The notes under the pieces were generated by a model. It was not told where the DNA came from and ran no database searches. It saw only the letters and a list, made by a program, of their open reading frames with translations. A DNA stretch of 64,000 bases from assembly GCA_964434885.1 (NCBI GenBank), contig CAYSWQ010000003.1:6882-70881 (forward strand), in the 5' to 3' direction. How positions within the stretch are numbered: position 1 is the stretch's first letter; every line of letters starts with the position of its first letter. The translations under genes and the position numbers were made by a program. The stretch comes from an uncultured Methanosarcinales archaeon. Its GTDB lineage: Archaea; Nanobdellota; Nanobdellia; Woesearchaeales; GW2011-AR9. This document shows, one piece after another, positions 1-64,000 of the stretch.

Positions 1-197
1 GGATTTCTTAAGTAGTTGATCCAGTTTTGTATTTTATCTTTGCCATCATAGAACATAAAGAATGCCGCAGTACAAGCAATCACTGTGCCAATCGTTCCTG
101 AAATTTCAATCGGCAAATTGGTTTTGAAGATGATTAGAAAGATTAGCAGAAACGCTGGAAAAGCATAAGCTAACTGGACAAAAGTTAGGCCAAACAT
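1..197 (-). CDS. Partial membrane protein; N-terminal part only, gene continues beyond window start
   Basis: Minus-strand ATG at 197-195 opens a hydrophobic reading frame that runs to position 1 with no stop. Next gene in the same direction after the 704-aa membrane protein. Confidence 0.3.
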   Translation of the reverse strand, partial: MFGLTFVQLAYAFPAFLLIFLIIFKTNLPIEISGTIGTVIACTAAFFMFYDGKDKIQNWINYLRN

Positions 198-243
198 TAT
201 TTTTTCTTTATGTTTCAGTTCTGGAGGGATATCATACGCCAAC

Positions 244-2319
244 CTAAATCACCATTTTAATATATTTTGCTGCCTGTTGAATATCTTGTTTAATTCCTGA
301 GAAAGCTGATCTCTTCAAAGTAAATTTAATGCTTAACCATAACGTGTAGTCAATTATCAGGAAACAAACAATCATCACCATAATCTTAGTATTAGCAAAT
401 AATGGAATTTTGATAATCATAGAGCAGGCTAAGATTATCAATAAATCAAAAAAAGTGATGAAGATAAAAATACCTAATAAGTGAAGTAGGAATTTACCAT
501 AGCTTCTTAACGGTGGGATAAAATAGCAAAACAAAGCTAAAGGGAAAATCACCACCCCAAAACAAGCTACAATGTATCTCAAGACTAACATTAACGATGT
601 AATTAATAGAGTAAACAAATAAGAACCAGCATAAACAAACTGCAGTCCAATATTAACTATGTTGTCAGCTGTCAACATGAAAAACTTAGGATCAATCAAG
701 TTAATGATTCCACTATTCAGAATCGTGCTTAAACTCAAAACCACATCATAGATGTAAAAGGAGGCTTGAATCAGAATAATCATCAAGAAAGCATCTTTCA
801 ACATGTCCTTAGCATAAGCTCTTTTGACTGGATCAGCATTACTAACTAAGAAAACTGATCCCGCATAGATGAACAGGAAAATGTAGAAGAAACTTAAGAT
901 GTATCTAATTACTGACCATACGCCATGAAAAATATCTATTGAAGGTTCTGCAGTTAATAATTTCTGAACTGCTAGAAGCAGAGGCAACAAAGGAGCATTG
1001 ATTACTACTAAAATATATTCATAAATTTTCTCAGGTAGACAAGAAGCAATATTTGTTATTCCGCATTCTTTTTGTTGCTGCGGACTAGCAGCAATAACAA
1101 CAGGAACACATAATAAGAGAATCAGCAAAACTGGAATAATTATTTTCTTGAACTGTGATCTTGCTAATCTGTAAATAAGATAGATTAATAGAATAAATGT
1201 AAGCAAGTAAAAAAGTAAATTAAGGTCAGCATTTTTCCCATTGATATTTAGCTTGTCAACTTTCTCCTGGTTAACTGTTAAATTACAGCCGGAAGTAAAA
1301 TTGTAAAAGTGGTTAAAAGCAAATAGATTGCACTGGTCAGTGTTTTTGACATAAAAAGTATTTTGGTCTAGATAAACATTATTTTGTGTGACACGGGTGA
1401 AATTATGGCTTCTGAGATAAGCAAGATAATAAGGTTTCTTGTCAAAGACCAAATCATAATAATGGTTTTGAAATGTTAGGTAAGAGTTATTAAAACTCAA
1501 CTTGAAAAAAGCATAATTATTTACTTTTAAAATTCCTTTAGTGGTGTTGTAGTATTGGTTGATGATCCTTAAGTTAGCTGTTGGTTTTACTTTGTAATAC
1601 TCAACCTCCTTTCCCCCAGAAATATTAATGTGGTCTGGCTGGTAGTTAGAATACCAATAATCACAAGTGTAACAATACTTCTTACATTTCTGACCATACC
1701 ATTTGCAACAGTACTTATTCCATTGATAATGATCTACTTTAATGTTGGTGTCAATATCTAACTTGACTTTGATCTTGCCGTCAGAATTAATTGAAATGTT
1801 ACTGAACTTTTTGTTATCTTGATATTGGTTGTTAAAATAGTATTTCAGTTTAGCTTCGTTCTGGATTAACTGGTAAGTTCTTCTACAATCTCCTTGGCTA
1901 GTGTGAGGATAGTAGGGTGATTGATAATTCAAAGGAACATAAACATAATAGTGGAATTCACTCAAGGCTTTAGTTTTGATAGGAACATACAAAGTTTTAT
2001 TTTCATAAACGGAAGGGAAAATTGCTAACAAACTCAACCAGGCACTTCTGATTGTATGAGAATTGTAAACTGTTGTGTTATCAGGTGGGAAGTTAACAAT
2101 TATTCCTGTGTTGTATTTTTCAACAAAAGAATAGTCAGGAATAATACTCTTGTTATAGAGCAAAGAGGAATAAATCTTATCCTTTTGCGATTCGGTTAAG
2201 TTTGAATTGGTTATATTTTGACAATAAACTGGATCATTAGTTAACTGACAGTTAAAAGAAAATACAAATGGGAGCAATAGTAAGACCATTGCTCCCAAAA
2301 TAAAAATTGTTTTCTTCAT
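244..2319 (-). CDS. Large polytopic membrane protein: signal peptide, Cys-rich extracellular N-domain, about 12 C-terminal TM helices (VirB6/CedA-like topology, function unknown)
   Basis: ORF 244..2358. The likely true start is the internal M of MKKTIFILGAMVLLLLP at 2319, which makes an ATGA overlap with the upstream gene's stop. N-terminal half is hydrophilic with many Cys/Tyr/Asn. C-terminal half is almost all hydrophobic helices. Confidence 0.5.
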   Translation of the reverse strand: MKKTIFILGAMVLLLLPFVFSFNCQLTNDPVYCQNITNSNLTESQKDKIYSSLLYNKSIIPDYSFVEKYNTGIIVNFPPDNTTVYNSHTIRSAWLSLLAIFPSVYENKTLYVPIKTKALSEFHYYVYVPLNYQSPYYPHTSQGDCRRTYQLIQNEAKLKYYFNNQYQDNKKFSNISINSDGKIKVKLDIDTNIKVDHYQWNKYCCKWYGQKCKKYCYTCDYWYSNYQPDHINISGGKEVEYYKVKPTANLRIINQYYNTTKGILKVNNYAFFKLSFNNSYLTFQNHYYDLVFDKKPYYLAYLRSHNFTRVTQNNVYLDQNTFYVKNTDQCNLFAFNHFYNFTSGCNLTVNQEKVDKLNINGKNADLNLLFYLLTFILLIYLIYRLARSQFKKIIIPVLLILLLCVPVVIAASPQQQKECGITNIASCLPEKIYEYILVVINAPLLPLLLAVQKLLTAEPSIDIFHGVWSVIRYILSFFYIFLFIYAGSVFLVSNADPVKRAYAKDMLKDAFLMIILIQASFYIYDVVLSLSTILNSGIINLIDPKFFMLTADNIVNIGLQFVYAGSYLFTLLITSLMLVLRYIVACFGVVIFPLALFCYFIPPLRSYGKFLLHLLGIFIFITFFDLLIILACSMIIKIPLFANTKIMVMIVCFLIIDYTLWLSIKFTLKRSAFSGIKQDIQQAAKYIKMVI

Positions 2320-2321
2320 TT

Positions 2322-2645
2322 TCAGAAGATGTATTGAACAACCAAAGGCGCAATCCAAATTACTATCAAACCAATGATAACTCCCACGGCCATGTTCTTG
2401 GCTCGCTCTTTCTTTGCGTTGTCTCCACCAGCAGTCAAAAATGCTACTCCAGCAAATACCAAGACCAAAACCCCGATAACCGTAGCTGCGTACTTAATGA
2501 AGTTGTAAATCTTCATTATTGGACTTAGTATTGCATCAAACTGCTTTTCATCTTCTTTACTTATTGTTCCGTTAAACTCAATCTTAGCTAACACTAAAGG
2601 GGTAGCTAAGATAAGTAACAGAAGCAAAATTGGCGCCAATTTCAT
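2322..2645 (-). CDS. Small secreted/membrane protein, signal peptide plus two hydrophobic segments (TrbC/VirB2-pilin-like topology)
   Basis: MKLAPILLLLLILATPLVLA signal. GGDNAKKERAK loop between two TM helices. 4-nt overlaps with both neighbours. Confidence 0.45.
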   Translation of the reverse strand: MKLAPILLLLLILATPLVLAKIEFNGTISKEDEKQFDAILSPIMKIYNFIKYAATVIGVLVLVFAGVAFLTAGGDNAKKERAKNMAVGVIIGLIVIWIAPLVVQYIF

Positions 2646-2953
2646 TCTGTTTCACCTCCAATATTTTTATCATTTGAGAATAAATTTCTAAAACCAACAA
2701 CTTCGGGTGGGTCAAGTCTTTCGATTTTAGTTTCAGTTTTTAGTTTGGTTTTTGTTCTTCTGAAACGTCTTGGTTTTAACTTGTAGTAAATCAAGGCAAT
2801 TGACAAGTAAATAAATAATACAAAAACCCCTAACAACATCATGACAACTAAGCCTAACTTGTTCATCCCTAATTCATAAGAAAAAATAAGACTTAAAGGT
2901 AAATAAATACAAAGAAATGCCAAACTAACAATTAATTCTTTTGCTGCGTTCAT
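2642..2953 (-). CDS. Small 2-TM membrane protein with basic cytoplasmic tail (VirB3-like size and topology)
   Basis: Two N-terminal TM helices, then KPRRFRRTKTKLK. Start overlaps the methyltransferase stop (ATGA). Confidence 0.4.
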   Translation of the reverse strand: MNAAKELIVSLAFLCIYLPLSLIFSYELGMNKLGLVVMMLLGVFVLFIYLSIALIYYKLKPRRFRRTKTKLKTETKIERLDPPEVVGFRNLFSNDKNIGGETE

Positions 2954-3879
2954 TTTGATTCAACCTCTATGATTTGTTTAGCAATGGCTTCCGCCATCAA
3001 GGGCGGAACAGCATTGCCAATTTGTTTAACCATGTCATTTTTAGGACCACAGAATTCAAAACTATCAGGAAAACTTTGTAATCGAGCAAGTTCACGAGGT
3101 GTTAAGAACCGGTGATAGAAAGGATGAATATAGATCGGACTAGTGACTATAGTCTTACTTTGTCCGTAAGCATAAAGTCTACACCTACAGAAATTAAAAG
3201 TCTTGGACAATCTTCCGCCTTGAGGCAAACATTTGATTTTAGATAAAATTTCAGGAGAAGTATTAAACCAAACATGCCCATTCAAGCCATTTGGTCTTAA
3301 AGGCAAATCTCCGATTGCTTCAATTACGGTTTTCTTCTTACCAAATGGTTTAGGAAACAAATCTAATTTCTTAGCAATGATGATAACTCGTTCACGATTT
3401 TGAGGAACCCCATAATCTGCAGCATTCAAAATTCGGTAACTTACAGAATAATTTAACTTGATTAGTTCGTGAATAATCTTGTTAATAATTTTCTCTTGAT
3501 CATAATCTTTCATTGATAAAATTCCAGTAACATTTTCAATCACCACAATCTTGGGTCTAATAATACTAACAATCCGAAGAAATTCTTTGTACAACTGGTT
3601 TCTTTTATCTTTGGGATTTCTTTTTCCACAGATAGAAAACCCTTGGCATGGTGGACCACCAACAATAATGTCAACTTTACCTTTCAATTCAGAAAGTTCT
3701 TTACTGCCGATACTGGTTATGTCTGCACAAAAGCACTGTGATCCAGGGTGGTTTTTAAGAAATGTTGTTACTGCTGGCTTCCACCATTCCACACAACCAA
3801 GGATGTTGCAACCTGCTCTTTGAAAACCATGACTAAACCCACCGCAGCCTGCGAACAGGTCGAGAACATTTAATGTCAT
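2950..3879 (-). CDS. DNA (cytosine-5)-methyltransferase
   Basis: Motif I LDLFAGCGG. Motif IV GGPPCQGFS. Motif VI ENV. Motif X QIGNAVPP. 309 aa. Confidence 0.9.
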   Translation of the reverse strand: MTLNVLDLFAGCGGFSHGFQRAGCNILGCVEWWKPAVTTFLKNHPGSQCFCADITSIGSKELSELKGKVDIIVGGPPCQGFSICGKRNPKDKRNQLYKEFLRIVSIIRPKIVVIENVTGILSMKDYDQEKIINKIIHELIKLNYSVSYRILNAADYGVPQNRERVIIIAKKLDLFPKPFGKKKTVIEAIGDLPLRPNGLNGHVWFNTSPEILSKIKCLPQGGRLSKTFNFCRCRLYAYGQSKTIVTSPIYIHPFYHRFLTPRELARLQSFPDSFEFCGPKNDMVKQIGNAVPPLMAEAIAKQIIEVESK

Positions 3880-4019
3880 TTGTTTAACCTCTCGTATTCT
3901 CTAAGAATTTGTTCTCGTCTGTTTTTTGAGTATTTGTAGAGATAATACTGAAAACATACTCTACAATACTTCACCTCTTTTTCCCCTAATGGTTTTCCGC
4001 AGATTCGACACTTTGCCAT
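3876..4019 (-). CDS. 47-aa C4 zinc-ribbon protein, translationally coupled to the methyltransferase
   Basis: Hand translation gives MAKCRICGKPLGEKEVKYCRVCFQYYLYKYSKNRREQILREYERLNK with CxxC..CxxC. Its TGA stop overlaps the MTase ATG (ATGA). Not in the ORF track (<60 aa). Confidence 0.4.
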   Translation of the reverse strand: MAKCRICGKPLGEKEVKYCRVCFQYYLYKYSKNRREQILREYERLNK

Positions 4020-4446
4020 AGAATACTTAATAGTGGAGATAATATTTGAATGTCCTTAACATCTGAACTATATCTAATATATATCTTAGAAAAATCTGTG
4101 GGACTATAATTTTCTCAAAAAAGTAATTTTAGAATTTCTTGTACGTAATACGTTTAGAAGCCCGTAAATTGCGTAAAAAAAGAGGTGATTTTATATATTA
4201 CTTAGGCATATTTATATTATATTGGCACGTAAGTTAAGTAAAGTGTCTTACGGGACGCTGTGGGTCGTGCCAATTTTCAGATTTTTGAGTTTTAAGCTTA
4301 GAAACCTAGCCCGTTAACGTGCTTTACTATCATAAAGTGCATTCTTAGGTATTTTGGGGTTTGAGTGGGTTTAAATTAAGATATTTTGATTACCGTAAAG
4401 AGATAAGTTGTAGTTATTTAATGGTGGTTGTTTTTATAAAATGATA

Positions 4447-4474
4447 AGTGGACAAGTGGACAAGTGCAGGTAGA
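4447..4474 (+). promoter_or_regulatory. Tandem direct-repeat promoter element GTGGACAA-GTGGACAA-GTGCAGGTAG immediately upstream of a TATA-like box (hef promoter)
   Basis: Sequence aaGTGGACAAGTGGACAAGTGCAGGTAGaatatataaata. Near-identical elements at 12782-12808 and 14578-14606, each abutting a TATA-like box. Confidence 0.5.
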
Positions 4475-4514
4475 ATATATAAATAAGTTAATTCTCGATA
4501 AGATAACTATAACA

Positions 4515-6713
4515 ATGTTAAAAGATTTTACTCCTCGTTTGTATCAGCAAACTATTTTAGGAACGATTGTGAGAAAGAACACCTTAGTAGTTTTACCAAC
4601 TGGAATGGGAAAAACAGCATTAGCTTTTATGTTAGCGGCGCAAAGATTGAGGCAATATCCAAATTCTAAAATATTGTTGTTGGCCCCAACTAAACCTCTT
4701 TGTGAACAGCACAGGAATAGTTTTCGAAAATACTTAGATATTGAAGAAGAAAGAATTGTTTTATTTACTGGACATGTTAAGCCGGAAAAGAGAGCAGAAT
4801 TATGGAAAACTGCCCAAGTGATTATTAGTACTCCCCAAGGTTTGGAAAATGACATCATCAATAGAAAAATTGATTTGAGAGAAGTTAGTTTGTTAACTTT
4901 AGATGAGATCCATCATGCTACAGGAGATTATAGTTATGTGTGGGTTGCTAAACAATATGTTAAAATGGCTAAATTTCCACGGGTTTTGGGTTTAACTGCT
5001 TCTCCTGGTTCAGATATGGAAAAGATTAAAGAAGTTTGTCAAAACACATATATTGAAGAAGTTGAAGTTAGAACCAATAAAGACCCAGATGTTAAACCTT
5101 ATGTTCAAGAAGTGAAACAAGAATGGGTCAAAGTGAATTTACCTCCAGAGTTTGTGGAGATTAAGAAATTTTTAGAGGATTGTTATAAAAGTAAATTGAA
5201 ACAAATTCTAGAGTTGGGTTATTGTAATCATATAGGTTTAAATAAAATTGAGTTGATTAAATTACAAGGTCATTTGCAAGGAAGAATTTCTAGAGGAGAA
5301 AGAGAAATGCCAATTTTAAAATCGGTTTCTTTGTTAGCGGAAGCATTGAAAGTTCAGCACGGTTTAGAATTGTTAGAAACCCAAGGAGTAAAAGCAGTGT
5401 TTTCTTACTTAAATCGGTTACAAAAAGAATCTTATTCTACTAAAGTGAAAGCAGTTCGTAATTTAGCTAGAGATGTTAATTTTAAATCGGCCTTGGTTTT
5501 GGTCAATAGTTTGGTTGAGAAAAAGATTGAACATCCCAAATTAACTAAATTAAAAGAACTAGTTAGAGAAGAAGTGAAGAGAGATGATGCACGAATAATT
5601 ATCTTTACTCAATTTAGGGATTCTGGTTCTGAGATTGTGGAAGAATTAAATAAAATTGAAAATGTGATGGCCCAATTATTTGTGGGACAAAGTAAAAAAA
5701 GTGGTACTGGATTAAGTCAAAAAAAACAAAAAGAAGTTCTGGATGATTTTCGAGAAGGGCAGTTTAATATCTTGGTGGCTACTTCAGTAGGAGAAGAAGG
5801 CCTAGATGTCCCTTCAGTAGATTTAGTAATTTTTCATGAACCAGTTCCTAGTGCGATTAGAACTATTCAAAGAGCAGGAAGAACTGGTCGTTTAGAAAAA
5901 GGAAGAGTTATGGTCTTGATGACTAAAGGAACAAGAGATGAAGGTTATCGTTGGAGTGCTTTTCATAAAGAAAAAAGAATGTATGGTGATTTGGAAAAGA
6001 TCAAAAAAGGTTTTTCTTTGAAAGAAAACCCAATAGTTACTTTAGAAAAATTCATCCCAAAAGAACAAGAAGTTTTGATTTTAGCAGACCATCGAGAAAA
6101 AGGAGGAAGAGTAGTCAAGGAATTAATTGATTTGGGAATTAATTTAGAATTAAAACAATTAGAAAGTGCAGACTATATCTTAAGTGGTCGGGTGGGGGTA
6201 GAGAAAAAAGGAATTTATGATTTTGTATCTTCAATAGTTGATGGCAGATTGTTGGAACAAGTTAAATATTTAAAACAAAATTTTGAAAAATGTTTGGTGG
6301 TCGTGGAAGGAGAAGAAGATATTTATTCTGTCCGGAAAGTTCATGCTAATGCAATACGTGGGATGTTGGCGGCAATTACTATTGGATATGGGGTTCCTGT
6401 TTTATATACTAAAAATGCTAAAGATACAGCCGGCCTTTTATCTGTTATTGCTAAAAGAGAGCAGGACAAAGGCAGAGATTATTCTTTGCATGAACGTAAA
6501 CCAATTTCTTTGAAAGAACAGCAAGAATTTATTGTTTCTGCTTTTCCTGGAATTGGTTTGAACACAGCAAAGATTTTGTTGGAACATTTTGGAAGTGTTG
6601 AAAAATTAGTTGGTTCTTCTTTAGCAGAATTACGAGAAATAGAAGGGATTGGAGAAAAGATTTCTTGTAAAATAAAAGAAGTTTTAGAAGCAAAATATGT
6701 TGTTGATAAATAA
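4515..6713 (+). CDS. hef: Hef: helicase-associated endonuclease for fork-structured DNA (SF2 helicase + XPF/ERCC4 nuclease + tandem HhH)
   Basis: LPTGMGKT (Walker A). DEIHHATG (DExH). HEPVPSAIRTIQRAGRTGR (motif VI). C-terminal ILADHREKGG (ERCC4 nuclease). FPGIGLNTAKILLEHFGS...IEGIGEKI (HhH2). ORF opens at 4464 but the conserved start is probably MLKDFTPRLYQ at 4515. Confidence 0.85.
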   Translation: MLKDFTPRLYQQTILGTIVRKNTLVVLPTGMGKTALAFMLAAQRLRQYPNSKILLLAPTKPLCEQHRNSFRKYLDIEEERIVLFTGHVKPEKRAELWKTAQVIISTPQGLENDIINRKIDLREVSLLTLDEIHHATGDYSYVWVAKQYVKMAKFPRVLGLTASPGSDMEKIKEVCQNTYIEEVEVRTNKDPDVKPYVQEVKQEWVKVNLPPEFVEIKKFLEDCYKSKLKQILELGYCNHIGLNKIELIKLQGHLQGRISRGEREMPILKSVSLLAEALKVQHGLELLETQGVKAVFSYLNRLQKESYSTKVKAVRNLARDVNFKSALVLVNSLVEKKIEHPKLTKLKELVREEVKRDDARIIIFTQFRDSGSEIVEELNKIENVMAQLFVGQSKKSGTGLSQKKQKEVLDDFREGQFNILVATSVGEEGLDVPSVDLVIFHEPVPSAIRTIQRAGRTGRLEKGRVMVLMTKGTRDEGYRWSAFHKEKRMYGDLEKIKKGFSLKENPIVTLEKFIPKEQEVLILADHREKGGRVVKELIDLGINLELKQLESADYILSGRVGVEKKGIYDFVSSIVDGRLLEQVKYLKQNFEKCLVVVEGEEDIYSVRKVHANAIRGMLAAITIGYGVPVLYTKNAKDTAGLLSVIAKREQDKGRDYSLHERKPISLKEQQEFIVSAFPGIGLNTAKILLEHFGSVEKLVGSSLAELREIEGIGEKISCKIKEVLEAKYVVDK

Positions 6714-6736
6714 AATAAGAAAAGAAAAATAATAAG

Positions 6737-7201
6737 TTATAATTTTTTTATCTTTTTCAAAAAAACTTTTTCTAATTTTTCAATCTCTCCTAGGGTGTTG
6801 AAAAACAAAGGGTGTCTTTTGTTTTTAGTTTCTATTCTTCCACCATGTAAAAATTTATCCAATTTGAATTGGTTGATTTCTCTATAAGGGACGTAAATCT
6901 TTTTTGATTTTTTTCCTGCTTTTTGGTGGATTGAAATTCCGTGAGCAGATAACTGGTATTCTTCTTTTACCGGGTAAACTCTTTTGAACAGAAAGTTTAT
7001 TCCTAAAAAAACAACAATGAAAATCAATGTTACTACAATAGTGGGGATCCAACTTTGATCAAATGTAGCAAATGAAAATAGAATCACTAAAACCAAAAGA
7101 ATGGATAGTAAAATTGTTTCTGGTTTGAGTAAAAAAACTTTTTCATGAGGGCATTCCCATCGATGTAAGTGTGCTTTTCTCTTTTTATTTTTTTTTGCCA
7201 T
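6737..7201 (-). CDS. Hypothetical membrane protein (basic N-terminus, 2 TM)
   Basis: MAKKNKKRKAHLHRWECPHEK followed by two hydrophobic helices. Confidence 0.35.
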   Translation of the reverse strand: MAKKNKKRKAHLHRWECPHEKVFLLKPETILLSILLVLVILFSFATFDQSWIPTIVVTLIFIVVFLGINFLFKRVYPVKEEYQLSAHGISIHQKAGKKSKKIYVPYREINQFKLDKFLHGGRIETKNKRHPLFFNTLGEIEKLEKVFLKKIKKL

Positions 7202-7202
7202 T

Positions 7203-7439
7203 TTATTTTTTTAGTTGTTTGTTTTTTTGAATGGCCATTATTGGGGCTTTAGCCGTGCTAACTAAAGCAGCAGCAAACATCATGGTAAAGATAATCATAC
7301 AAGCCAAGCCAAAATCTGCACTTACGGGGTAAACATAGTAATAAGATAACAACAATCCAAGAATTGCAGTAACCATAAAACTACTTTTTAAAGGTACTGC
7401 TTGCCAATGTGATACTTTTTTCTTTGGAATTCTAATCAC
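7203..7439 (-). CDS. Small hypothetical membrane protein
   Basis: 78 aa, two TM helices, adjacent to and co-directional with 6737..7201. Confidence 0.3.
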   Translation of the reverse strand: MIRIPKKKVSHWQAVPLKSSFMVTAILGLLLSYYYVYPVSADFGLACMIIFTMMFAAALVSTAKAPIMAIQKNKQLKK

Positions 7440-7463
7440 CTCTTTTCTTTAAGAATAATATAT

Positions 7464-8585
7464 TTATTTATAATCTTTTTGTTTATAAAGATATTTGTCG
7501 ATTAATTTTTCAGCTTGAAGTCTTTTCTTTTGGTGGTTGGCTAAGAAAGAATTAATTTTTTCTATCAAAATTGCCTTTAATTCACCACTAAGTAATTTCC
7601 CAGATTTGTAATCTTTGTAAACTTGCTCCAATTTTTTGTCATCTTCTTCAAAATACTTTAGCCATTGATATGAAACATCAATTTTGGGATTACCTCCTTT
7701 TTTGCGGTGTTCTTCAATTGTTGATTGGCCACCAGAGAATGCATGTTTGTTTATTTTCTTTTTAACTACTTTAGGAGTATCAGTAGTCAAGATGGCATGT
7801 TCTGCAGCAGTAGTGCTCATTTTTCCTTCTAGACCAGTGATAGGGGGCATGAATTTAGCGTGAAGAATGGCTGGTTTGTGATGACCTAATTTTTCTACTA
7901 CATCTCTACTAATCCTAAAGTGGGGGTCTTGATCAATACCCAAGGGAATAAGACAGGGTTTTTTGGTGTTATTTAAAACATTAGGAAGAAAAACTGGAAC
8001 TGTTTGCATAGAAGTGTAAAAAATACTACCTATATTATTGGAATCTTTAAATCCAAAAGCTGCTTTGATAGTTGAAAAGGTAATTTTTTTAGCTACTTTA
8101 ATTGCTTCTGGATACATTATTCCGGCATGTTTGGTGTTGATAAGAAAATGGGTTCTTTTGGGATCAAAACCTAAAGCGATAACATCTAGCATGTTTTCTT
8201 TAGTCCACTCTTGAATTTCCTGATAAGATTTTTTTTTGAACAAAAACTTTTCATCATCAGTAAATTGAAACCACAAATCTACTTTGAATGTGTCTTGAAG
8301 CCATTTAGTAAATATCCAAGTAGCAAGATGTCCCAAGTGGATTGGGCCAGAAGGGCCACAACCAGTATAAAGAAAAAACTTGTTGCCTTTTTCATATTCA
8401 TCTAAACACCACTTTAGATCTCGATGAGCAAAAAATATTCCCCTACGTAAATAAGGATGTATTTCTTTAGTTATTTTTTTGATTCGATTTAAATCTTTAG
8501 AATTGATCTTTTGAATACCAAATTCTTTAACAATGCGATCATAATCAATTTTTCCAGAGACTTCATAAGGATTTACTTTAGACAT
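7464..8585 (-). CDS. trpS: Tryptophanyl-tRNA synthetase (archaeal/eukaryotic type)
   Basis: HIGH-type motif GPSGPIHLGHLATW. KMSKS-type motif GKMSTT. 373 aa. N-terminus PYEVSGKIDYDRIVKEFG is typical of archaeal TrpRS. Confidence 0.8.
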   Translation of the reverse strand: MSKVNPYEVSGKIDYDRIVKEFGIQKINSKDLNRIKKITKEIHPYLRRGIFFAHRDLKWCLDEYEKGNKFFLYTGCGPSGPIHLGHLATWIFTKWLQDTFKVDLWFQFTDDEKFLFKKKSYQEIQEWTKENMLDVIALGFDPKRTHFLINTKHAGIMYPEAIKVAKKITFSTIKAAFGFKDSNNIGSIFYTSMQTVPVFLPNVLNNTKKPCLIPLGIDQDPHFRISRDVVEKLGHHKPAILHAKFMPPITGLEGKMSTTAAEHAILTTDTPKVVKKKINKHAFSGGQSTIEEHRKKGGNPKIDVSYQWLKYFEEDDKKLEQVYKDYKSGKLLSGELKAILIEKINSFLANHQKKRLQAEKLIDKYLYKQKDYK

Positions 8586-8600
8586 AATGTAATGAATTTT

Positions 8601-9332
8601 TTATTGTTTATATATCTTTTTGCTCAATTTTTGATAACAATAGTCTGTTATCCACCTAAGGTTTTCAATATCTTCTTTGTTATAATCAATAAGTAATTCT
8701 AGCCATTCTTTATCTCCAGAAGCATGGAACGCTTTCCATAAATCAACAGGGTTGCCTTTTAATTTGGGGTGTCGAGAGATAGAAAGTTTTTTTTCCACTT
8801 CTTTTAATCCTCCAATCAAATTTAAATTAATACAAAGGGGTTTTAGATCCAAATGGGGCATAGGGAAAGTTAAATTTAATTGTTTTTTTAATTTTGGTAA
8901 GTCAAAGGCGCTGCCATTAAAAGTAATTACAAGTTTGTAATGGGCGAGTTGTTTTTGAAGAATGTTGGTGGTTAAATTTGCTCCATGAACAAAGGTTTTA
9001 GTTTGGTATTCATCTGCTAAACCAACTAAAATTACTTTTCCTTTCGAATCCACTTCAATATCCACATAACAAGTTTCTTCTTTAAAATAATTGTATAATC
9101 TCCAAGTTTCTTTTTGGGGTAAATTTTTTTTGAAATAAGAAGTGTTTTCATTTAAAAGTTGGATTTGGGCTTCTTTAATCTGGCGATCGTAATGGTATTT
9201 TCTTAATTGGGAAATACCTTTAATTTTTTTTGTTTGGAGAAAATTTTGCCAGTCTTTGATACCTTGTTGCCAAAGACTTTGCTCTGTTTTAGTTGATATT
9301 TTGTCTAAAAAAATAAAAGAGTTTCTAATCAT
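8601..9332 (-). CDS. DEDDy-type 3'-5' exonuclease (RNase H-fold, DnaQ/PolB-exo-like)
   Basis: Exo I YVDIEVD. Exo II ITFNGSAFDLPKL. Exo III YNKEDIENL. Confidence 0.5.
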   Translation of the reverse strand: MIRNSFIFLDKISTKTEQSLWQQGIKDWQNFLQTKKIKGISQLRKYHYDRQIKEAQIQLLNENTSYFKKNLPQKETWRLYNYFKEETCYVDIEVDSKGKVILVGLADEYQTKTFVHGANLTTNILQKQLAHYKLVITFNGSAFDLPKLKKQLNLTFPMPHLDLKPLCINLNLIGGLKEVEKKLSISRHPKLKGNPVDLWKAFHASGDKEWLELLIDYNKEDIENLRWITDYCYQKLSKKIYKQ

Positions 9333-10402
9333 AAATCAATCGAGAGTTTCTTGTTTTTTAAATCTATCTTTTTTATCTTTTTTTCTTTTTGTAGTGTTGT
9401 TTTAATTTCGTTCCAATTTTTGGTTTTCTTTAATTTCTTGGTAATTTCAAGTAGTTTATTCAATGGTTGATATTTTTCATAAATTAATTCAGCTTTTTGA
9501 TTGTTTTTTTCGATTAGGTTTTTTTGTTTTTTAACAGATTTTTCCTGTTCTTCAATAATCTTTTTTTGAGAAATAATCTTTTTTTCGTAAGGTGATTTTT
9601 TTTGATTAAAATCAATTGTTTCTAATGCTTCTGAATATGTTTTAGTTGTTTTGGTTGGTTGTTGATTAGTCAAAGAAAAAGGAGTAATCTGTTCTAGATA
9701 AATATTTCCGGTTGGTTTTTTTAGTTTTTTTATTAATAAATTGATTGTTTCAATAATTTGTTTTATTTCTTTGGGCAATGTTTCTTGAGAAGTTTTGTTT
9801 TTATCAATTTGACTTAAAATGCAAACTTCTTCTGCATAAAGACCACCTAAACCCAATTCAATAGCTAACGTAGCAGCTAGATTTTTCCTAGTGCTTTGTT
9901 TTAATATTTCGGTAAGTTGATTTGATGTGAGGTTCTTCCAGTTGTTTGTTGAAGGAGGAGGAACATATTTTTCTTTTGGACGGATAAAACGGTCTTTGAA
10001 TCTTTGTTGATGGACAGCAGCTAAAATGATATTGTCTTTGTTAGTGAGAATTAGATTTCCTGGAGCAAATAGTTCGATGATTAAATTAAATTTTTCTTCT
10101 TTTTGAAGTTCTAAAATTAGAATCCGCTCTGAATCTTTTTGTTTGATATTTTTAATAAAAGAGTTGTTTAGATATTTTCTTAATTGTAAACAAAAACCAC
10201 TTGGTCTTAATGCTGATTTTTTTTCTGAAGCCAAATTTATTATTTTTCCCGGGATAATACGGACTATTTTTTTCTCTTTTTTGTGTAATTGAAAAAAGAA
10301 TTCTTCTTCTACTTGGTAAATTTGTGAAATTTTTCCATCTACTAAAAATTGTAATTCTTGTGTTAATGCAGTCAATTCCAAGGAAGCAATTGATTTTTTC
10401 AT
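9329..10402 (-). CDS. NFACT-N domain protein (FbpA/Rqc2/NEMF N-terminal homolog), apparently lacking the C-terminal NFACT-R/DUF814 part
   Basis: N-terminus MKKSIASLELTALTQELQFLVDGKISQIYQ...LHKK matches the NFACT-N consensus. Lys/Glu-rich coiled coil at the C-terminus. 357 aa against about 600 for full-length archaeal homologs. Confidence 0.4.
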   Translation of the reverse strand: MKKSIASLELTALTQELQFLVDGKISQIYQVEEEFFFQLHKKEKKIVRIIPGKIINLASEKKSALRPSGFCLQLRKYLNNSFIKNIKQKDSERILILELQKEEKFNLIIELFAPGNLILTNKDNIILAAVHQQRFKDRFIRPKEKYVPPPSTNNWKNLTSNQLTEILKQSTRKNLAATLAIELGLGGLYAEEVCILSQIDKNKTSQETLPKEIKQIIETINLLIKKLKKPTGNIYLEQITPFSLTNQQPTKTTKTYSEALETIDFNQKKSPYEKKIISQKKIIEEQEKSVKKQKNLIEKNNQKAELIYEKYQPLNKLLEITKKLKKTKNWNEIKTTLQKEKKIKKIDLKNKKLSIDL

Positions 10403-10529
10403 GATTTAATGGTTAATCTAGTTTAATTTAAATATGTTTTTGATAAAATTGATTTGGTTTTGGTGTGATTTGATAAATGAGTGACTAATTTAGTAAAATT
10501 TATAAAAATCTTTCGAATTATACGATTAA

Positions 10530-11561
10530 ATGAGAGTTTTAGCTAGCAATAAAGAAGAACCAAAATTAGATTTGATAGATAAAAAAATATTGTATTTGTT
10601 ATCTGTTAATGCCCGGTTTTCTTATTCTACAATTGCTAAACATGTTAAATTGTCTCGAGAAGCAGTTAAACAAAGAATCAACAAATTACTAAAAAAAGAG
10701 GTTTTATTGGGTTTTCAAACTGCCATCAATCACCCAATATTAGATTATAATTCCTATCATGTTTTTTTGCAATTAAATAAACTTAACAAAAAACGAGAAG
10801 AAGAAATTGTGAAAAAATTGGGGGCCGATTCGGATGTTAATGCTTTATTAGAATACGAAGGCAAATACAATTTTGAGGTTTCTTACTTGTTAAAAGATAT
10901 TCGGGAGTTGAATACTAAATTAAAAGAATTATCTGGCCAAAGTATCAAAGACTATAATTTTTTTATTTTGTTAGATACTGTTGCTGCCCAAACTTACTCT
11001 CAATGTTTGCATAAATTAGATTTAGATGTAAAGAACATTCGACATGATGGCTCTTTTTTTGGTGATCTGAATAAAAAAAGAACTGGAAAGATAAATTTGG
11101 ATGAAAATGATAAACAATTATTGAAATTTATTAGTGAAGATGCAAGAATTAGTATGACTGAACTGGCAACTAAATTAAAATTGAGTGTAGATTCTGTAAT
11201 CTATAGAATTAAAAAATTAATTAGTTGTGGAGTAATTGTTGGTTTTCGCCCAATAATTAATTATGCTAATTTGGGATATAGTGTGTATTGTTTGTTTTTT
11301 AAATTTAAAAATTTAAATAAATCAAATGAAGACAAATTTAATTATTTCTTTAAAACTCATCCGAATGTTTTGTGGTCTGCTAATTGCCTAGGTCCATTTA
11401 ATAATATTTCTTATTTGGTTGTGAAAGATAGTTTTGAATATCACAACGTGATTAATGAAATTAGAGAGAATTTTTTTGAAATTATTGATAATTATGAAAG
11501 CTTATTGGCTTTTGCTGAATATAAGTATGGTTTCTTTCCAGGTGGGTTGTTGGAAAATTAA
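10530..11561 (+). CDS. Transcriptional regulator with two tandem Lrp/AsnC-type HTH modules
   Basis: DKKILYLLSVNARFSYSTIAKHVKLSREAVKQRINKLLKKEVLLGF and DKQLLKFISEDARISMTELATKLKLSVDSVIYRIKKLISCGVIVGF. Confidence 0.6.
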   Translation: MRVLASNKEEPKLDLIDKKILYLLSVNARFSYSTIAKHVKLSREAVKQRINKLLKKEVLLGFQTAINHPILDYNSYHVFLQLNKLNKKREEEIVKKLGADSDVNALLEYEGKYNFEVSYLLKDIRELNTKLKELSGQSIKDYNFFILLDTVAAQTYSQCLHKLDLDVKNIRHDGSFFGDLNKKRTGKINLDENDKQLLKFISEDARISMTELATKLKLSVDSVIYRIKKLISCGVIVGFRPIINYANLGYSVYCLFFKFKNLNKSNEDKFNYFFKTHPNVLWSANCLGPFNNISYLVVKDSFEYHNVINEIRENFFEIIDNYESLLAFAEYKYGFFPGGLLEN

Positions 11562-11947
11562 TAGTATTTTTCTTGCCAAATTTCAGGCAATAGTTGTTTT
11601 AGTGTGGTTTCTTTATCTTCGCTAAGAATTACTTTGGTGTTTAGATTTTCTTTATTTATTTCGTAAATCATTTCTCGGCATCTCCCACAAGGAGGCAAAA
11701 TTTTACCTTCGTTAGAAATAGCCACAATCTTATTTATCTTATATTCTTTGTTAGTCACCATATTAGCAATAGCACTATGTTCAGCACAAAAACCAATTCC
11801 ACAACAAGCAACAATACTAACTCCCAAGTAAATATTTCCTTTATCTGTAATTAAAGCACAACTAACATCTCCTATTGAAACATTTTCAGAAACTTTATTT
11901 AAATGAGATATTTCTTTTGCTTTTTTAATTAATTCTGTTGGTTCCAT
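11558..11947 (-). CDS. cdd: Cytidine/deoxycytidylate deaminase family protein
   Basis: Zinc-binding motifs CAEHSAI (H/C-A-E) and PCGRCREM (PCxxC). 129 aa. Confidence 0.75.
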   Translation of the reverse strand: MEPTELIKKAKEISHLNKVSENVSIGDVSCALITDKGNIYLGVSIVACCGIGFCAEHSAIANMVTNKEYKINKIVAISNEGKILPPCGRCREMIYEINKENLNTKVILSEDKETTLKQLLPEIWQEKYY

Positions 11948-11960
11948 TTAAAAATAATTA

Positions 11961-12049
11961 GCGCGGAGGGAGACTCGAACTCCCGATCAGAGGGTTGCAG
12001 CCTCTTGCCGTGGCCGCTTGTGGGCTTTAGCCGCTTGGCCATCCGCGCT
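11961..12049 (-). tRNA. tRNA-Cys (anticodon GCA), 89 nt, with an extra 15-17 nt insertion in the D-arm region (probable non-canonical intron)
   Basis: Reverse complement GCGCGGA...TCCGCGC acceptor stem. T-arm GGGAG TTCGAGT CTCCC. Anticodon arm AGAGG CTGCAAC CCTCT with U33, GCA, A37. The region between acceptor and anticodon stems is 36 nt instead of about 19 and contains a duplicated CAAGCGGC. Confidence 0.6.
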
Positions 12050-12742
12050 TGAGTTTAATGCGTTAATTAATCTTTGTTGCTTTATTGGATGTTCAAACCC
12101 AACATATTTAAAAAAGTTTCTGAAAGAAGATTTTTCTATATCAATATGAAGACACCTACTCCTACTACCATCTTTCCTGGTATTTAATTTAAAATGACGT
12201 ACTGGTGAAGACTTAACTCCAAACTTAGCCAACATAGATCTTAGTTGTTCAAAATATCTAATTCCAGAATCAATTAATAAACTATTCTTTGCCATTCTAA
12301 AACTTATTCTCCAACGTAATTTCTTTCCCCTAGTGATGTGTATGCTTCCTTCGTTATCAAATAATCCCCTCAAGTAAGAGCTTTGTATTTCTGGTGTGCC
12401 ATTGAAAACCCACTCGGGAACTACAAACGAATTATTGGTTTTATTTCCTACTGGAGTTCCTATCTCTTTCAAAAAAACACAGATTGGTTTTGAAATAATA
12501 AATAATTTATATCGTCTTGTGGAGTTTGGGCTTTTTTTGGAAGTGCTATCATCTACATAAATTCTTCCTTCTATTTCAAATAAATCGAAAAAACGTTGTT
12601 TGACTGCTTTTATTTCTTCTAAATTCTTTGAATAAAAAGAAGCAAGATATCTCCATTTATCAATTTGTAAATGACCATCTCCCGTTAAATCAGCTACAGT
12701 GCGAGCTAGTTTTGGATTTTTCTTTAAGTGTTGCATTTTCAA
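11987..12742 (-). CDS. Double-motif LAGLIDADG homing-endonuclease-like protein, free-standing
   Basis: LARTVADLTGDGHLQ and LRGLFDNEGSIHI motifs about 100 aa apart, Lys/Arg-rich. The last roughly 20 codons overlap the 5' part of tRNA-Cys. Confidence 0.6.
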   Translation of the reverse strand: MKMQHLKKNPKLARTVADLTGDGHLQIDKWRYLASFYSKNLEEIKAVKQRFFDLFEIEGRIYVDDSTSKKSPNSTRRYKLFIISKPICVFLKEIGTPVGNKTNNSFVVPEWVFNGTPEIQSSYLRGLFDNEGSIHITRGKKLRWRISFRMAKNSLLIDSGIRYFEQLRSMLAKFGVKSSPVRHFKLNTRKDGSRSRCLHIDIEKSSFRNFFKYVGFEHPIKQQRLINALNSSADGQAAKAHKRPRQEAATL

Positions 12743-12781
12743 TTACTACTTTAAATGCAACAAGTAAGAAAATATAAAAAT

Positions 12782-12808
12782 CCTACCTGGACTTGTCCAC
12801 TTGTCCAG
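12782..12808 (-). promoter_or_regulatory. Second copy of the tandem GTGGACAA promoter element (minus strand: CTGGACAAGTGGACAAGTCCAGGTAGG), abutting a TATA-like box upstream of the LAGLIDADG gene
   Basis: Followed on the minus strand by atttttatatttt, then the ATG at 12742 about 28 bp further on. Confidence 0.5.
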
Positions 12809-12839
12809 TTGATTTCAAAAAAATTATTTAGAAATAATA

Positions 12840-12979
12840 TGGACCTGAAGGGATTCGAACCCTCGATCTACAGCTTAGAAGGCTCTAGCGGGACAATTTG
12901 TCCTGTCGCCATATTTGACCCACGTTTGGGGCAAGCCCGGGAACTATGTTCCCCGTGTCCAGGCTAGGCTACAGGTCCA
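12840..12979 (-). tRNA. Intron-containing tRNA (about 140 nt; at least two insertions including a hairpin in the D-loop; isotype unresolved)
   Basis: Reverse complement GGACCTG...CAGGTCC-A acceptor. T-arm GAGGG TTCGAAT CCCTT. D-stem GCCT/GGGC interrupted by GGGGAACATAGTTCCC hairpin. About 45 extra nt between the D and T arms. Confidence 0.55.
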
Positions 12980-13046
12980 TATAGAATTGTTAGAAATAAA
13001 GGTTATTTATAAAATTTAGTATTAAAAAAGAAATAAAAGAAAAAAA

Positions 13047-14168
13047 TTAATTAACATCTTTTAAACCCGCAGTTTCTACAAAAAAGCAAACTTCCCCGTC
13101 TGGTAAGGCAGGTGCATCTATTAACTTTGCCACTCTCGATCCTTTCTTACCTTTTCTCAAGTAAATTCGGAAAGTAGAGGCATGAGCCACAATATGTCCT
13201 CCAATAGAAGCAGTAGGATCTCCAAAGAACTGATCTGGTTTGGCCATTACTTGATTGGTAACATAAACACAGATGTTGTGAGTGTTAGCAACTTTAGCCA
13301 AGGCATGCATATGGCGATTTAATTTCTGCTGTCTTTCTGCTAACGTTCCTCGACCAATATATTCTGCTCGAAAATGAGAAGTTAAAGAATCGACTACTAC
13401 CAACATTACTTTTTTGTTTTGTTCGTTGATTAAGCTTTCTACTTTTTCAGCTAGCAACATTTGGTGGTCAGAGTTATATGCCCTAGCAACCATTATTCTG
13501 CTTAATGCATCTTCTGGATTCAAACCTGCTCCTTCTGCTAATTGGGTGATTCTTTCTGGTCGAAATGTGTTTTCTGTATCAATGTAAACCACAGTGGCAT
13601 CAGGATGAACATTTAATGTATTAACTGCAAGGATATGGCCTACTTGGGTTTTTCCAGAACCGAATTCACCAAAACATTCGGTGATTGCTCCAGTTTCAAA
13701 TCCACCTCCCATTAATGTGTTGAAGTTCTCTGAACCGGTGCTTATTTTAGATACTTGTTCTCTTTTCTTCAAAATATCCATTCCTGATTCAAAACCCATT
13801 TTCATGCTATCTCTTGCAGCATTAATCATCTTTCTAGCGACTGATTCAGAAACACCAGTGGTTTCAATCAATTCTCCAATTGTGGCAACTGCCATGGACA
13901 TCATATCTCGATAACCCGCATTGGCTAGTTTTTCGGCAGTGGCGGCCCCCACTCCTGGAAGGTCCTGGAGAGTGGGTTCTTTTTCAATCTCTTTATTGGG
14001 AGTTAGTTCTAAATTTTTTGTTGTTTTTTCTTCAGTGGTTGGTTTAGGTGTTGTTTCTGGTGTTGATTCTGATACTTGTTCTAATGTTGTTTCTGTGTTT
14101 TCAGTATTTGGTTCTGAATTTTGTTCTAAAATTTCAGTGGGTTCTTCAATTATTTTTTCTTTGGTCAT
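13047..14168 (-). CDS. radA: DNA repair and recombination protein RadA
   Basis: N-terminal HhH LQDLPGVGAATAEKLANAGY. Walker A GEFGSGKTQ. RecA-fold core. C-terminal SRVAKLIDAPALPDGE. Unusual roughly 60-aa T/E/P-rich N-terminal extension. Confidence 0.9.
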   Translation of the reverse strand: MTKEKIIEEPTEILEQNSEPNTENTETTLEQVSESTPETTPKPTTEEKTTKNLELTPNKEIEKEPTLQDLPGVGAATAEKLANAGYRDMMSMAVATIGELIETTGVSESVARKMINAARDSMKMGFESGMDILKKREQVSKISTGSENFNTLMGGGFETGAITECFGEFGSGKTQVGHILAVNTLNVHPDATVVYIDTENTFRPERITQLAEGAGLNPEDALSRIMVARAYNSDHQMLLAEKVESLINEQNKKVMLVVVDSLTSHFRAEYIGRGTLAERQQKLNRHMHALAKVANTHNICVYVTNQVMAKPDQFFGDPTASIGGHIVAHASTFRIYLRKGKKGSRVAKLIDAPALPDGEVCFFVETAGLKDVN

Positions 14169-14179
14169 CTTGCTTTCCT

Positions 14180-14467
14180 CTATTGTGCTTTGAATAGTTC
14201 TTGTTCTTTAAGAACTAAATATTCATAAGCTTTCTGTAACACAATACTTGCTTTTGGCAAGTCATTTATTCTTAAAGAATTGGTGTTTTGCCATTCGCCT
14301 TTTTCATCTTTGTAACAACGATCCAGACTTATGGTTCGATATTCGACTGCTTCTCCGGTTTTGTTTTGGCCTTTGTTAGACCAAATAGTGGCCGAAACTG
14401 ATCCGGCACGATACTTTTTTTCAGGTGTGTTACCTGTACTTTGGTTTTGGGTATTCATTGATACCAC
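14180..14467 (-). CDS. PC4/Sub1-like (YdbC-family) ssDNA-binding protein
   Basis: YRAGSVSATIWSNKGQNKTGEAVEYRTISLDRCYKDEKGEWQNTNSLRINDLPKASIVLQKAYEYL fits the PC4 C-terminal-domain pattern (conserved W, GE..EYR.ISL.R.Y.D..G.W). Stop is 12 bp from the radA start. Confidence 0.45.
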   Translation of the reverse strand: MVSMNTQNQSTGNTPEKKYRAGSVSATIWSNKGQNKTGEAVEYRTISLDRCYKDEKGEWQNTNSLRINDLPKASIVLQKAYEYLVLKEQELFKAQ

Positions 14468-14577
14468 CTCGTTTTGCTATTCGCTTTTTATTTCAAACCA
14501 CAACCAATTTTGATTGCAGCGAGGGGTGGCCAATTGCTTGGCTACGTTTAGTTGGAGTGAGAGGTAGTTTAAATAGT

Positions 14578-14606
14578 CTACCTGGAGTTGTCCACTTGTC
14601 CACTAC
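14578..14606 (-). promoter_or_regulatory. Third copy of the tandem GTGGACAA promoter element (minus: GTAGTGGACAAGTGGACAACTCCAGGTAG) abutting TATA-like tatttaaa, about 110 bp upstream of the PC4-like/radA operon
   Basis: Same element and orientation relative to the downstream gene as at 4447 and 12782. Confidence 0.5.
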
Positions 14607-14716
14607 TCTTTTTTTTGGGCCAGTTTTGGGCTTAATTTTCGTTTTGGAGACTGTTTTGTTGTTTTTTTTAAGTAGACAAAATTATTTTTTAAAGTGTCTT
14701 CTATTAAATTTTTCTG

Positions 14717-15178
14717 TTAAATAATAGTTATTGTTTTGATTATCAAAAAAGTAAAGATCAAGGTTTGAATTAATTTTTCTCCCCAACCATTAGTTTTGAA
14801 AAATCCTTTAATTTTGAAAGAAAATGGGTACATGATTGGAAGGCCTTGTTTAGTTAAAGAATCGGCAAGTAAGTGAGATGTAATTCCAATAAAAATTCCC
14901 CAAGCATAATATTCATTGAATACATATTTGGTTGTTAATGTAGTGAGGATTAAAAAAAATAAAGAGTGGAAGAATCCTCGGTGTTTAGAGAAAAAAGAAG
15001 TTATTTGGCCAATTAAACCTGTCCATTGAGTTGCTTTGCTGTGTTTTTCATCAATATCTGGTAGCAAGCTCCCTAACAAAACAAAAATTAGGAGCAGAAT
15101 TTCATTTCCTCCATTTAGGAATGGTTCAAAAAGGAAAAAGGAAAAAAGTCCTATTAAGATGTGGGTTGGAAATAGCAT
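14717..15178 (-). CDS. YdjM/DUF457-like membrane-bound metal-dependent hydrolase
   Basis: MLFPTHILIG...HRGFFHSLFF...TSHLLADSLT motifs. 4 TM helices. Confidence 0.4.
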   Translation of the reverse strand: MLFPTHILIGLFSFFLFEPFLNGGNEILLLIFVLLGSLLPDIDEKHSKATQWTGLIGQITSFFSKHRGFFHSLFFLILTTLTTKYVFNEYYAWGIFIGITSHLLADSLTKQGLPIMYPFSFKIKGFFKTNGWGEKLIQTLIFTFLIIKTITII

Positions 15179-16161
15179 TAATTTACTTTGTTGAGTTCAG
15201 TTGTGGGGTTGGCTTTTTCTACAATTTGGGCAACAAATTCCAACCGATCAAACATCTCATTGCGATTAACCCTACCAATAACTTTGAATTGTTCTCCCAA
15301 AAGTTCGGTTTTTAGATCTTCAAATAATCCCATGTTTTCTTTAAATTTGACCATTTCTTCGTCAGATTTTCCTAACAAATTATTAGTCTGGTTCTTCCAG
15401 AAAACTCCCCGGATAGTTCCAGTTCCATCATCTAAAACTAAATTAAGAACATAGGAGCTAGCAGCTTCTACTTTACTATGTTCATTACAATAGAAACCAT
15501 CTTCTCGTTCATCAACTCTTTTACTACATTCTGGACAAACATTAAAATATCGGGGATCAAAGACTTGAACCACAGTACCCATTAATTCCACTCCCAAATC
15601 TCCTTCTTTTAAGATATCAATTTTTTTTCTTTCACGGAGTGTGGATTTTTGTTTGACAGTACCAATTGTTTCTCCTTCTGGATTGATTGAGACACTGCTA
15701 CGGTCATTTAAATGAAGTTCTACTTGGTTGAAGTTATTTTCTTTAGCATAACCAGAAGAGATTAGAACTACATCTTCTTCTTTTAATTCATTCATAATAT
15801 CTGCTTGGTCATTCCAACAAGCAATTCGAATAGTTCCTGAATCATCACCAATCACAAAAGCACCTATTTTCCCTTGACGTCCATTCTTATCGAATTCTCG
15901 GATTGGAAATTTTTGGGTTACTTTTCCTAGAACTTCAACTTGTTTCATACCCGCATAAATTTTATTGATTTTAAAACGCCCTTCTTCTTCGACAATTTTA
16001 ATTCCCATTTCATTGGCAATTATGTGGGCAGCGCCTTCTTCAGAAATCAAACCAGAGAGTTCATTAATTTTGGCTTTAATTTTTTCATCTAAATCTTCGG
16101 CAGATAAATTAGATCCTTGTTGAATTTTTTCTTTTAATTCTGCGATAGGGACTTTAAACAT
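15178..16161 (-). CDS. rpa: Replication protein A-like ssDNA-binding protein (OB folds + C4 zinc ribbon)
   Basis: OB-fold pattern KIYAGMKQVEVLGKVTQ...AFVIGDDSGTIRIACWN. Zinc ribbon CPECSKRVDEREDGFYCNEH. Second OB GTIRGVFWKNQ. Confidence 0.65.
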   Translation of the reverse strand: MFKVPIAELKEKIQQGSNLSAEDLDEKIKAKINELSGLISEEGAAHIIANEMGIKIVEEEGRFKINKIYAGMKQVEVLGKVTQKFPIREFDKNGRQGKIGAFVIGDDSGTIRIACWNDQADIMNELKEEDVVLISSGYAKENNFNQVELHLNDRSSVSINPEGETIGTVKQKSTLRERKKIDILKEGDLGVELMGTVVQVFDPRYFNVCPECSKRVDEREDGFYCNEHSKVEAASSYVLNLVLDDGTGTIRGVFWKNQTNNLLGKSDEEMVKFKENMGLFEDLKTELLGEQFKVIGRVNRNEMFDRLEFVAQIVEKANPTTELNKVN

Positions 16162-16272
16162 TTTTTACACCTCTAACTCATTTTTTGGAAAGAAGATTTA
16201 TTTATAAGAATTTGTATTGTTTAGTATTATTGTTTGGTGAGGTTGTTGAGTAGTATTGTTGAATGGTGTTAT

Positions 16273-17073
16273 TTAAGTTGATTGGGTGGCAAAATCTAAA
16301 GCAAAATAATATTTTATGGGCATTAGTTGTTTATTTTTGTAAGCTGAATTTTTGCTTTCTACACAAAAAGCCACTTTTCTAGCTTCGGAATAAAACTTGT
16401 TGGTGCATTCTGAAAATTTCCATTTTGTTAATTTTTTATTTTTAATGTGGTTTTTGATACAGGTTTCTAAGTTTGATTTTTTATTACAAGCAGCCACTAA
16501 ATTGTTGGCAATTTTTCTTAATAAGTTGTATTCTTCTTGTAAATCAAAACCGAGATCAATCTCGAAATCAAGATCATAAGTATAAAGGGCATAATATTTA
16601 TCTGTTTTTGTAGATTTAATTGTTTTTTGATTTGCTTTTCCAAGAATAAAATTCTTTTCTAATTTAAGTGTATTATAATTCTTTTTGGGGCTTTTTTTAT
16701 TTACTCTTTCAGTTAAATCAGTTATAAAATCTTTTGAAAGTGAGGGAGCACAAGAAGCAAAATCTTTTTTCTTATTCCAAACAACATAATGTCTTGTTTG
16801 TGGGCCAATTTTGCCGCAAGGAATTTTATTTATAAATCCTGCGTTTGTGGCTAGTCGATGAATTGAATCTCCAGCTGCTTGTTTAACTAAAAAGTCTGAA
16901 TTGATTAAATCTTGTTCGGCTAAAAAATAATAATTATTAAGAAAATCTATCTGCCAAGTTCCTTTTGGTTCTAAGTTTAAATTAGTTGTTTGGCTGAAAT
17001 AAAAAAATACACCCAAAGCTATAAAAAATCCAAAAACAATGATCCAATGAAAAATTAATGCTTTTTTGTTCAT
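16273..17073 (-). CDS. Pilin-like/secreted protein with class III-type signal (MNKKA + hydrophobic helix)
   Basis: MNKKALIFHWIIVFGFFIALGVFF N-terminus. Last gene of the coupled minus-strand block. Confidence 0.4.
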   Translation of the reverse strand: MNKKALIFHWIIVFGFFIALGVFFYFSQTTNLNLEPKGTWQIDFLNNYYFLAEQDLINSDFLVKQAAGDSIHRLATNAGFINKIPCGKIGPQTRHYVVWNKKKDFASCAPSLSKDFITDLTERVNKKSPKKNYNTLKLEKNFILGKANQKTIKSTKTDKYYALYTYDLDFEIDLGFDLQEEYNLLRKIANNLVAACNKKSNLETCIKNHIKNKKLTKWKFSECTNKFYSEARKVAFCVESKNSAYKNKQLMPIKYYFALDFATQST

Positions 17074-17076
17074 TTT

Positions 17077-17580
17077 TTAAGTTATCTTAAACCCGGTGGC
17101 TGCTTTGTACCGGGCTTGGCCCTCGCTTGTTTTTTCCTCACCTACAATTGTAACAGAAATGGGTTGTTTTTTTCCAATGATCTCTGCACTGGCATAATTT
17201 GATGTTAACCCTCCCCCAACAACAATTGGATAGTACAATTTTTCACCAGGGTATTTGATGATAATGCCTTTAAAAAAAGGGTCTTTTGAATCTAAAAATA
17301 TTTTCTTTACATTTTTTTCTAAACTTGGTTTCAAAGAAGGATTGTTTTCAGTAGCAACGATTAATTCTGTCAAGGTTAATCCATTTTCAGTCGGAGCTCT
17401 TAAATAATTAAACAAAACTTGTTTGGATCTAATTTCATCTAAATTAGAGATTGATGTCAAGTCATTTTTTTTTAAACTCCCATTCAAAATAATACTTGTA
17501 AAAAAGAAAAAAAATACTAAGAGTATAATAATAGTTAACAAATCAATTGCGTCTCCAAATTGGGCTTTCTTATTTCTCAT
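17077..17580 (-). CDS. Archaeal type IV pilin-like protein (class III signal peptide)
   Basis: MRNKKAQ|FGDAIDLLTIIILLVFFFF. 167 aa. Confidence 0.45.
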   Translation of the reverse strand: MRNKKAQFGDAIDLLTIIILLVFFFFFTSIILNGSLKKNDLTSISNLDEIRSKQVLFNYLRAPTENGLTLTELIVATENNPSLKPSLEKNVKKIFLDSKDPFFKGIIIKYPGEKLYYPIVVGGGLTSNYASAEIIGKKQPISVTIVGEEKTSEGQARYKAATGFKIT

Positions 17581-18029
17581 GTTTTTACTTGAACTCCAAC
17601 TTCCAACAAGGCGGGCTGGATTTGGTCTCCTTTTTTTACTAAAATATTTTTGTAGATAGTATAATCTCGGTTATTGAGATAATATTTAGTTGTGGTTATT
17701 TCTTGATTAATATTTGTTAATTTCAAACCAAAATTTGGTTCTTTTTTATCATCCACGGGATAACATTCCCTTAATTTTGTTTCAGTAAATTTTTTGGGAT
17801 CTATAATTCCAGGATAAGTTCGATCTCCTTTTTGATAGGCTAAACAATCAGGAGAATTGATGAATCGATCAATAATGAATGTTGTTTTTATTTGATCGGG
17901 AACGTCGACTACATTTTTTTGAAAATTAAAAATTTGTATAGCGAAGCCGATAATAGCAATTGTAAATACAGTCGATAGAATCATCCAAAAGATAGTTTTT
18001 CTTAGTTCATATTGGGCTTTTTTGTTCAT
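17577..18029 (-). CDS. Archaeal type IV pilin-like protein
   Basis: MNKKAQ|YELRKTIFWMILSTVFTIAIIGFAI. ATGA overlap with neighbour. Confidence 0.45.
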   Translation of the reverse strand: MNKKAQYELRKTIFWMILSTVFTIAIIGFAIQIFNFQKNVVDVPDQIKTTFIIDRFINSPDCLAYQKGDRTYPGIIDPKKFTETKLRECYPVDDKKEPNFGLKLTNINQEITTTKYYLNNRDYTIYKNILVKKGDQIQPALLEVGVQVKT

Positions 18030-18439
18030 TGGTTAACCTCTTTGTCTTTGCATTTACGAATAGTTATGGTTTTGTCTTTTTTTTCTAAACAAAGGGTTTT
18101 TGGTTTTTCTATTGCGCTGTTGGCAAAATAACCCGAAGGTAAATAAAAAGATTTTTGGTTCCTTAGTTTTTCAGATTCCCCTGGTTCAAATACTGAAATT
18201 GTACCTTGTCTCATAACAAAATTGTATTTGCTGATATTATAAGGGTATTGTACTACTGCATCTCCTGGAACACTTACTAAAACATCAATCATCATTTTGA
18301 TATCTTGAGCAGTTCTAATTTTGCTATTATTTTCTGAGGTCGCTAAATTCTTAGCATAGCTAACCAAAATAAAAATAAGAGCCAAAACAGCCAAAACTTC
18401 AAAAATCATTACTAAGATACTGGCAGCTTTTTTGTTCAT
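18026..18439 (-). CDS. Archaeal type IV pilin-like protein
   Basis: MNKKAAS|ILVMIFEVLAVLALIFILV. Confidence 0.45.
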   Translation of the reverse strand: MNKKAASILVMIFEVLAVLALIFILVSYAKNLATSENNSKIRTAQDIKMMIDVLVSVPGDAVVQYPYNISKYNFVMRQGTISVFEPGESEKLRNQKSFYLPSGYFANSAIEKPKTLCLEKKDKTITIRKCKDKEVNQ

Positions 18440-18454
18440 TTTGATAAATCTTAA

Positions 18455-19267
18455 TTATTGATTAATTAACCCATATACAGGTAATTGTTTGCCTTTTACC
18501 ATTTTGTAGGTGACTTTAAGTTCATTACATTTTGGATCCAAACAAATAAAAATTTTATTTTCTTTATTTAGTAGATAAATTGCATTTCTACGATAACCTA
18601 AATTAAAGGAAAAAGGAAAATTGTTTAAAGGCAATAGTTGGTGTCCGGCAGAATCTCTTCCGAGGAAAAATCCTCCTTTTAAGGTATATTCTTCTTTGTT
18701 TGTTCCTTCTATTGCCAACCAATCAGTAAAAGGAATAGTTCTCATTTTGGTGATATCTACTCGGAGTTCTTTTTGGGTTCCAAGATTTATTTTTCCGATT
18801 CCTTTGCATTTAGATTTTGTGTATTTGATAATTGGCTTCCAATTTTTTTGTTTATCATAGAATGAAGATACTGATTTGAAAAGACAGATACAGGCCTGTT
18901 CTTTACAATCTTTTGCTTCAGGATTAGACCAAGAAACACACCCTTCTTTTTGATTGGGTAAAGTTAAACTCTTAGCACAAGCTTCTACTTTAGCTGCCCC
19001 TTGACTAAAACCCACAATTGTTGTTTTGTCATCTAAAATTAAATTGGTTATTTCTGTTTGATCTTTGTTTTTTTCAAAAGTTATGATTTTTTTAACAAAT
19101 TTATCAAAACTGTCTTCGGCTTGAGAAGGACCAATAAATTTGGCTACGAACATAATGGTAGGAACAAACACCATGAAAGTTAAAACTATCATTACTAGTG
19201 CTTTGAGGACTAATTGTGCTTTTTTCATTGAATTAAATTTATGTTTGTTTACTCTTTTTAGTATCAC
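18455..19267 (-). CDS. Pilin-like protein (probable start at internal MKKAQ, position 19228)
   Basis: MKKAQLVLKALVMIVLTFMVFV. Cys-containing globular domain. Confidence 0.4.
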   Translation of the reverse strand: MILKRVNKHKFNSMKKAQLVLKALVMIVLTFMVFVPTIMFVAKFIGPSQAEDSFDKFVKKIITFEKNKDQTEITNLILDDKTTIVGFSQGAAKVEACAKSLTLPNQKEGCVSWSNPEAKDCKEQACICLFKSVSSFYDKQKNWKPIIKYTKSKCKGIGKINLGTQKELRVDITKMRTIPFTDWLAIEGTNKEEYTLKGGFFLGRDSAGHQLLPLNNFPFSFNLGYRRNAIYLLNKENKIFICLDPKCNELKVTYKMVKGKQLPVYGLINQ

Positions 19268-19592
19268 AATCTTTGTTAAGTTCGGTTACTTTTGCATCAG
19301 TAGTAGTAGTACTTGGACAACCAGGGAACTCTTTGTTTTTAGTTGTTCCTGCATCACAAGGACATTTATCAAATAAGTCACCAATATTATCATTGTCATA
19401 ATCTCCTAATGCACTAATTTTTTCTCCTAGGTTTCCATAAGCACCTTCTCCGCCTTTCTGGAACCAAATGATTACTAAAGTAACAACAACAACTGCTAAG
19501 ATTGCTAGAACCAATTGTTGCCAAGTCATGGCTTTTTTATTGAATAACATTTTATCACCATTAATTTTTTTATTTTCCTGCAATATCTCCAC
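19239..19592 (-). CDS. Pilin-like protein with thrombospondin-type-3-like Ca-binding repeat
   Basis: MLFNKKAMTWQQLVLAILAVVVVTLVII. DYDNDNIGDLFDKCPCD. Confidence 0.4.
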   Translation of the reverse strand: MEILQENKKINGDKMLFNKKAMTWQQLVLAILAVVVVTLVIIWFQKGGEGAYGNLGEKISALGDYDNDNIGDLFDKCPCDAGTTKNKEFPGCPSTTTTDAKVTELNKDCDTKKSKQT

Positions 19593-20484
19593 TAAAACAA
19601 TTTTTTTGTGCGGTTTTCAAATCACTCAAATAAATTGTGCTGGTATCTCTTTCTGTGTAGAGGTTTTTGTAGATATCGGCGGCGGCACTGAGAGATTGTT
19701 GGGTTGCACCAGCCGCTCCACTTCCAGCCAAATATAATCCTGGGCCAGCAAAAATACCACTCTTCAACATAATTACTCCTCCGGCTGCTACGGCCAGGTT
19801 TCCGAAAGCCCGACCTCCTTTTTTGAGAATTGTTTCCCAAGAAACTTTTTTGTTCTTAGCACCAAAACTAATCCCATAAGCATGGTTAGGTTTAATATCT
19901 GCTTGAATAACGACTCTACCTGGACCTCCGTGGCTTTGAAAATATTCTATGTATTTTTTGCCTGCCTTATCATAAGGATTATTAAGAAGATATTTATAAA
20001 AATCATTAAAAGAAATTTGGTCTCCTTTCTCAAAACCATCGGTATTTTTAATAAAAAGAGAATAACATAAAAAACAATCATTTTTTTTACTAAATTCAGG
20101 TAAAACTGTTTTGGTTGCCCCTTCTTCAACTGCTTCTGATGCTAAGTCTTTCTTAAGTATTTCTTCGTATCGACCTTCCCCAAACATCCACCAACATTGA
20201 GCCATGCTATCTGCGATCTGTTTTTTTACTTTTTCTTTATCTTCTTTGATATCTTGATCACAAGTTTTACATAATAAAGGAGAAGTGTGGATGTCTTGGT
20301 TATCTATTTGAATAGTGGTAGTGGTAGCTCTTAAGTTGACACTCCATTGACAAATCTCTTCTGCTTTTTTACAATCATCAGTAGTACTAAAATTAATAAC
20401 TATGGGGGCCAAAACTAGAAAAGAAACAATGGTAATGATTGCCCCAACTAAAAAAGAGGAGGCTTCTACTGCTCGTTTATTCAT
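19570..20484 (-). CDS. Pilin-like/secreted protein (304 aa)
   Basis: MNKRAVEASSFLVGAIITIVSFLVLAPIV N-terminus. First gene of the 20.5-16.3 kb block. Confidence 0.4.
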   Translation of the reverse strand: MNKRAVEASSFLVGAIITIVSFLVLAPIVINFSTTDDCKKAEEICQWSVNLRATTTTIQIDNQDIHTSPLLCKTCDQDIKEDKEKVKKQIADSMAQCWWMFGEGRYEEILKKDLASEAVEEGATKTVLPEFSKKNDCFLCYSLFIKNTDGFEKGDQISFNDFYKYLLNNPYDKAGKKYIEYFQSHGGPGRVVIQADIKPNHAYGISFGAKNKKVSWETILKKGGRAFGNLAVAAGGVIMLKSGIFAGPGLYLAGSGAAGATQQSLSAAADIYKNLYTERDTSTIYLSDLKTAQKNCFSGDIAGK

Positions 20485-20597
20485 CTATCTAACCTCTTAA
20501 TTATAATTAAAGAAGTAGCATATAAAAAACTTGTGTTTGATTTTAATAATTGCATAATCTTTAAATATTATTATTTATCAGTAGTTATTGATTTAAG

Positions 20598-21512
20598 ATG
20601 AAATTTTGGTTCAAAAAAATGTTTCCTTACTTAGCAGCGGGAATAATGGTGGTAAGTAGCTGTAAGAAGGAAGAAGACGATAAAAATGTACTTCAATCAT
20701 TAGATAAAATAGTACAAGAAGAAGCTCTAACTCCTGTGCCTTGGCATTTTCATAAAAAAATAACTAAATACATGGTTCGAGAAATTAATAAAGATGAATC
20801 AAGGGAATGTATCTTGACCGAATATGTTAAAGAAGATTTGGATCGAAGATCAGAAGAGTTAATTTATGTTTTGAAGAAAGTCCCCAAAGTGGGAGATGGT
20901 TTAGGTGATTTTTTTTCTAGTACAAAAAAAATGTTAATTGATTATCCTCAACACATAACCACTCAACTAGAAAAAAAAGGGGTGCTCAAAGATACTTGTC
21001 CAGCATTGGTGACTTGGCAAGGTGATCCTCTTATCTGGAATATCTCTCCTAGTTTGTCATTAAGAATATATCGGTGTATGAAAGAAGTTCCAGTAGAAAA
21101 GTGTACAGATGGCATAGACAATGATTGTGATGGAGAAGAAGATTTTGGAGATAGTGATTGTCATAAAACCTCTCCAAAAATACAAGAACCCAAATGCAAT
21201 TATTCTGTTTTTATGTCAAAATCAAAAAAAAGAATTAGTCAATATTTAGGAATTTTTCCTAGCCAAATTACTTTTGAAAAAGGCGAATTTAGACCAGGAA
21301 AAGGGGTTTCGGTAGCAATATCTACACCTAATGGGGATGCTTTATTTGGAAAAATTCTGCCGATTTTAGAAAAAAAATTAGGTAGGGGATCTGGTCGAAT
21401 TGTAAAAATGTGGAGCCATATTGATGGGGGCCCAATGGCTAATGGGTGTTATGTCAATCTGCAAAGATATGATCGCTTGGTGAGAATCCAGGTTTTTTCA
21501 GATATTTATTAA
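20598..21512 (+). CDS. Putative lipoprotein with MopE-like CxDGxDNDCDG metal-binding motif
   Basis: Signal + VVSSCKKEED lipobox-like. CTDGIDNDCDGEEDFGDSDC. Only plus-strand gene inside the pilin-like region, convergent with a 4-nt overlap onto 21509..22882. Confidence 0.4.
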   Translation: MKFWFKKMFPYLAAGIMVVSSCKKEEDDKNVLQSLDKIVQEEALTPVPWHFHKKITKYMVREINKDESRECILTEYVKEDLDRRSEELIYVLKKVPKVGDGLGDFFSSTKKMLIDYPQHITTQLEKKGVLKDTCPALVTWQGDPLIWNISPSLSLRIYRCMKEVPVEKCTDGIDNDCDGEEDFGDSDCHKTSPKIQEPKCNYSVFMSKSKKRISQYLGIFPSQITFEKGEFRPGKGVSVAISTPNGDALFGKILPILEKKLGRGSGRIVKMWSHIDGGPMANGCYVNLQRYDRLVRIQVFSDIY

Positions 21513-22882
21513 CTTGCTTCCCAACGGTATTTTTTAGTTGATATTTCTCGACAAGTTACTGTAATTTTTCGTATTGGGTTTTCCGATCCAGCAAAATAAT
21601 TATTCAATTCTAATTTTTTTCCTTTAGATAACTCATTACATTCATACCAATAGCGATCCGGTCCACAAACCAAAGGATAATTATCAGAAATGTGCCATTG
21701 AAAATCTTTCTCCCAAAAATTTTTAGCTAAATTCTTTTGATCTGCAGTGTCAGCTGGAATGCTGCGAATGGTTTCAACTATTCTCTTTTTACCAAGCCCT
21801 TGTAGTGGTCGGAAGAGTTTCCAATCAGAACGAGAAATAAGACTGCCAATCTTTGCTTCTCCAGTAGCACAATGTTTTTGTGAAGTATCTGTTGCTAACA
21901 AGGCACACCCTTTGAGTTGACTGGGTGTTAATTTATTGCACTGGCTTTGATAAGTATGACAGGCTAAACCACCAGGACATTTTCCTCTAATAGGTAATTT
22001 TTTTGGATTTTCACCATCTCCCATTAATTCTACCCACCAATATTTTTTCCACTCTCCTTCTTTTCCACAAAGTTTTAGATTTCCAGTAGATACTTGATAA
22101 CCAATTGAATTCTTAGTATTTTGGTCGTCCCCTAAATAATTATTGTTTAAGCCATCTTCTGTATTCCCTCTTTTAACAGAAGGGAAAAAACAAATAGATC
22201 TATCTTTTGATAAATAAAGCCAACCCCCATCTTCTAAACCAGAAGTTTTTTTCTCTGTTTTTCCATCTTTGGTGATGGGATAATCAATCCGATTATGATT
22301 AAAACCCAAAGTTGGAGCCGAATAATACAAGCTTAACCAACCAACATTCTGATGATATTTTGAAGGATTTGGTTTCTTATTGGTAGCTAGATATTTAAAA
22401 TAAAAATTAGCAGAAATTGGGTTGTTCTGATCATCTTCTCCAGCAATGACACAGGGTTTAAATCCTTTGATATCTTTATTTAATTTTTTAGTTAATTCGA
22501 TATCAATTTGTTTACCACCTAAACTTTCAATCCCAATAGAATCTTTAGATAATGAAATTACTGTACCTTTTTCTTGTAAAATTGGTAATCCTGAACGACT
22601 ATAATCTTTAACTCGATAATTCATAAAACATTCTGTTCTCTTACTTTCAAGCATACTTTTGATGGTGGAGACTAATTTAGTAATTGCTTTGTTGTGTTCT
22701 ACTGGAACTTGAACTTTTTTTCCGGCAATCTTATCTTTGCCTACTTCAAAATCAGGAACATATCCCTTTAATCCTTCTTTTATCCCACTCAAATCATCAA
22801 AACCCCCCGACATCCAGATTAAAGAAAGAACGAGAGCTACTGAAGCAATAATCATAATGGTTAATGTTCGGGAAGCAACCAT
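21509..22882 (-). CDS. Membrane-anchored extracellular protein (457 aa, N-terminal TM, Cys-rich)
   Basis: MVASRTLTIMIIASVALVLSLIW anchor. Many Cys/Gly/Trp in the ectodomain. Confidence 0.4.
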   Translation of the reverse strand: MVASRTLTIMIIASVALVLSLIWMSGGFDDLSGIKEGLKGYVPDFEVGKDKIAGKKVQVPVEHNKAITKLVSTIKSMLESKRTECFMNYRVKDYSRSGLPILQEKGTVISLSKDSIGIESLGGKQIDIELTKKLNKDIKGFKPCVIAGEDDQNNPISANFYFKYLATNKKPNPSKYHQNVGWLSLYYSAPTLGFNHNRIDYPITKDGKTEKKTSGLEDGGWLYLSKDRSICFFPSVKRGNTEDGLNNNYLGDDQNTKNSIGYQVSTGNLKLCGKEGEWKKYWWVELMGDGENPKKLPIRGKCPGGLACHTYQSQCNKLTPSQLKGCALLATDTSQKHCATGEAKIGSLISRSDWKLFRPLQGLGKKRIVETIRSIPADTADQKNLAKNFWEKDFQWHISDNYPLVCGPDRYWYECNELSKGKKLELNNYFAGSENPIRKITVTCREISTKKYRWEAS

Positions 22883-23025
22883 TATCTATTTCCTCCAAAC
22901 TTAGAAAGCAAGCCTTGAAGAAAACTACCTAAATCATTATACCAAATAACTACTAAGATTAACAAAACAATTGCTAAAATCATTAAAACTAAAATCCACA
23001 TTTCCATTCCTTTTTTTCCTTTCAT
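22882..23025 (-). CDS. 47-aa single-TM peptide (hand-translated; not in ORF track)
   Basis: MKGKKGMEMWILVLMILAIVLLILVVIWYNDLGSFLQGLLSKFGGNR. TAATG overlap with the downstream gene and ATGA overlap with the upstream one. Confidence 0.3.
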   Translation of the reverse strand: MKGKKGMEMWILVLMILAIVLLILVVIWYNDLGSFLQGLLSKFGGNR

Positions 23026-23168
23026 GGCAATAACCTTCCTCTTAGTTTAAAGATGTAGAATAACAAAGCCAAACCCATAATCACAACCAAAATAATTACC
23101 ACGAGGTAAGTGGTGCTAATGTGTTGGGCCTTGTGGTTGTTAAAAAGAGACTTTAATTGAGTAAACAT
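23022..23168 (-). CDS. 48-aa single-TM peptide (hand-translated; not in ORF track)
   Basis: MFTQLKSLFNNHKAQHISTTYLVVIILVVIMGLALLFYIFKLRGRLLP. Coupled to both neighbours. Confidence 0.3.
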   Translation of the reverse strand: MFTQLKSLFNNHKAQHISTTYLVVIILVVIMGLALLFYIFKLRGRLLP

Positions 23169-23171
23169 TTT

Positions 23172-23513
23172 TCATGTTTTTTTCTTAATGCCCAGACAGC
23201 AAACTGACTTTTTGGTTGTGTCGGTAGAAGGTTTACAAGTGAAAGCAGACGAAAAACGGCATTCGGAAAAACCTACCCCTGCTCCACTACCACAAGCAGC
23301 ACTACATGCTTTACTGGCAGTGTTTGTTCCTTGGGTTGTGCAAAAACCACCTTTACTTTCACAATTAAGTAATCCAGATTCTAAAGTGCCAGTTTTCCCA
23401 GTGAAAATTAAAAGCAAGATTACTAAAACCACCAAAGCAATAATGGCAGTAATAACAATCCAAAAAGTGTTACCTTGGGCTTTCTTCATTTTATTTCCAC
23501 GCGCAAGTAGCAC
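23172..23513 (-). CDS. Archaeal type IV pilin-like protein with Cys-rich C-terminus
   Basis: MKKAQ|GNTFWIVITAIIALVVLVILLLIF. C-terminus CESKGGFCTTQG...CSAACGSG...CCLG. Confidence 0.45.
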   Translation of the reverse strand: MLLARGNKMKKAQGNTFWIVITAIIALVVLVILLLIFTGKTGTLESGLLNCESKGGFCTTQGTNTASKACSAACGSGAGVGFSECRFSSAFTCKPSTDTTKKSVCCLGIKKKT

Positions 23514-23847
23514 TTAAACAATTAGTTTGAGTGGAATAAGCCTTACATCTCGATATTTCTTGTTTAAGTGTGCTAGCAGCAGTATCTTTAGCTGTGTCTG
23601 TCTTTGCTGCACCCATGGCTGTTCTAAACGCATTTTCTTTAGATGTGGTTGGATGACAACTCCCATAATTTATTTTTAATTTAATTAATTCAGCATCACC
23701 AGCTTGACTTACACCAGTCTTAAAAATTCCAATTCTACCTGTAAAAATCATTACTAAAAGCACCAAAACAATTAAAGCGATAGCCGCCACAATTATTACA
23801 TTTAAAGAAAGACCTTGTCCTTTTTTATTAAATCTCATCATCTTCAC
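23491..23847 (-). CDS. Archaeal type IV pilin-like protein
   Basis: MRFNKKGQ|GLSLNVIIVAAIALIVLVLLVMIF. Confidence 0.45.
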   Translation of the reverse strand: MKMMRFNKKGQGLSLNVIIVAAIALIVLVLLVMIFTGRIGIFKTGVSQAGDAELIKLKINYGSCHPTTSKENAFRTAMGAAKTDTAKDTAASTLKQEISRCKAYSTQTNCLSATCAWK

Positions 23848-23988
23848 CTCAATACAAATATATCTTTCTAAAAAAGAATTAATCTATATAAATCTTACCT
23901 TTCGTTTAAGTTTATTTAAGAGAAAGAAGGTAAAAATATATTTAATACTTGTTGTCTAATTTTTTAAACTATGTTTTTAATATTGCTA

Positions 23989-24531
23989 TTAATCACACAA
24001 TTTAAGAATGCTGATTACTTGTCCAGCGTTAGTGGGGAGAGGAAATGCGCCAGAAGAATCTGTGTCTTTCTTGCGACAACCGCGCCCACCTTCGTCTATT
24101 AAATAAATTAATTCAATTTCGTTTTGGTTTTGTAATAAGTAAGATTTAAATTCATATCTTTTGTTGAGTTTTCCTTTTCCAAGAGTTTTATTTAACAAAG
24201 CCCCAATAGTTTTGTTTAAAAAATCACAAGAATGTAAATTATTACATTGATATTCGGAATTTGTGTTTTTGTATAACGCACAATCTTCTAATAACTCATT
24301 TTGAATAAACAAAGGTTCTTTAATGAAATTTCCATAATAATCTTGGTGTTCACAAAGGGCACTGGTTTTCATTAATGCCCCCATCGCACTAGATGCTAAA
24401 AACTCTCGGGCAATTACTTTTTTAGTAGTATCTTCAACTAAAGAAAATTTAGCCATAAACAAAATTCCAAGAGTAGCCAAAATAACAATAATTACTAAGC
24501 CAATTAATTCTATTTGTCCTTTGGAATTCAT
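23989..24531 (-). CDS. Archaeal type IV pilin-like protein
   Basis: MNSKGQ|IELIGLVIIVILATLGILFMA. Confidence 0.45.
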   Translation of the reverse strand: MNSKGQIELIGLVIIVILATLGILFMAKFSLVEDTTKKVIAREFLASSAMGALMKTSALCEHQDYYGNFIKEPLFIQNELLEDCALYKNTNSEYQCNNLHSCDFLNKTIGALLNKTLGKGKLNKRYEFKSYLLQNQNEIELIYLIDEGGRGCRKKDTDSSGAFPLPTNAGQVISILKLCD

Positions 24532-25058
24532 GAAAAAACCTCCACAGTTAACATTCCAAATTTATATTCTCCTTGTTTTTCTTTGCCTTTGACAGAATCT
24601 TTTAAAGTTAATAAGAAATGGGTTGATTCTTTTTGTTTGCTACCAACCAAGGTACCATTAGCTAATTTTACTTTTTTTGGTTTATTATATAATACCCAGC
24701 TCTCATTCCCAGGATAAATTTCTGAAACAGTAATTTTAGTGAATGGAAATAAATCAAAATAATAGTCTCCAAAATTGTTTTTAAATGTTTTTTGTGCTTG
24801 TTTAACTTTCAGAAGATCTAAACAATAGAGTTCTGGTTCTGCTTCTCCACGACTACAAATTAATTCTGGGAGAAAAATAGTTTTAGAAGTTATCTCGACT
24901 GCTTTTTTGCCCATTTTTTCGGCTTGTTTCTCTTGAAAAGCCACTTCACTATATTTAGTGTAAAAAATAATTCCAAAAAGAATTAAGACAAAGAAAATAA
25001 ACATAACTCCAATTGTTTCCATCATCCTCATTTGAGCTTTTTTTGTCTTGTATTTCAT
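24528..25058 (-). CDS. Archaeal type IV pilin-like protein
   Basis: MKYKTKKAQ|MRMMETIGVMFIFFVLILFGIIF. ATGA coupling. Confidence 0.45.
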   Translation of the reverse strand: MKYKTKKAQMRMMETIGVMFIFFVLILFGIIFYTKYSEVAFQEKQAEKMGKKAVEITSKTIFLPELICSRGEAEPELYCLDLLKVKQAQKTFKNNFGDYYFDLFPFTKITVSEIYPGNESWVLYNKPKKVKLANGTLVGSKQKESTHFLLTLKDSVKGKEKQGEYKFGMLTVEVFS

Positions 25059-25083
25059 TTTAGTATTTTAGTTTAAGGTTTAG

Positions 25084-26235
25084 TTAATACAATTGGATAC
25101 AACTTTTTGATTGTAATTCTTTGTTTAATCTTTTCAACTCTTGGGCTGGTTTTAAAACATCTGAACAAGTGGAATAACCACTAACAATACAAGTTGAGGT
25201 GGCACCTTTAATTCTTTGTAATATATTTTGTATGTTGGTGGTTTTCTGTTTGTGTAAAATTAGTTGGCATTCATTTTTATTCTCGGCTGTTGGTTTTTGA
25301 TAATAACTCAAAATCTCTTTTAATTTTCCTCCCACTGAACCAGTGGTCCCACCATAAATTTCATTTAAATATTGCATTCTACGAAAAACTTTCATCATAT
25401 TGCATTGATAGCTTTTCCCATTCTCAGAAAAAATAGCGGCGAATTTAGCAGAATCTGGTTGGTCTCCAAGAGAAATTATTTTAGTAGTATCAATTTTTTC
25501 CCAGAACCGACCTTTCTTTTGATAATAAGTTGCAGTAATCCCTCCAACAAAACTAACAGCAGTAACTTGGGAATCTGCTAGTTTGATTAGTGGAGTGGGA
25601 ACTAATCCTTTATCTTGAATATATGTTCCAACTAAATCAACAATTCTTATTTGGTTAGTTTTTCCAGGAACTAATGTAGTTAAATCTTTAACAAATTCAA
25701 CATTGAAAAAATTTTGAGAAGTTTTCTTTTCTGATTTAATGGCTTTTTCTAATCTATTCCAAAAAGGGCTGGAACTACCCACTACAAAATATTTGTTATT
25801 ACTTGAACTAACAATTAATAAATCCATTATTTTATATGGGAAGTGATACGGTAAAGACCACAACAACAATTTAGTAGTTTGAATATTTTTAGGAGCAAAA
25901 ATAGGTTGTAATTTGGTTGATTTGGAGTTTCTTCCTTTAATTCCAAAGTTAGAAATTCCTTCTTCACATTTGAATTCAAAAACATAATTGGAGAGACCGC
26001 TTGTTTTAATGGAACTCATTGTCTTTTCAGAAACAGAAGCCCCGATTAAGATTGATTCTAAAACATCAACAACATCTCTTTGGAGATCTTCTTCAGCAGC
26101 AGATTTTTGTTTAACAACAATCCCGACAAAAAACATTAAAATTACTGCCCCAGCAATTAAAATATAAACCCAATTAAAAGCAACTTGAACTTGAGCAGAT
26201 TTAGATAACTGAAAAAGATTTTGTTTTGATGACAT
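25084..26235 (-). CDS. Pilin-like/membrane-anchored protein (383 aa)
   Basis: MSSKQNLFQLSKSAQVQVAFNWVYILIAGAVILMFFVGIVV N-terminus. Confidence 0.35.
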   Translation of the reverse strand: MSSKQNLFQLSKSAQVQVAFNWVYILIAGAVILMFFVGIVVKQKSAAEEDLQRDVVDVLESILIGASVSEKTMSSIKTSGLSNYVFEFKCEEGISNFGIKGRNSKSTKLQPIFAPKNIQTTKLLLWSLPYHFPYKIMDLLIVSSSNNKYFVVGSSSPFWNRLEKAIKSEKKTSQNFFNVEFVKDLTTLVPGKTNQIRIVDLVGTYIQDKGLVPTPLIKLADSQVTAVSFVGGITATYYQKKGRFWEKIDTTKIISLGDQPDSAKFAAIFSENGKSYQCNMMKVFRRMQYLNEIYGGTTGSVGGKLKEILSYYQKPTAENKNECQLILHKQKTTNIQNILQRIKGATSTCIVSGYSTCSDVLKPAQELKRLNKELQSKSCIQLY

Positions 26236-26236
26236 T

Positions 26237-26749
26237 TTAAGTGTCTGCAGACAATTCTGTTCTATCTCCTTTTCCTTCTAAGACTAGTTTAAATCTACCT
26301 TTGTTAATAGGTAGGCAAAGATAATCATTAGTCATACTAATCTCATATACTTTAAGGGGAATTTCCGATGCAGGTTTTAAAAATACATTTCGATCTGATT
26401 TGCTCCATCCTCCTCCTTGAGCGGCAGCAGTTTTCCAAGTATCGCAAGCAAAAACACCTAGTTTAGAGAGACAATCTGCAGGTGGTTTTTTACTCAAATC
26501 AATAAAACACACTTGAGAATATTTAGGAGGGAGAGTAAATGTTTTAATTCTAACTGAACCATATTCTGTGTAGATTTTCTTAACATTGGATTCTAGGTCA
26601 GTTTTAAATCTTGTAAATTCAACTTTTTCACCTTTATCTAAAAAATCATTTACTGCCTTGAAACCAAAAATGACAATCAAAGCGAAGGTAATTGCGGCCA
26701 CCATAAAGATAAAGACTTGACCAATAGCCATGGCTTTTTTATTTTTCAT
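26237..26749 (-). CDS. Archaeal type IV pilin-like protein
   Basis: MKNKKAMAIGQVFIFMVAAITFALIVIFG. Start overlaps the giant gene's stop. Confidence 0.45.
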   Translation of the reverse strand: MKNKKAMAIGQVFIFMVAAITFALIVIFGFKAVNDFLDKGEKVEFTRFKTDLESNVKKIYTEYGSVRIKTFTLPPKYSQVCFIDLSKKPPADCLSKLGVFACDTWKTAAAQGGGWSKSDRNVFLKPASEIPLKVYEISMTNDYLCLPINKGRFKLVLEGKGDRTELSADT

Positions 26750-29700
26750 TTTTTCCTCTCATCACTAATTTTTTTTAATTTATCGAAGATGCTTTTGGCT
26801 TCTCCTTTAGAAACTACTTCGTGAACAGGTTTGTCTTGAGTTTTGGTAGCAATGTTTTCTAATTTTGCAAAAACACCTTTTTCTCCGTGTTTTAAACCAG
26901 GCCGAATAGTTTCTTTCTTTTCAACATATTTTTGAGCTAATTGACCCACTCTTTCTTGGTGAGGAATTTCTTTATTTAATAAAGGATTAAGGTGAGGGAT
27001 TGTTTTAGATTCTTGGCTAAATTCTCCAAAAAGCGATTTTCTAACTTGGGTTTTTTCTTTTTTGGCTCTAACTCTTCGTAAACCAAAAATCTTGTGTTTC
27101 CAAGAAGTGATGGTTGGTTTTGGTTTTTGACTAACTGAAGGGGGGGCTGGTCCTCTAAATTTAGCAGGCATTGGTTTTCCTGGACCATGAACAGATTCAT
27201 AATAAAAGACCAAGTAACCACTTCCTCCAAGAACCAAGATAATTCCTAAGGATAAAATTATCCATGCTAACAAACTAGATTTGGAGGTTTTGGTTGTAGT
27301 TTTAGTTGTGGTTGGTTTGGTTGTAGTGGTTGGTTTTTTAGTAATAGTTTTCTTTGGAGCATCAGCATAACAAGGATCATAATATCCAGAATATTCTTCG
27401 TAATTCGAATAATTATCGGTATCATAATCTTCTTTGTCATCTGTTATTCCATCTCCATCAGAATCTTTTTTGAGATAGTCTAAATAACATTTAGTACTTT
27501 GGTCATTATATAATTTTTCCCAAGAATCAGGTAAACCATCTCCATCAGTATCTGCAGAAGATTGGGAAGTTGTGGTTTGTCCAGATGCACATCCAGTTGA
27601 ATCGACATATTTGCCGGCAGTAGTACTGGCACATTTATCACAACTATCTGTAACTCCATCTCCATCAGAATCTTTGAAAGTTATTTTTGTTGTTCTAGTT
27701 TTGTTGTTACCTTTTGGATCAGCAACATAATAACAAATCCATTCAGTTCGTTTTAATGAAATCTTTTGACCATTATAATTAAATGCGGGTTTACAACTAC
27801 CTTCAACAGAACTTTGATAATAATCAAACTTGTCGCAACTTGTTTCGTCAGTACATTTCATCTCTACTTCTACTGCACTACAAGTATCATTAGTTTGAAA
27901 AGAGACAACTGGAGCAGTGACATCTTTATTACATTCAGAATATTTACTATCAACTGCTAAGAAACCATCACTCTCTACTAAAGTTCCAGTGTTTCCGGCT
28001 TTATCAGTTGCTTTTACTTTAATGAAATACTTTCCATTTTTAGTTAATTTGTATTTTATTTTGAAAGGTGAAGTAGCAGCCAAAGAGCCTTTAGAAACTA
28101 TTTTTTTAACAGAGCTATTAGTAACTTCATATAATTCATAATAATAACTAGAGAGGTTTCCTTCATCAGTATAAACATATATCTTTGGAGTATCACTCAA
28201 ACCACAAGAATATTTTTGATCATTGACACTAGTTATTTTTGGTGGGGTTTGATCAACAATAAATTCTATTTTGCCTTCTCTTTTTTCACCCGCAATATTA
28301 CATTTTATTAGATAATAATATTTGCCTTCTGTTAATTTTCCTAAAGAGTGTTGGTGTTTAGTAGAACCAGTAGTTTTGAAAGTAGTGGTATTATATTTAC
28401 AAATTGCTCTCTTGTTAGTTGTTGCTCCTAATTTAACTGCTGTTCCAGAAACATATCCTTTGGGAGAAGTAGAGAGAATATTTCCTTGAACAGAATAATC
28501 TACAGTAAAAGTGATATTTTTTGGTTCAGAAACATTACCTGCTCCATTTTTACATTGAGTAACAAGATTGTATGTTTTTTTAGTCCCACCAAATGAAATT
28601 CTGAACCAAGTGGTGTGTTTGGTATTTAATGTTTTATTATTGACTCCTGGAAAAGGATATATCATGGAGGAATAAGTTGCCTTACCATCATTGTATTTAC
28701 AAATAGTTTTATCGTCGGTCTCAATAAATAAATTAGTGCCTACTCCTTCATTAACAGAAGCTGGTTGAGCATAGGCTTTTTTAATTACTGGTTTGGTGGG
28801 ATCATATTCTAAATTAATTTTCTGAACTGGCCCTAATTTATTACCTAAATCTTTGCACTTAACAAAAATTGTTTTAATTCCTCCTTTTTTGTTGTAGGTA
28901 GAAATAACCTTGCCGGGGAATTTACTTGTTCCATCATTATAATAATAATTTCCTCCAGATTTTGTTTTCTTTAGTTTTTGATGAGAAGGCACTTTTTCAT
29001 AATTAAAAATAGGGTTGAAATCAAAACGACAACTGCTAGTTGGTACTTTGGTGGAAATAACTAAACTGAAATTTGGGTGATAACTAATACCCCATTTTTC
29101 TCCATTATAAGAATAAGGAGTGGGACTGACTAAATTGATTCCAAACCCTTCAATAGATACTTGACCACAATTAGGAGGGGTTTCTTTGTTTCCTCCAGTA
29201 TCTACAGAATAATAACAAACTTGAGTAGATTTATTTAAACTAACTGGTTTAGTGAATTCTTTATATCCGGAAGAAAACTGAGAAGCACAACCAGAACCCA
29301 AACAATAAAAGGTTTTGTTGTAACCAAAACCAGAAACAGAATATTTGAAACTACTAATTTTGGCAGAATCTACAAAAATAGATTTCCAACCTTTAGTAGA
29401 TTGAATTACGGTTCTATTTCCTTCAGTTAAAACTATGTTAGTTTTTGGGCCCGAAATATCAATTTGAAAAATAAAAAAATCTTCTTTAATTTTTTGAGTT
29501 AAAAGATCTTTACAAATGGCTTTGTATGTTCCACTATAATTTCCTGTTTTTAAGGAAAGAGATTTAGTTTTATGTTTTTTATTTGTGGTATCAGCAGTAA
29601 AGTCTGCTACTTTTAAATTTTTGGCGTCGTATAAGCTACAAGTTGCTTTGGTAGCTGTCTTTAATTGGAAATAAGGGGAAGTGGTAGTTATTGGTCCTTT

Positions 29701-32700
29701 TGGATAAATGATATCTATGGCTGGTTCTAAATCAAAAACAAATTGTTTATTTTGAGTATTTTTATTATTGTAATCATCTATACAATTAATAGTTAAGTTG
29801 TAAATTATCCCCGGTAAACTTTTGAAGATGGCTTGTTTATTTTTCTCTTGACGAGTTATTTTTTTGGTTTGTAATGTGCTTTTAGGAAGTAAAGGATCTA
29901 ATTTAAATTCACAACCCATTGGTTCATTGATGCCAGTTAAATAAATTGTTAAATCTGTTTTATCGATTGTAGTAGTATAATTACTTTTGATTTGAAATTG
30001 AGGTTTTTCAGTGTCAATAAAAATAAATTCTTCGCGAACAGTTTCTTGATTAAAATATCTATCTTTAGAATAATATCTGAGGCGATAGGTTTCCCCTTTA
30101 ATGATTTTTCCTTGTAGCGCTTTTACAATATCGGCGGAAGCAATTTCAGTATTTAATTTACCGGGGTATTTTGTCTCTTGGAAAGAAGTACATTTTGGTG
30201 TATTGGATTTAGAATCAGCAAGACAATAACCCAATACCCCTAAGCGGCTTTCATTGTCTGTGCCTTGGAAAGTTAAATTTGTTTGTGATAAAGAAACAAT
30301 TTTTACTTTTCCGGCTGGAAGGATACTTGTAGTTGGAGCCTGATTATCTATTTGACAAAGAGTTGTTTCTCCTGCCGTAAACTGAGAACAATCATCTTTG
30401 CCATCACCATCTCCATCTTTGATGCATCCATGTTCGTCAAACTTTTTTGCTTGACCTTTCCAAACACATTTGCCCCAACCACATTGATCTTTGGAAGAAG
30501 TGATGGTTCCAAGTGAATTTTTTAAAGGTTGATCTCCAACACATTCAGTTTGAGTACTATAAGAATAACAATTGTGAGTTTTGTCTGGTTGAGTACCACA
30601 AGATTTACATTCAGTTAAGTCGTAATAAGAGAAACACCTTCCTAATTGAGAACAAACGGAAGAAGTACAATAATAATTTTCAAAAAGAGAGGAAGAGGCA
30701 CTACAACTTTTACATTGGTCATCTTTTTTATAGTCTTTTTCAACACAATAACCATGGCCAGTTTCTTCCAAGATTGGTAAAGAAAGAATATTTTCAAAAT
30801 TTTTATAGATATTTAACCCCGTGCCAGCTGAAACCCAATTACAAGTAGTACCTAAACAATTATTGATATCACAAGCATCTTTGCTTTGATAATCAAAACA
30901 AGATTTGATGTTAGCACAGCTATCACATTTGTTGACTACGGATTGAGTGTAATCATAATAACAGTAGTTTGTAGGTTCTCCTGATTTAATAGTAGTTGAT
31001 TTAACTCCATAACAAGTTTGACGATTGTAATATAAACCAAAAGGAGTAGCTGCTTGTGGAATCAAACTACATTTTCCAGCATCTTTACATGTGGCAGTAG
31101 TAGAAGTTATTTCAGCACAATAATAAGCACTACCTTTTGTATCTAAAACAGAACAATCTTTAGAAAGGGTTTTTTTATTTTGATTATTACAAGACCACAT
31201 TTTCTTTCTATCTTTTAAATCGTTAGAACAAAAAGTGGCCCATCCTGCTTTTTCTGAATATTGATTCTCACAGATTTGATCTCCCATTGTTACTGAGATT
31301 TTAACAGGGGTAGAAAACCTAGTTTTAACATCAGTATAGACTGCAGTGATTTGATAACTATATTTGCCACCCCATTCTACTTGATCATCTAAATAAGAGA
31401 ACATGGCAGGAGAAGCAGAAAATTGAGCAACTTGTTTGCCATTTTTAAACTTAACAATTTGATAGGCACTAACTTCAGGACAAGGTTTAGTCCATTGTAA
31501 GGAAATTTTCTTAACTCCTTTAATATGATTAGCAGTAAACTTTTCTACACTTTTAGATTGATTTTTTCCACCATAACTACATTGACCAATATATTTAGTA
31601 AGAAGAAGGTCTTGGGTTTTTGTTTCTCCAGATTGTAAATTTATTTTTAATTTCTTTTTCAATTCATAATCCGAATACGTAGCAGAGATTTCTTGCGATC
31701 CAGTAGATAATTCTAATTGGTAATAACCCAAAGGAGAATATTGGGAGTAACTTTTGAATATTCCATTGACAGAAATACTAGCACCATATATTTTTTCATC
31801 TCCAATATTATCTCCATCTTTATCTAACCAAACATAACCTTTAATCCCTTGTAATTTGGTTGTTTCTAAGAGAAAATTTTTCTTGTCGTCTTGTGTTTTG
31901 AGAGTATAACTTTGGTCTTTGGTAGTGTAACCATATTTAGCAAGAGTAAAAATATATTTTTCTTTTGGGACTAGATTTTTAGCAGTGTAAAAACCATTTT
32001 TATCAGATAGAACTGAACCTGATGTAGAGGTGCTTTTCCAAGAAATTAGAACTCTATTAAGTGGTTTGCCATCTTTGTCTTTAACATAACCAGATAGTTG
32101 GGCAGTACCTACTAATTTTTTTAGGGTGAAGTTTAATTCTGTAGTTTGGTTGGTTTTGAGTGTGATTGGTTGATTGATTGTAATATATCCGGATTTTATT
32201 AGTTTGATTAAATGAGTTCCAGGATCATTTTGGAAAGAATAAATTCCAGTTGAAGATGTTGTTTGTGTTTTTCCTTTTAATTCAATTTTAACGCCAGAGA
32301 GAGGGTTTTTGTTTTGGTCGAGTATGGTCCCTTTTAAAGTAACTTGGTTTGTCTTTACTCCACAAGATTGAGAACATTTTGTTGAATCCATTGTGGGGTC
32401 TGTTAGTTTGGTAATCCAAGATTCAAAAGTGGTTAAACCTTCTTTTTTAGCAATATTAAGACAATTCCACTTTGTACCTCCACTTTGTTGATAATAACAA
32501 GTGTTAGAAACTTTACAACACCCAGCAGAACACCAATCATTATAATTTGTTTCAGTTACTTCTTGCCAGCCAGTTTCTTTACCTTTATCTTGTTTTTCAG
32601 CTTCTAACTGACATTCCCCTTGGGTCATGGTTTGACAGTTTACACTACAAGTGATTGATTTACAGGTGGGAATTCCGGAACAATCTTTTCCTGGGTTGAA

Positions 32701-32895
32701 AAAAGAAGTGTATTGTTTAGTTTCTCCAAGGGCTTTGATTTTGTAATCTGCTAGTGCTTTTTCTTCGGTGATTTTCTGACAATAGAGGCTTTTTGAGGAT
32801 TTGGGATAATAATAACATCCATCTAAAGCAAAAGCAGAACTAATTAAAACTAGGAAAATTATAATACTAATTACAGCTACACCTCTTTTTTTCAT
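26746..32895 (-). CDS. Giant (2049 aa) type-I membrane surface protein / putative adhesin. Domain order: signal peptide, N-terminal Cys-rich domain, carboxypeptidase-regulatory-like and other beta-rich domains, thrombospondin-type-3-like Ca-binding repeats, Thr/Lys-rich stalk, TM helix, about 150-aa cytoplasmic tail
   Basis: MKKRGVAVISIIIFLVLISSAFA signal. CSAGCCK and WNCLNIAKKEGLTTF in the N-domain. GVKIELKGKTQTTSSTGIYSF (CarbopepD_reg-like). DSDGDGVTDSCDKC / DTDGDGLPDSW / DSDGDGITDD. TTTKPTTTKTTTKTSK stalk. LLAWIILSLGIILVLGGSGYLVFYY TM. Confidence 0.7.
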   Translation of the reverse strand: MKKRGVAVISIIIFLVLISSAFALDGCYYYPKSSKSLYCQKITEEKALADYKIKALGETKQYTSFFNPGKDCSGIPTCKSITCSVNCQTMTQGECQLEAEKQDKGKETGWQEVTETNYNDWCSAGCCKVSNTCYYQQSGGTKWNCLNIAKKEGLTTFESWITKLTDPTMDSTKCSQSCGVKTNQVTLKGTILDQNKNPLSGVKIELKGKTQTTSSTGIYSFQNDPGTHLIKLIKSGYITINQPITLKTNQTTELNFTLKKLVGTAQLSGYVKDKDGKPLNRVLISWKSTSTSGSVLSDKNGFYTAKNLVPKEKYIFTLAKYGYTTKDQSYTLKTQDDKKNFLLETTKLQGIKGYVWLDKDGDNIGDEKIYGASISVNGIFKSYSQYSPLGYYQLELSTGSQEISATYSDYELKKKLKINLQSGETKTQDLLLTKYIGQCSYGGKNQSKSVEKFTANHIKGVKKISLQWTKPCPEVSAYQIVKFKNGKQVAQFSASPAMFSYLDDQVEWGGKYSYQITAVYTDVKTRFSTPVKISVTMGDQICENQYSEKAGWATFCSNDLKDRKKMWSCNNQNKKTLSKDCSVLDTKGSAYYCAEITSTTATCKDAGKCSLIPQAATPFGLYYNRQTCYGVKSTTIKSGEPTNYCYYDYTQSVVNKCDSCANIKSCFDYQSKDACDINNCLGTTCNWVSAGTGLNIYKNFENILSLPILEETGHGYCVEKDYKKDDQCKSCSASSSLFENYYCTSSVCSQLGRCFSYYDLTECKSCGTQPDKTHNCYSYSTQTECVGDQPLKNSLGTITSSKDQCGWGKCVWKGQAKKFDEHGCIKDGDGDGKDDCSQFTAGETTLCQIDNQAPTTSILPAGKVKIVSLSQTNLTFQGTDNESRLGVLGYCLADSKSNTPKCTSFQETKYPGKLNTEIASADIVKALQGKIIKGETYRLRYYSKDRYFNQETVREEFIFIDTEKPQFQIKSNYTTTIDKTDLTIYLTGINEPMGCEFKLDPLLPKSTLQTKKITRQEKNKQAIFKSLPGIIYNLTINCIDDYNNKNTQNKQFVFDLEPAIDIIYPKGPITTTSPYFQLKTATKATCSLYDAKNLKVADFTADTTNKKHKTKSLSLKTGNYSGTYKAICKDLLTQKIKEDFFIFQIDISGPKTNIVLTEGNRTVIQSTKGWKSIFVDSAKISSFKYSVSGFGYNKTFYCLGSGCASQFSSGYKEFTKPVSLNKSTQVCYYSVDTGGNKETPPNCGQVSIEGFGINLVSPTPYSYNGEKWGISYHPNFSLVISTKVPTSSCRFDFNPIFNYEKVPSHQKLKKTKSGGNYYYNDGTSKFPGKVISTYNKKGGIKTIFVKCKDLGNKLGPVQKINLEYDPTKPVIKKAYAQPASVNEGVGTNLFIETDDKTICKYNDGKATYSSMIYPFPGVNNKTLNTKHTTWFRISFGGTKKTYNLVTQCKNGAGNVSEPKNITFTVDYSVQGNILSTSPKGYVSGTAVKLGATTNKRAICKYNTTTFKTTGSTKHQHSLGKLTEGKYYYLIKCNIAGEKREGKIEFIVDQTPPKITSVNDQKYSCGLSDTPKIYVYTDEGNLSSYYYELYEVTNSSVKKIVSKGSLAATSPFKIKYKLTKNGKYFIKVKATDKAGNTGTLVESDGFLAVDSKYSECNKDVTAPVVSFQTNDTCSAVEVEMKCTDETSCDKFDYYQSSVEGSCKPAFNYNGQKISLKRTEWICYYVADPKGNNKTRTTKITFKDSDGDGVTDSCDKCASTTAGKYVDSTGCASGQTTTSQSSADTDGDGLPDSWEKLYNDQSTKCYLDYLKKDSDGDGITDDKEDYDTDNYSNYEEYSGYYDPCYADAPKKTITKKPTTTTKPTTTKTTTKTSKSSLLAWIILSLGIILVLGGSGYLVFYYESVHGPGKPMPAKFRGPAPPSVSQKPKPTITSWKHKIFGLRRVRAKKEKTQVRKSLFGEFSQESKTIPHLNPLLNKEIPHQERVGQLAQKYVEKKETIRPGLKHGEKGVFAKLENIATKTQDKPVHEVVSKGEAKSIFDKLKKISDERKK

Positions 32896-33020
32896 TTTTT
32901 TCGTTTTAAAAGCTTGATTATAACTTCTTCATAACTCTGCCTGGGATGAATTTTTAATTTATTGAGCGCTTTGACTGTCTCTTTGGAAAGTTTGATAGTA
33001 GTGATTTGTTTTTGTTTCAT
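32892..33020 (-). CDS. 42-aa ribbon-helix-helix (CopG/MetJ-like) DNA-binding protein, translationally coupled (ATGA) to the giant surface protein gene
   Basis: Hand translation MKQKQITTIKLSKETVKALNKLKIHPRQSYEEVIIKLLKRKK. Beta-strand (TTIKLSKET) followed by two helices in RHH register. Not in ORF track. Confidence 0.45.
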   Translation of the reverse strand: MKQKQITTIKLSKETVKALNKLKIHPRQSYEEVIIKLLKRKK

Positions 33021-33042
33021 CTTATTTTAAGCTTATTTCTTA

Positions 33043-33054
33043 TGGTATACCTAA
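33043..33054. promoter_or_regulatory. Palindromic box tGGTATACCtaa (copy 1), about 24 bp upstream of the RHH gene start
   Basis: GGTATACC is a perfect 8-bp palindrome. An identical 12-mer recurs 90 bp further upstream. Confidence 0.35.
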
Positions 33055-33132
33055 GTATCTTTTTGTATATTTATGTATCTTTTATTATATTTTGGTGTCG
33101 TTTGATATGCTTTATTATAATAAAGTATTCTG

Positions 33133-33144
33133 TGGTATACCTAA
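33133..33144. promoter_or_regulatory. Palindromic box tGGTATACCtaa (copy 2)
   Basis: Identical 12-mer to 33043-33054. Both lie in the 300-bp intergenic region ahead of the RHH/giant-protein operon. Confidence 0.35.
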
Positions 33145-33194
33145 AGAATTTAAAAAGGTTTTGGTTGGAGAAAGGACGAGAAAAAATGAAAAAA

Positions 33195-34403
33195 TTACTT
33201 ACGATCAACGATTTCTTTTAAGCGGTGGAAAATGGCTTGGGCTTCTTTTTCACCAATTTTTTTGATTTCTTCGGTTTTTAATTTAGCAATATTTTTTTCA
33301 ACTTCCTGAAAGAAATCTCTCTCTTTTTGGGATTTTTTCCAGTGGGTTTTCTTTAATTCATGGATATGGGCTACTTTTTCTAGTAAATCAACATATGTTT
33401 TTTTGTGGTGGGTTGGTTCACCAAAAATATCAAACAATTCTTTTTTTTTCTTTTCAATGTGATGTTTTCTTTTAATGTGGTGTTCTTCGGGTTTTGAATA
33501 TGAAGGGATCTTAAAAAGTGGTTTTTTAGTAAGGGTTGGTTTTTTTATTTTGGGAATTGGTTGTTTGTTTCTTTGATGAGCTATATATAAGAAGGCAGCA
33601 ATTAGGATTAACACTAATAAGAACCAAAACCACAATCTAGAAGAATTTTTTTTGGGTGTTTGTGTTGAAGTTGATTTAATAGTTGTTTGAGTTTTTGGTT
33701 TTGTTGTGGTTTGTGAAGAAGTTGTTGTTTTTGAAGTAGATGTTAGTTGTGTTATAGTGCTTGCTTGAGAAGATGTTGTTTGGGTAGCTAAACCAGTAGT
33801 TGTTGGTGTTTTTTGAGTTGAAGAAGTAGTTGGTTGTTGAGCAGTTGAAGTTGTTGTTTTTGGTGTTGTGATTGATGAAGTAGGTTTTGCTGTAGTTGAT
33901 GGGTAAGTTGTTGCTTGAGTGGTTGTGCTTTGAGTACATAAAGAACTACAAGCTGTTTTTGTTGTTTTAGAATCAAAATTAAATGTAGTAATACCTTTGT
34001 TTTTAGCAGCGATTTCACAAGACCATTGATTTTTTTGATAAGTACATGATTTTTGATTATTATAAGTGAATTGACAACAACCTGGACTACACCAAGAATA
34101 TTCTTTGCCGCTGGGAATTGGACCACCAAGACATTTACCTTGGTATTGATAATCACAGGTGCTTTTACAATAAATTTCTTGACATTGAGGAAAGTAAATA
34201 GAATTTTCACATTTTTGATTAGAGAAAAAAGATTCTTTAAAATTACAAGTACTATAAGTAGAACATTCATCTTGAGCATCTGTTTTTTCTAAGTCATAAC
34301 AATATAATGCGCTGCTTTTGAAAGTGAAACAACCTTCTTCAGCTAAAATAAAAGGAATTGAGATTAGGAAAAGAATACCAATTATTAAACCTCTTTGATT
34401 CAT
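33195..34403 (-). CDS. Surface protein paralogous to the giant protein: signal peptide, same N-terminal Cys-rich domain, mucin-like Thr/Ser/Gln stalk, TM helix, same conserved cytoplasmic tail
   Basis: N-domain CSPGCCQ and WSCEIAAKNKGITTF match CSAGCCK and WNCLNIAKKEGLTTF of the giant. About 100-aa T/S/Q-rich stalk. TM RLWFWFLLVLILIAAFLYIAH. C-terminus EKEAQAIFHRLKEIVDRK against EAKSIFDKLKKISDERKK in the giant. Confidence 0.6.
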   Translation of the reverse strand: MNQRGLIIGILFLISIPFILAEEGCFTFKSSALYCYDLEKTDAQDECSTYSTCNFKESFFSNQKCENSIYFPQCQEIYCKSTCDYQYQGKCLGGPIPSGKEYSWCSPGCCQFTYNNQKSCTYQKNQWSCEIAAKNKGITTFNFDSKTTKTACSSLCTQSTTTQATTYPSTTAKPTSSITTPKTTTSTAQQPTTSSTQKTPTTTGLATQTTSSQASTITQLTSTSKTTTSSQTTTKPKTQTTIKSTSTQTPKKNSSRLWFWFLLVLILIAAFLYIAHQRNKQPIPKIKKPTLTKKPLFKIPSYSKPEEHHIKRKHHIEKKKKELFDIFGEPTHHKKTYVDLLEKVAHIHELKKTHWKKSQKERDFFQEVEKNIAKLKTEEIKKIGEKEAQAIFHRLKEIVDRK

Positions 34404-34498
34404 ATAACTTATTAATTATTATTTGTTTATAATTATTTTGTTATAGTTTTGTTAAAAAAACAAATAAAATTATAATATATTAGGTAATTATTGTTAAA

Positions 34499-35038
34499 AT
34501 GAAAACAAATTTGGTCTTGATGGAAGAAAGTAAAATTGATTCTTTGGGTTTTGATAGAACTTTGTTTTTGGGGAAGGATTTTGTTTTGGTTGTTGGGGAA
34601 AATAAGAAAGAGTTGTTGAAAAAGATTAGTAAAGCTAAACAACAAGGGTTGAAAGTTGTTGTTAGAGTTAGTTCTGAAGAAATTTTGAGGTTTGTTGTTG
34701 AAAAAACTGCTGTTAATATGATTATTGGTCAAGAAAAAATTAATTTAAAAGATTCTGTTCATTTTCTTCGAGGAGGATTAGATCAAGTTAGTTGTAAAAT
34801 TTGTGCTGAGAAAGGAATTATTGTTGGTTTTAGTTTTGGAGATATTTTAAGTTTGAATGGGGTTGCTAGAAGTAAGTTGTTGGGTCGGATGAAATTTAAT
34901 ATTAAATTATGTAAAAAATATGGTGTTAAATGTTATTTTGGAAGTTTTGCTGATGATTTTTTTGGATTGAGAAGTAGTCATGATTTGCAGAATTTTTGGG
35001 AAGTTTTGGGTGGAATTGGGAATTGTTTAGAGATTTGA
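34499..35038 (+). CDS. Possible RNase P protein subunit Rpp30-like (TIM-barrel)
   Basis: 179 aa. The C-terminal FGSFADDFFGLRSSHDLQNFWEVLG resembles the Rpp30 SSGA..LR.P.D motif. Weak. Confidence 0.3.
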   Translation: MKTNLVLMEESKIDSLGFDRTLFLGKDFVLVVGENKKELLKKISKAKQQGLKVVVRVSSEEILRFVVEKTAVNMIIGQEKINLKDSVHFLRGGLDQVSCKICAEKGIIVGFSFGDILSLNGVARSKLLGRMKFNIKLCKKYGVKCYFGSFADDFFGLRSSHDLQNFWEVLGGIGNCLEI

Positions 35039-35097
35039 TTTTCTTGTCGAGATGTAGCAATATTTATAAATAAAAAAGAATTGCTTTATAGTTATAT

Positions 35098-38000
35098 ATG
35101 AATATAAAAAGAGGGATGTGGTTTATCGTATTAATAGTTCTAGTTATTTTTTTGAGTGGAATTGTTTTTGGAGCTACTTGTAAAACAGGAGAAACAGATT
35201 GTAGTGGAACTTGTGTAGATATCAAAACAAGTTCAAGTAATTGTGGTGCTTGTGGTACTGCTTGTAAAACAGGAGAGTCTTGTTCTAGTGGAAAATGTGT
35301 AACAAGTAGTAGTGGAAATACCTGTGATTCAGATAGTGAATGTGGAAAAGGAAGTAATTGTGTGGCAGGAGTGTGTAAAGCTAAAAGTGCTGGAACTACT
35401 AATTCAGGAAAGTTGCCTGTAAATACAGATCGAACTCAGGTATTGGGAGCAAATGTTGAGGCCCCAGCTGCATTATCTGCGTGTGATTATGAGAATGAAG
35501 GAGATCATTTGGATTGTTTTAGAGACGCATCTCCTGCTGGTTCTTATTTATATGGAGGTAGTGGATATGTTGGGATAGATGATTCTGATAGAGCAGGAAT
35601 TGTATTGAAACCAAAAGGAATTGATGCAGGAGATTGTACATTGGCAAGTGTAATGCTTAATAAAAAACAACCAGGAGCAAAAGGGTGTAAAATTGTAATA
35701 GTTGAAGATGATTCAGCAGAGGTTGTGGATGATGATGATGGGGCAATGGGAGAAGTTAAAAAAGGGTTTGTTTTAAGTTATGATTATGATCGTGTAGTAT
35801 CATCACAAAAAAAATATGATGAATTTATTGAAATATATGGTCAATTTGAATTCACTAGGGTGCTTTGTGATGCTGATGATGCGAGAGATGCTCTTGAAGA
35901 AGCATATTTTCAAACAGAATTTCCATATATTTGTGCGGATGATGTTTATTGGCATAAATGTGAGACCAAAGGAAAGATAACTTGGGCCAATGATTATTTA
36001 TATAATTGTACTGACGACGAAAATCTTAATTTATATTGGGATATTAGAGGTATTGATAAAGATCACGATGGTTATACTGATGATAAAGATTGTGCTGATG
36101 ATCCTCATGGAGAAGGAATGCAATTAGTTGGTTGTCCAACAGATTTAAGTAAAGAAGTATGTGATCCAGTAAAACATTCTCGTTGTGCAATTTGTATTAA
36201 TCCAGGAAGACCAGAAACGTGTGGAGATGGATTAAATAATGATTGTGATTTAGGGAAAAAATCATTAAAACAATTAGATGGTCTTACTAAAGATAATTGT
36301 CATTTAAATAGATATGCTTGTGAAAAGAAACAAGGGATTGATAAAGATGGAATAGAATATGGTCCTACTCACACCAATATTTTTGGAGAAACATTATCTT
36401 GGAAGGAAGTAAAAAATTCTAAAGGGAAAGATGGATATTGTTGTGGTTTTGAAGGGGCCAAAGATTTAGGGAAAATTGCTACTGGAAAAGAAGGTAATTT
36501 TATTTGTTTGAATCGGAACAAACAACTAACTGGAAGTGCCACTGGAAAAATTCCTGGATGGGATACTAAAATTTGTGGAGATACTTGGTGTTGGATTTGG
36601 GCTACTGGTGCTGCTGCTTTTCAAATAACAACAGTTAAAAAACCAGGAGAGCAGCCATATGATATTGTTTCCAATAATAAAGAATGGCATGAATGTAAAG
36701 CCAACTTAAAAGATCAGAAATTACCTTTTACTCTTTCAAAAAGCAAAACATTAGATTATGAGTGGTTAGAAAAAATTACTAATAGATTTAGGTGTTATCA
36801 AGAAGGAAATCATTGGTCTTGGACAGAATGCTATGGGAAAAATGATAAACCCCAAAATAAGAATGCTAAAGGAAGAGTAGCAGGAGATGGTGTTTATTCT
36901 CTTTTTATTGATGTTAAAGGAGAAAAAATAGGTTCAACAATTGAATTAAAATCAAGTGATTATTCTTTATTTTATGGAAAAAATTATGCTTATGATTTTA
37001 GTGGATATGATAATTTGGAATTTATGTTAAGGTTTGTAGATAAAAGTGGAAAACCAGTTGGAAAAGATAAATTAACTTTGCCGGCGAATGTAAGGATGTT
37101 AATTTATGGACCAAAACAAGTAGATGAAAAAGGAAAAACTTCTGATTTATTATATCTAGATCAAAATGTTTTAGGTTATGTAATAAATGGTCCTCATTTT
37201 AGTGATCAAAATTGGATGCATGTAAAAGTTCCAATTCTCAACTTAAAAGGAGTTCAAAGTATTATTTTAAAAAGTGCTCGTGAACAAGACAAGATTGCAG
37301 TAAAAAATGTTTATTTGAGTAAAGGAAATTCTTCTTTAACTCCTTTATGTTCGGGTAAAGATACTAGAGATTATAACTCATGGATAAGTAATATTGATCA
37401 AGCTGATAAAACCAATCCCATTACAGGAGAAGAAATTTGTAAAGATCATTATGGTGCAAATTCTTGGTTAGGTAGTTATGGGAAAAAAGAAGTGGAAACA
37501 ATTACAGCTAGTTGTTGTGGAAATAGTCCAAAAGAATATTATGGAAAAAATTCGAAGAACAATTATGGTTGTTGGAATTCTCAATCAATTAAACCCGGAG
37601 CAACAATAATGAATACTAAATTTACTGTAATTTCTCAAGAAACACAAGTGGAAATGAATTATCCAGAGATTAGTTTTGATTATGTTTTGGAAGTAGAAAA
37701 CCCACTAAGTAACCAAGAAGTGCTTAGTGTATCTACAGAACCAAAAACAGATTGTGATAAAAGTAAAAAAGATAAGATTGCAATTTATAAAGGATATATT
37801 TACAAATGTAGTGGATTACAATGGAAAAGAACAGAAGATAGAATATTGGATTATAATTTACAATCCAAAAAAGTTGATGAAGATATAAAAAAATTAGCTC
37901 AAAAACAAACAAAAACAGATAAAATAAGTATTACTTCTGGACCAATTAAACTTTTGAATTGGAGTGGTGAAATTAAAAATGTGGTTCCTTTTATTAATAT

Positions 38001-40437
38001 TTTAAATCGCTATTGGGACACTCCAAAAAAATTAACTCTTAATTTTACTCATAAAACTACAAACAAAAATGACCAGAAAATGATTAAGTTGAAGATAATA
38101 GATAGTAATTCTTTAACGGAATATGAAGAATCAGTAGATTTATTAAAATTAAAAGGAACAAAAGCAGATTTCTTTTTGATGGCAGAAATAACAGATTATT
38201 ATTCAATTAAAAAGAAAATAGATATTAATAAAACCTCAAAACCAATTACTAAAGAATATACTTGTGATCAAGAAGAATGTCTTTTTCCTTTGCCTGGTTT
38301 TCCCCCTTATACTATAACTAATCCTTACCCAGAATTGTATGAATTATATTTTGTAGATAATACTGGAGAAACATTAGTTACTAAAACCAACAACAAGTTT
38401 ACTAAATCAGGAAATTTGAAAGCTAAAAAAGTTTCACAACAAGTAATTTTTATTAATCAAAAAGATGATTCTTCATTAAATAAAACCCAAGATCAAGGTT
38501 TTTATGGTTGTCAAGCAGCTAAGTTTATTGAAGATGTGGAAGTTGATAAAAAGAAACTCTTAACAAATTTACCTTATTGTTCAGTTAAAGGAAATTATTT
38601 TTGTAGTTTTAGTGTGCCTCATACTAAAAACCAAGAAAAATATAATACAATTAATGCATGGAGTAAAGAAGATTTAACTCAAATTGGTTATTCTCCTTTA
38701 ACTGCGAAAGAAAGTGTACCTACTTATTTTTCATTAATTAAAAATTCAAAAATATCTCCTACTAAAAGAAATTATTCTTCTAGTGTGGTGCCTGGAAAAA
38801 ATTTTGTTTCAAATCCAGAATTTAGTTTTCAAGGTAAAATTTTACCTCATTGGGAAATTTTTAAGAATAATAAATTAGAAACCGATGAAAAACAATATTT
38901 AAAATCAGATAAAGAAACATTACTAATTCCCACTGGAGTAATCTTAAAATCAGAAAAAATTGCAATTCCAAAAAACCAAGATTTATCTTTTTCCCAAAAT
39001 AAAAGTGGAAAAGTAATTATTTCTTTAGTAAATAAAGATGGTAAAATCACCCCAGTTACAAGTAATTTAAAATTCAACACTGGAAAAAATTCTTATTTAT
39101 TTTTAGAATTTACTGGTGAAGTAAATAAACCTTTTTTACAAGTTGTGGATGAATTGGGAAGAGCTGATTATAAATACAATACTAATTACTTAGCTAGAAG
39201 TGGTTCAGCTTGTTGTCCAGATAATTATTGTTGGAATGGGTATGCTTGTATCAAACCAATGGATACTTATAGTTATATGACAGAAAAAATTGGGAAAGGG
39301 AGAGAATATAGGTGTTTACAAGGGGCTTGGAAATATCTTCCTCCTCAATGGGATTGGAATTATAACCAATATGGTTTTTGTAATCAACCAAAACAATGTT
39401 TTGTTTTAAGTAGTTTATCAGGAGGGAATTCAAAATATTTAGCTAATGATTTCTATGAAGGAAAAATTCCTAGTTGTGTTAATAATGAAGAGTATATTTT
39501 TGATAATTATTGTGAGAATGGAAACTGGACTTCAAGAACCAAATATCTTGCAGACACATTAATTAATTTTGCAGAAAGTGATGAATATGTGTTGTATTGT
39601 ACTGATTATAAAGGAACATTAATTGATTATCGGACTTCAGAAAATTATATTGGTGGTTCGGTTTCAGCTAAAATTAACAAGTCTGTTACATTAGGTAGTG
39701 CAATTGAAAATAAAACTGTGGTAGAATCTTCAAAGGCTTGTTTCCCAAAATTGTTAGGTGGGACTGGAGAAAAATTAATTGCTGAAAAAGATAATACATG
39801 CATTAATAATGTTTGTGTCTTACGTTTTAAGGAAGGAGGGAAATTTAAAACTGCTTTTGCTACTTCATTAAATAAAAAATTAAATGATACTAGTTCTTTT
39901 CTAAGAGCAATGAATTTAGATCCAAAGAAAGTTGTTTGTCCAACTGGAAAAGATTTTGTAAAATGTACAAGTAGTTTAACAGGAGATTTGTGGTATAATA
40001 ATCAAACCAATAGTATAATCTATGGGAAAGAAGGAATTAAAGTAAGTGGAACAGTATGGGGTAAAGTTAAGAAATGGTTTAGTTCATTATTTGGTGGACC
40101 AAAAATTACTCAAGAGAAAAAAATGGTACAGAAAGGAACAGTTTTTAGAGAATTATTTTTATTAAATAAAGATAAGAAAAAAATTCGGGCAGTACAAGAA
40201 ATTTTTCCTAAGAAAAAAGCATTAATAGTAGAATATGAAGGATTTAAATCTCCTGTGTGTGATTATCTAAATCACTTAAAAGTTCCTTTAGCGGCCCAAT
40301 CAGAAGTTCTAGAGAGTGCTTCTGGATTACAGAAATTAAATTGTACAACTAACGGAACCATTCAGAAATTTGTGGCAGTAGAAAGTTTAGATTATTGGTG
40401 GCCACAATTGACAGGAATGTTGAGAGTTGGGAAGTAA
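35098..40437 (+). CDS. Giant (1779 aa) secreted Cys-rich protein with MopE-like and TSP3-like metal-binding motifs, no membrane anchor
   Basis: Signal MNIKRGMWFIVLIVLVIFLSGIVFGA. Repeated CxxGxxxC modules (TCKTGETDCSGTCVDIKTSSSNCGACGTACKTGESCSSGKCV). DKDHDGYTDDKDCADD. CGDGLNNDCDLG. No C-terminal TM helix. Confidence 0.6.
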   Translation: MNIKRGMWFIVLIVLVIFLSGIVFGATCKTGETDCSGTCVDIKTSSSNCGACGTACKTGESCSSGKCVTSSSGNTCDSDSECGKGSNCVAGVCKAKSAGTTNSGKLPVNTDRTQVLGANVEAPAALSACDYENEGDHLDCFRDASPAGSYLYGGSGYVGIDDSDRAGIVLKPKGIDAGDCTLASVMLNKKQPGAKGCKIVIVEDDSAEVVDDDDGAMGEVKKGFVLSYDYDRVVSSQKKYDEFIEIYGQFEFTRVLCDADDARDALEEAYFQTEFPYICADDVYWHKCETKGKITWANDYLYNCTDDENLNLYWDIRGIDKDHDGYTDDKDCADDPHGEGMQLVGCPTDLSKEVCDPVKHSRCAICINPGRPETCGDGLNNDCDLGKKSLKQLDGLTKDNCHLNRYACEKKQGIDKDGIEYGPTHTNIFGETLSWKEVKNSKGKDGYCCGFEGAKDLGKIATGKEGNFICLNRNKQLTGSATGKIPGWDTKICGDTWCWIWATGAAAFQITTVKKPGEQPYDIVSNNKEWHECKANLKDQKLPFTLSKSKTLDYEWLEKITNRFRCYQEGNHWSWTECYGKNDKPQNKNAKGRVAGDGVYSLFIDVKGEKIGSTIELKSSDYSLFYGKNYAYDFSGYDNLEFMLRFVDKSGKPVGKDKLTLPANVRMLIYGPKQVDEKGKTSDLLYLDQNVLGYVINGPHFSDQNWMHVKVPILNLKGVQSIILKSAREQDKIAVKNVYLSKGNSSLTPLCSGKDTRDYNSWISNIDQADKTNPITGEEICKDHYGANSWLGSYGKKEVETITASCCGNSPKEYYGKNSKNNYGCWNSQSIKPGATIMNTKFTVISQETQVEMNYPEISFDYVLEVENPLSNQEVLSVSTEPKTDCDKSKKDKIAIYKGYIYKCSGLQWKRTEDRILDYNLQSKKVDEDIKKLAQKQTKTDKISITSGPIKLLNWSGEIKNVVPFINILNRYWDTPKKLTLNFTHKTTNKNDQKMIKLKIIDSNSLTEYEESVDLLKLKGTKADFFLMAEITDYYSIKKKIDINKTSKPITKEYTCDQEECLFPLPGFPPYTITNPYPELYELYFVDNTGETLVTKTNNKFTKSGNLKAKKVSQQVIFINQKDDSSLNKTQDQGFYGCQAAKFIEDVEVDKKKLLTNLPYCSVKGNYFCSFSVPHTKNQEKYNTINAWSKEDLTQIGYSPLTAKESVPTYFSLIKNSKISPTKRNYSSSVVPGKNFVSNPEFSFQGKILPHWEIFKNNKLETDEKQYLKSDKETLLIPTGVILKSEKIAIPKNQDLSFSQNKSGKVIISLVNKDGKITPVTSNLKFNTGKNSYLFLEFTGEVNKPFLQVVDELGRADYKYNTNYLARSGSACCPDNYCWNGYACIKPMDTYSYMTEKIGKGREYRCLQGAWKYLPPQWDWNYNQYGFCNQPKQCFVLSSLSGGNSKYLANDFYEGKIPSCVNNEEYIFDNYCENGNWTSRTKYLADTLINFAESDEYVLYCTDYKGTLIDYRTSENYIGGSVSAKINKSVTLGSAIENKTVVESSKACFPKLLGGTGEKLIAEKDNTCINNVCVLRFKEGGKFKTAFATSLNKKLNDTSSFLRAMNLDPKKVVCPTGKDFVKCTSSLTGDLWYNNQTNSIIYGKEGIKVSGTVWGKVKKWFSSLFGGPKITQEKKMVQKGTVFRELFLLNKDKKKIRAVQEIFPKKKALIVEYEGFKSPVCDYLNHLKVPLAAQSEVLESASGLQKLNCTTNGTIQKFVAVESLDYWWPQLTGMLRVGK

Positions 40438-40500
40438 TTGTTTATTATTATTCTTAAAAATAGTAAAACATATAAAAAAGAGAATAAAATTAAGAATAAA

Positions 40501-41136
40501 ATGACAAAAACTATTCTTTTTGATTTTTGGGGAACACTGGTAGAACAAGGAGTTTGGAGTCCGGTAAAACAAGTAAGAAATGTTTTAGGTATAGGGATGC
40601 CTTTTGCAGAATATATTACTAGAATGGAAACTGCTTTTATGACTCAATCTTTTCCTAGTTTAAAAGAAGGGTTTGAAAATGTATTTTTTGAATTTGGTCT
40701 TTCTCCTCAAGAAGAAAAAATTGAAAATTTAATTGGAATGTGGAATAAATCTTGGATGTTAGCTGAACCATATCCAGAAACGAAAGAAGTGTTAAAAAAA
40801 TTAAGAGAAAATCATAAATTAATTTTGGTTTGTAATGCAGATAATTTTTCAGTAAATCAAGTTTTAGATAAATTTGGTTTAAGAGAACTTTTTGATAATA
40901 TTTTTTTCTCTTATGAGCTTGGTTTGATAAAAACAAACAAACTCTTTTTTCAGACTATTCTTAAACAGCTTAATCTTACTCCAGAAGAATGTATTTTGGT
41001 AGGAGATAGTATTCAAAGTGATATTATTCCTGGTCGTCGCGCTGATTTAGAAGTAGTTTTGGTTGATAGAAAAAATCATCGAGATTTCCATCCTAAAATT
41101 AAAAGTTTGGAAGACTTGGAAAAAATAATTTCTTAA
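40501..41136 (+). CDS. HAD-superfamily hydrolase
   Basis: Motif I LFDFWGTLV. Motif IV VGDSIQSDI. ORF opens at 40438 but the likely start is MTKTILFDF at 40501. Confidence 0.55.
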   Translation: MTKTILFDFWGTLVEQGVWSPVKQVRNVLGIGMPFAEYITRMETAFMTQSFPSLKEGFENVFFEFGLSPQEEKIENLIGMWNKSWMLAEPYPETKEVLKKLRENHKLILVCNADNFSVNQVLDKFGLRELFDNIFFSYELGLIKTNKLFFQTILKQLNLTPEECILVGDSIQSDIIPGRRADLEVVLVDRKNHRDFHPKIKSLEDLEKIIS

Positions 41137-41143
41137 TTGAAAG

Positions 41144-41225
41144 AGTGGCTTTGCACTTTAAACTTTCTTGATGGAAAGTAATAAAGTGGCTTTGCACTTT
41201 AAACTTTCTTGATGGAAAGTAATAA
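41144..41225. repeat. Perfect 41-bp tandem duplication (2 copies), each unit carrying TTTAAA plus the inverted repeat ACTTTC-ttgatg-GAAAGT
   Basis: agtggctttgcactttaaactttcttgatggaaagtaataa appears twice back-to-back, immediately upstream of rnz. Confidence 0.8.
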
Positions 41226-41253
41226 AAAGTAATTATCTTTTCTAATATTTATA

Positions 41254-42147
41254 ATGGAAATTACTATTTTGGGTACTGCTTGTATGCAACCTACAAAAGA
41301 TAGAAACCACGTAGGCATTTTACTTAGTTATGGGAAGGAAAAAATATTATTTGATTGTGGAGAAAATATTCAAAGACAATTAAGAATTGCTGGTTTAAAG
41401 CCTGCCAAAATAACCAAACTCTTTATTTCTCATTGGCATGGAGATCATGTTTTGGGAGTTCCTGGTTTAATGAGTAGCATGGGTGCAGATAATGCTGCAG
41501 GAAAACTACTCATTTATGGTCCTAAAGGAACTAAAAAAAGAATTGAATATCTAAGAAAAGCATTTGAAAGCAAACATATGGTGGATTATGAAGTTCATGA
41601 AATTGTACCTGTTGGTAAAAAAGTTAAAAAAATTGAATTTGATAATTATTTCTTTGAAGTTCGTAATTTAGAACATGGTGTTGGTTGTTTAGGATATAGA
41701 ATGGTTGAAAAAGATAAATTAAAAATTAAACCTAAATTTGTTAAAAAAATTCCAGGTATTTTGTTGGGAAACTTACAAAAAGGAAAAAATATTGAATTTG
41801 AAGGAAAGAAAATCAAATCTCCTGAAGCAACTTATTTGGTTCCTGGTAAAAAGATAGTTATTTTAATGGATACTCGGCCATGTACTACTTTTGTTAAATT
41901 AGCCCAAGAAGCTGATTTATTAATTACAGAAGCGACTTATTTAGATGAACATAAAGATAAAGCAGAAGAATATTTACATTTAACTGCAAAAGAAGCAGGT
42001 ATGTTGGCAAACCAAGCCAATGTTAAGAAATTAATATTATTACACTTTAGTTCTCGGTATAAAGATATTTCTTTGATTAGAGAAGAAGCAAAAGAAGTTT
42101 TTGAAGATGTTGTTTGTGCTGAAGATTTTATGAAATTTAAAATATGA
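41254..42147 (+). CDS. rnz: Ribonuclease Z (tRNA 3'-processing endonuclease, metallo-beta-lactamase fold)
   Basis: HxHxDH motif SHWHGDHVLGVPGL. 297 aa. Confidence 0.8.
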   Translation: MEITILGTACMQPTKDRNHVGILLSYGKEKILFDCGENIQRQLRIAGLKPAKITKLFISHWHGDHVLGVPGLMSSMGADNAAGKLLIYGPKGTKKRIEYLRKAFESKHMVDYEVHEIVPVGKKVKKIEFDNYFFEVRNLEHGVGCLGYRMVEKDKLKIKPKFVKKIPGILLGNLQKGKNIEFEGKKIKSPEATYLVPGKKIVILMDTRPCTTFVKLAQEADLLITEATYLDEHKDKAEEYLHLTAKEAGMLANQANVKKLILLHFSSRYKDISLIREEAKEVFEDVVCAEDFMKFKI

Positions 42148-42539
42148 ATACTAAAGCCAAAGGAACAAAAGGAGAAAGAGATTTGATTAAATTATTCAAT
42201 GAAGCTGGATGGAGTGCAATTAGAAGTGCTGGTTCTGGTTCTCAAAGTTATCCTTCTCCTGATTTATTAGTAGGAAATGCTGTTCGTAGATTAGCAATTG
42301 AATGTAAAGTAACTAAAAATAAGAAAAAATATTTTTATTCTTCAGAAATTGAACAATTAAAAGAATTTTCCCAGAATTTTGGAGCAGAAAGTTGGATAGG
42401 AGTTAAATTTCCCCAAGAAAAGTGGTATTTTTTGATTTTAGAAGATTTAGAATGTACTGGTACTTGTTTAGCTATTTCTTTAGAACAAGCAAAATTAAAA
42501 GGTTTATTGATAGAAGAATTAATTAATAAAGATATTTAA
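42144..42539 (+). CDS. hjc: Holliday junction resolvase Hjc
   Basis: KGTKGERDLIKLFNEAGWSAIRSAGSGS...DLLVGNAVRRLAIECKVTK matches the archaeal Hjc catalytic core (E..D..E-x-K). ATGA overlap with rnz. Confidence 0.8.
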   Translation: MNTKAKGTKGERDLIKLFNEAGWSAIRSAGSGSQSYPSPDLLVGNAVRRLAIECKVTKNKKKYFYSSEIEQLKEFSQNFGAESWIGVKFPQEKWYFLILEDLECTGTCLAISLEQAKLKGLLIEELINKDI

Positions 42540-42618
42540 GCCTATAAAAAGAAAGATTTAAAATATAAAAGAAACGAAAGATTTAAAAGTGTTACTTACC
42601 AATGATTCTTATTTATAA

Positions 42619-43266
42619 ATGAAATTAACTCAAAATAAAATTGATGAAATTGTTTTAGAAATTATTGGAGATGAAGGTCTACGTTTAGTGAAAGCACTAA
42701 AAGGAAAAGAAAATATCTCTGAATTCACTTTAGCTACTAAACTAAGAAGAGATATTAAATTAGTTAGACACATGTTATATAAATTACATAATTTTAATTT
42801 GGTTAGTTCTACTAGAAAAAAAGATAAACAAAAAGGATGGTATGTTTATTATTGGACAATCATCCCAGAAAATATTAAATTTTTATATTTAAAGAAAAGA
42901 AGTAAATTATTAGAAAAGTTAAAAATTAAATTAAAAAAAGAAGAAACAGATCATTTTTTTACTTGTAATAAAAAATGTGTCCGTTTAGATTTTGATCAAT
43001 CTTTAGATTTTGAGTTTCATTGTCCAGAATGTGGAGAATTAGTTTCTCAAGATAAGAATACTACAAGAATTAATCAATTAATGAAAAAAATTGAAAAATT
43101 AGAAAAAGAATTAGAAGAAGAAAAGAAAAATAAAATAATTCAACTTAAAAAAGAAGCAAAAAAAAGAGAACTTGAAAAGAAAAAAGAGGTTGTAAAGAAA
43201 ATAACAGTTAAAAAAAAAGTTATTAAAAAAACCAGTAAATCAAAAACAAAAGTTAAAAAGAAATAA
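42619..43266 (+). CDS. tfe: Transcription factor E (TFE/TFIIE-alpha homolog): winged helix + zinc ribbon + Lys/Glu-rich tail
   Basis: N-terminal wH LRLVKALKGKENISEFTLATKLRRDIKLVRHMLYKLHNFNLV. Zinc ribbon CNKKC...CPECGELV. Confidence 0.6.
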   Translation: MKLTQNKIDEIVLEIIGDEGLRLVKALKGKENISEFTLATKLRRDIKLVRHMLYKLHNFNLVSSTRKKDKQKGWYVYYWTIIPENIKFLYLKKRSKLLEKLKIKLKKEETDHFFTCNKKCVRLDFDQSLDFEFHCPECGELVSQDKNTTRINQLMKKIEKLEKELEEEKKNKIIQLKKEAKKRELEKKKEVVKKITVKKKVIKKTSKSKTKVKKK

Positions 43267-43268
43267 AA

Positions 43269-43466
43269 TTATTTTCTTTTACGTTTTTTAACTGCTTTTT
43301 GAATTTTCATTTCTTCTTTTAAAATTCTTCCAGTTAATCTTTGAATATTGGATTCCATTCCAGCTACTCTTCTTTCTAAAATTAATAATACTCTTAAAGA
43401 ATAAACTATTGCTGCTAATGTACCAATAATAACTGCTAAAATAAAATTTTCCATCTGTAATACCAT
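43269..43466 (-). CDS. Small single-TM protein with basic tail
   Basis: ILAVIIGTLAAIVYSLRVLLIL TM, then KAVKKRKRK. Confidence 0.25.
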   Translation of the reverse strand: MVLQMENFILAVIIGTLAAIVYSLRVLLILERRVAGMESNIQRLTGRILKEEMKIQKAVKKRKRK

Positions 43467-43564
43467 TTTGATTCACCTCTTTTTGAATATCTTAATTAAA
43501 TTTTAAAAATATATAAATCTATCGTTAAGTTGAGAATAAAAAAGTTTGTTATGTTGGATATGAG

Positions 43565-43590
43565 ACCCCTTGATTTCCTATGGAGAAGGT
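43565..43590 (+). promoter_or_regulatory. ORB-like origin recognition box 1 (gaCCCcTTgATTTCCTATGGagaagg)
   Basis: Core TTCCTATGGA resembles the mini-ORB TTCCAGTGGAAA. G/C-rich in an AT-rich context. Confidence 0.5.
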
Positions 43591-43807
43591 GTTTTGATTT
43601 TGTTGTAGGTTTTGTTTTTGAATTAAATTAAGAAAGATTATTTTTTGAAATATAATAAATTAATTTTTAATTTAATAAATAAATATAAAATTGAAAAGGA
43701 TATTATATTTTGATGAACCAATAAAATTAAATTTTTTATTAAAAATAATTAATGATTTTATTTGATTTATTTTTCTTCATTTTTTTATTTTAATATAATA
43801 TAATATG

Positions 43808-43847
<40 letters not shown>

Positions 43848-44171
43848 TAGAAAATAAATAATAAATAAAATTGATTTTTGATTATATTAATTTATTTTAT
43901 ATTAAAGAAAGAAGAGAAAGAAAAGTAGTTTATTTAATTTTGAAAAGAATTTTTTTAATGAAAAAGATTAAATATTATTATTTGAAATTATTTTTCTTTT
44001 ATTATTTTTAATATGATTATATTTATTTTAATTTGTTTTTATATTATTAAAAAGAATATTATTTATTTTTGTTAATATTTTAATGTTGTTTTAGATTAAA
44101 TTTTGTTTTAGTTTATCTTAATTATTATTTTGTTTTTTATCTTTTTTTAGATAACCAATTAAATTTTAATG

Positions 44172-44189
44172 TTCCATAGGAAATAAAGG
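44172..44189 (-). promoter_or_regulatory. ORB-like box 2, inverted orientation (reverse complement CCTTTATTTCCTATGGAA)
   Basis: Forms an inverted pair with box 3, about 63 bp apart. Confidence 0.5.
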
Positions 44190-44252
44190 TGAGTCTGTAG
44201 GAGAAGAACAAAAATGTGTTTTTTGATATCTATTTTAGATAATTCTTATTTA

Positions 44253-44274
44253 GACCCTTATTTCCTATAGAAAA
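44253..44274 (+). promoter_or_regulatory. ORB-like box 3 (gaCCCTTATTTCCTATAGaaaa)
   Basis: Same orientation and near-identical sequence to box 1. About 90 bp upstream of the cdc6 ATG. Confidence 0.5.
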
Positions 44275-44362
44275 TATTATTTTACTTACTAAAGTAACAC
44301 CAAAAAGATTAAATAGTAGTTCCACAAGAAATGAAGGTGTATCTGTAATAAGATGAAGGTGA

Positions 44363-45565
44363 ATGATGAAAATAGGTAATTTTTTTGATAATTTTTTGAA
44401 AAAAGATTCAATTTTTTTAGATAAAACTATTTTACAATCTTCTTATTTACCAAATAATGTTTTGTATAGAGAAGAACAAATTATGGAAATTGCAAATGTT
44501 TTAGCTCCTGCTTTGAGATTAGAGAAACCTTCTAATTTATTTTTATTTGGAAAAACAGGAACTGGAAAAACATTAACAACAAAACATTTGTTGAATTCCA
44601 TGAAAGAAACTGCTAGAGCTAATAATATTCCTTTGAAAACCGTTTTCATAAATTGTAAGTTAAAAAGAGTAGCAGATACAGAATATAGATTGATTGCACA
44701 ATTAATTAGAGAATTTAAACAACAGGTTCCTCCAACAGGTTTACCCACAGATGAAGTATATAATATATTTTATGGATTATTAGATAGACAAAAACAAGTA
44801 GTAATTTTAGTTTTAGATGAAATAGATCAATTAACTAATAAAATAGGAGATGAAGTATTATATAATTTAACTCGGATTAATTCTGAATTAAAAAATGCAC
44901 AATTATGTTTAATTGGAATTTCAAATCGTTTAATTTTTTCTGACAATTTAGATCCTCGGATAAAAAGTTCATTAAGTCAGGAAGAAATAATTTTTCCTCC
45001 TTATAATGCTTTACAAATTCAAACAATTTTGAATGAGAGAGCAGTTAAAGCATTTAAAGAAGATATTATTGAAGCAGGAGTGGTTGAAAAATGTGCTGCA
45101 TATGCAGCTAGAGATCATGGTGATGCAAGAAGAGCAATTGATTTGTTAAGAATTGCAGGAGAATTAGCAGATAGGTCAGGTTCAGAAATAATTAAAATAA
45201 ATCATTTAGATGAAGCAGAGAAGAAAATTGAAAGAGATAGAATTATTAATTCAGTAGTTGGTCAACCAAAACAATTTCAAGGAGTTTTATACTCTGTTAT
45301 TTTAATTGCACAACAAAAGAATATTTTTTTTACAGGAGAAATTTATGATATTTACAAAAAAATATGTCAACAAGTTAGATTTAGTGTATTAACACAAAGA
45401 AGAGTAAGTGATATTGTGGCAGAATTAGATATGTTGGGATTAATTAATGCAAAAATTATTTCTAAAGGAAGATATGGAAGAACAAGAGAAATTTCTTTAG
45501 CAATTAGTGAAGATATTTTGATAAAATTAAGAGAATTGCTAGAAAAATCATTAGGTATTTCTTAA
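44363..45565 (+). CDS. cdc6: Cdc6/Orc1 origin recognition / replication initiator protein
   Basis: AAA+ Walker A LFGKTGTGKT. Walker B VLDEIDQL. C-terminal winged helix. 400 aa. Confidence 0.9.
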   Translation: MMKIGNFFDNFLKKDSIFLDKTILQSSYLPNNVLYREEQIMEIANVLAPALRLEKPSNLFLFGKTGTGKTLTTKHLLNSMKETARANNIPLKTVFINCKLKRVADTEYRLIAQLIREFKQQVPPTGLPTDEVYNIFYGLLDRQKQVVILVLDEIDQLTNKIGDEVLYNLTRINSELKNAQLCLIGISNRLIFSDNLDPRIKSSLSQEEIIFPPYNALQIQTILNERAVKAFKEDIIEAGVVEKCAAYAARDHGDARRAIDLLRIAGELADRSGSEIIKINHLDEAEKKIERDRIINSVVGQPKQFQGVLYSVILIAQQKNIFFTGEIYDIYKKICQQVRFSVLTQRRVSDIVAELDMLGLINAKIISKGRYGRTREISLAISEDILIKLRELLEKSLGIS

Positions 45566-45566
45566 G

Positions 45567-47102
45567 ATGGATCAAGTAGGTTTGATTAAACAAGGTTTTG
45601 AAAAGAAGGTTTTATTAAATAGAGAAATGTTAGATTCTCAATTATTTCAAAAAGATACTTTTTGGAATAATTTTAATGGAAAAGAATCTTTTTTGATATT
45701 AAATGAAGACAATTTTTATTTTTTGAAAAATTTTTCAAAAGAATCATCTTTTGAGTATGATAAATTGAGGGTTGATTTAGAAAAAAAAGATGAAATAGAA
45801 GAATATATTTCTTTTTTAAGAGGATTGAAAAAAGAACAACAAAGATTTCCTTTGGTTGTTGAAAATTCTTTTGAAAATATTCCTAAGAAATATGAGATAA
45901 GAGATTTTACTAAGTTTTTTGTTTCTCGATATAAATTTATGGAGAAATTATTACGACCACGACAAGAATTAAATGGAGTATTATCTATAAGTAAAATTGT
46001 TGCTAAAAAAGACAGAGAAAATGTTTCTTTAATTGGAGTAGTTGTAGATATTAGTCAAACAAGAAATAATAATTTTATTATTACTTTAGAAGATTTAACT
46101 GGTCAAGTTAAAATATTAATTAATCAAGATAAACAAGATTTATGCAATTTAGCAAAAACAATTGTAGTTGATGAAGTTTTAGGTGTAACAGGGATGTGGG
46201 GAGGAGAAATAATTTTTGCAGATAATTTGATTTGGCCAGATATTCCTTTAACCAATCCTTTGAAGAAATTTTCAGAAGATATTTATACTGTTTTTCTTTC
46301 TGATATTCATGTTGGAAGTACTAATTTTTTAGGGAAAGAATTTGGAAAATTTTTAGATTGGTTAAATGGAAAAATTGGTGATTCTAAACAACAAGAGTTA
46401 GCTAATAAAATTAAATATGTTTTTATTGTTGGAGATTTAGTAGATGGAATTGGTATTTATCCTGGACAAGATAAAGAATTAGATATTAAAGATATTTATG
46501 AACAGTATCAAGAAGCAGCTAGGTTGTTAGATAAGATACCTAAAACGGTACAAATTATAATTTGTCCGGGAAATCACGATGCGTTACATTTAGCTGAACC
46601 ACAACCTGCATTCAATCCAAAATATGTTCAACCCCTTATGGAAATATCTAATGTGATGTTGGTTTCAAATCCAGGAGTTGTGAATATTTGTGAAGGAAAT
46701 GGTTTTTCTGGTTTTAATGTTTTGTTGTACCATGGATATAGTTTTGATTATTATGTGGCTAATGTTGATTCAATTAGAAACCAAGGAGGATATAATCGGG
46801 CAGATTTGATTATGAAATTTTTGTTAAAACGTCGACATTTAGCACCTTCTTTTACTTCTACACCTTATTTACCTTTACATGCAGAAGACCCGTTATTGAT
46901 TAAGAGAATTCCAGATTTTTTTATTACAGGACATATTCATTATGCAATTGCAGCTAATTATCGAAATGTAACAATGATTAGTGGCTCTTGTTGGCAAAGT
47001 AAAACAGATTTTCAAGAAAAAGTTGGACACGAACCAGAACCAGCTAGAGTACCGATGGTGAATTTAAAGACGAGAGAGATAAAGATTGTGAAGTTTGAGT
47101 GA
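45567..47102 (+). CDS. DNA polymerase II (PolD) small subunit DP1 (calcineurin-like phosphoesterase, 3'-5' exonuclease)
   Basis: N-terminal OB region. Phosphoesterase motifs FLSDIHVGS, GDLVDG, GNHD, GHIH. Start 2 nt after the cdc6 stop. Confidence 0.85.
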   Translation: MDQVGLIKQGFEKKVLLNREMLDSQLFQKDTFWNNFNGKESFLILNEDNFYFLKNFSKESSFEYDKLRVDLEKKDEIEEYISFLRGLKKEQQRFPLVVENSFENIPKKYEIRDFTKFFVSRYKFMEKLLRPRQELNGVLSISKIVAKKDRENVSLIGVVVDISQTRNNNFIITLEDLTGQVKILINQDKQDLCNLAKTIVVDEVLGVTGMWGGEIIFADNLIWPDIPLTNPLKKFSEDIYTVFLSDIHVGSTNFLGKEFGKFLDWLNGKIGDSKQQELANKIKYVFIVGDLVDGIGIYPGQDKELDIKDIYEQYQEAARLLDKIPKTVQIIICPGNHDALHLAEPQPAFNPKYVQPLMEISNVMLVSNPGVVNICEGNGFSGFNVLLYHGYSFDYYVANVDSIRNQGGYNRADLIMKFLLKRRHLAPSFTSTPYLPLHAEDPLLIKRIPDFFITGHIHYAIAANYRNVTMISGSCWQSKTDFQEKVGHEPEPARVPMVNLKTREIKIVKFE

Positions 47103-47180
47103 GTTTGTGGAGTTTAAAATGCTCTGTTCTACCCCAACAATATTTATATAGTCTTGTTCTTCTGAAATTGTTGAGGAAAA

Positions 47181-50100
47181 ATGGCTGAAACAGTTGCTTC
47201 TAAAAGAGTACACAAATATTTTAACCAAATAGAAGAAGGAATTACTGAAAGTTATAGGGTTGCAGGAGAGATGAGGAAGAAAGGATTAGATCCAGAAGAT
47301 AGAGTTGATATTCCTTTGGCCCGAAATATGGCAGAAAGAGTCACAGGTTTAATTTCTATTGCGGCACCAGAGTTGGCTGATGAGAAAATCAAAGCAACCG
47401 TTTCTAATCGAATCCAAGAACTAGAAAAAGAATATGCTTTGTTAGATTGGAGGGTGGCTTTGAAAATTGGAGAAGAAGTTGCGAAAGAGAAATTTTGTAA
47501 ATTTAAAGACAAACTAGAAGCAATGGAAATTGGTATCCGAATGGGATTTGCATATTTGACCTTAGGAATTGTTTCTGCTCCTTTAGAAGGATTTATTGGT
47601 TTGAAAATAAAAAAAAGAAAAGATGGAAAAGAATATTTGGCACTACAATATGCTGGTCCAGTAAGGGGTGCAGGGGGAACGGCTTCAGCAACTTCTGTAA
47701 TTTTAGGAGATTACATTAGAACAGTAATGGGTTATGCAAAATATGATCCAGATGAAAAAGAAGTTAATCGTTGGGCAGCAGAAATTCATGATTATCATGA
47801 TAGAGTTACCAATTTACAATATCACCCTTCAGATGAAGAATTAAAATTTATTGCCCAACATATTCCAATTGAGATCGATGGAGACCCAACAGAAAAATTT
47901 GAAGTCTCTAATTATAAGGATTTACCAAGGATTGAAACTAATAGGTTGAGGGGAGGTTTTTGCTTGGTGTTGGCAGAAGGAGTTTCTCAAAAATCACCTA
48001 AACTTTGGAAAAGATTGAGTAAATGGGGAAAAGAATTTGGTTTAGAATGGGATTTCTTAGAGGAATTTTTAGAATTACAGAAAAAAGTAAAAGCGAAAGG
48101 AAAAACTTCAAAAGATTCAGACGAAAAAATTAAACCAAATTATACTTATATCAAAGACATTGTGGCAGGTAGACCTGTTTTAGCACACCCTTTGGCAGCA
48201 GGAGGATTTCGATTAAGATATGGACGAGCAAGAACTACTGGGTTTTCTGCAGCGGCCCTACACCCTTCTACATTGCTTTGTTTAAATAAATATATTGCAA
48301 TTGGAACACAAATTAAGGTTGAGCGTCCTGGTAAAGCAGCATCTATTTCAATTTGTGATTCTATTGAAGGACCAATTGTTAGATTAGAAGACCAAACAGT
48401 AATTCAGTTAAATAGTTTAACCAAAGCTAAAGAAGTATATAATCAAATTGAAAAAGTATTATTTTTAGGAGATATTTTGTTTAATTATGGGGATTTTTCT
48501 GAAAATGGACATAGTTTGGTTCCAGTAGGATATTGTCCAGAGTGGTGGGTTTTGGAGTTAGAGAAAGCAATAGTAGATACTTTTGGTAATTTGGATTTTG
48601 AAAAATTTAGTAATTTGGTTGGTATTGATCTAGAAAGGTTGAGAACTTTTTTTGAGCAACCTTTGTTTAATTTTCCAACAATTGAAGAAGCAATTAAAAT
48701 TTCAGAAGAAATGAAAATACCTTTGCATCCAGAATTTACATATCATTGGAAATTAATTTCTGGTCAAGAATTGGCTTTGTTGAAAGAATGGTTAATTTCT
48801 GGAAGTTTCAAAAAAGAAGGAGAAAATTTCTTAAAAATTATTTTACCTTTAAATGAAGAAACCAAAAAAATAAAAGAGATTATGGAGAAGATAGGAGTAA
48901 TTCATTTAGTAAGTAATAAAGAAAATGTGGTTTTAGATGCCCAGAACAGTGCAATTTTTTCTTATTGTCTTAATTTTCAAACACCAGAAGATTTGAAAAA
49001 AAATAATTTTCCTGAAGGAAAAAACGCGTTAGAAATTATTAATCAAATTAGTAAGGTTTTTTTAAGAGATAAAAGTGGAACATTTATTGGAGCGCGGATG
49101 GGACGTCCAGAAAAGGCCAAAATGAGAAAAATGACTGGTTCACCACATGGAATGTTTCCAGTAGGAGCAGAAGGAGATAGATTAAGGTGTTTTCAATCAG
49201 CATTACAAGCAGGAAAAATTAGGGCCGATTTTCCTTTGTTTTTTTGTAATAATTGTTCAAAAAAAACAATTTATCGAAGATGTGAAAGATGTGATGAAAA
49301 AACTGAACCACAATATTTTTGTCGTTTTTGTGGAGATTTAAAAGAAAATTCTTGTAACCATGGAGAACCACAAAAATATAAAACACAAGATTTGGAGATA
49401 AAACATTATTTTGATAGTGCATTAAAAAAACTTGGAACACGAACATTTCCAGATTTAATTAAAGGTGTGAGAGGAACAGCTAATAACAGCCACATTACTG
49501 AAAATTTAATTAAACCTATTTTAAGAGCTAAACATGAAATTTTTGTTAATAAAGAAGGGACCACCCGTTATGATTGTACTGAACAACCAATTACTCATTT
49601 CAAACCTAAAGAAATACATACTTCGGTAGAAAAATTAAAAGAATTAGGATATGACCAAGATATTTTAGGAAAAGAATTGGTTGATGAAAATCAAGTTTTA
49701 GAATTATTTCCTCAAGATGTTGTGCTTCCAGGATATGATGATTTAGAAGGCTCAGCACCAAGGGTTCTTTTTCAAACTGCTAATTTTTTAGATGAATTAA
49801 TGGTTAAATTTTATGATGCTAAACCATTTTATAATTTAAAATCAAAAGAAGATTTGGCGGGCCATTTGGTAGTGGGGTTAGCACCACATACTTCTGCTGG
49901 ATTAGTGGGAAGAATTATTGGATATTCACAAACCCAGGGGTTGTTGGCACACCCAATGTATCATGCAGGTTTACGTCGAGATTGCGATGGAGATGAAGCA
50001 GCAGTGATGTTGTTATTAGATGCGTTGCTTAATTTTTCTCGACAATTTTTACCAGAAGCAAGAGGAAGTAAAACAATGGATGCGGCATTAGTATTAACTG

Positions 50101-50732
50101 GGATTTTAGTTCCTTCAGAAGTTGATGATCAAGTTTTAGGGATGGATACTGTTTGGAAATATCCTTTAGAAATGTATGAGGCAGCCATGGAATATAAAAA
50201 CCCATGGGATATTAAAGTAGAACAATTGGCTAACCGGTTAGATAAAGAAAACCAATATGAAGATTTTGGTTTTACACACCCAGTAGGAAATATCAATAAT
50301 GGAATTTTGTGTTCTGCTTATAAAACACTTCCTTCGATGGCTGAGAAATTGGAAGGCCAAATGGAAATTGCGACACGAGTTATGGCGGTAAAAACAGGAG
50401 ATGTTGCGCGATTAGTAATTGAAAAACATTTTATGAAAGACATTAAAGGAAATTTAAGAAAATTTTCAATGCAACAATTTAGATGTGTAAAGTGTAACGA
50501 GAAATATCGTCGGCCACCTTTGATGAATAAATGTTCTAAATGTAATAATCGTTTGTTGTTTACTATCTCTCAAGGTTCGGTAGTTAAATATCTAAAACCA
50601 AGTTTAAAATTATCGGAGAAATTTGAATTTTCCCCTTATTTAAAACAATCTTTGGAATTGGTTGAAGATAATGTTAATTTGGTATTTGGTAAGGAGAAAG
50701 ATAAACAAGTTGGGTTGGCTGGGTTTATTTAA
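47181..50732 (+). CDS. DNA polymerase II (PolD) large catalytic subunit DP2, intein-free
   Basis: 1183 aa. Internal Cys clusters (CNNCSKKTIYRRCERCDEKTEPQYFCRFCG). C-terminal zinc finger QFRCVKCNEKYRRPPLMNKCSKCNN. Layout characteristic of DP2. Confidence 0.85.
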   Translation: MAETVASKRVHKYFNQIEEGITESYRVAGEMRKKGLDPEDRVDIPLARNMAERVTGLISIAAPELADEKIKATVSNRIQELEKEYALLDWRVALKIGEEVAKEKFCKFKDKLEAMEIGIRMGFAYLTLGIVSAPLEGFIGLKIKKRKDGKEYLALQYAGPVRGAGGTASATSVILGDYIRTVMGYAKYDPDEKEVNRWAAEIHDYHDRVTNLQYHPSDEELKFIAQHIPIEIDGDPTEKFEVSNYKDLPRIETNRLRGGFCLVLAEGVSQKSPKLWKRLSKWGKEFGLEWDFLEEFLELQKKVKAKGKTSKDSDEKIKPNYTYIKDIVAGRPVLAHPLAAGGFRLRYGRARTTGFSAAALHPSTLLCLNKYIAIGTQIKVERPGKAASISICDSIEGPIVRLEDQTVIQLNSLTKAKEVYNQIEKVLFLGDILFNYGDFSENGHSLVPVGYCPEWWVLELEKAIVDTFGNLDFEKFSNLVGIDLERLRTFFEQPLFNFPTIEEAIKISEEMKIPLHPEFTYHWKLISGQELALLKEWLISGSFKKEGENFLKIILPLNEETKKIKEIMEKIGVIHLVSNKENVVLDAQNSAIFSYCLNFQTPEDLKKNNFPEGKNALEIINQISKVFLRDKSGTFIGARMGRPEKAKMRKMTGSPHGMFPVGAEGDRLRCFQSALQAGKIRADFPLFFCNNCSKKTIYRRCERCDEKTEPQYFCRFCGDLKENSCNHGEPQKYKTQDLEIKHYFDSALKKLGTRTFPDLIKGVRGTANNSHITENLIKPILRAKHEIFVNKEGTTRYDCTEQPITHFKPKEIHTSVEKLKELGYDQDILGKELVDENQVLELFPQDVVLPGYDDLEGSAPRVLFQTANFLDELMVKFYDAKPFYNLKSKEDLAGHLVVGLAPHTSAGLVGRIIGYSQTQGLLAHPMYHAGLRRDCDGDEAAVMLLLDALLNFSRQFLPEARGSKTMDAALVLTGILVPSEVDDQVLGMDTVWKYPLEMYEAAMEYKNPWDIKVEQLANRLDKENQYEDFGFTHPVGNINNGILCSAYKTLPSMAEKLEGQMEIATRVMAVKTGDVARLVIEKHFMKDIKGNLRKFSMQQFRCVKCNEKYRRPPLMNKCSKCNNRLLFTISQGSVVKYLKPSLKLSEKFEFSPYLKQSLELVEDNVNLVFGKEKDKQVGLAGFI

Positions 50733-51049
50733 TTCTCTGCTAAGTAAACTTCAGCATGAGGGATTTTTTCTACAATTAAAATTCTATCTTTGTTGATTAA
50801 ATCTGAAAAAAGTTGAATAGAATGTTCGCCAGTTAAATGTAAAATGTAAGCGCTTTTGGCTAGTTCTTTTATTTGGTTGGGTTCTTTTTCTTCACCTTGG
50901 TAGAATTCTTTAGTTAAATCTAATTGTAAGTTGTTTTCTAGAAATTTTTTACCCAAAATCTCTTTGTCTGTAACGACTAAGATATTTCCATGTGGTCCTT
51001 GGTGGGTTTTAACTATGAATTTCATTTTCTGGTCTAAGATACCATTCAT
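50729..51049 (-). CDS. DUF424-like archaeal protein
   Basis: VVTDKEILGKKF...FYQGEE pattern. 106 aa. Confidence 0.35.
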   Translation of the reverse strand: MNGILDQKMKFIVKTHQGPHGNILVVTDKEILGKKFLENNLQLDLTKEFYQGEEKEPNQIKELAKSAYILHLTGEHSIQLFSDLINKDRILIVEKIPHAEVYLAEN

Positions 51050-51449
51050 CTAGGGCAGCAGTTTGTTCAGTTAAAAGATCTAATGTTGAATTTAACCCAC
51101 CCAATGCAAATGCGAAATCATCGGTTCTAATCCTTCCTTGGGTGATGTGTTTCCCGACTTCTTCAAAATATCTGTGATATTGCAAATATGTTTCTTGGCA
51201 TCTTCCTTCATAAGGTATTGTTCCAGTAGGACCCATTCCTGAAATTTTTCCAAAATTTTCGAAAAAAGACCTACATTCATCGGAAAGAACATATAATAAA
51301 ACATCTCCCCATTTCATTTTCACTTTCGTTGGAGAAATGGGTTCTTCTCTTAATAGACTAGTTAACCCAGGGATAAATTGTTTAATTTTTTGTGGTGGTA
51401 AGAGATCAGTCATTTTATTTGAAACTTTTAACTGGTTTTTTAGTACCAC
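51009..51449 (-). CDS. Hypothetical protein (probable start MTDLLPP, position 51413)
   Basis: No motif recognised. Overlaps the aIF2-beta stop region when the longest ORF is taken. Confidence 0.3.
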   Translation of the reverse strand: MVLKNQLKVSNKMTDLLPPQKIKQFIPGLTSLLREEPISPTKVKMKWGDVLLYVLSDECRSFFENFGKISGMGPTGTIPYEGRCQETYLQYHRYFEEVGKHITQGRIRTDDFAFALGGLNSTLDLLTEQTAALDEWYLRPENEIHS

Positions 51450-51834
51450 AAGCCATACATTTTAGATAACTAATTCCTTCAATATCTATTAATTGAGTAT
51501 CTGGTTTACCACATTCAGAACAAACCACAAATTCACTAAGATATTTCTTGATTTTTTTATTAATTAAAGAAGCAGGTAATTTTGATCCAAAAATAACTCG
51601 ACTACCAATAATTTTTCCAGGAGTAGCCAATTCACGAAATAAAAATTTTAATAAATGATGTACATCTCTTTCTAATTGTTTAGCGATTTGTTTTAAATTA
51701 ATAATAATTGTTTTGTTTCCTTCTAAATGACCTTTAACTTTGTCTAATTTAAATCTTTGATAATCTACTGCTTTTTCAGGAATTTCTTTTTCGGCCTTTG
51801 CTAAAAGTTTTTCATAATCCATTTTTATTTTCAT
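51415..51834 (-). CDS. Translation initiation factor aIF2 beta subunit
   Basis: MDYEKLLAKAEKEIPE. TIIINLKQIAKQLERDVHHLLKFLFRELATPG. C-terminal zinc ribbon CSECGKPDTQLI...CMACGTKKPV. Confidence 0.8.
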   Translation of the reverse strand: MKIKMDYEKLLAKAEKEIPEKAVDYQRFKLDKVKGHLEGNKTIIINLKQIAKQLERDVHHLLKFLFRELATPGKIIGSRVIFGSKLPASLINKKIKKYLSEFVVCSECGKPDTQLIDIEGISYLKCMACGTKKPVKSFK

Positions 51835-51928
51835 AATTTGAAGATTTTATAAATCTTTAGTAAATATTGGTGTTTTACACGAGTAATTAAATAAATACAT
51901 TTATAAATTAAAAAGATTTCTTTAAGAT

Positions 51929-52768
51929 ATGGTGTTAGAGGCTCTGATAAATCCTTTTGCTTTGAGAAAAAGACCTTGGGAGATGTTTATTGGTGGTTTT
52001 TTTTATTCAGTGATTGGTTTATTTCTTTCATATTTGGTATTTCGTGAAGTGTCAGGAATATTGATGGTATTTTTAGTAGTAATGGCCACATTTCCTCTTT
52101 TATATACTGTAATTAAGAGAGAAGAAGAAATTGATTTAAAATATAAAAAAGAATGGGCAATTTTAAAAGAACATTCCCATGTGATTCTTTTTTTGATTTT
52201 TTTGTTTTTAGGGATTACAACTGCTTTTGTATTATGCTATGTTTTTTTACCTGCAACAATGGTTAATACTATTTTTTCATTACAAACCAAAGCAATCCAT
52301 GAAGTTAATGTTAAAGTAGTAGGGAATGTTACTGCGTTCGGTTTGTTTAAAAGAATCTTTTTTAATAATATTAAAGTGTTGTTTTTTTGTTTAGCTTTTG
52401 CATTTATATATGGGGCGGGAGCAATTTTTATTTTAACTTGGAATGCTTCTGTAATTGCAGCAGCAATTGGAAGTTTAATTAAAACAGAACTAGCACAAAC
52501 TGCTTCTTATGTAGGAATGGCTTCCATCTCATCTTATTTTGGAATAGCAGCGTTTAGTTTTATGAGGTATATGACGCACGGGATATTTGAAATAGCAGCT
52601 TATTTTATTGCTGGATTAGCAGGAAGTATAATTTCGATTGCTGTAATCAGACATAACCTAGATAATAATCAAGTGGTTTATGATGCCACAGAATTAATTA
52701 TTTTGAGTTTAGCAGTGTTAGTAATTGCAGCAGTGATTGAAGTTTTTGTAACACCTGTCTTTTTTTAG
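51929..52768 (+). CDS. Polytopic membrane protein (DUF95/SpoIIM-like)
   Basis: 6-7 TM helices. NNIKVLFFCLAFAFIYGAGAIFILTWNAS. Confidence 0.35.
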   Translation: MVLEALINPFALRKRPWEMFIGGFFYSVIGLFLSYLVFREVSGILMVFLVVMATFPLLYTVIKREEEIDLKYKKEWAILKEHSHVILFLIFLFLGITTAFVLCYVFLPATMVNTIFSLQTKAIHEVNVKVVGNVTAFGLFKRIFFNNIKVLFFCLAFAFIYGAGAIFILTWNASVIAAAIGSLIKTELAQTASYVGMASISSYFGIAAFSFMRYMTHGIFEIAAYFIAGLAGSIISIAVIRHNLDNNQVVYDATELIILSLAVLVIAAVIEVFVTPVFF

Positions 52769-53397
52769 AGAACTTTTACTTTTCCAGGTAAATTTTGAAA
52801 GATTTCTCCTTCTTTTAACATTTTATCAATTAGTTCATCAACTTGATTAATTTCAGCTTTGCTTTTAATTACTTCAATAAGAACACCTTCACCAGAATCT
52901 AACTCTCGAATCAATTCTATAATTTGTTGATTGTCAGATTCAAATTCTTGGGATTGATTTTTTTCTTCAGTTGGTGGTTTTTCTTCTGGTTCTTTAAGAG
53001 GGAGAACATTAAGCAATTCAGCACGTCGAACTTTTAACCATTCTTGATCAATTTTTTTGATAATTTCTGGGGCAATATATTTTTCATCATTATAGACGCG
53101 AATTTTTCCAATAATTAAGATTGCTGTTCCCAAAGCAAGGGAATTACTGTTTTTTATTTCTTCAAAACTACGAAGTTTAATGCTGCCAGAACCATCATCT
53201 ACACTAAAATTTACCATTGCCCCATTAACTTCTTTATCAATAATAACTCCCATCAAATTAACTCGAGAAATTTTTTGGTTGTTTTTAGTTAATAAATAAT
53301 TAGGTTTCCAACCTTCTTCTGTAAAATATTTTCCATTTTGAAGGGTTTCAATGTTAGTTTTGACAGCTACTTGTCTTTCTTGAATTTCTTCTGCCAT
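52765..53397 (-). CDS. RPA32-like protein: OB fold + C-terminal winged helix, co-operonic with mcm
   Basis: OB pattern SRVNLMGVIIDKE...VDDGSGSIKLRSF...ILIIGKIRVYNDEKYIAPEII. Acidic linker. C-terminal NQQIIELIRELDSGEGVLIEVIKSK (wH). Probable start MAEE at 53397, 2 nt after the mcm stop. Confidence 0.45.
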   Translation of the reverse strand: MAEEIQERQVAVKTNIETLQNGKYFTEEGWKPNYLLTKNNQKISRVNLMGVIIDKEVNGAMVNFSVDDGSGSIKLRSFEEIKNSNSLALGTAILIIGKIRVYNDEKYIAPEIIKKIDQEWLKVRRAELLNVLPLKEPEEKPPTEEKNQSQEFESDNQQIIELIRELDSGEGVLIEVIKSKAEINQVDELIDKMLKEGEIFQNLPGKVKVL

Positions 53398-53398
53398 T

Positions 53399-55420
53399 TT
53401 AGAGTTTTTGGATGAATCCTCTTCGCGGTTCAAAAAGATCTCCTCCCCTTCTTAGTTTTTCAATTACCTCTTCCACATCACTGGTTTTAATTCCTTTGCT
53501 TTCTGCTCTTTCAGTAACTGCTTCTAATGGAATCACTTTCCCCATTTCATTTTCTAAAGTATCTATAATTTCTCTAACAACACTGATTTTGCTTCTTTCT
53601 TTAGCAGGAATACCAGAACTAATTCGATCAATATCAATCACGCCTGTTTCTGAGTCTTTAGCGATTTGACCTAAACAGAAATCAACCATTTCAACTGCCT
53701 TTTCAGCATCACGTTTTAACACTTTTTTTGATAATCTTATTTTAGCAGAAGCTTCAGCTAATCTAACCAATGCTTCTAATTGTCGAGCAGTGATAGGAAC
53801 ACTTTTGATTCCTGCTTCATCTCCTTGACCAGAATTTCTCATTTGAACATAATATCTTTGTAGTTCGTCAATAGCTTCTTCAGTAAGAACTGGTTTTATA
53901 CTAGTTCTAACATAAGTAATATATTTTTTTAATAAGTCGGTATCAATTTCTACTTCTTTACCTTCTGGATTTTGATGAAGGTTTAAAATGTGTCTAGCAA
54001 GAAGTTCATCTTTTGTTTTATCTGGAAGATCTTTAATAGGAAAAATAAGATCAAATCTATTGATTAATGCAGGAGGTAAATTGATTTGTTCAGCAACCAA
54101 ACCATAAGGATCAAATCTTCCAAATTTTGGGTTAGCGGCCGCTAAGACTGTTGTTTCACATCTTAATGTGGCTTGAATGTTAGCTTTACTGATGCTTACA
54201 GATTGTTGTTCTAATGCTTCGTGCATCGCAGAACGATCTTCTTTACTCATCTTATCCATTTCATCAATCATTACGAATCCTTTGTTAGCAAGAACCAATG
54301 CACCTGCTTCTAAGCTCCATCCTCCAAGAAATTCATCTTTTACTACAGATGCCGTTAATCCGGCCCCAGATACACCTTTACCGCTAACATATCTCGATTT
54401 GGGAGCGATCTTAGTAATTCTTTTTAATAATTGAGACTTTGCTGCACCAGGATCTCCAATTAAAAGAACGTGCATGTCTCCCCTAGTGATGGCTCCATCT
54501 TTTCTTTTCTTTCTAACTCCACCTACTAGTTGTAGAATAAGGGCTTCTTTGATTTTATCATGACCAAAAATAGAGGGGGCGCTACTATTGACTAATTTTG
54601 AATAAATGTTTGGGTCTTGGCTTAATTCCTTAATTTGTTCAGTTTCTTCGGGAGTTATTTCTAAAGAACTAAAATCATCTTGGACTGGTTCAATAAAATT
54701 AGCTTCGATAATTAAATCAAATTTAGTTGATTTTCCTCCCGACCTTAGATTAATAGGGACTTCAGTAACCCAACCAACCACCCTTACTTTGTTTCCTGGA
54801 CTTGTTTTTCTATCAGTCATTGGGCTAACTAAATCATTTTTTAGAAAAACATTCATTCTTTTTGGTTGAACTCCCCCTTCTAAGTCCTCTGGAGCTTCTT
54901 CTAAGACTATTCCTTGACCATCTACAAGTTCTTTAGTTAATTCTTTGAATTTGCCTTTTCGACCACAACCACAACGAGAAGGTTCACGATATTTGCTTTC
55001 TAATTGCAAAACGGTAAGAATATTTCCACAACTAGGACATTCAAATCGAGCAGTTAGAACATGAGGACGAACATCACTTTTTTGTCTAACAATACCTTCC
55101 ATCCAGAGTAGTTTAGTAAGGTGCTTGCTTCTAATTTCACTAATAAGGATTTTTTGACTTTCGGGTAAATTGATGAATCTTAAATGGAAACGAGATACTT
55201 TTTTGGGTAAATCAAAATCTTTGATTGCTAATTCTCCCGCCTTGAGAATTTCTTCTGGATGTTCTAATAATTCTTCGGCTAATTCTGGATTAAATTTAGT
55301 TAATTCAAAGAAATCAAAAATCATGTGGTTGTTTCCTTTTCTAACAGTTTCTAATAATTCAGGTTCATAACTAGCTTCAATAAATTCTCTGAAAATTTTT
55401 ATTTGTTCATTAACTTCCAT
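53399..55420 (-). CDS. mcm: MCM replicative helicase
   Basis: Zn finger CPSCGN...CGCG. Walker A LLIGDPGAAKSQLL. Walker B IDEMDKM. Arginine finger SRFDLIF. C-terminal wH. 673 aa. Confidence 0.9.
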   Translation of the reverse strand: MEVNEQIKIFREFIEASYEPELLETVRKGNNHMIFDFFELTKFNPELAEELLEHPEEILKAGELAIKDFDLPKKVSRFHLRFINLPESQKILISEIRSKHLTKLLWMEGIVRQKSDVRPHVLTARFECPSCGNILTVLQLESKYREPSRCGCGRKGKFKELTKELVDGQGIVLEEAPEDLEGGVQPKRMNVFLKNDLVSPMTDRKTSPGNKVRVVGWVTEVPINLRSGGKSTKFDLIIEANFIEPVQDDFSSLEITPEETEQIKELSQDPNIYSKLVNSSAPSIFGHDKIKEALILQLVGGVRKKRKDGAITRGDMHVLLIGDPGAAKSQLLKRITKIAPKSRYVSGKGVSGAGLTASVVKDEFLGGWSLEAGALVLANKGFVMIDEMDKMSKEDRSAMHEALEQQSVSISKANIQATLRCETTVLAAANPKFGRFDPYGLVAEQINLPPALINRFDLIFPIKDLPDKTKDELLARHILNLHQNPEGKEVEIDTDLLKKYITYVRTSIKPVLTEEAIDELQRYYVQMRNSGQGDEAGIKSVPITARQLEALVRLAEASAKIRLSKKVLKRDAEKAVEMVDFCLGQIAKDSETGVIDIDRISSGIPAKERSKISVVREIIDTLENEMGKVIPLEAVTERAESKGIKTSDVEEVIEKLRRGGDLFEPRRGFIQKL

Positions 55421-55522
55421 CTGTAAAACCCACCCAAGGTTAGTTTCTAGAATTGTTATTTTTATTTAAAATTATATGTTCGGGAGAACATATTGAAAAG
55501 AATTAAGAAAAAAAAGATAAAT

Positions 55523-56074
55523 TTATTTTTTATCTAATACTTTTTTAAGGACTTCAATCAGTTTGTCTGTAGTTTCATTAACTTCTTCTTCAGTTTTAGT
55601 TCCAGTACAAACAATCTTTCCATTACTAAATAACAAGAAAGTAGCGTTGGTTCCTTTTAATTTGTGTACTAACCCAGGAAATTGTTCTGGTTCATATTCG
55701 GTGTGTGGTAATTTAATTCCTAAAATATTTAGGTTTAGATCCATTCCAACACTACCAGAAGCAACAATGTTTTGTACTTTAATTTCTGGAGTAACAGTAA
55801 CCACAATATTTAGTTTTTTTACTGATTTGATGATAGCTAAGATTGCCTTATCAACATCTTTCATATTTCTTGCTCCAGTACAAACAATTTTTCCAGAACT
55901 AAAAACCAAAGCAGTTGTTTTAGGTTCTTTAATTCTTAATACCAGACCTGGAAATTGTTCTGGATTATATTCGGTGTTTGACAGAGTTGCTGCCATCTTT
56001 TCTAAAGGAATGTCTTTTTTTAAATCAGAACTAATAACAATATTTACAATTTCAATTTCTTTCTTTTTAGCCAT
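55523..56074 (-). CDS. tbp: TATA-box binding protein
   Basis: Two direct repeats IVNIV(I/A)S..L...L......EY(N/E)PEQFPGLV..(I/L)K.......LFS.GKIVCTG. 183 aa. Confidence 0.9.
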   Translation of the reverse strand: MAKKKEIEIVNIVISSDLKKDIPLEKMAATLSNTEYNPEQFPGLVLRIKEPKTTALVFSSGKIVCTGARNMKDVDKAILAIIKSVKKLNIVVTVTPEIKVQNIVASGSVGMDLNLNILGIKLPHTEYEPEQFPGLVHKLKGTNATFLLFSNGKIVCTGTKTEEEVNETTDKLIEVLKKVLDKK

Positions 56075-56323
56075 TATAATCCCCCCGATAATTTACTATT
56101 GACTAGTGTTTTCATTTATAAAGCAATGTTCTTTTTAAATATTTCCTTTATAAATGAAGAAATTTGTGTTTTGGTTTTTATTTTTAAAGGAGTATTTTTA
56201 TTCTTTAAAAATACACACCCCCTTGTTTCCGATGGAATTAATGACGTGAAAAATTGTTTTTTGTTTTCTATGAGAAATTGGGGTTGTGTGATTGTGTTGA
56301 TTTAATAAAAGATAAAATAAAAA

Positions 56324-56656
56324 TTAATAAGCTAAACAACTACATAATTTGTAACCTTTGTTTAATGCTTCAGTTTTGTTTTTGAAGATCTTTCGATTTT
56401 CTTTTTTAATATTCTGGGCATGTAAACAATTAGAAACATGTAATTTTTTTCCTGTTTTTGAAACAACATATGTTTTGTTTTTTGTTTTGGTGGTTGTTGG
56501 TTTGTTTTTAACTAAAAGTAAATGTAATTGTTTATTTTCTTTTTCTAAGTGGTTTATTCTATCTAAGATATAATTAATATTGGTTTGGATGTTAATTACA
56601 TCAGTTTTAACGTTTTGAAATGAAATTGCTAATTTTTCTTTTTCTTTATAGTTCAT
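56324..56656 (-). CDS. Small protein with N-terminal coiled coil and Ada-like metal-binding C-terminal domain
   Basis: YVVSKTGKKLHVSNCLHAQNIKKENRKIFKNKTEALNKGYKLCSC resembles the Ada_Zn_binding pattern (Y..TG...C.........N...F...EA...GY.PC..C). Confidence 0.3.
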   Translation of the reverse strand: MNYKEKEKLAISFQNVKTDVINIQTNINYILDRINHLEKENKQLHLLLVKNKPTTTKTKNKTYVVSKTGKKLHVSNCLHAQNIKKENRKIFKNKTEALNKGYKLCSCLAY

Positions 56657-56788
56657 TTTGGTTTCCTCCTTTTTGTTTAATTATGTTTATTCTTTAAATA
56701 TTTTTTGTTTATTTGTTACTTTAAAGTGCTAAATTAATTGGTTATTTTAAAACAAATCTTTTTATACTTGTAGTTAATTTATTGTTAA

Positions 56789-57808
56789 ATGACACCCGAA
56801 CAAAAATTAGAATTGTTGAAGAGGAATACTCAAGAGATTGTAACTGAAGAAGAGATGTTGAAATTATTACAGACTAAGAAGCAGCCGGTTGTTTATTTGG
56901 GAACAGCGATTACTGGTAGACCACATATTGGTTATTTTGTTTGGGTTTTGAAGATGGCTGATTTTTTGAAAGCCGGTTTTAAAGTTAAAGTTTTATTGGC
57001 AGACCTACATGGCGCATTAGATAATTGTCCTTGGGAAGTTTTGGAAAAAAGATACAAATATTATACTAAAATTATTCCTTTGATGTTTAAAGCAGTAGGG
57101 GCCGATGTTGGTAATTTAGAATTAATAAAAGGATCTGATTTTCAATTAGAAAAAGAATATATTTTAGATACATTAAAAGTAGCTACTAAAGTTTCTATCA
57201 ATGATGCCAAACGAGCGGCTTCAGAAGTAGTTAAGTTTGGAGAAAACCCAAAATTAAGTGGGTTAATATATCCAATTATGCAGTCTTTAGATGAAGAATA
57301 TTTGAAAGTAGATGTGCAATATGGTGGGATTGATCAAAGGAAGATTTTGATGTTTGCTCGGGAAAACCTACCTAAAATTGGATATAAAGCAAGAGTAGAA
57401 TTTATGACTCCTTTGATGCCTGGGTTGATTGGGAAAAAAATGAGTGCTTCTGATCCAAAATCTAAAGTTGATTTGTTAGATGATCCAAAAACTGTGCAGA
57501 AAAAAATTAATGGGGCCCATTGTGAAGCAGGAGTAGTAGAAGATAATGGTGTTTTGTCTTTTTTGAAATATGTAGTAATGACTTTGAAAGATGATGCTGG
57601 TGAGAAATTTGTGATTGAAAGACCAGAGAAGTTTGGAGGTAATTTAACTTTTGATAATTATGAAGCAGTAGAAGAAGCTTTTGTTAAGAAAGAATTACAC
57701 CCTTTGGATTTGAAAATGGCTTTAGCTAAAGAAATTAGTAAGTTGTTAGAACCTTTTCAGAAACAAAAAGAGAAATTGGAGAAAGTTGTTGAGGAAGGAT
57801 ATTCTTAA
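56789..57808 (+). CDS. tyrS: Tyrosyl-tRNA synthetase (archaeal type)
   Basis: MTPEQKLELLKRNTQEIVTEEE. HIGH-type GRPHIGY. KMSAS in GKKMSASDPKSK. 339 aa. Confidence 0.85.
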   Translation: MTPEQKLELLKRNTQEIVTEEEMLKLLQTKKQPVVYLGTAITGRPHIGYFVWVLKMADFLKAGFKVKVLLADLHGALDNCPWEVLEKRYKYYTKIIPLMFKAVGADVGNLELIKGSDFQLEKEYILDTLKVATKVSINDAKRAASEVVKFGENPKLSGLIYPIMQSLDEEYLKVDVQYGGIDQRKILMFARENLPKIGYKARVEFMTPLMPGLIGKKMSASDPKSKVDLLDDPKTVQKKINGAHCEAGVVEDNGVLSFLKYVVMTLKDDAGEKFVIERPEKFGGNLTFDNYEAVEEAFVKKELHPLDLKMALAKEISKLLEPFQKQKEKLEKVVEEGYS

Positions 57809-57813
57809 TTTTT

Positions 57814-58302
57814 TTGATAATTTTTTTAAATGGTTTGCTTTTTTTAAATAAAATGGAAAATTGTGCAACTGCAAGAAGAATGGACCCAAGCGATATTTAT
57901 GACGGAACAAATCAGAACGAGTTGTATCTAGATTATATTTTGAATACAGATCCTTTTCAAAGACTAAGTTTATCTCATACTTCTGATTTTGGACACGGGT
58001 TTTTGGAACAAAATCCAAATAGACCAAAAAAAGAACACGATACATTAATTTTATCTTTAGATAGTTTAAAAGAAAGAGATTTGGAAGTATTTAATCATTT
58101 ATTAGAAAATATTGCTAGAAATACTTGGTATGATCATATGCAACTTAATTTTCAAGATCAAGGGGTTTTGAAAAATTCACAACAAAGAGTATTTCATGAA
58201 GAACTAGGTAGTTATATGATCGGAGAAAATTCAATGAATTACTCTCATAAAATTAGAATTCTAAGGTATCATTTGGGTTTAGATAAATTAGCTAGAGGAT
58301 AA
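57814..58302 (+). CDS. Hypothetical protein
   Basis: No recognisable motif. 162 aa. Confidence 0.25.
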   Translation: MIIFLNGLLFLNKMENCATARRMDPSDIYDGTNQNELYLDYILNTDPFQRLSLSHTSDFGHGFLEQNPNRPKKEHDTLILSLDSLKERDLEVFNHLLENIARNTWYDHMQLNFQDQGVLKNSQQRVFHEELGSYMIGENSMNYSHKIRILRYHLGLDKLARG

Positions 58303-58304
58303 TT

Positions 58305-59507
58305 TTAAGAACCTTCAACTATTGCTAAACAATAATTTTTGAAGTATTTTTTTATTACGCGTTTTATATCTTTAGTGGATACTTTTTTTATTTTTTTGAT
58401 ATATTGTGTTATTTGTTCAGCTTTTTCAACTTGTTCCCAGAAGACCAATGCATCCGCTAGTTTTTGATTGTCTTCGGTTTCTAATAAATAATTACCTTCT
58501 AAGTAGGTTTTTGATTCGTTTAGTTCTTTTTCAGAGAGATTATTTAGGTCGTTAAGTTTTTTCAAAACTGCTTTTTTAGCAATAGGAACTTTCTTGCGAT
58601 CAGTACTTAGATAGATAGCAAAGTAACCATAATCTCCATCACAAGCGTGTTGAGTGCCAACTTCATAAGCTAAGCCTAACTTACTACGAATCTCTTGAAA
58701 CATCCAACCAGATTGTCCGCGTCCTAAAATACCACTAATAACATCCAAGGTATAGCTATCTGGATGTTTTCGGGAAATAGTTTTATATCCTAAAACAAAA
58801 TAAGTATTTGTGATTTTTCTTTTTTCTTTTTTGATTTTGTTTTTCTTAGACAATGGTTCTTTAGTGCTGGGCAAAGTGATTGTTTTTTGAGCTGAACGAG
58901 TGAATTTTTGTTCAACTTTTTTCCGCCAGTTAGGAATATTACCAACAATAGAAAGGACGATATTATTGGGGTTGTAATATTTATTATAATAATCTAAAAC
59001 TTTTTTCCGAGTTAGTTGTTGGATTACTTTTTTATCTCCATATGTTGGAAATTTGGCGGGATGAAGGTCGAAAATATTTTTTTCAAATAAAATCCATTGA
59101 TAGAAGCGTGGTTCGTCATTAACCATATCAATTTCTTTGATAACAATTTTCTTTTCTTTTTCAATTCCTTTTTCAGAAAAAAGAGGATTTTGTAAAATAT
59201 CTGTTAACACATCCAAACCAATATCAAAATGTTTATTGAGAACTTTTACAAAGAAACAAGTTCTTTCACTAGAGGTATAAGCATTTAAGTCTCCACCAAT
59301 CTTTTCTATTTCATTAGCAATTTCTTGACTGGTAGGTCTTTTTTTAGTCCCTTCGAAAACCATATGTTCAAGGAAGTGAGAGATTCCTCTTTCAGATTTG
59401 GTTTCGTTATTGCTTCCAACTTTGACTAGAAATTCAATTGCTACAGAATTGGTTTCTTTTTTTTGATATATTACAGTGAGACCATTTTTGAGTTTAATTT
59501 TTTGCAT
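58305..59507 (-). CDS. M16-family zinc metallopeptidase (pitrilysin-like)
   Basis: Inverted zinc motif HxxEH in GISHFLEHMVFEGT, plus the downstream E. 400 aa. Confidence 0.75.
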   Translation of the reverse strand: MQKIKLKNGLTVIYQKKETNSVAIEFLVKVGSNNETKSERGISHFLEHMVFEGTKKRPTSQEIANEIEKIGGDLNAYTSSERTCFFVKVLNKHFDIGLDVLTDILQNPLFSEKGIEKEKKIVIKEIDMVNDEPRFYQWILFEKNIFDLHPAKFPTYGDKKVIQQLTRKKVLDYYNKYYNPNNIVLSIVGNIPNWRKKVEQKFTRSAQKTITLPSTKEPLSKKNKIKKEKRKITNTYFVLGYKTISRKHPDSYTLDVISGILGRGQSGWMFQEIRSKLGLAYEVGTQHACDGDYGYFAIYLSTDRKKVPIAKKAVLKKLNDLNNLSEKELNESKTYLEGNYLLETEDNQKLADALVFWEQVEKAEQITQYIKKIKKVSTKDIKRVIKKYFKNYCLAIVEGS

Positions 59508-59606
59508 CCAAGGAGTAATTTATTTTTGTTTATAATGGTTTCTGAGAAAAGCAATTAAATCGAAAAGAAACAAAATAATTATAAACAATCAAAATTTAAT
59601 AATTCT

Positions 59607-60653
59607 ATGAAACTTCCGGAATTACAAAAAGAGTTGCGGAAAAAGAAGATATCTTATTTGTTATTGACTAATAAAGACCCTAATTTTACTTATTTTACTG
59701 GATTGAAAGGAACTTCTTTTGCCTTGTTGTTTGTTCCGCGGAAAGGAAAACCTTTCTTGTTTGTTACTTCTTTAGATAAAGAGAAAACTAATTCTTCTAC
59801 TGAGAATGTGTTAATTGAGAAACCATGGGAAGTAAATTTGAAGAAAAAGATTAAACCAAAAGTGTTAGGTTATAATGCACAGACAATGACAGTTTATGCT
59901 TATAAGAAATTTAAGAAGATTTTTCCAAAAGTTAAATTTGTTGATTGGTCAAAATATTTGTGTTGTTTAAGAATTGAAAAAACTAAACAAGAATTAAGTA
60001 GTCCGCGGAAAGCAGCAAAATTAACAGTGTTGGCTTTTGAAGGGATAATTAAAGGGTTGAAGAAAAAGAGATTTAAGACAGAAAACGACATAAAGTTTTA
60101 TTTAGAGAAATTTGCGTTAGATAATAATACAGAATTGTCTTTCCCCCCAATTGTAGCTTCTGGGAAAAACACTAGAAATCCTCATCATCAGACTTCTAAT
60201 CAAAATTTGAAGAAAGGTTTTTTGTTATTGGATTTTGGGATTTCTTATCAAAATTATTGTTCAGATATGACTCGGATGGTATATTTGGGAAAACCTGGGC
60301 CGCGGGAATTGGCCATGTATAATTTTTTATTAGATGTGCAAGTTAAGACAATAAAGAATTTGAAATTAGGAAAAACAGCAGGACAGATAGAAGCTCAGGC
60401 GCGTAAGGATTTGGGAAAGTATTCTTCTTATTTCATTCATGGATTAGGACATGGAACCGGAATTGAGATTCATGAATTACCAAGTTTGAGTCCAGATTCG
60501 GAAGACAAAATTAAGAAAAATCAAGTTTTTACTATAGAACCAGGGATTTATTTCAAAGATTTTGGGTTACGGATTGAAGATACAATTTTGATGAAAGAAA
60601 AACCAGTGATTTTAACTAAATGTACAAAAGAATTGGTATGTGTTAGTTGGTAA
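59607..60653 (+). CDS. M24-family Xaa-Pro aminopeptidase/dipeptidase
   Basis: HGLGHGTGIEIHE. FTIEPGIY. DFGISYQNYCSDMTR metal ligands. 348 aa. Confidence 0.8.
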   Translation: MKLPELQKELRKKKISYLLLTNKDPNFTYFTGLKGTSFALLFVPRKGKPFLFVTSLDKEKTNSSTENVLIEKPWEVNLKKKIKPKVLGYNAQTMTVYAYKKFKKIFPKVKFVDWSKYLCCLRIEKTKQELSSPRKAAKLTVLAFEGIIKGLKKKRFKTENDIKFYLEKFALDNNTELSFPPIVASGKNTRNPHHQTSNQNLKKGFLLLDFGISYQNYCSDMTRMVYLGKPGPRELAMYNFLLDVQVKTIKNLKLGKTAGQIEAQARKDLGKYSSYFIHGLGHGTGIEIHELPSLSPDSEDKIKKNQVFTIEPGIYFKDFGLRIEDTILMKEKPVILTKCTKELVCVSW

Positions 60654-60744
60654 AAAGTAGTTTTTATTCTTAAAATAATGGTTTATTATTATAATTTCTT
60701 ACTTTAGAGTAATTATATTCCGAAACATTTATATAATAGTCGAT

Positions 60745-61890
60745 GTGTTACTACTAAAAAATAATATTTTATTAAAATTTAAGCGAGGGAAATATAAAAT
60801 GGTATTAAGAAATTTGCGTGATTTTTTGGTTTCTACTGTAGCTGCAGGAAGTATGTTGGCAGCTGTAAGTTGTACGGAAGTAAATACTAACACTTATGTT
60901 GGTTATCCTGATAAAGGACAAAGAGCAGACATTGAGATGTCTGATGCTTCTCGAGATAATGATTTGAAAGTTAGTGTTGATGCTGGTGTTGCTCCAGATT
61001 ACAAAGTAACTGCTGATTTGGGATTAGATAGCAAAGTATTAGATTCTAAAGCTGATACTTTGAAAGCTGATGCTAAGACTTCAGATATTTTGGTTGCAGA
61101 TAAATCATTACCTGATGCTCAAACACCTGATACTAAAGTTGATGCTAGTGCACCAGACAACAAAGTACCTGATCAAAAATTACTAGATTCTCAAACACCA
61201 GATATGGCAGTGGCAGATTTGAGTGTAGATAAAACATCACCTGATACTTACAAAGCACCAGATAGCAAAGTAGCAACCCCAGATAGTACATTGGCAGATT
61301 TGAATGTTGCAGATAAATCATTGCCCGATACTTCTTACAAAGCAGATATGGCTGTTGCAAAACCAGACACATTAACAGCTGATGCAACTTCACCTGATTA
61401 CCAAATAGCTAAAGATGGTGCAGTTGTTAAAGATATGGCCCAAGATGGAACTGTTGTTATCTTTAAAGACGGTGCGACAGCAGATAGTGGAAAAGGCTGT
61501 ACTAGTTTGGAAAAAGCTTTAACTTGTTTAGGAACTAAATATCAAACATTAACAACTCCAGGATGGGCAGCTTATGAAGCTAAGCAAAATGGATATAAAA
61601 ATGTTATAACTGATGAAAATAAGTTTAAACAAGGAGTAGCTGCAGGAAACCCATGTACTGCTTCAAAAATATTTAATAATCAGACTTGTGCAGATTATTT
61701 GAAGAAAGCTACACCTGGTTCTGCTGTTGTTGAATTAAAAGATTCAAACAATATTAGAATTACTGGTTATTTGCCATTCGATCAAGCAATGGGATTAGAA
61801 GCTTTAGCTAAAGGTAAATTAAAAGGAGTAAAGTGTGCTATCTATGGTACATCATTACCTACTGCTAAAATTACTTGCTTTAATAAATAA
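60745..61890 (+). CDS. Surface (lipo)protein with about 15 tandem degenerate PDxKV/ADxKS repeats
   Basis: Signal + AAVSC. Repeats APDYKVTADLGLDSKVLDSKADTLKADAKTSDILVADKSLPDAQTPDTKV. Globular C-terminal domain. Confidence 0.45.
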   Translation: MLLLKNNILLKFKRGKYKMVLRNLRDFLVSTVAAGSMLAAVSCTEVNTNTYVGYPDKGQRADIEMSDASRDNDLKVSVDAGVAPDYKVTADLGLDSKVLDSKADTLKADAKTSDILVADKSLPDAQTPDTKVDASAPDNKVPDQKLLDSQTPDMAVADLSVDKTSPDTYKAPDSKVATPDSTLADLNVADKSLPDTSYKADMAVAKPDTLTADATSPDYQIAKDGAVVKDMAQDGTVVIFKDGATADSGKGCTSLEKALTCLGTKYQTLTTPGWAAYEAKQNGYKNVITDENKFKQGVAAGNPCTASKIFNNQTCADYLKKATPGSAVVELKDSNNIRITGYLPFDQAMGLEALAKGKLKGVKCAIYGTSLPTAKITCFNK

Positions 61891-61906
61891 TGTGAGGAAA
61901 TACAAA

Positions 61907-63805
61907 ATGTTAAAAAAAATATTTTTTTTGTTTGTGTTGGTTTTGTTAACTGCATCTATCGTTCCGTCCGGATTAGCTGTGACTAATGATGAAGCATTAT
62001 TACAATATCAATTACAATCATTGACACAGTCAAGTACATTACTTACTCTAGAGTTTAAGAGTGTAAATACCAATTACAAATCTCAAGGGCCTGTTAAAAG
62101 TGTTTTGTTAGCAATGGTTAACTTAGAACAAGCTTTTGCTGGTCAAGTAACAGAGATTCAAAAACACAAAGCAAAAGCAACGTCTTTAGGATATACTGCT
62201 TTAGCTACCGGTTTTGATAGTTTGTTGTTTGCTGATCAAGCAACTTATAATTATTTGAAAGGACAATTAGATGTTGTAGATATCGACAGAGATGGAATCG
62301 CCACATCTAAAGACAATTGTCCTAACAAAGCCAATGCTGATCAGAAAGATGATGACAAGGACGGTATTGGAGATGTATGTGATGCTGTTGTTAATCAAGA
62401 TCCTGTTTTGACTGTTACTGGAACTACAAGCGTAGTGGCTGGTCAAAAAATAACTTTGACTTTAAAAGCAACAGATAAAGATAATAATAAATTGGTTTTG
62501 GCAGTAGCTGAATCACATTCTGGACCAAGTAAATTAACTTTGACTGATAAATTTAAAGATAATGGAGATGGAACAGGAACTTTTACTTGGACTACTACAG
62601 ATAAAGATTTTGGAGATTATCCTTTAGTTTTCAGTGTGAATGATGGTAAAGTTAATATTTATTCATATGTTACTTTGAAAGTTTCCAAAAGTTTTCCAGT
62701 TCCAGTATTAGACAAGATTTTACCTCAAAAAATTGAAGAAGGTAAGAAATTGGAATTTATTGTTAAAGCAACTGATCCAAAAAACGATAAGCTTGTTTTA
62801 ACAACTAGTGCCTTACCAACAGGAGCAGTGTTTAAAGATAATGGGGATGGAACTGGTAAGTTTACTTGGACTCCAACTTATAGTCAAGCTAAGACTTACA
62901 CCATTACATTTACAGCTAAGAACACCATTCCTTTGTCTTCTTACACGCCTGTGAAAATTGAAGTTGTTGATGTTCCTACTACTGGAAACAAAAAACCAGT
63001 TTTCAATACTATTGGCACTAAGACTGTAAAAGAAGGAGTTAAGTTAGAGTTTACAGTAAGTGCTACTGATGCTGATACAGCAGATACTTTGGTTTATTCA
63101 ACAGGAGTTTTACCAACAGGAGCTACTTTTGATAAAACAACTAAGAAGTTTACTTGGACTCCATCTTACACTCAAGCTACAACTTACACAGTTGTTTTTA
63201 AAGTAACTGATGGAAAAGAGACAGTTGAACAAAAAGTAACAATTAAGGTAACAGAATCATCTGCTAATGAAGCAAGTTATGATGCTTTGAAGAAGAAGTA
63301 TGATAATTATGTTGATGAATATGATGATTACGAAGAAGATTTAGAAGATGCTAAAGATGATAAAGACAAAGATGATATCAAAGATGCTAAAGATGATCTA
63401 GATGATTTGAAAGATGATCTAGATGATCTAGATGATGATATTGATACCTTACAGAAGAAAGTTACTGATTCTTCTTTGAAGAAGAAGTTGAATGATTTAG
63501 AAGATGATGTCAAAGATTTGATTGATGACATTAAATATCTTTTAAAAGATTCTAGTAGCAGTTCATCTTCAAGTACAAGTACTGTGTCTTCTTATACACC
63601 AACCAAAACAACTTCAACTGGAACAACTACAACTCCTGGTGTCGTAGTAAATAATTTGAAAACTCCTGCTTTAACCGGAGCAACTACAACCACCACAACT
63701 GGAACTAGTTGGGATGATATTAGATTAGTTGTTTGGGTAGTAGCAGGAATTATCATCTTGCTAGCAGTGATCATCTTTTTGATCAAGTTGTTGTTAAGAC
63801 CTTAG
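61907..63805 (+). CDS. Cell-surface protein: signal peptide, TSP3-like Ca-binding repeat, three cadherin/He_PIG-like Ig repeats, acidic coiled coil, Ser/Thr stalk, C-terminal TM anchor
   Basis: DIDRDGIATSKDNCPNKANADQKDDDKDGIGDVCD. Three repeats of the form L.LT.....T..DNGDGTG.FTWTPTY.QA.TY. DDLKDDLDDLDDDIDTLQKK. SSSSSSST. VVWVVAGIIILLAVIIFLIKLLLRP. Confidence 0.55.
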   Translation: MLKKIFFLFVLVLLTASIVPSGLAVTNDEALLQYQLQSLTQSSTLLTLEFKSVNTNYKSQGPVKSVLLAMVNLEQAFAGQVTEIQKHKAKATSLGYTALATGFDSLLFADQATYNYLKGQLDVVDIDRDGIATSKDNCPNKANADQKDDDKDGIGDVCDAVVNQDPVLTVTGTTSVVAGQKITLTLKATDKDNNKLVLAVAESHSGPSKLTLTDKFKDNGDGTGTFTWTTTDKDFGDYPLVFSVNDGKVNIYSYVTLKVSKSFPVPVLDKILPQKIEEGKKLEFIVKATDPKNDKLVLTTSALPTGAVFKDNGDGTGKFTWTPTYSQAKTYTITFTAKNTIPLSSYTPVKIEVVDVPTTGNKKPVFNTIGTKTVKEGVKLEFTVSATDADTADTLVYSTGVLPTGATFDKTTKKFTWTPSYTQATTYTVVFKVTDGKETVEQKVTIKVTESSANEASYDALKKKYDNYVDEYDDYEEDLEDAKDDKDKDDIKDAKDDLDDLKDDLDDLDDDIDTLQKKVTDSSLKKKLNDLEDDVKDLIDDIKYLLKDSSSSSSSSTSTVSSYTPTKTTSTGTTTTPGVVVNNLKTPALTGATTTTTTGTSWDDIRLVVWVVAGIIILLAVIIFLIKLLLRP

Positions 63806-63881
63806 GGTTTTATTTTTTTTCTTTTATTTTCTAGTAAGTTTTAAAAATAAGAAGTTATTAATCAGATTGGTGAGGTTCAAA

Positions 63882-64000
63882 TGGCAAAAAAACAAGAAGC
63901 GGAAATGTCTAACGAAGAGAAGATGGGTTTTCATAAAGGGAGCTTAGCTACTTTAACGAAAGAAAGAGAAGAAATGTTAAGAATATTACAAATTGTTGAA
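63882..64000 (+). CDS. Partial CDS (runs off window end), hypothetical
   Basis: MAKKQEAEMSNEEKMGFHKGSLATLTKEREEMLRILQIVE with no stop before the window end. Confidence 0.25.

What the first reader, a model, noticed from the sequence alone, without database searches (positions are those of the whole stretch)
11961..12742. Free-standing LAGLIDADG endonuclease gene whose 3' end overlaps tRNA-Cys
The 251-aa ORF has two canonical LAGLIDADG-type motifs (ADLTGDGHL and LRGLFDNEGSI). It is not inside an intron, an rRNA gene or an intein. Its last roughly 20 codons are encoded by the same DNA as the 5' half of a co-directional tRNA-Cys, and it is driven by the repair-regulon motif. It could be a domesticated homing endonuclease recruited to DNA repair, or a selfish element that has inserted next to tRNA genes.
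Basis: seen in the sequence. Interest (0 to 1): 0.6.

Follow-up and report, generated by a model that had tools for sequence, protein, structure and literature searches.

The report
Homing endonuclease gene abutting tRNA-Cys
A real, intact LAGLIDADG nuclease gene sits directly in front of the cysteine tRNA gene of a tiny (DPANN/Woesearchaeota) archaeon, runs into the tRNA so that tRNA DNA encodes its tail and stop codon, and carries the same control sequence as the cell's recombination genes. Relatives show it is most likely a selfish, site-specific mobile gene rather than a normal repair gene.

Summary
A 249-aa ORF lies on the minus strand at 11987-12736. It has a high-confidence two-domain LAGLIDADG fold with both catalytic acidic residues. 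Its last 62 nt are the first 62 nt of tRNA-Cys(GCA) (11960-12048), which itself has a 17-nt D-loop intron.

About 55 homologues, all from Woesearchaeota/Nanoarchaeota, form one family. In 16 of 19 informative loci the gene abuts or overlaps tRNA-Cys, and the tRNA often supplies the stop codon.

The gene is sporadic. Relatives with about 82% identical flanks (L026, L016) lack it and have an intronless tRNA-Cys with a canonical promoter. One copy is internally deleted (L015). Two loci keep a 3' remnant of a displaced tRNA-Cys (L003, L004). dN/dS is about 0.08.

The "repair motif" is real. A 26-bp operator plus TATA box precedes Hef, the RadA operon and this gene. The same operator precedes RadA operons in five other genomes and this gene's homologues in at least five.

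Best reading (0.65): a free-standing homing endonuclease gene resident at the tRNA-Cys 5' flank, with expression tied to the host recombination regulon. Domestication is not excluded (about 0.2). The cleavage target is unknown. It is a new variant of a known kind.

The parts
11987..12736 (-). LAGLIDADG endonuclease gene (249 aa plus stop; the mechanical ORF extends to a TTG at 12742)
   Evidence: Residues 1-230 are folded. Residues 231-249 are disordered (pLDDT below 55) and are encoded by tRNA DNA.
12668..12697 (-). LAGLIDADG motif 1 (VADLTGDGHL); its Asp is invariant in the family
   Evidence: Alignment A1 gives D22 invariant. 51 of 55 homologues keep G[DE]G.
12341..12376 (-). LAGLIDADG motif 2 (YLRGLFDNEGSI); its Glu is invariant
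   Evidence: (E131 invariant).
11960..12048 (-). tRNA-Cys(GCA) gene, 89 nt, discriminator U
   Evidence: Rfam 46.7 bits. The spliced form folds as tRNA-Cys in ARAGORN.
12014..12030 (-). 17-nt insertion (putative non-canonical intron) in the D-loop of tRNA-Cys; its register is ambiguous by up to 7 nt because CAAGCGG is repeated at both ends
   Evidence: A BHB (bulge-helix-bulge) motif was not demonstrated.
11987..12048 (-). Overlap in which tRNA DNA encodes the protein's last 20 codons and its TGA stop
   Evidence: Tails of homologues are translations of tRNA-Cys in all three frames.
12106..12121 (-). AGAAACTTTTTTAAAT inside the ORF (codons R-N-F-F-K), a look-alike of the BRE/TATA of endonuclease-free tRNA-Cys genes; candidate embedded tRNA promoter
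   Evidence: PWM score 13.0, top 4e-5 of all 16-mers. The endonuclease-free promoter consensus is AGAAAAYTATATAAAT at -42..-27. Its function is inferred.
12783..12808 (-). Operator CTGGACAAGTGGACAAGTCCAGGTAG shared with the Hef and RadA-operon promoters
12772..12780 (-). TATA-like box TTTTTATAT of the endonuclease gene
   Evidence: sequence inspection only; the transcription start is not mapped.
12729..12763 (-). Hairpin (arms 12754-12763 and 12729-12737) that pairs the start codon (12734-12736)
   Evidence: MFE -11.1 kcal/mol, z = -3.15. Analogous SD-sequestering hairpins occur in L002-4, L030, L031 and L034.
12840..12978 (-). tRNA-Arg(UCU) gene with two putative introns (12911-12955 and 12883-12902), immediately upstream of the endonuclease gene
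   Evidence: Missed by ARAGORN and Rfam. The spliced form gives a clean tRNA-Arg(tct) cloverleaf. tRNA-Arg(UCU) also lies upstream in L005, L008, L011 and L032.
14578..14603 (-). Same operator upstream of the 95-aa ORF (14180-14467) and RadA (13047-14168) operon
   Evidence: It is conserved upstream of RadA operons in L042-L046.
4448..4473 (+). Same operator upstream of Hef (helicase + ERCC4 + HhH; probable ATG at 4515, stop at 6713)

Best explanation
This is a free-standing, monomeric two-domain LAGLIDADG homing-endonuclease gene of the intein-type lineage (PF14528). It belongs to a small family confined to Woesearchaeota/Nanoarchaeota. The family's home is the 5' flank of the tRNA-Cys(GCA) gene.

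SHOWN:
- The gene replaces the tRNA's canonical promoter region.
- It abuts or overlaps the tRNA, so tRNA nucleotides supply a disordered tail and the stop codon.
- It is present in some genomes and absent from others that have homologous flanks.
- It decays in place in one lineage.
- It is linked to its own tRNA-Cys allele, which in two lineages sits next to a remnant of the displaced resident tRNA-Cys.
- It carries the operator/promoter type of the host RadA and Hef genes.

INFERRED:
- The enzyme cuts endonuclease-free tRNA-Cys loci, somewhere between the promoter-proximal flank and the D-arm. RadA-dependent repair then copies the gene, together with its linked tRNA allele, into the break.
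- Expression is limited to times when the recombination regulon is on.
- Read-through transcripts are kept untranslated by a hairpin over the start codon or SD.
- The tRNA is now transcribed from a TATA-like element inside the 3' end of the ORF, which also makes clean loss of the gene costly.
For: - Fold and catalysis.
- Family and site specificity: 55 homologues at 40-85% identity. tRNA-Cys lies directly after or overlapping the ORF in the window, L001-4, L006-8, L010, L011, L013, L015 and L030-34. The C-terminal tails are translated tRNA-Cys in three frames.
- Absence with conserved synteny: L016, L019, L022/25, L024 and L026 have tRNA-Cys upstream of NFACT and no endonuclease gene.
- Presence/absence: L002 and L026 have flanks 81-82% identical. 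The difference between them is the endonuclease gene plus a different tRNA-Cys allele.
- Remnants: L026/L016-type tRNA-Cys 3' fragments follow the endonuclease-linked tRNA in L004 (41/41 nt) and L003 (27/28 nt).
- Decay: L015 is an in-frame deletion lacking residues ~48-181 and motif 2.
- Rarity: 55 clusters, against more than 120 RadA clusters at 71% identity or more in a truncated list. About 35 clusters at 50% identity form the core family.
- Recent common ancestry: the synonymous divergence of the gene between L002 and L004 (pS 0.54) is lower than in the flanking genes (0.76-0.79). Its GC3 is also lower (0.31 against 0.40-0.46).
- Regulation.
- Precedents: T4 SegB lies between tRNA genes; T4 also shows embedded promoters and RBS hairpins (PMC2988022).
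Against: - No target site was identified.
- The mature tRNA-Cys of endonuclease-positive and endonuclease-free loci can be nearly identical (L034 vs L022, L032 vs L016). Immunity of the carrier is therefore unexplained unless the site spans the tRNA's 5' junction.
- dN/dS of 0.07-0.10 fits a host function equally well. So does amino-acid divergence roughly parallel to NFACT.
- Six assemblies of the window's species are 100% identical and all carry the gene, so no within-species polymorphism was seen.
- A RadA-type operator conserved at the gene in several genomes is what a domesticated regulon member would also show.
- The excess of shared codons is clear for only one pair and is partly confounded by codon bias.
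Confidence: 0.65

Rival explanations
1. Domesticated LAGLIDADG nuclease. The protein is a host member of the recombination/repair regulon (with RadA and Hef), for example making or processing breaks for the cell's benefit. Its position next to tRNA-Cys would be a frozen accident of an old insertion.
For: - It shares its operator with Hef and the RadA operon in the window.
- RadA-type operators stand at homologues in L001, L005, L011, L015 and L032.
- dN/dS is about 0.08.
- The catalytic residues are invariant.
- Divergence is similar to NFACT.
- All six assemblies of the species carry it.
Against: - It is sporadic: endonuclease-free relatives have conserved flanks.
- There are far fewer clusters than for RadA.
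- L015 is an in-frame dead copy.
- A strict insertion site, a linked tRNA allele and tRNA remnants are hallmarks of a mobile element.
- RadA operons in ~1-Mb contigs with no recorded family member keep the operator.
Confidence: 0.2
2. tRNA-Cys-linked helper. The protein serves the adjacent tRNA, either as a maturase-like factor for its unusual 5'-proximal introns or simply as the carrier of its promoter. It would be retained for that reason rather than for nuclease activity.
For: - 14 of the 17 endonuclease-linked tRNA-Cys genes carry introns. Ten of them have an intron in the first ~25 nt, against 0 of 6 endonuclease-free genes.
- A promoter look-alike lies inside the ORF at -73..-50 in most abutting loci.
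- LAGLIDADG maturases exist (bI3 and I-AniI are among the fold hits).
Against: - Three endonuclease-positive loci have intronless tRNA-Cys (L013, L032, L034).
- L024 has a two-intron tRNA-Cys without the gene.
- The same genome's tRNA-Arg has similar introns, so introns look like a lineage trait.
- The catalytic residues are strictly kept.
- No maturase is known for BHB introns (my own knowledge).
Confidence: 0.06
3. The LAGLIDADG protein is itself the regulator that binds the 22-26-bp pseudo-palindromic operator (CTGGAC-N10-GTCCAG). It would work as a WhiA-like or I-TevI-like transcription factor controlling RadA, Hef and its own gene.
For: - The operator has the length and pseudo-symmetry of LAGLIDADG sites and sits at the gene's own promoter.
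- WhiA is among the fold hits.
Against: - The operator is conserved upstream of RadA operons in 5 of 5 other genomes. These include ~0.93-1.08-Mb contigs on which no family member is recorded, while the gene is rare.
- The catalytic residues are retained, unlike in WhiA.
Confidence: 0.04

Closest known systems
Phage T4 SegB and other T4 free-standing homing endonucleases (Seg/Mob) (PMC2988022)
   Same: - It is a free-standing endonuclease ORF lodged among tRNA genes. SegB lies between tRNA-Arg and tRNA-Ile and targets the tRNA region.
- Flanking markers are co-inherited.
- Promoters of downstream essential genes are embedded in the endonuclease ORF.
- RBS-sequestering hairpins are bypassed by a proximal promoter.
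- Expression is tied to a particular host or phage programme.
   Different: - The nuclease family differs (LAGLIDADG, not GIY-YIG/HNH).
- The host is a cellular archaeal chromosome, not a phage.
- The ORF physically overlaps the tRNA, which supplies its stop codon.
- The operator is that of the host RadA/Hef genes.
- Cleavage and homing have not been shown here.
Archaeal LAGLIDADG homing endonucleases in rRNA introns and inteins (I-DmoI, PI-PfuI, TliVMA intein endonuclease domain)
   Same: - It has the same fold and the same catalytic motif pair (Foldseek E = 4e-10 to 2e-8).
- It matches Pfam LAGLIDADG_3, the type typical of intein endonuclease domains.
   Different: - It is not inside an intron or intein: there is no Hint domain, and no BHB or group I intron surrounds the ORF.
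- Sequence identity to solved structures is too low for phmmer.
Collaborative homing of a free-standing endonuclease with an endonuclease-less intron (F-CphI/psbA, mobE/I-TevIII) (PMC6083498, PMC2790892)
   Same: A free-standing endonuclease gene lies next to a gene that often carries an intron; in those systems the intron could interrupt the target.
   Different: The link between the gene and the introns is imperfect here. Three intronless tRNAs carry the gene and one intron-bearing tRNA lacks it. The introns are archaeal BHB-type and sit at varied positions. The hypothesis was tested here and is inconclusive.
Mobile-element-driven tRNA gene disruption in Caldiarchaeum (tRNA-Thr locus; PMC3293823) and the Randau-Soll protection hypothesis (summarised in PMC4390854)
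   Same: There is population- or lineage-level heterogeneity at one tRNA locus. It combines an inserted gene, an intron-bearing tRNA copy and a leftover tRNA fragment.
   Different: The inserted gene there is a recombinase on a ~1.8-kb repeated element. Here it is a single LAGLIDADG gene, with no integrase and no repeats elsewhere in the window.

Membership tests
LAGLIDADG homing endonucleases (two-domain monomer) | Two LAGLIDADG motifs, each ending in a catalytic Asp or Glu | tested here: met
   D22 and E131 are invariant in a 29-sequence alignment. All loci but the deleted L015 keep both motifs.
LAGLIDADG homing endonucleases (two-domain monomer) | Tandem alpha-beta-beta-alpha-beta-beta-alpha fold | tested here: met
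   AlphaFold pLDDT 91.5, pTM 0.87. Foldseek hits to TliVMA, PI-PfuI, I-DmoI, I-AniI and I-SceI.
LAGLIDADG homing endonucleases (two-domain monomer) | Profile match above the curated threshold | tested here: met
   PF14528 scores 39.1 bits against a cut-off of 22.5.
LAGLIDADG homing endonucleases (two-domain monomer) | Site-specific cleavage of a long (about 18-24 bp) target in endonuclease-free alleles | not testable with these tools
   No target was identified. Remnant break points in L004 and L003 point only loosely to the 5' part of tRNA-Cys.
LAGLIDADG homing endonucleases (two-domain monomer) | Mobility signature: fixed site, presence/absence among relatives, degenerate copies | tested here: met
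   There is no within-species polymorphism.
Free-standing phage-type homing endonuclease genes (T4 Seg/Mob) | Own ORF in an intergenic slot between conserved genes, not in an intron or intein | tested here: met
   It lies between tRNA-Arg and tRNA-Cys. No Hint domain or intron was found.
Free-standing phage-type homing endonuclease genes (T4 Seg/Mob) | GIY-YIG or HNH catalytic domain | tested here: not met
   It has a LAGLIDADG fold. It works like these genes but is not a member.
Free-standing phage-type homing endonuclease genes (T4 Seg/Mob) | Promoter of the downstream essential gene embedded in the endonuclease ORF | tested here: inconclusive
   A BRE/TATA look-alike lies at -73..-50 in most abutting loci, in the top 4e-5 to 2e-4 of 16-mers. 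The same bases encode the conserved R-N-F-Y-K, and no transcription start data exist.
Free-standing phage-type homing endonuclease genes (T4 Seg/Mob) | RBS or start codon sequestered in a hairpin in read-through transcripts | tested here: inconclusive
   Hairpins are predicted in 7 loci, with z from -0.7 to -4.5. Three of 6 pairs have compensatory changes in a small alignment. Transcript ends are unknown.
Domesticated LAGLIDADG proteins (WhiA-type regulators) | Loss of the catalytic acidic residues and presence throughout a clade | tested here: not met
   The residues are retained and the distribution is sporadic.
Archaeal intron-encoded endonucleases (I-DmoI type) | ORF enclosed by an intron of an rRNA or tRNA gene | tested here: not met
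   tRNA-Cys positions 1-73 all lie downstream of the ORF's conserved domain. No tRNA 5' exon lies upstream of the ORF.
Integrase-type elements that insert into tRNA genes | Integrase gene plus duplication of part of the tRNA as an att site | tested here: not met
   The segment that differs between L002 and L026 holds only the endonuclease gene and the tRNA. tRNA 3' remnants exist in L003 and L004, but there is no integrase.

The most novel reading that the evidence does not exclude
- Promoter slot and tRNA: a LAGLIDADG homing endonuclease family has taken over the promoter slot of the (probably single-copy) tRNA-Cys gene across DPANN archaea. It would feed the tRNA from a promoter inside its own coding sequence and end its own ORF on tRNA nucleotides.
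- Timing: it would time its expression by copying the operator of the host RadA/Hef recombination regulon.
- tRNA gene disruption: its attacks on intact tRNA-Cys genes would be one force behind the unusual 5'-proximal introns and tRNA fragments seen at this locus. That would be a concrete, testable case for the idea that tRNA gene disruption is driven by, or protects against, mobile elements.
Probability: 0.15. Interest if true: 0.85.

Novelty: new variant of a known kind. Interest (0 to 1): 0.6.

Why it matters
- Free-standing homing endonucleases are well studied in phages and organelles but hardly at all in archaeal chromosomes. My literature searches found no description of a tRNA-Cys-linked LAGLIDADG family.
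- The family offers natural filled, empty, decayed and remnant-bearing alleles of one tRNA locus. It also offers intron-bearing and intronless tRNA alleles. The question of whether mobile nucleases shape archaeal tRNA gene architecture could therefore be tested with a few cleavage assays.
- The work also uncovers a conserved operator of the Woesearchaeota RadA/Hef genes, and a selfish gene that appears to listen to it. For an uncultivated lineage with no known DNA-damage regulon, this is a useful entry point.
- For annotation: ARAGORN and Rfam miss or miscall the intron-bearing tRNAs here, and one pipeline drops the endonuclease gene altogether.

Tried and rejected
1. Introns as immunity (collaborative homing). 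14 of 17 endonuclease-linked tRNA-Cys genes have introns, against 1 of 6 endonuclease-free ones. However, L013, L032 and L034 carry the gene with intronless tRNAs. L024 has two introns, one homologous to L002's, and no endonuclease gene. The window's tRNA-Arg has similar introns. The idea is neither supported nor excluded.
2. Diagnostic substitutions in the D-arm or acceptor stem of endonuclease-linked tRNAs. None were found: L019, L016 and L022 match L002, L032 and L034 respectively.
3. ORF inside a tRNA intron or a group I intron. Rejected.
4. Viral or plasmid origin. No relatives were found in 2.9 million viral contigs.
5. Strain-level polymorphism. Six assemblies are identical.
6. The LAGLIDADG protein as the regulon's transcription factor. 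Disfavoured.
7. Sequence search of the PDB found nothing; the fold search was needed.
8. A canonical BHB around the 17-nt D-loop insertion could not be drawn by hand. It was not pursued.
9. The test of endonuclease-gene dS against flank dS is significant for only one pair, and codon bias confounds it.
10. The window operator in its exact form is absent from the first 15 loci. Relaxed and aligned forms were needed.
Full report
**What is at the coordinates**

The ORF is on the minus strand. The mechanical ORF is 11987-12742. The ATG at 12736 gives 249 aa, identical to database protein P0001. It matches Pfam LAGLIDADG_3 at 39.1 bits against a cut-off of 22.5.

An AlphaFold model built on 29 homologues has mean pLDDT 91.5. 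It shows two alpha-beta-beta-alpha-beta-beta-alpha halves. Foldseek places it with the TliVMA and PI-PfuI intein endonuclease domains, I-DmoI, I-AniI and I-SceI. A plain sequence search of the PDB found nothing. The acidic residues that close the two motifs (D in GDG, E in NEG) are invariant in the family.

Rfam finds one tRNA at 11960-12048(-) with anticodon loop CUGCAAC, which is Cys(GCA). ARAGORN calls it Leu(CAA) because a 17-nt insertion in the D-loop lengthens it. Removing CTAAAGCCCACAAGCGG gives a clean 74-nt tRNA-Cys with discriminator U. The ORF's TGA lies in the variable loop, so 62 nt are shared. The 20 residues encoded by tRNA DNA are the only disordered part of the model.

Just upstream, at 12840-12978(-), is a tRNA-Arg(UCU) with two insertions. 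Both tRNA finders missed it. The spliced form folds correctly. Neighbours are RadA (13047-14168), an RPA-like protein, a cytidine deaminase-like gene (11558-11947), NFACT and Hef. The best homologues are named Woesearchaeota or Nanoarchaeota, so the organism is a DPANN archaeon.

**The overlap is a family trait, not an accident**

55 homologues at 40-85% identity exist, nearly all 220-260 aa. A profile search of 1.84 billion representative proteins finds about 35 core clusters and 98 at E <= 1e-30.

Their C-terminal tails read like tRNA-Cys translated in each of the three frames..AKRLRQSPA....GQAAKA.., and ..PSG-stop from AGC GGC TAA of the D-loop. I examined 19 informative, distinct loci in DNA:
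- In 16 loci the gene ends between 11 nt before and 96 nt after position 1 of tRNA-Cys(GCA). These are the window, L001-4, L006-8, L010, L011, L013, L015 and L030-34.
- In L009 the tRNA-Cys follows after about 110 nt.
- In L012, the most distant member, the gene abuts tRNA-Leu(GAG).
- In L005 the gene sits after tRNA-Arg, and a gene separates it from tRNA-Cys.

Stop codons are often supplied by U8-A9-G10 or by the D-loop TAA of the tRNA. tRNA-Arg(UCU) upstream and NFACT downstream recur in many loci.

**Selfish or domesticated?**

Evidence for a mobile, dispensable gene:
1. A scan anchored on the neighbour NFACT returned 14 loci without the endonuclease gene. Six tRNA-Cys genes in this setting have no endonuclease gene in front of them (L016, L019, L022/25, L024, L026, and L005's tRNA-Cys). 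All six carry a near-identical BRE/TATA, AGAAAAYTATATAAAT, at -42..-27.
2. L002 and L026 share 81-82% nucleotide identity on both sides. L026 has a 102-aa unrelated ORF, a promoter and an intronless tRNA-Cys. L002 has the endonuclease gene and a tRNA-Cys with different acceptor and anticodon stems and an intron. L016 has the tRNA directly after the left-flank gene, which is a clean empty site.
3. In L004 and L003 the endonuclease-linked tRNA-Cys is followed by a 3' fragment of an L026/L016-type tRNA-Cys (41/41 and 27/28 nt). In L002 no fragment is left. This looks like a cassette of endonuclease gene plus its own tRNA displacing the resident gene, followed by decay of the remnant.
4. L015 is an in-frame deletion derivative. 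It lacks residues ~48-181 and motif 2, but it keeps the 3' end and the tRNA.
5. The gene is rare relative to host genes. RadA clusters at 71% identity or more already exceed 120 in a truncated list.
6. Between L002 and L004 the gene's synonymous difference (pS 0.54) is well below that of the flanking genes (0.76-0.79). Its GC3 is also lower. This suggests more recent common ancestry, although codon bias explains part of it.

Evidence for a host function:
- dN/dS is 0.07-0.10.
- Amino-acid divergence is roughly parallel to NFACT.
- There is no polymorphism among six assemblies of the window's species.
- The gene is wired into host regulation, as described below.

I weigh this at about 0.65 selfish against 0.2 domesticated.

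**The promoter motif**

The 26-bp block [C/G]TGGACAAGTGGACAA[G/C]T[G/C]CAGGTAG, followed within 1-3 nt by a TATA box, occurs three times in the window against 0.01 expected. The sites precede Hef, the 95-aa-ORF/RadA operon and the endonuclease gene.

The same element, in the form ..CCCACTGGACAAC..CGG.TAG..TATATAAA, stands upstream of the small-ORF/RadA operon in all five other genomes examined (L042-L046). Two of these RadA proteins occur on contigs of about 0.93-1.08 Mb, and no family member is recorded on a contig of those lengths. The operator is therefore a host element, and the LAGLIDADG protein is unlikely to be its regulator.

Promoters of the endonuclease gene in L001, L005, L011, L015 and L032 align with these RadA promoters. 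Tandem TGGACA-type repeats occur only 7 times in about 270 kb: three in the window, three directly upstream of the endonuclease gene in other genomes (L009, L011, L015), and one elsewhere. The link to the recombination regulon therefore holds across much of the family. This fits a homing element, which needs RadA-dependent repair to spread. It would equally fit a domesticated regulon member.

**Further control features (inferred)**

A hairpin pairs the start codon in the window (arms 12754-12763 and 12729-12737; -11.1 kcal/mol, z = -3.15). Analogous hairpins cover the Shine-Dalgarno sequence in L002-4, L030, L031 and L034, with some compensatory changes.

The TATA box lies so that transcripts from the gene's own promoter would start inside or after the 5' arm. 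Read-through transcripts from RadA/tRNA-Arg would contain the whole hairpin. This is the logic described for T4 I-TevI, segB and mobE (PMC2988022).

In endonuclease-positive loci the canonical tRNA promoter is gone. In its place, AGAAACTTTTATAAGT (codons R-N-F-Y-K) lies 50-73 nt upstream of the tRNA. It scores in the top 4e-5 to 2e-4 of all 16-mers against a matrix built from the endonuclease-free promoters. In the three family members that do not abut tRNA-Cys, these codons are not TATA-like. T4 provides the precedent of host promoters embedded in endonuclease ORFs that favour their retention. The same bases are constrained by the protein, so this remains a hypothesis.

**The target is unknown**

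Remnant break points (D-loop in L004, T-loop in L003) and the replaced segment (from about -60 to the T-arm in L026 against L002) point loosely to the promoter-proximal to D-arm part of an intact tRNA-Cys gene.

Introns in the linked tRNA were tested as a possible immunity device, as in collaborative homing. The idea is not convincingly supported. Three loci with the gene have intronless tRNAs that are almost identical to endonuclease-free alleles, and one endonuclease-free locus has two introns.

**Comparison with what is known**

The gene works most like the free-standing endonucleases of T4, especially SegB between tRNA genes. It is not a member of those families, because its catalytic domain is LAGLIDADG.

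By fold, motifs and profile it is a LAGLIDADG homing endonuclease of the intein-type lineage, but it is neither intein-borne nor intron-borne.

The locus pattern resembles the Caldiarchaeum tRNA-Thr case (PMC3293823) and bears on the Randau-Soll hypothesis (PMC4390854).

My literature searches found no description of this family or of its tRNA-Cys linkage.

**Verdict**

The feature is real and is a new variant of a known kind. Interest is 0.6.

Noticed in passing
window 12840-12978 (-): tRNA-Arg(UCU) with two non-canonical insertions: 45 nt in the D-loop (12911-12955) and 20 nt in the anticodon stem (12883-12902). ARAGORN missed it, and so did Rfam at its gathering threshold. The spliced form folds as a clean cloverleaf.
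   Followed up: yes
window 14468-14577 (-); L042:3520-3718; L043, L045, L046 upstream of the small ORF: A ~110-nt leader lies between the RadA-operon TATA box and the ~90-aa ORF. It is conserved between genomes (..CAAGCAATTGGCCACCCCTCGC..TGAAATAAAAAGCGAATAGCAAAACGAGGTGG) and has complementary CCCCTCG/CGAGGTGG ends. It may be a structured regulatory RNA. The ~90-aa protein has no Pfam match but is always paired with RadA.
   Followed up: partly
L002:902-1621 (-), next to tRNA-Arg(UCU) at L002:815-921: A second, distantly related LAGLIDADG gene (about 25-30% identity) lies on the opposite strand, with its 3' end overlapping the tRNA-Arg 3' end. It is absent from the otherwise 82% identical L026. 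tRNA flanks may be general landing sites for such genes in these archaea.
   Followed up: partly
L044:5150-6160: Another LAGLIDADG_3 protein (336 aa, with an extra N-terminal region; 27% identity to the window protein) is encoded immediately downstream of RadA in a different Woesearchaeota genome.
   Followed up: no
L006:2985-3115, L007:4640-4830, L010:4640-4930: The 5' acceptor strand GCGAGGG occurs twice: once as the ORF's C-terminal 'MRG' codons, and again 12-33 nt later. The tRNA-Cys in these loci carries up to four insertions (after position 7, in the anticodon stem, at the canonical position, and in the T-loop in L010). It is unclear which copy is used.
   Followed up: partly
L011:3563-4642, L013:581-1342, protein P0047: A subfamily of the endonuclease carries an N-terminal XRE-type helix-turn-helix extension (about 350 aa in total).
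   Followed up: no
L036, L037 (same species as the window); L039 and L021 contig ends: The JGI gene calls omit the endonuclease ORF although the DNA is 100% identical to the window. Two independent assemblies break at or just after tRNA-Cys. This is either an annotation and assembly blind spot at this locus or a hint of population heterogeneity.
   Followed up: partly
window 2950-3879 (-): A C5 cytosine DNA methyltransferase-like ORF (309 aa; motifs FAGCGG and PPCQ) lies just upstream of, and divergent from, the Hef promoter. No partner restriction gene was looked for.
   Followed up: no
L002:3827-3995, L004:3747-3915, L030, L031 and L034 upstream of the endonuclease gene: A conserved ~170-nt upstream region travels with the gene in this subgroup. 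It contains a second long-range inverted repeat (..GCAAAACTCTTA.. / ..TAATGAGTTTYGC..). These loci lack the TGGACA-type operator.
   Followed up: no

Follow-up and report, generated by a model that had tools for sequence, protein, structure and literature searches.

Two tRNA genes, tRNA-Cys(GCA) and tRNA-Arg(UCU), form two GC-rich islands, both on the minus strand, in the 64-kb stretch of DNA analyzed here (hereafter the window), which has an overall GC content of 31%. The 791-nt spacer between the two genes contains an ORF for a LAGLIDADG endonuclease. No other tRNA gene was found in the window by ARAGORN, by Rfam (E <= 1), or by a scan for the T-loop motif and GC-rich islands, the last of which is blind to any gene with an intron in the T-loop. 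By eye, a TATA-like box can be seen ~30 nt upstream of the tRNA-Arg gene, and oligo-T runs follow both tRNA genes. The features of the region are as follows.

12048..11960, minus strand: tRNA-Cys(GCA) gene, 89 nt including discriminator U73 (RF00005; ARAGORN after intron removal)
12027..12048, minus strand: tRNA-Cys exon 1, positions 1-22, GCGCGGAUGGCCAAGCGGCUAA
12026..12010, minus strand: predicted tRNA-Cys intron, 17 nt, AGCCCACAAGCGGCCAC, D-arm position 22/23
11960..12009, minus strand: tRNA-Cys exon 2, positions 23-73
11987..12742, minus strand: LAGLIDADG endonuclease ORF, conserved part approximately 12736..12050 (Pfam LAGLIDADG_3, E = 8.9e-10)
12978..12840, minus strand: tRNA-Arg(UCU) gene, 139 nt including discriminator A (ARAGORN after removal of both introns; orthologues)
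12959..12978, minus strand: tRNA-Arg exon 1, positions 1-19, GGACCUGUAGCCUAGCCUGG
12958..12915, minus strand: predicted tRNA-Arg intron 1, 44 nt, ACACGGGG...GUGGGUCAA, D-loop position 19/20
12905..12914, minus strand: tRNA-Arg exon 2, 10 nt, AUAUGGCGAC, positions 20-28, with the real 3' strand of the D-stem, UGGC
12904..12885, minus strand: predicted tRNA-Arg intron 2, 20 nt, AGGACAAAUUGUCCCGCUAG, anticodon-stem position 28/29
12840..12884, minus strand: tRNA-Arg exon 3, positions 29-73

Among the products encoded in the window, Pfam identifies RadA (with its HhH domain), an RPA-like protein, NFACT, and an AsnC-type regulator, as well as TBP, TFE, RNase P p30, and a tRNase Z-like protein. Because this protein set is archaeal and the nearest named relatives of RadA, which are 71-87% identical, belong to Woesearchaeota or Nanoarchaeota, the host is a DPANN archaeon. 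The unchanged RadA protein is present on contigs from several marine metagenomes and, judging from these genes, the source organism is a marine Woesearchaeote, a small DPANN archaeon. Gene order downstream of RadA is not kept in more distant relatives, and neither EndA nor RtcB was detected in the 28 of the 55 window ORFs that were scanned against Pfam. AGA accounts for 318 of the 582 Arg codons in the window ORFs (55%), and a working tRNA-Arg(UCU) is therefore required; tRNA-Cys(GCA) is the sole Cys decoder.

The tRNA-Cys gene combines faultless arms with a D-arm region that is much too long. Its acceptor stem, T-arm, and anticodon arm (AGAGG-CUGCAAC-CCUCU) are all perfect, and its discriminator, U73, is the one expected for a tRNA-Cys. 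However, the acceptor stem is followed by 36 nt, instead of the expected 19, before the anticodon stem begins, and there are two copies of the 8-mer CAAGCGGC. In its three perfect arms, the 36-nt stretch, the repeat, and its length of 89 nt, the gene is exactly as portrayed in a preliminary description of this DNA made by reading the sequence. Standard tools handle it poorly, as RF00005 from Rfam aligns to the raw gene with 46.7 bits but can be fitted only with a 20-nt insertion in the D-loop, while ARAGORN, in default and intron modes alike, wrongly calls the unspliced gene a class II Leu(CAA). A scan of the gene for bulge-helix-bulge (BHB) geometry returns a single solution that also restores a tRNA, the 17-nt intron at position 22/23. 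In this predicted motif, the central helix H is GGCU:GGCC (4/4 pairs), the bulges are AA|A and AC|G, and the helices h' and h have 2 bp each; the terminal 6 nt of exon 1 consist of the 5' strand of H, GGCU, and the bulge nucleotides AA. By its pairing, this predicted motif is a strict BHB. Splicing in silico at the predicted ligation junction GGCUAA^GGCA produces a 72-nt RNA with a standard cloverleaf and the D-arm GCCA-AGCGGCUA-AGGC, which ARAGORN calls tRNA-Cys(GCA). The repeated CAAGCGGC may be a trace of how the intron originated, by copying from the D-arm of the Cys gene itself.

The second gene is more heavily disrupted. Previously estimated at about 140 nt with at least two insertions, it measures 139 nt and contains two predicted introns. 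The acceptor stem (GGACCUG/CAGGUCC) and the T-arm (GAGGG-UUCGAAU-CCCUU) are as sound as had been reported, and the hairpin GGGAAC-AUA-GUUCCC that had been spotted is indeed there, inside intron 1. The gene goes undetected by ARAGORN with default settings and by Rfam at E <= 1; when its threshold is lowered, ARAGORN finds it, but assigns it a 70-nt "anticodon-loop" intron, which is wrong, and a poorly formed D-arm. Reading by hand, followed by an automated search in which one to three BHB introns were allowed, leads to a two-intron solution. A nested 19-nt BHB candidate (12935..12917) was also considered and was discarded because the sequence left once it is excised contains no BHB, and the resulting product is at odds with the orthologues. 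In the two-intron solution, intron 1 would be cut at CCUGG|A and CAA|AUAUGG, with H = GCCU:GGUC (3/4 pairs, with one C.U mismatch), bulges GG|A and AA|A, and h' = CACG:CGUG, which classifies the predicted motif as a relaxed BHB. Intron 2 has H = GGCG:CGCU (4/4 pairs), bulges AC|A and AG|A, and a 5-bp h' (GGACA:UGUCC), and its predicted motif is a strict BHB. Excising intron 2 creates a perfect anticodon arm, ACAGC-CUUCUAA-GCUGU, with the anticodon UCU. The product of in silico splicing, with predicted ligation junctions CCUGG^AUAUGG and GGCGAC^AGCC, is 75 nt long, folds into a standard cloverleaf, and is called tRNA-Arg(UCU) by ARAGORN, which settles an isotype that the preliminary description had been unable to assign.

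These results uphold what had been proposed for the two genes and correct only the anatomy of the second. The insertions had been placed at noncanonical sites in the D-arm region. The sites are noncanonical for all three, but a location in the D-arm region applies only to the Cys intron and Arg intron 1, since Arg intron 2 lies in the anticodon stem. The D-stem proposed for the second gene, GCCT/GGGC, has to be abandoned because GGGC is intronic and the real 3' strand is UGGC, as seen in the closest relative (L007) and other orthologues. Similarly, what had been read as a hairpin within the D-arm plus about 45 surplus nt ahead of the T-arm is in fact a surplus of 44 and 20 nt, corresponding to two introns. 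The attribution of the insertions to the introns that some archaea carry at unusual tRNA positions, which would call for a splicing endonuclease able to recognize relaxed BHB motifs, agrees with the archaeal host, a BHB at each of the three insertions, canonical products, and one relaxed motif. Covariance-model scoring had been put forward as a way of exposing both genes as ordinary intron-less tRNAs whose boundaries lie elsewhere, but Rfam fits the Cys gene only with the 20-nt insertion and misses the Arg gene (E <= 1), so that this proposed refutation fails. ARAGORN in intron mode, which had been recommended as a check, still calls the Cys gene Leu(CAA) and does not properly resolve the Arg gene.

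All three predicted introns obey the same geometry, with a 4-bp central helix and two 3-nt bulges, one per strand, each of which would be cut between its second and third nucleotides. This rule is validated by canonical 37/38 introns in related genes (L155, L166, and L144), in which H corresponds to positions 32-35 and the cut falls after 37. In both spliced products every stem pairs, and U8, A14, G18G19, U33, and the T-loop are present. As a control, each intron was shuffled 20,000 times with its junctions kept where the orthologues place them, and H plus h' was scored. For Arg intron 1, 1.0% of the shuffled sequences reached the observed BHB score; Arg intron 2 gave 0.005% and the Cys intron 0.14%, which shows that the BHB motifs are not due to chance. 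Minimum-free-energy (MFE) folding recovers the BHB of Arg intron 2 only and tells little beyond that. The other two are missing from the MFE fold, with -37.9 kcal/mol for the BHB model of Arg intron 1 versus -52.2 kcal/mol for the MFE structure, and with outer helices of just 2 bp each for the Cys motif. Other types of disrupted tRNA genes do not fit. The insertions, of 17, 20, and 44 nt in the D-arm and anticodon stem, do not have the features of bacterial-type self-splicing group I introns, which sit in the anticodon loop and have a ribozyme core of about 200 nt or more, and Rfam gave no group I match in the region. Both genes are contiguous and colinear, unlike split or permuted tRNA genes, whose exons lie at separate loci or in a permuted order. 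The tRNA region occurs in six independent metagenome assemblies and is identical in five of them, and the insertions are therefore not an assembly artefact. Assembly L002 has a 10-nt deletion (12018..12009), either a real variant or an assembly error, that would destroy the 3' splice site of the Cys intron and remove G23.

Comparison with orthologues provides natural counterparts of the predicted spliced products. In the closest relative available, a contig from Tara (L007) whose RadA is 87% identical, the Arg gene has intron 2 and lacks intron 1, and the contig end reads ...GGACCTGTAGCCTAGCCTGGATATGGCGACAGGACAA. Its sequence CCTGGATATGGCGAC is the predicted spliced junction of intron 1, and the D-arm is equal base for base. 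A scan with the 5' 21-mer of the Arg gene in one genome per species extended the comparison to 38 loci, mostly from Woesearchaeota and Nanoarchaeota. In fourteen of these 38, the gene is 75 nt long, has no intron, and follows the same exon pattern, and approximately 23 have one to three insertions, which the automated BHB search places at 19/20, 20a/21, 28/29, 29/30, 37/38, 43/44, and 59/60. L142 and L007 carry a near-identical intron at the site of intron 2 (28/29). For the 19/20 introns, H always contains the invariant exon strand GCCU, facing GGGC, GGGU, AGGU, GUGC, or GGUC on the intron side, and the inner helix h' is built from unrelated sequences (CACG:CGUG, UACUG:CAGUA, or CGCAU:AUGCG). 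The 44-nt intron of the window is homologous to introns of 44 and 46 nt at the same site in the Arg(CCU) genes of L138 and L149, with which it shares the core CGG-RYUUGCC and the end GGGY(C)AAAUA. Since this intron family is found in two isoacceptors of distant genomes and is absent from the nearest relative, it points to recent gain or loss. A metagenome scan with the 3' pattern GGTTCGAATCCCTTCAGGTCCA returned bacterial tRNAs only. For the Cys gene, GCCAAGCGGCUAAGGC, which is the D-arm of the predicted 22/23 product, is found exactly in 5 of 13 related tRNA-Cys genes, i.e., in the intron-less orthologues L131, L146, and L160 and in the D-arms of L155 and L166.

Taken together, these findings make it very probable that both are functional tRNA genes with protein-spliced BHB introns at noncanonical sites, 22/23 in tRNA-Cys and 19/20 and 28/29 in tRNA-Arg. 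In each precursor, the last four exon nucleotides before the 5' splice site would pair with four nucleotides of the intron immediately upstream of the 3' splice site, forming the 4-bp central helix H and leaving each splice site in a 3-nt bulge, with the two bulges on opposite strands. EndA, the tRNA splicing endonuclease, would then cut each bulge after its second nucleotide, and an RtcB-type ligase would join the exons into a 72-nt tRNA-Cys and a 75-nt tRNA-Arg. We infer cleavage and ligation of both precursors, with the enzymology following the literature, and the EndA of this organism presumably tolerates the relaxed motif of Arg intron 1.

One alternative is that both genes are decaying pseudogenes in which the insertions are never removed, the functional copies being elsewhere in the genome. 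The failure of standard tools on the Arg gene, the imperfect central helix of Arg intron 1, and the 10-nt deletion within the Cys gene in assembly L002 would all fit such decay. However, the exons show no defect, since all stems pair and the universal nucleotides are intact after excision, and they match those of intron-less orthologues. The insertions coincide exactly with sites at which a BHB forms, as the shuffle control indicates, and intron-bearing orthologues are the majority in the lineage (~23 of 38 loci). Five of the six assemblies are identical and, with the TATA-like box ~30 nt upstream of the Arg gene and the oligo-T runs after both genes also speaking against decay, we consider pseudogenes very unlikely.

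The other two alternatives accept removal of the extra nucleotides and differ in what is removed. The Arg gene might have three introns, a 17-nt hairpin intron and a 29-nt intron on either side of a 4-nt GGGC micro-exon acting as the D-stem strand, as the preliminary description had it, plus the 20-nt intron, in which case the mature tRNA would read ...GGACAGGGCGACAGCC... This has the appeal that GGGC pairs better with GCCU than UGGC does (U13-G22 instead of U13.U22). Yet neither manual inspection nor the BHB scan allows a BHB to be drawn at the 17-nt or 29-nt junctions, L007 has UGGC immediately after the D-loop, the one-intron D-loop BHB has homologues in L138, L149, L141, and L167, and the automated search, free to choose one to three introns, selects two. 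A third intron in the Arg gene is thus highly improbable. In the Cys gene, the insertion might instead be a 17-nt remnant of a tandem duplication between the two copies of CAAGCGGC, giving a product with the D-arm GCCAAGCGGCCACGGC. The direct repeat is exact over 8 nt with a spacing of 17 nt, and ARAGORN accepts this product, too, as a tRNA-Cys. Nevertheless, no register inside the repeat gives a BHB, whether drawn manually or in the scan, which yields 22/23 alone, and a D-arm ending in ...GGCCACGGC is found in none of the 13 orthologues, compared with 5 of 13 for the exact GCCAAGCGGCUAAGGC. We therefore give this possibility very little credence. The reading of one BHB intron in tRNA-Cys and two in tRNA-Arg is the one retained below.

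The endonuclease gene in the spacer adds another layer to this locus. Its ORF, the open frame of which extends 62 nt into the tRNA-Cys gene, encodes the LAGLIDADG motifs LTGDGHL and LRGLFDNEGS. We found 55 homologues of ~230-250 aa, from Woesearchaeota or Nanoarchaeota, and a sequence search of the PDB gave nothing significant. At all nine loci examined with DNA, i.e., the window and eight others with endonucleases that are 40-72% identical, the ORF abuts the 5' end of tRNA-Cys(GCA), ending within approximately 30 nt of it or overlapping it. A tRNA-Arg gene is found upstream on the same strand in L169, L171, and L175 and on the opposite strand in L176. The tRNA-Arg(UCU) and tRNA-Cys(GCA) genes are adjacent in many related genomes, in several of which just 2-28 nt separate them. 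These closely spaced pairs have no endonuclease gene, and tRNA-Cys genes without one are common. An association of the endonuclease with noncanonical Cys introns is not supported because such introns also occur without the endonuclease (L132, L144, and L165), and no specific link to introns is therefore seen. For the linkage to tRNA-Cys we found no description within a limited literature, and it may be a more novel finding than the introns. The endonuclease could be either a homing element targeting the flank of tRNA-Cys or an anciently retained gene, and its target might be a conserved tRNA sequence. We put forward only tentatively, as a rather doubtful proposition, that it is part of a site-specific element, mobile or retained by the host, that throughout Woesearchaeota is associated with the 5' end of tRNA-Cys(GCA). 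If this were true, then, together with the ongoing gain and loss of BHB introns, the Arg-Cys pair of a DPANN genome would be a hotspot for selfish insertions of two different kinds.

A practical consequence concerns genome annotation. Since default gene finders mislabel tRNA-Cys as Leu and miss tRNA-Arg(UCU), bins of such archaea will seem to be without essential tRNAs. The gene that is missed here, tRNA-Arg(UCU), is the decoder of the commonest Arg codon.

How do these genes compare with known systems? Known noncanonical intron sites, in Crenarchaeota and Nanoarchaeota, include 20/21, 22/23, 25/26, 29/30, 30/31, and 59/60, and tRNA genes with as many as three introns are established in these groups (PMC4090602). 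Two of the sites predicted here, 19/20 and 28/29 in our numbering, are one nucleotide away from the listed 20/21 and 29/30 (PMC4090602). A close parallel is with the introns of Thermoproteales (Sugahara 2008, Fujishima 2010; reviewed in PMC4090602), which are short and protein-spliced, use BHB or relaxed BHB motifs, and lie outside 37/38. Moreover, similar introns occur in different tRNAs of Thermoproteales, just as a homologous D-loop intron occurs here in Arg(UCU) and Arg(CCU). The hosts differ, the one described here being a mesophilic marine DPANN archaeon rather than a hyperthermophilic crenarchaeon. Another informative case is the pre-tRNA-Glu(UUC) of Methanopyrus kandleri, in which a relaxed HBh' D-loop intron and a second intron are found in one gene, and where the relaxed intron can be removed only by a permissive endonuclease or through slow cleavage (PMC5829648). 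The second intron of M. kandleri is at the canonical 37/38 position, whereas that of tRNA-Arg(UCU) is predicted at 28/29 in the anticodon stem, and splicing has been demonstrated biochemically in M. kandleri (PMC5829648), whereas here it is predicted from the gene sequences.

The enzymology also has precedents within the superphylum. Several DPANN lineages show more tRNA gene disruption, with an increase in multiple and noncanonical introns, which has been linked to an EndA with an extra loop (L3) in a survey that included a Woesearchaeote, and relaxed motifs are cut only by forms of EndA with an extra loop (PMC5829648). The EndA variants described in DPANN, epsilon2 from ARMAN-2 and alpha4 with the L3 loop, come from the same superphylum as the host in this study (PMC3239211, PMC3488258, PMC5829648), and the portions of these papers available to us do not contain the genes, intron sequences, or sites reported here. 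Multiple noncanonical tRNA introns being documented in DPANN, the present genes are further examples of a known phenomenon. What they contribute is a set of well-defined introns of a marine Woesearchaeote, in the D-loop, D-stem, and anticodon stem, which leaves the current picture unchanged, and a comparative series covering seven sites in one tRNA family, with cases in which close relatives differ in having or lacking an intron, a useful resource for work on intron gain and the specificity of EndA in DPANN.

The spacer between the two tRNA genes holds an endonuclease ORF whose homologues sit next to tRNA-Cys(GCA) genes. This ORF and the motif upstream of it lie in the window as follows:

11987-12742, minus strand: LAGLIDADG_3 endonuclease ORF, occupying the tRNA-Arg/tRNA-Cys spacer
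12780-12810, minus strand: conserved motif (C)ACTGGACA...GGATA with a TATA-like box after it, upstream of the endonuclease ORF

The ORF frame extends 62 nt inside tRNA-Cys. Eight other loci were examined (L159, L169, L170, L171/L172, L173/L174, L175, L176 and L177, the L-numbers denoting loci or contigs with matching or related sequence), and at each of them a homologue, 40-72% identical, sits directly against a tRNA-Cys(GCA) gene or overlaps it. L169, L171 and L175 also have a tRNA-Arg gene upstream of the endonuclease ORF in the same orientation; in L176 the upstream tRNA-Arg is on the other strand. The ORF is missing from many relatives, where the gap from tRNA-Arg to tRNA-Cys is 2-28 nt. 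The upstream motif with its TATA-like box recurs ahead of the endonuclease ORFs at L159, L170, L171 and L173, and the window copy folds as a hairpin, CTGGAC-AAGTGGACAA-GTCCAG. This motif could be a promoter, an operator or the binding site of the endonuclease protein itself.

Partial tRNA copies occur at related loci:

L134, 5565-5743; L135, with two matches spaced by about 100 nt: 5' part of tRNA-Arg
L157, 3799-4008: 24-nt partial tRNA-Cys, 113 nt upstream of the complete gene, with 5' ends 137 nt apart

The tRNA-Arg copies comprise 37 nt, stop in the anticodon loop and continue into CGCGCGCAAAC; about 65-80 nt separate them from the complete gene downstream, and the 5' ends are about 100-120 nt apart. 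All these copies could be recombination remnants, integration sites or split-gene halves.

Other RNA-related features were found elsewhere in the window:

20246-20376, plus strand: sub-threshold Rfam match to SNORA66, an H/ACA snoRNA family (34 bits where the gathering cutoff is 45; E = 0.048)
34499-35038, plus strand: RNase P subunit p30
41254-42147, plus strand: tRNase Z-like metallo-beta-lactamase

The last two are tRNA end-processing enzymes, encoded in the same window as both tRNA genes; of the 28 window ORFs scanned, none was recognised as a splicing endonuclease. The SNORA66 match is probably due to chance in AT-rich sequence.

One of the six assemblies carrying the tRNA region, L002, is otherwise identical and has a 10-nt deletion within tRNA-Cys (matching window 12009-12018), which may reflect either true variation or a mistake in assembly. 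The deletion takes out the final 9 nt of the intron together with G23, and the 3' splice site would therefore be abolished.

In other Woesearchaeota, tRNA-Cys genes carry an insertion of about 20 nt directly behind U8 (position 8/9), frequently accompanied by a second intron:

L176, 2223-2347; L159, 4976-5112; L132, 4606-4748; L144, 6352-6487: tRNA-Cys with 8/9 insertion

ARAGORN called no tRNA-Cys at the positions of such genes in several of these loci. Introns at the canonical position 37/38 of tRNA-Cys (L145, L155, L166, L175 and L159) contain UGAUGA ... CGAUGA/AUGA ... CUGA-like boxes flanking a short hairpin. Archaeal tRNA-Trp is known for intron-encoded C/D-box guide RNAs, and by analogy the boxes in the tRNA-Cys introns are reminiscent of such guides.

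What the first reader, a model, noticed from the sequence alone, without database searches (positions are those of the whole stretch)
16273..34403. 18-kb coupled super-operon of about 15 pilin-like proteins plus a 2049-aa surface protein: candidate novel attachment appendage
Every minus-strand gene from 33020 down to 21509, and again from 20484 to 16273, is joined to its neighbour by ATGA or TAATG overlaps or gaps under 25 bp. Most products start with a short basic region (MNKKAQ, MKKAQ, NKKGQ, NSKGQ, KKAM) directly followed by a hydrophobic helix, the hallmark of archaeal class III (prepilin-like) signal peptides. The first gene of the chain is a 2049-aa type-I membrane protein with TSP3 Ca-binding repeats and a carboxypeptidase-regulatory-like domain. 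No FlaI/PilB-type ATPase, PilC/FlaJ platform or FlaK/PibD peptidase is present in the 64 kb. So this is either a minor-pilin/adhesin module served by machinery encoded elsewhere, or a distinct surface structure. In a small AT-rich (possibly episymbiotic) archaeon, such a locus is a prime candidate for a host-attachment organelle.
Basis: partly seen in the sequence, partly recalled or inferred. Interest (0 to 1): 0.85.

Follow-up and report, generated by a model that had tools for sequence, protein, structure and literature searches.

The report
Conserved pilin-like surface operon of Woesearchaeota
About 17 back-to-back genes, kept in the same order in at least 80 species of tiny DPANN (Woesearchaeota) archaea, encode a giant membrane-anchored surface protein and at least 13 unannotated proteins with type IV-pilin-style signal peptides; they are probably the parts of an unseen pilus-like surface structure whose assembly motor is encoded elsewhere.

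Summary
The observation largely holds. From 33020 to 21509 and from 20484 to 16273, the minus-strand genes are tightly packed. The exceptions are a 150-nt spacer before g7 and one plus-strand gene (g10). Two tiny ORFs (48 and 47 aa) fill the g8-g9 gap.

Thirteen to fifteen products carry a short basic leader, K-K-[G/A], then a 20-25-residue hydrophobic helix. Across about 80 related genomes the G/A at -1 is nearly invariant, and Gln at +1 is invariant in g4 and g6, while leader length varies from 4 to over 30 residues. This is the class III signal-peptide signature, of the K-G-Q type cleaved by EppA in Methanococcus Epd pilins.

The cluster is strictly collinear in every sufficiently long locus among 83 relatives. 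Its core is nearly as conserved as the adjacent RPA gene. Conserved TATA boxes occur only before g2 and g7.

No pilus ATPase, platform or prepilin peptidase was found in the window or within 10 kb of g4 in any relative. No curated family or solved structure matches the small proteins.

Best reading: the structural module of a lineage-specific type IV filament-like organelle. The attachment function is inferred, not shown.

The parts
33195..34403 (-). g1, 402 aa: Sec signal peptide, Cys-rich domain, Thr-rich linker, one TM segment, basic cytoplasmic tail. A small paralogue of g2.
   Evidence: N-terminal 180 aa are 31% identical to g2 (E 5e-12). The tail motif is shared with g2. A recognisable homologue lies directly before g2 in 34 of the 82 scanned relatives. 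TM segments.
33043..33144 (-). Two exact copies of TTAGGTATACCA (palindrome GGTATACC), 90 bp apart: candidate operator for g0.
   Evidence: These are the only two matches in 64 kb. Operator function is inferred.
32892..33020 (-). g0, 42 aa ribbon-helix-helix protein (DUF7557), overlapping the g2 start by 4 nt. Lineage-specific.
   Evidence: Pfam DUF7557 E 2.6e-7, RHH_1 weak. No homologue in 82 related loci.
26746..32895 (-). g2, 2049 aa giant surface protein: Sec signal peptide, Cys-rich N-domain, three CarboxypepD_reg domains, Ig-like domains, three DxDGDGxxD Ca-type motifs, Thr-rich stalk, TM 1879-1897, conserved cytoplasmic tail of about 150 aa.
   Evidence: Orthologues of about 2000-2200 aa occur in all loci that reach this position. 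The tail motif EAK.IF.KLK.IS.KRK is conserved. TTTATATA lies upstream in 62 of 65 relatives.
26237..26749 (-). g3, 170 aa pilin-like (KKA|MAIGQVF).
   Evidence: Position -1 is G or A in 81 of 83; leader 5-36 aa; median identity 49%.
25084..26235 (-). g4, 383 aa pilin-like (KSA|QVQV): long N-terminal helix, then a beta domain, then a helical bundle.
   Evidence: Gln at +1 in 83 of 83. AF2 pLDDT 92, helix 11-68. 1736 clusters at 50% identity. No Pfam, NCBIfam or PDB match.
24528..25058 (-). g5, 176 aa pilin-like (KKA|QMRMME).
   Evidence: Q+1 in 79 of 81, E+6 in 81 of 81. Related to g6 by hhalign, probability 85.
23989..24531 (-). g6, 180 aa pilin-like (SKG|QIELIG).
   Evidence: Q+1, E+3 and G+6 each in 77 of 77.
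23839..23988 (-). 150-nt spacer holding a TTTATATA box (23885-23892) and GAGGTG before g7: conserved internal promoter.
   Evidence: It is the only large gap conserved inside the cluster (median 176 nt). TTTAWAWA occurs within 100 nt upstream of g7 in 56 of 65 loci, against 0-8 hits per gene (44-82 loci each) for the ten other internal genes scanned, g3-g17. Window copy.
23491..23838 (-). g7, 115 aa small pilin-like (KKG|QGLSLNVIIV), four invariant Cys. Candidate major subunit.
   Evidence: 395 homologues, about 50-80% identical among the 120 listed. Alignment A2. AF2 pLDDT 81, helix 12-55 plus a three-helix head.
23172..23489 (-). g8, 105 aa small pilin-like (KKA|QGNTFW), paralogue of g7.
   Evidence: 49% identity over the N-terminal 39 aa. 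hhalign probability 98. Position -1 is A or G in 68 of 68.
23022..23168 (-). g8a, 48 aa headless pilin-like micro-protein (HKA|QHIS plus one helix).
   Evidence: Detected by sequence in 18 loci; positional equivalents of 38-40 aa occur in two relatives.
22882..23025 (-). g8b, 47 aa headless pilin-like micro-protein (KKG|MEMW plus one helix).
   Evidence: The 1-nt overlap with g9 is conserved (median -1 in 39 loci).
21509..22882 (-). g9, 457 aa: N-terminal anchor without the KK[GA] site, 12 Cys. The most length-variable member (111-702 aa among detected relatives, some truncated ORFs).
20598..21512 (+). g10, 304 aa lipoprotein-like protein on the opposite strand. An insertion, not part of the conserved cluster.
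   Evidence: Homologue in only 1 of 82 loci, at another position. Elsewhere g9 and g11 abut (median -4 nt).
19570..20484 (-). g11, 304 aa pilin-like (KRA|VEASS).
   Evidence: Position -1 is G or A in 54 of 57. Present in 56 of 56 flanked loci.
19239..19550 (-). g12, about 103 aa pilin-like (KKA|MTWQQ) with a DxDxD Ca-type motif. Related to g7 and g8.
   Evidence: hhalign probability 97-98. Position -1 is G or A in 55 of 55. TSP_3 weak.
18455..19228 (-). g13, 257 aa pilin-like (KKA|QLVL).
18026..18439 (-). g14, 137 aa pilin-like (KKA|ASIL).
   Evidence: Position -1 is A or G in 53 of 54. Present in 48 of 48 flanked loci.
17577..18029 (-). g15, 150 aa pilin-like (KKA|QYEL). The site is less conserved in relatives.
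   Evidence: G15, A12, S8 of 49.
17077..17580 (-). g16, 167 aa pilin-like (KKA|QFGD).
   Evidence: Sequence-detectable in 13 loci; positional equivalents occur elsewhere.
16273..17073 (-). g17, 266 aa pilin-like (KKA|LIFHW). Last gene of the cluster, followed by RPA.
   Evidence: Position -1 is G or A in 45 of 46. RPA follows in 32 loci.

Best explanation
This is the structural, entirely extracytoplasmic gene module of a Woesearchaeota-specific type IV filament-like surface organelle.

Shown by sequence comparison:
- At least 13 consecutive genes encode proteins with a variable-length basic leader, a conserved K-K-[G/A] junction and a single long hydrophobic N-terminal helix.
- The genes are kept in one fixed order across the lineage.
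- Conserved promoter motifs occur only before g2 and g7.

Inferred mechanism:
- The precursors are inserted by the Sec pathway.
- A prepilin peptidase encoded elsewhere cleaves after the G/A. Gln at +1 suggests an EppA-like enzyme.
- A PilB/FlaI-type ATPase and a TadC/FlaJ platform, also encoded elsewhere, extract the subunits from the membrane and stack them through their N-terminal helices.
- The four small subunits behind the internal promoter (g7, g8 and the headless g8a and g8b) would form the shaft.
- The conserved g3-g6 set, and the more variable g9 and g11-g17 set, would act as minor, priming or tip subunits.
- g2, a 2049-aa protein with a Cys-rich ectodomain, a C-terminal anchor and a conserved cytoplasmic tail, and its small paralogue g1 would be the associated envelope or adhesin component.
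- Contact with a host cell or a surface is the most plausible function for a DPANN organism, but nothing here tests it.
For: Class III signature. Position -1 is G or A in 81/83 (g3), 81/83 (g4), 78/81 (g5), 75/77 (g6), 66/66 (g7), 68/68 (g8), 54/57 (g11), 55/55 (g12), 53/54 (g14) and 45/46 (g17). Gln at +1 is present in 83/83 (g4), 77/77 (g6), 79/81 (g5) and 59/66 (g7). A buried Glu is invariant at +3 in g6 and at +6 in g5. Leaders range from 4 to over 30 residues.

Match to known sites. The experimentally studied Epd pilins have the sites KGQV, KGQL, KGQI and RAQI, and EppA requires Gln at +1 (PMC4371748).

Topology. Each protein has exactly one N-terminal hydrophobic segment. Nearly all have an even number of Cys.

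Structure predictions. AF2 gives an uninterrupted helix at 11-68 in g4 (pLDDT 92) and at 12-55 in g7 (pLDDT 81).

Shared N-terminal module. hhalign probabilities are 92-98 among g7, g8, g12, g8a and g8b.

Collinearity. The order is fixed in every sufficiently long locus among 82 scanned relatives and in one distant member. Gap medians run from -4 to +24 nt, except 176 nt before g7.

Promoters. TTTATATA occurs before g2 in 62/65 loci and before g7 in 56/65. It occurs in 0-8 loci before each of the ten other internal genes scanned.

Precedent. Pilin genes unlinked from pilB/pilC, and C-terminally anchored Cys-rich S-layer-like proteins in pilus loci, are both known.
Against: - No ATPase, platform or prepilin peptidase was found in the 64-kb window, in about 10 kb checked beyond the window end (L007) and about 7 kb beyond its start (L008, a contig from another sample), or within 10 kb of g4 in 83 relatives.
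- One preprint states that type IV pilus components are missing in DPANN genomes.
- No curated pilin family is hit: no Pfam family reaches its gathering score for any small protein (weak chance matches only), and no pilin family appears at all.
- Fourteen or more different pilin-like subunits is far more than in any characterised system.
- Conservation close to that of a housekeeping gene is unusual for pilins.
Confidence: 0.6

Rival explanations
1. The proteins are uncleaved signal-anchor (bitopic) membrane proteins. Together with g1 and g2 they form a fixed-stoichiometry envelope complex, such as an S-layer anchoring or pseudo-periplasmic scaffold, and not a filament. No ATPase or peptidase would be needed.
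For: No machinery is encoded in cis in any of the 83 relatives examined. Conservation is close to that of a housekeeping gene and the gene order is strict, as for a core cell structure. g2 looks like an archaeal S-layer-type glycoprotein, with a Thr-rich stalk, a C-terminal TM segment and a conserved cytoplasmic tail. Head folds are unlike pilins.
Against: A plain anchor does not explain a nearly invariant small residue at -1 in 13 separate families, invariant Gln at +1 in g4 and g6, conserved Glu inside the hydrophobic segment of g5 and g6, or leaders that vary freely in length upstream of a fixed junction. The helix continues well beyond membrane thickness in the g4 and g7 models.
Confidence: 0.2
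2. The signals are class III and are cleaved, but the product is not an adhesive pilus. It would be a short pseudopilus or bindosome-like assembly used for uptake (DNA, nucleotides, lipids or metabolites from a host) or for secretion.
For: Class III signals also serve non-pilus assemblies, such as the Sulfolobus bindosome, and, from general knowledge, bacterial T2SS and Com pseudopili. There are many distinct single-copy subunits in fixed order. Conservation is high. DPANN organisms depend on hosts for metabolites.
Against: No substrate-binding, nuclease, ComEC-like or channel domain occurs in the cluster. The giant Ig/CarboxypepD_reg/TSP3 protein looks more like an adhesin or envelope protein.
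Confidence: 0.15
3. The block is a mobile element, provirus or defence island carried by this genome.
For: A conjugation-like module (TrbC pilin, TraC/VirB4 ATPase, resolvase, methylase) lies about 14 kb away. g0 and g10 are lineage-specific insertions.
Against: The cluster sits between housekeeping genes. It is followed by RPA in 32 relatives and shows vertical-looking collinearity in 138 species genomes. There is no integrase. PHROGs gives one weak hit to a family of unknown function. GC content is not deviant.
Confidence: 0.02

Closest known systems
Epd pili of Methanococcus maripaludis (archaeal TFF 'system 1')
   Same: Several pilin-like proteins share K-[G/A]-Q processing sites. An 11-gene cluster is expressed as one transcription unit. 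The main pilin is headless. Large adhesin-like proteins sit in the locus. System 1 is reported in a few DPANN genomes.
   Different: The Epd locus carries its own ATPase, two platform genes and the EppA peptidase. Here none is in cis. This cluster has 14-16 pilin-like genes rather than about 5. No sequence or profile similarity to Epd families was detected. Membership is not established.
Bacterial type IV pilus minor-pilin/PilY1 priming complex and the T2SS pseudopilus tip (general knowledge; PilY-like adhesins in archaeal loci per Makarova 2016)
   Same: An operon of several different pilin-like proteins sits next to a very large non-pilin surface protein. The subunits share only the N-terminal helix.
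   Different: Those systems have 4-5 minor pilins. PilY1 is not C-terminally membrane-anchored and has no cytoplasmic tail. The bacterial G|F...E5 site differs from this one. No homology was detected.
DPANN 'dark-matter' pilin islands (Makarova, Wolf and Koonin 2019, PMC6393860)
   Same: These are runs of unannotated signal-peptide proteins in DPANN genomes, interpreted as diverged pilins.
   Different: Those islands were recognised because FlaI-type ATPase and TadC genes lie inside them. This cluster has none. It is also not fast-evolving: it is collinear across the whole lineage.
Haloferax volcanii PilA1-6 adhesion pilins
   Same: The pilin genes are not linked to pilB/pilC, and the H-domain is highly conserved among paralogues.
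   Different: Those are scattered single genes with redundant function, not a fixed 17-gene operon.
S-layer-like, C-terminally anchored, Cys-rich proteins in archaeal T4P loci (arCOG05471-type; Makarova 2016)
   Same: g2 and g1 have a Sec signal, many conserved Cys and a single C-terminal TM segment, and they sit in a pilin locus.
   Different: g2 is far larger, at 2049 aa. It has CarboxypepD_reg and TSP3-type modules and a conserved cytoplasmic tail of about 150 aa. Homology to arCOG05471 was not tested.

Membership tests
Type IV filament (TFF) pilins | Class III signal peptide: short basic leader, K/R at -2 and G/A at -1, with the cleavage site before the hydrophobic domain | tested here: met
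   Shown by sequence and by conservation across 42-83 orthologues per family for g3-g8, g8b, g11-g14 and g17, and 14 for g16. It is weaker for g15 and g8a and absent in g9.
Type IV filament (TFF) pilins | Actual cleavage by a prepilin peptidase | not testable with these tools
   This needs proteomics or a heterologous cleavage assay.
Type IV filament (TFF) pilins | Long N-terminal alpha-helix (about 50 residues), with its N-terminal half hydrophobic, carrying the head domain | tested here: met
   AF2 predictions give helix 11-68 in g4 (pLDDT 92) and helix 12-55 in g7 (pLDDT 81). Only these two of about 15 proteins were modelled.
Type IV filament (TFF) pilins | Head domain resembling a known pilin or archaellin fold | tested here: not met
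Type IV filament (TFF) pilins | Match to curated pilin families (Pfam or NCBIfam) | tested here: not met
   No Pfam or NCBIfam family reaches its curated cutoff for any small protein, and no pilin family appears at any threshold. The Flp1_like hit of g8b (E 0.0027, below cutoff) recurs in only 2 of 30 orthologues and is judged non-specific.
Complete TFF system | PilB/FlaI-type (T2SSE) assembly ATPase | tested here: not met
   Absent from the window and its checked flanks, and from within 10 kb of g4 in 83 relatives. Genome-wide presence could not be tested.
Complete TFF system | PilC/TadC/FlaJ (T2SSF) platform protein | tested here: not met
   No polytopic protein occurs in the cluster. The only polytopic ORFs in the window are the T4SS-module proteins, SpoIIM, and two ORFs that merely overlap real genes on the other strand or frame (33788-34279, 55563-56102). 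Genome-wide presence could not be tested.
Complete TFF system | Prepilin peptidase (A24/FlaK/PibD/EppA) | tested here: not met
   No Pfam hit, and no polytopic ORF with a GxGD motif in the window. Genome-wide presence could not be tested.
Epd pilus / TFF system 1 | EppA-type site with Gln at +1 | tested here: met
   Gln at +1 in g4 (83/83), g6 (77/77), g5 (79/81) and g7 (59/66). In the window it is also present in g8, g13, g15 and g16.
Epd pilus / TFF system 1 | ATPase, two platform genes and EppA in the same locus | tested here: not met
Sulfolobus bindosome (Bas) | Class III signals on solute-binding proteins | tested here: not met
   No substrate-binding-protein domain in any member.
Mobile element or provirus | Integrase or viral hallmark genes, with patchy distribution | tested here: not met
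   PHROGs gives only one weak hit, to a family of unknown function. The housekeeping flanks and the order are conserved in 138 species genomes.

The most novel reading that the evidence does not exclude
The cluster may encode a Woesearchaeota-specific surface organelle that is not an ordinary type IV pilus. It would be a hetero-oligomer of about 14 different pilin-like subunits in fixed stoichiometry, coupled to a giant transmembrane protein whose conserved cytoplasmic tail links it to the cell interior. It would be assembled either by an unrecognised machinery or without a PilB/PilC-type motor. It would serve as the host-contact or intercellular-bridge apparatus of these DPANN cells.
Probability: 0.2. 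Interest if true: 0.85.

Novelty: new variant of a known kind. Interest (0 to 1): 0.62.

Why it matters
Woesearchaeota are among the most widespread uncultured DPANN archaea. How they contact hosts or surfaces is unknown. The comparative-genomics papers I could search do not mention pili for them, and one preprint states that type IV pilus components are missing from DPANN genomes.

This cluster gives about 17 concrete, lineage-wide, currently 'hypothetical' genes as candidates for their main surface organelle. The g4 family alone has 1736 clusters at 50% identity.

The cluster is invisible to ATPase-centred pilus detection and to Pfam and NCBIfam. It therefore also marks a gap in annotation.

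Its conservation close to that of a housekeeping gene, its fixed order and its two conserved promoters make it directly testable. Suitable tests are metaproteomics (mature N-termini), metatranscriptomics, structure modelling of complexes, and cryo-ET of enrichments.

Tried and rejected
- Pfam and NCBIfam on all cluster proteins gave nothing for the small proteins.
- The Flp1_like hit for the 47-aa g8b looked attractive as a headless Flp/Epd-type pilin. It recurs in only 2 of 30 orthologues, no more often than unrelated TM families, so I rejected it as evidence of homology.
- Profile searches of g4 and g7 against PDB sequences found nothing meaningful.
- I looked for a T2SSE-like Walker A motif in 82 related loci. 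The only hit (L014) is an ABC transporter at a broken cluster.
- I considered the nearby TraC/VirB4 + TrbC + polytopic module as the missing motor. I rejected this because it sits with a resolvase and a methylase and is not found next to the cluster in the relatives examined.
- I considered the YdjM membrane hydrolase downstream of RPA as a processing enzyme. There is no supporting evidence beyond position.
- I could not obtain a Woesearchaeal ATPase or peptidase query, so presence in the same genomes is untested. One homologous-protein search was left unused for that reason.
- Rfam found no RNA family in the region.
- Literature searches found no description of this cluster.

Full report
SOURCE AND SETTING

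The window is an AT-rich (about 31% GC) archaeal chromosome segment. It carries RadA, RPA, Hjc, Cdc6, PolD DP1/DP2, MCM, TBP, TFE and RNase P p30. It is part of the 108.9-kb JGI metagenome contig Ga0115649_1000524. Every homologue of the cluster proteins that carries a source name is labelled Woesearchaeota, Nanoarchaeota or Nanoarchaeia. Several genome record titles say 'uncultured Methanosarcinales'; I take these to be generic mislabels.

THE OBSERVATION

I numbered the minus-strand genes g0 to g17.
- g1 (33195-34403) stands 174 nt upstream of a 42-aa ribbon-helix-helix gene, g0 (32892-33020; Pfam DUF7557).
- g0 overlaps the start of the 2049-aa g2 by 4 nt.
- The next junctions are -4, +1, +25 and -4 nt. 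A 150-nt spacer then precedes g7.
- After g7 the junctions are +1, +3, -4 and -1 nt. This holds because two tiny ORFs of 48 and 47 aa (g8a, g8b) fill what first looked like a 289-nt gap. The public gene calls include the 47-aa ORF, and relatives have both.
- g9 ends against a convergent plus-strand gene, g10.
- After a 113-nt divergent spacer, g11 to g17 follow with junctions from -4 to about +19 nt.

g2 has three CarboxypepD_reg domains (E 2e-25). Its TSP3_bac hit is below threshold, but three DxDGDGxxD motifs are readable. It has a Sec-type signal peptide, a Thr-rich stalk, one C-terminal TM segment and a basic tail of about 150 aa.

Pfam over all ORFs of at least 110 aa in the window found no secretion ATPase, T2SSF platform or A24 peptidase. 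No polytopic ORF has a GxGD motif. About 10 kb beyond the window end (the same contig) and about 7 kb beyond its start (a contig from another sample) also carry none.

ARE THE N-TERMINI CLASS III SIGNALS?

In the window, 15 consecutive products show M-x(0-20)-[KRS]-K-[GA] followed by a single 20-25-residue hydrophobic segment, and no other TM segment. My crude pattern also catches ordinary Sec signal peptides (g1, g2 and the 1779-aa neighbour). The decisive test was therefore comparative.

I collected 80 loci from species-representative genomes (138 genomes had a g4 relative) plus loci from metagenomes. I then aligned the N-termini of each family.
- The residue at -1 is G or A in 94-100% of orthologues in g3, g4, g5, g6, g7, g8, g11, g12, g14 and g17 (about 90% in g8b).
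- Positions -2 and -3 are K or R.
- Gln at +1 is invariant in g4 (83/83) and g6 (77/77) and near-invariant in g5 and g7.
- g6 has invariant Glu at +3 and Gly at +6. g5 has invariant Glu at +6.
- The leader upstream of the junction varies freely, from 4 to over 30 residues (see also alignments A1 and A2).

A fixed small residue before the hydrophobic domain, with a free-length leader, is what a prepilin-peptidase site looks like. It is not expected for a plain membrane anchor. The K-G-Q form is the one found in M. maripaludis Epd pilins (KGQV, KGQL, KGQI, RAQI), whose peptidase EppA requires Gln at +1 (PMC4371748). g9 lacks the motif, and g15 and g8a are weaker.

CONSERVATION AND OPERON ARCHITECTURE

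I ran phmmer with the window proteins against all ORFs of 82 related loci. The result is one order in every locus long enough to show it: g1 g2 g3 g4 g5 g6 g7 g8 (g8a g8b) g9 g11 g12 g13 g14 g15 (g16) g17 RPA (YdjM), all on one strand.
- Occupancy in loci flanked on both sides is 100% for g2-g7, g9, g11, g14 and g15, and 96-98% for g8, g12 and g17.
- g0 and g10 are not conserved: 0 and 1 of 82 loci. They are insertions in this lineage.
- A distant g4 relative (profile E about 1e-47) sits in the same arrangement.
- The g4 family has 1736 clusters at 50% identity in a 1.84-billion-protein library.
- Median identity to the window proteins is 49% (g3), 40% (g4), 46% (g5), 43% (g6), 50% (g7) and 44% (g8). 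It is 28-39% for g9 and g11-g17. The adjacent replication protein RPA is at 54% in the same genomes. The first half of the cluster is thus almost as constrained as a housekeeping gene.
- Median intergenic distances are -4 to +24 nt for adjacent gene pairs, except 176 nt before g7.
- A canonical archaeal TATA box (TTTAWAWA, usually TTTATATA) lies within 100 nt upstream of g2 in 62 of 65 loci and of g7 in 56 of 65. It is present in only 0-8 loci for each of the ten other internal genes scanned.
- The window copy before g7 is at 23885-23892, followed by a GAGGTG ribosome-binding site.

I infer two transcription units, g2-g6 and g7-g17. The four small subunits g7, g8, g8a and g8b come first in the second unit.

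In this genome the box before g2 is replaced by g0 and two exact TTAGGTATACCA palindromic sites.

STRUCTURE AND RELATIONSHIPS

- AF2 with deep alignments gave a confident g4 model (pLDDT 92): a continuous helix at 11-68, then a beta domain and a C-terminal helical bundle.
- The g7 model is usable (pLDDT 81): a helix at 12-55 plus a small three-helix head locked by four invariant Cys.
- Neither head matches a solved pilin. Profile searches against PDB sequences found nothing.
- hhalign shows that g7, g8, g12, g8b and g8a share their N-terminal 40-60 residues (probability 92-98). Most other pairs relate only through the N-terminal segment. TM bias inflates such scores.
- g1 is a small paralogue of g2, with the same Cys-rich N-domain (E 5e-12). 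Both end in a conserved cytoplasmic motif...EAK.IF.KLK.IS.KRK. This suggests a cytoplasmic partner.
- The proteins have even Cys counts throughout, which fits extracellular disulfides.

INTERPRETATION

The best-supported reading is the structural module of a type IV filament-like organelle specific to Woesearchaeota, served by a peptidase, ATPase and platform encoded elsewhere. Unlinked pilin genes, and S-layer-like Cys-rich C-terminally anchored proteins in pilus loci, have precedent.

The sequence-level class III signature and the operon architecture are shown. Cleavage, polymerisation, the identity of the major subunit and the attachment function are inferred.

Four points count against a simple pilus:
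- the complete absence of machinery in cis in 83 relatives;
- the very large number of distinct subunits;
- conservation close to that of a housekeeping gene;
- non-pilin head folds.

The main rival is an uncleaved anchor complex forming part of the envelope with g2. A cleaved but non-adhesive pseudopilus or bindosome-like device is a variant. A mobile-element origin is excluded by synteny.

COMPARISON WITH WHAT IS KNOWN

The closest system is the M. maripaludis Epd pilus (TFF 'system 1'), which shares the K-G-Q sites, many pilins and one transcription unit. That locus carries its own ATPase, platforms and EppA, and I found no sequence similarity to it. I therefore do not file this cluster as a member.

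Makarova et al. described diverged pilin islands in DPANN, but these were recognised through embedded FlaI and TadC genes. ATPase-centred detection would miss this cluster. The Woesearchaeota and DPANN genomics papers I could search do not mention it.

I rate it a new variant of a known kind, with about a 0.2 chance that it is something more distinct.

Noticed in passing
window 244-3879 (-) and beyond the window start (L008 10001-18149): A conjugation/T4SS-like module lies next to a C5 DNA methylase (2950-3879). It has a 107-aa TrbC/T4SS_pilin protein (2322-2645), a 704-aa protein with about 10 TM segments (244-2358), and, just outside the window, a 1036-aa TraC/VirB4-like ATPase, DUF5679 and a resolvase. 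This is probably an integrated mobile element in a DPANN genome.
   Followed up: partly
window 43267-44362: A 1.1-kb non-coding stretch at 21-24% GC lies directly upstream of cdc6/orc1 and near the PolD genes. It holds inverted copies of a TTCCTATGGA-type box at 43568-43584, 44173-44189 and 44254-44287. This is a likely replication origin with ORB-like boxes.
   Followed up: partly
window 32892-33194 (-): A 42-aa ribbon-helix-helix gene (DUF7557) is inserted in front of g2, together with two exact TTAGGTATACCA sites 90 bp apart. It is absent from all 82 related loci and replaces the TATA box seen before g2 elsewhere. This looks like lineage-specific regulation of the operon.
   Followed up: partly
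window 20598-21512 (+): A lipoprotein-like 304-aa gene (lipobox VSSC, weak MopE-type metal motif) is inserted on the opposite strand between g9 and g11. Those two genes abut in relatives.
   Followed up: partly
window 11959-12742 (-): tRNA-Leu(CAA) (11959-12049) is overlapped by the 3' end of a 251-aa LAGLIDADG_3 ORF (11987-12742).
   Followed up: no
window 35098-40437 (+) and 61835-63805 (+): Two further giant secreted proteins are present: a 1779-aa Cys-rich protein with a Stig1-like N-terminus, and a 656-aa He_PIG/Big_9 protein. In several relatives a homologue of the 1779-aa protein lies upstream of g1 on the same strand as the cluster.
   Followed up: partly
whole window: TTTAWAWA is under-represented: 85 matches against about 130 expected from shuffles. 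This is consistent with selection against stray TATA boxes.
   Followed up: no
window 14717-15178 (-): A YdjM-family membrane hydrolase overlaps the RPA stop by 1 nt. It follows RPA downstream of the cluster in about 10 relatives.
   Followed up: no
L014 11000-16000: In one relative the cluster stops after g6 and is followed by an ABC transporter, so the g2-g6 unit can be separated from g7-g17. L020 likewise showed only g2-g6 in the phmmer table but was not inspected further.
   Followed up: partly
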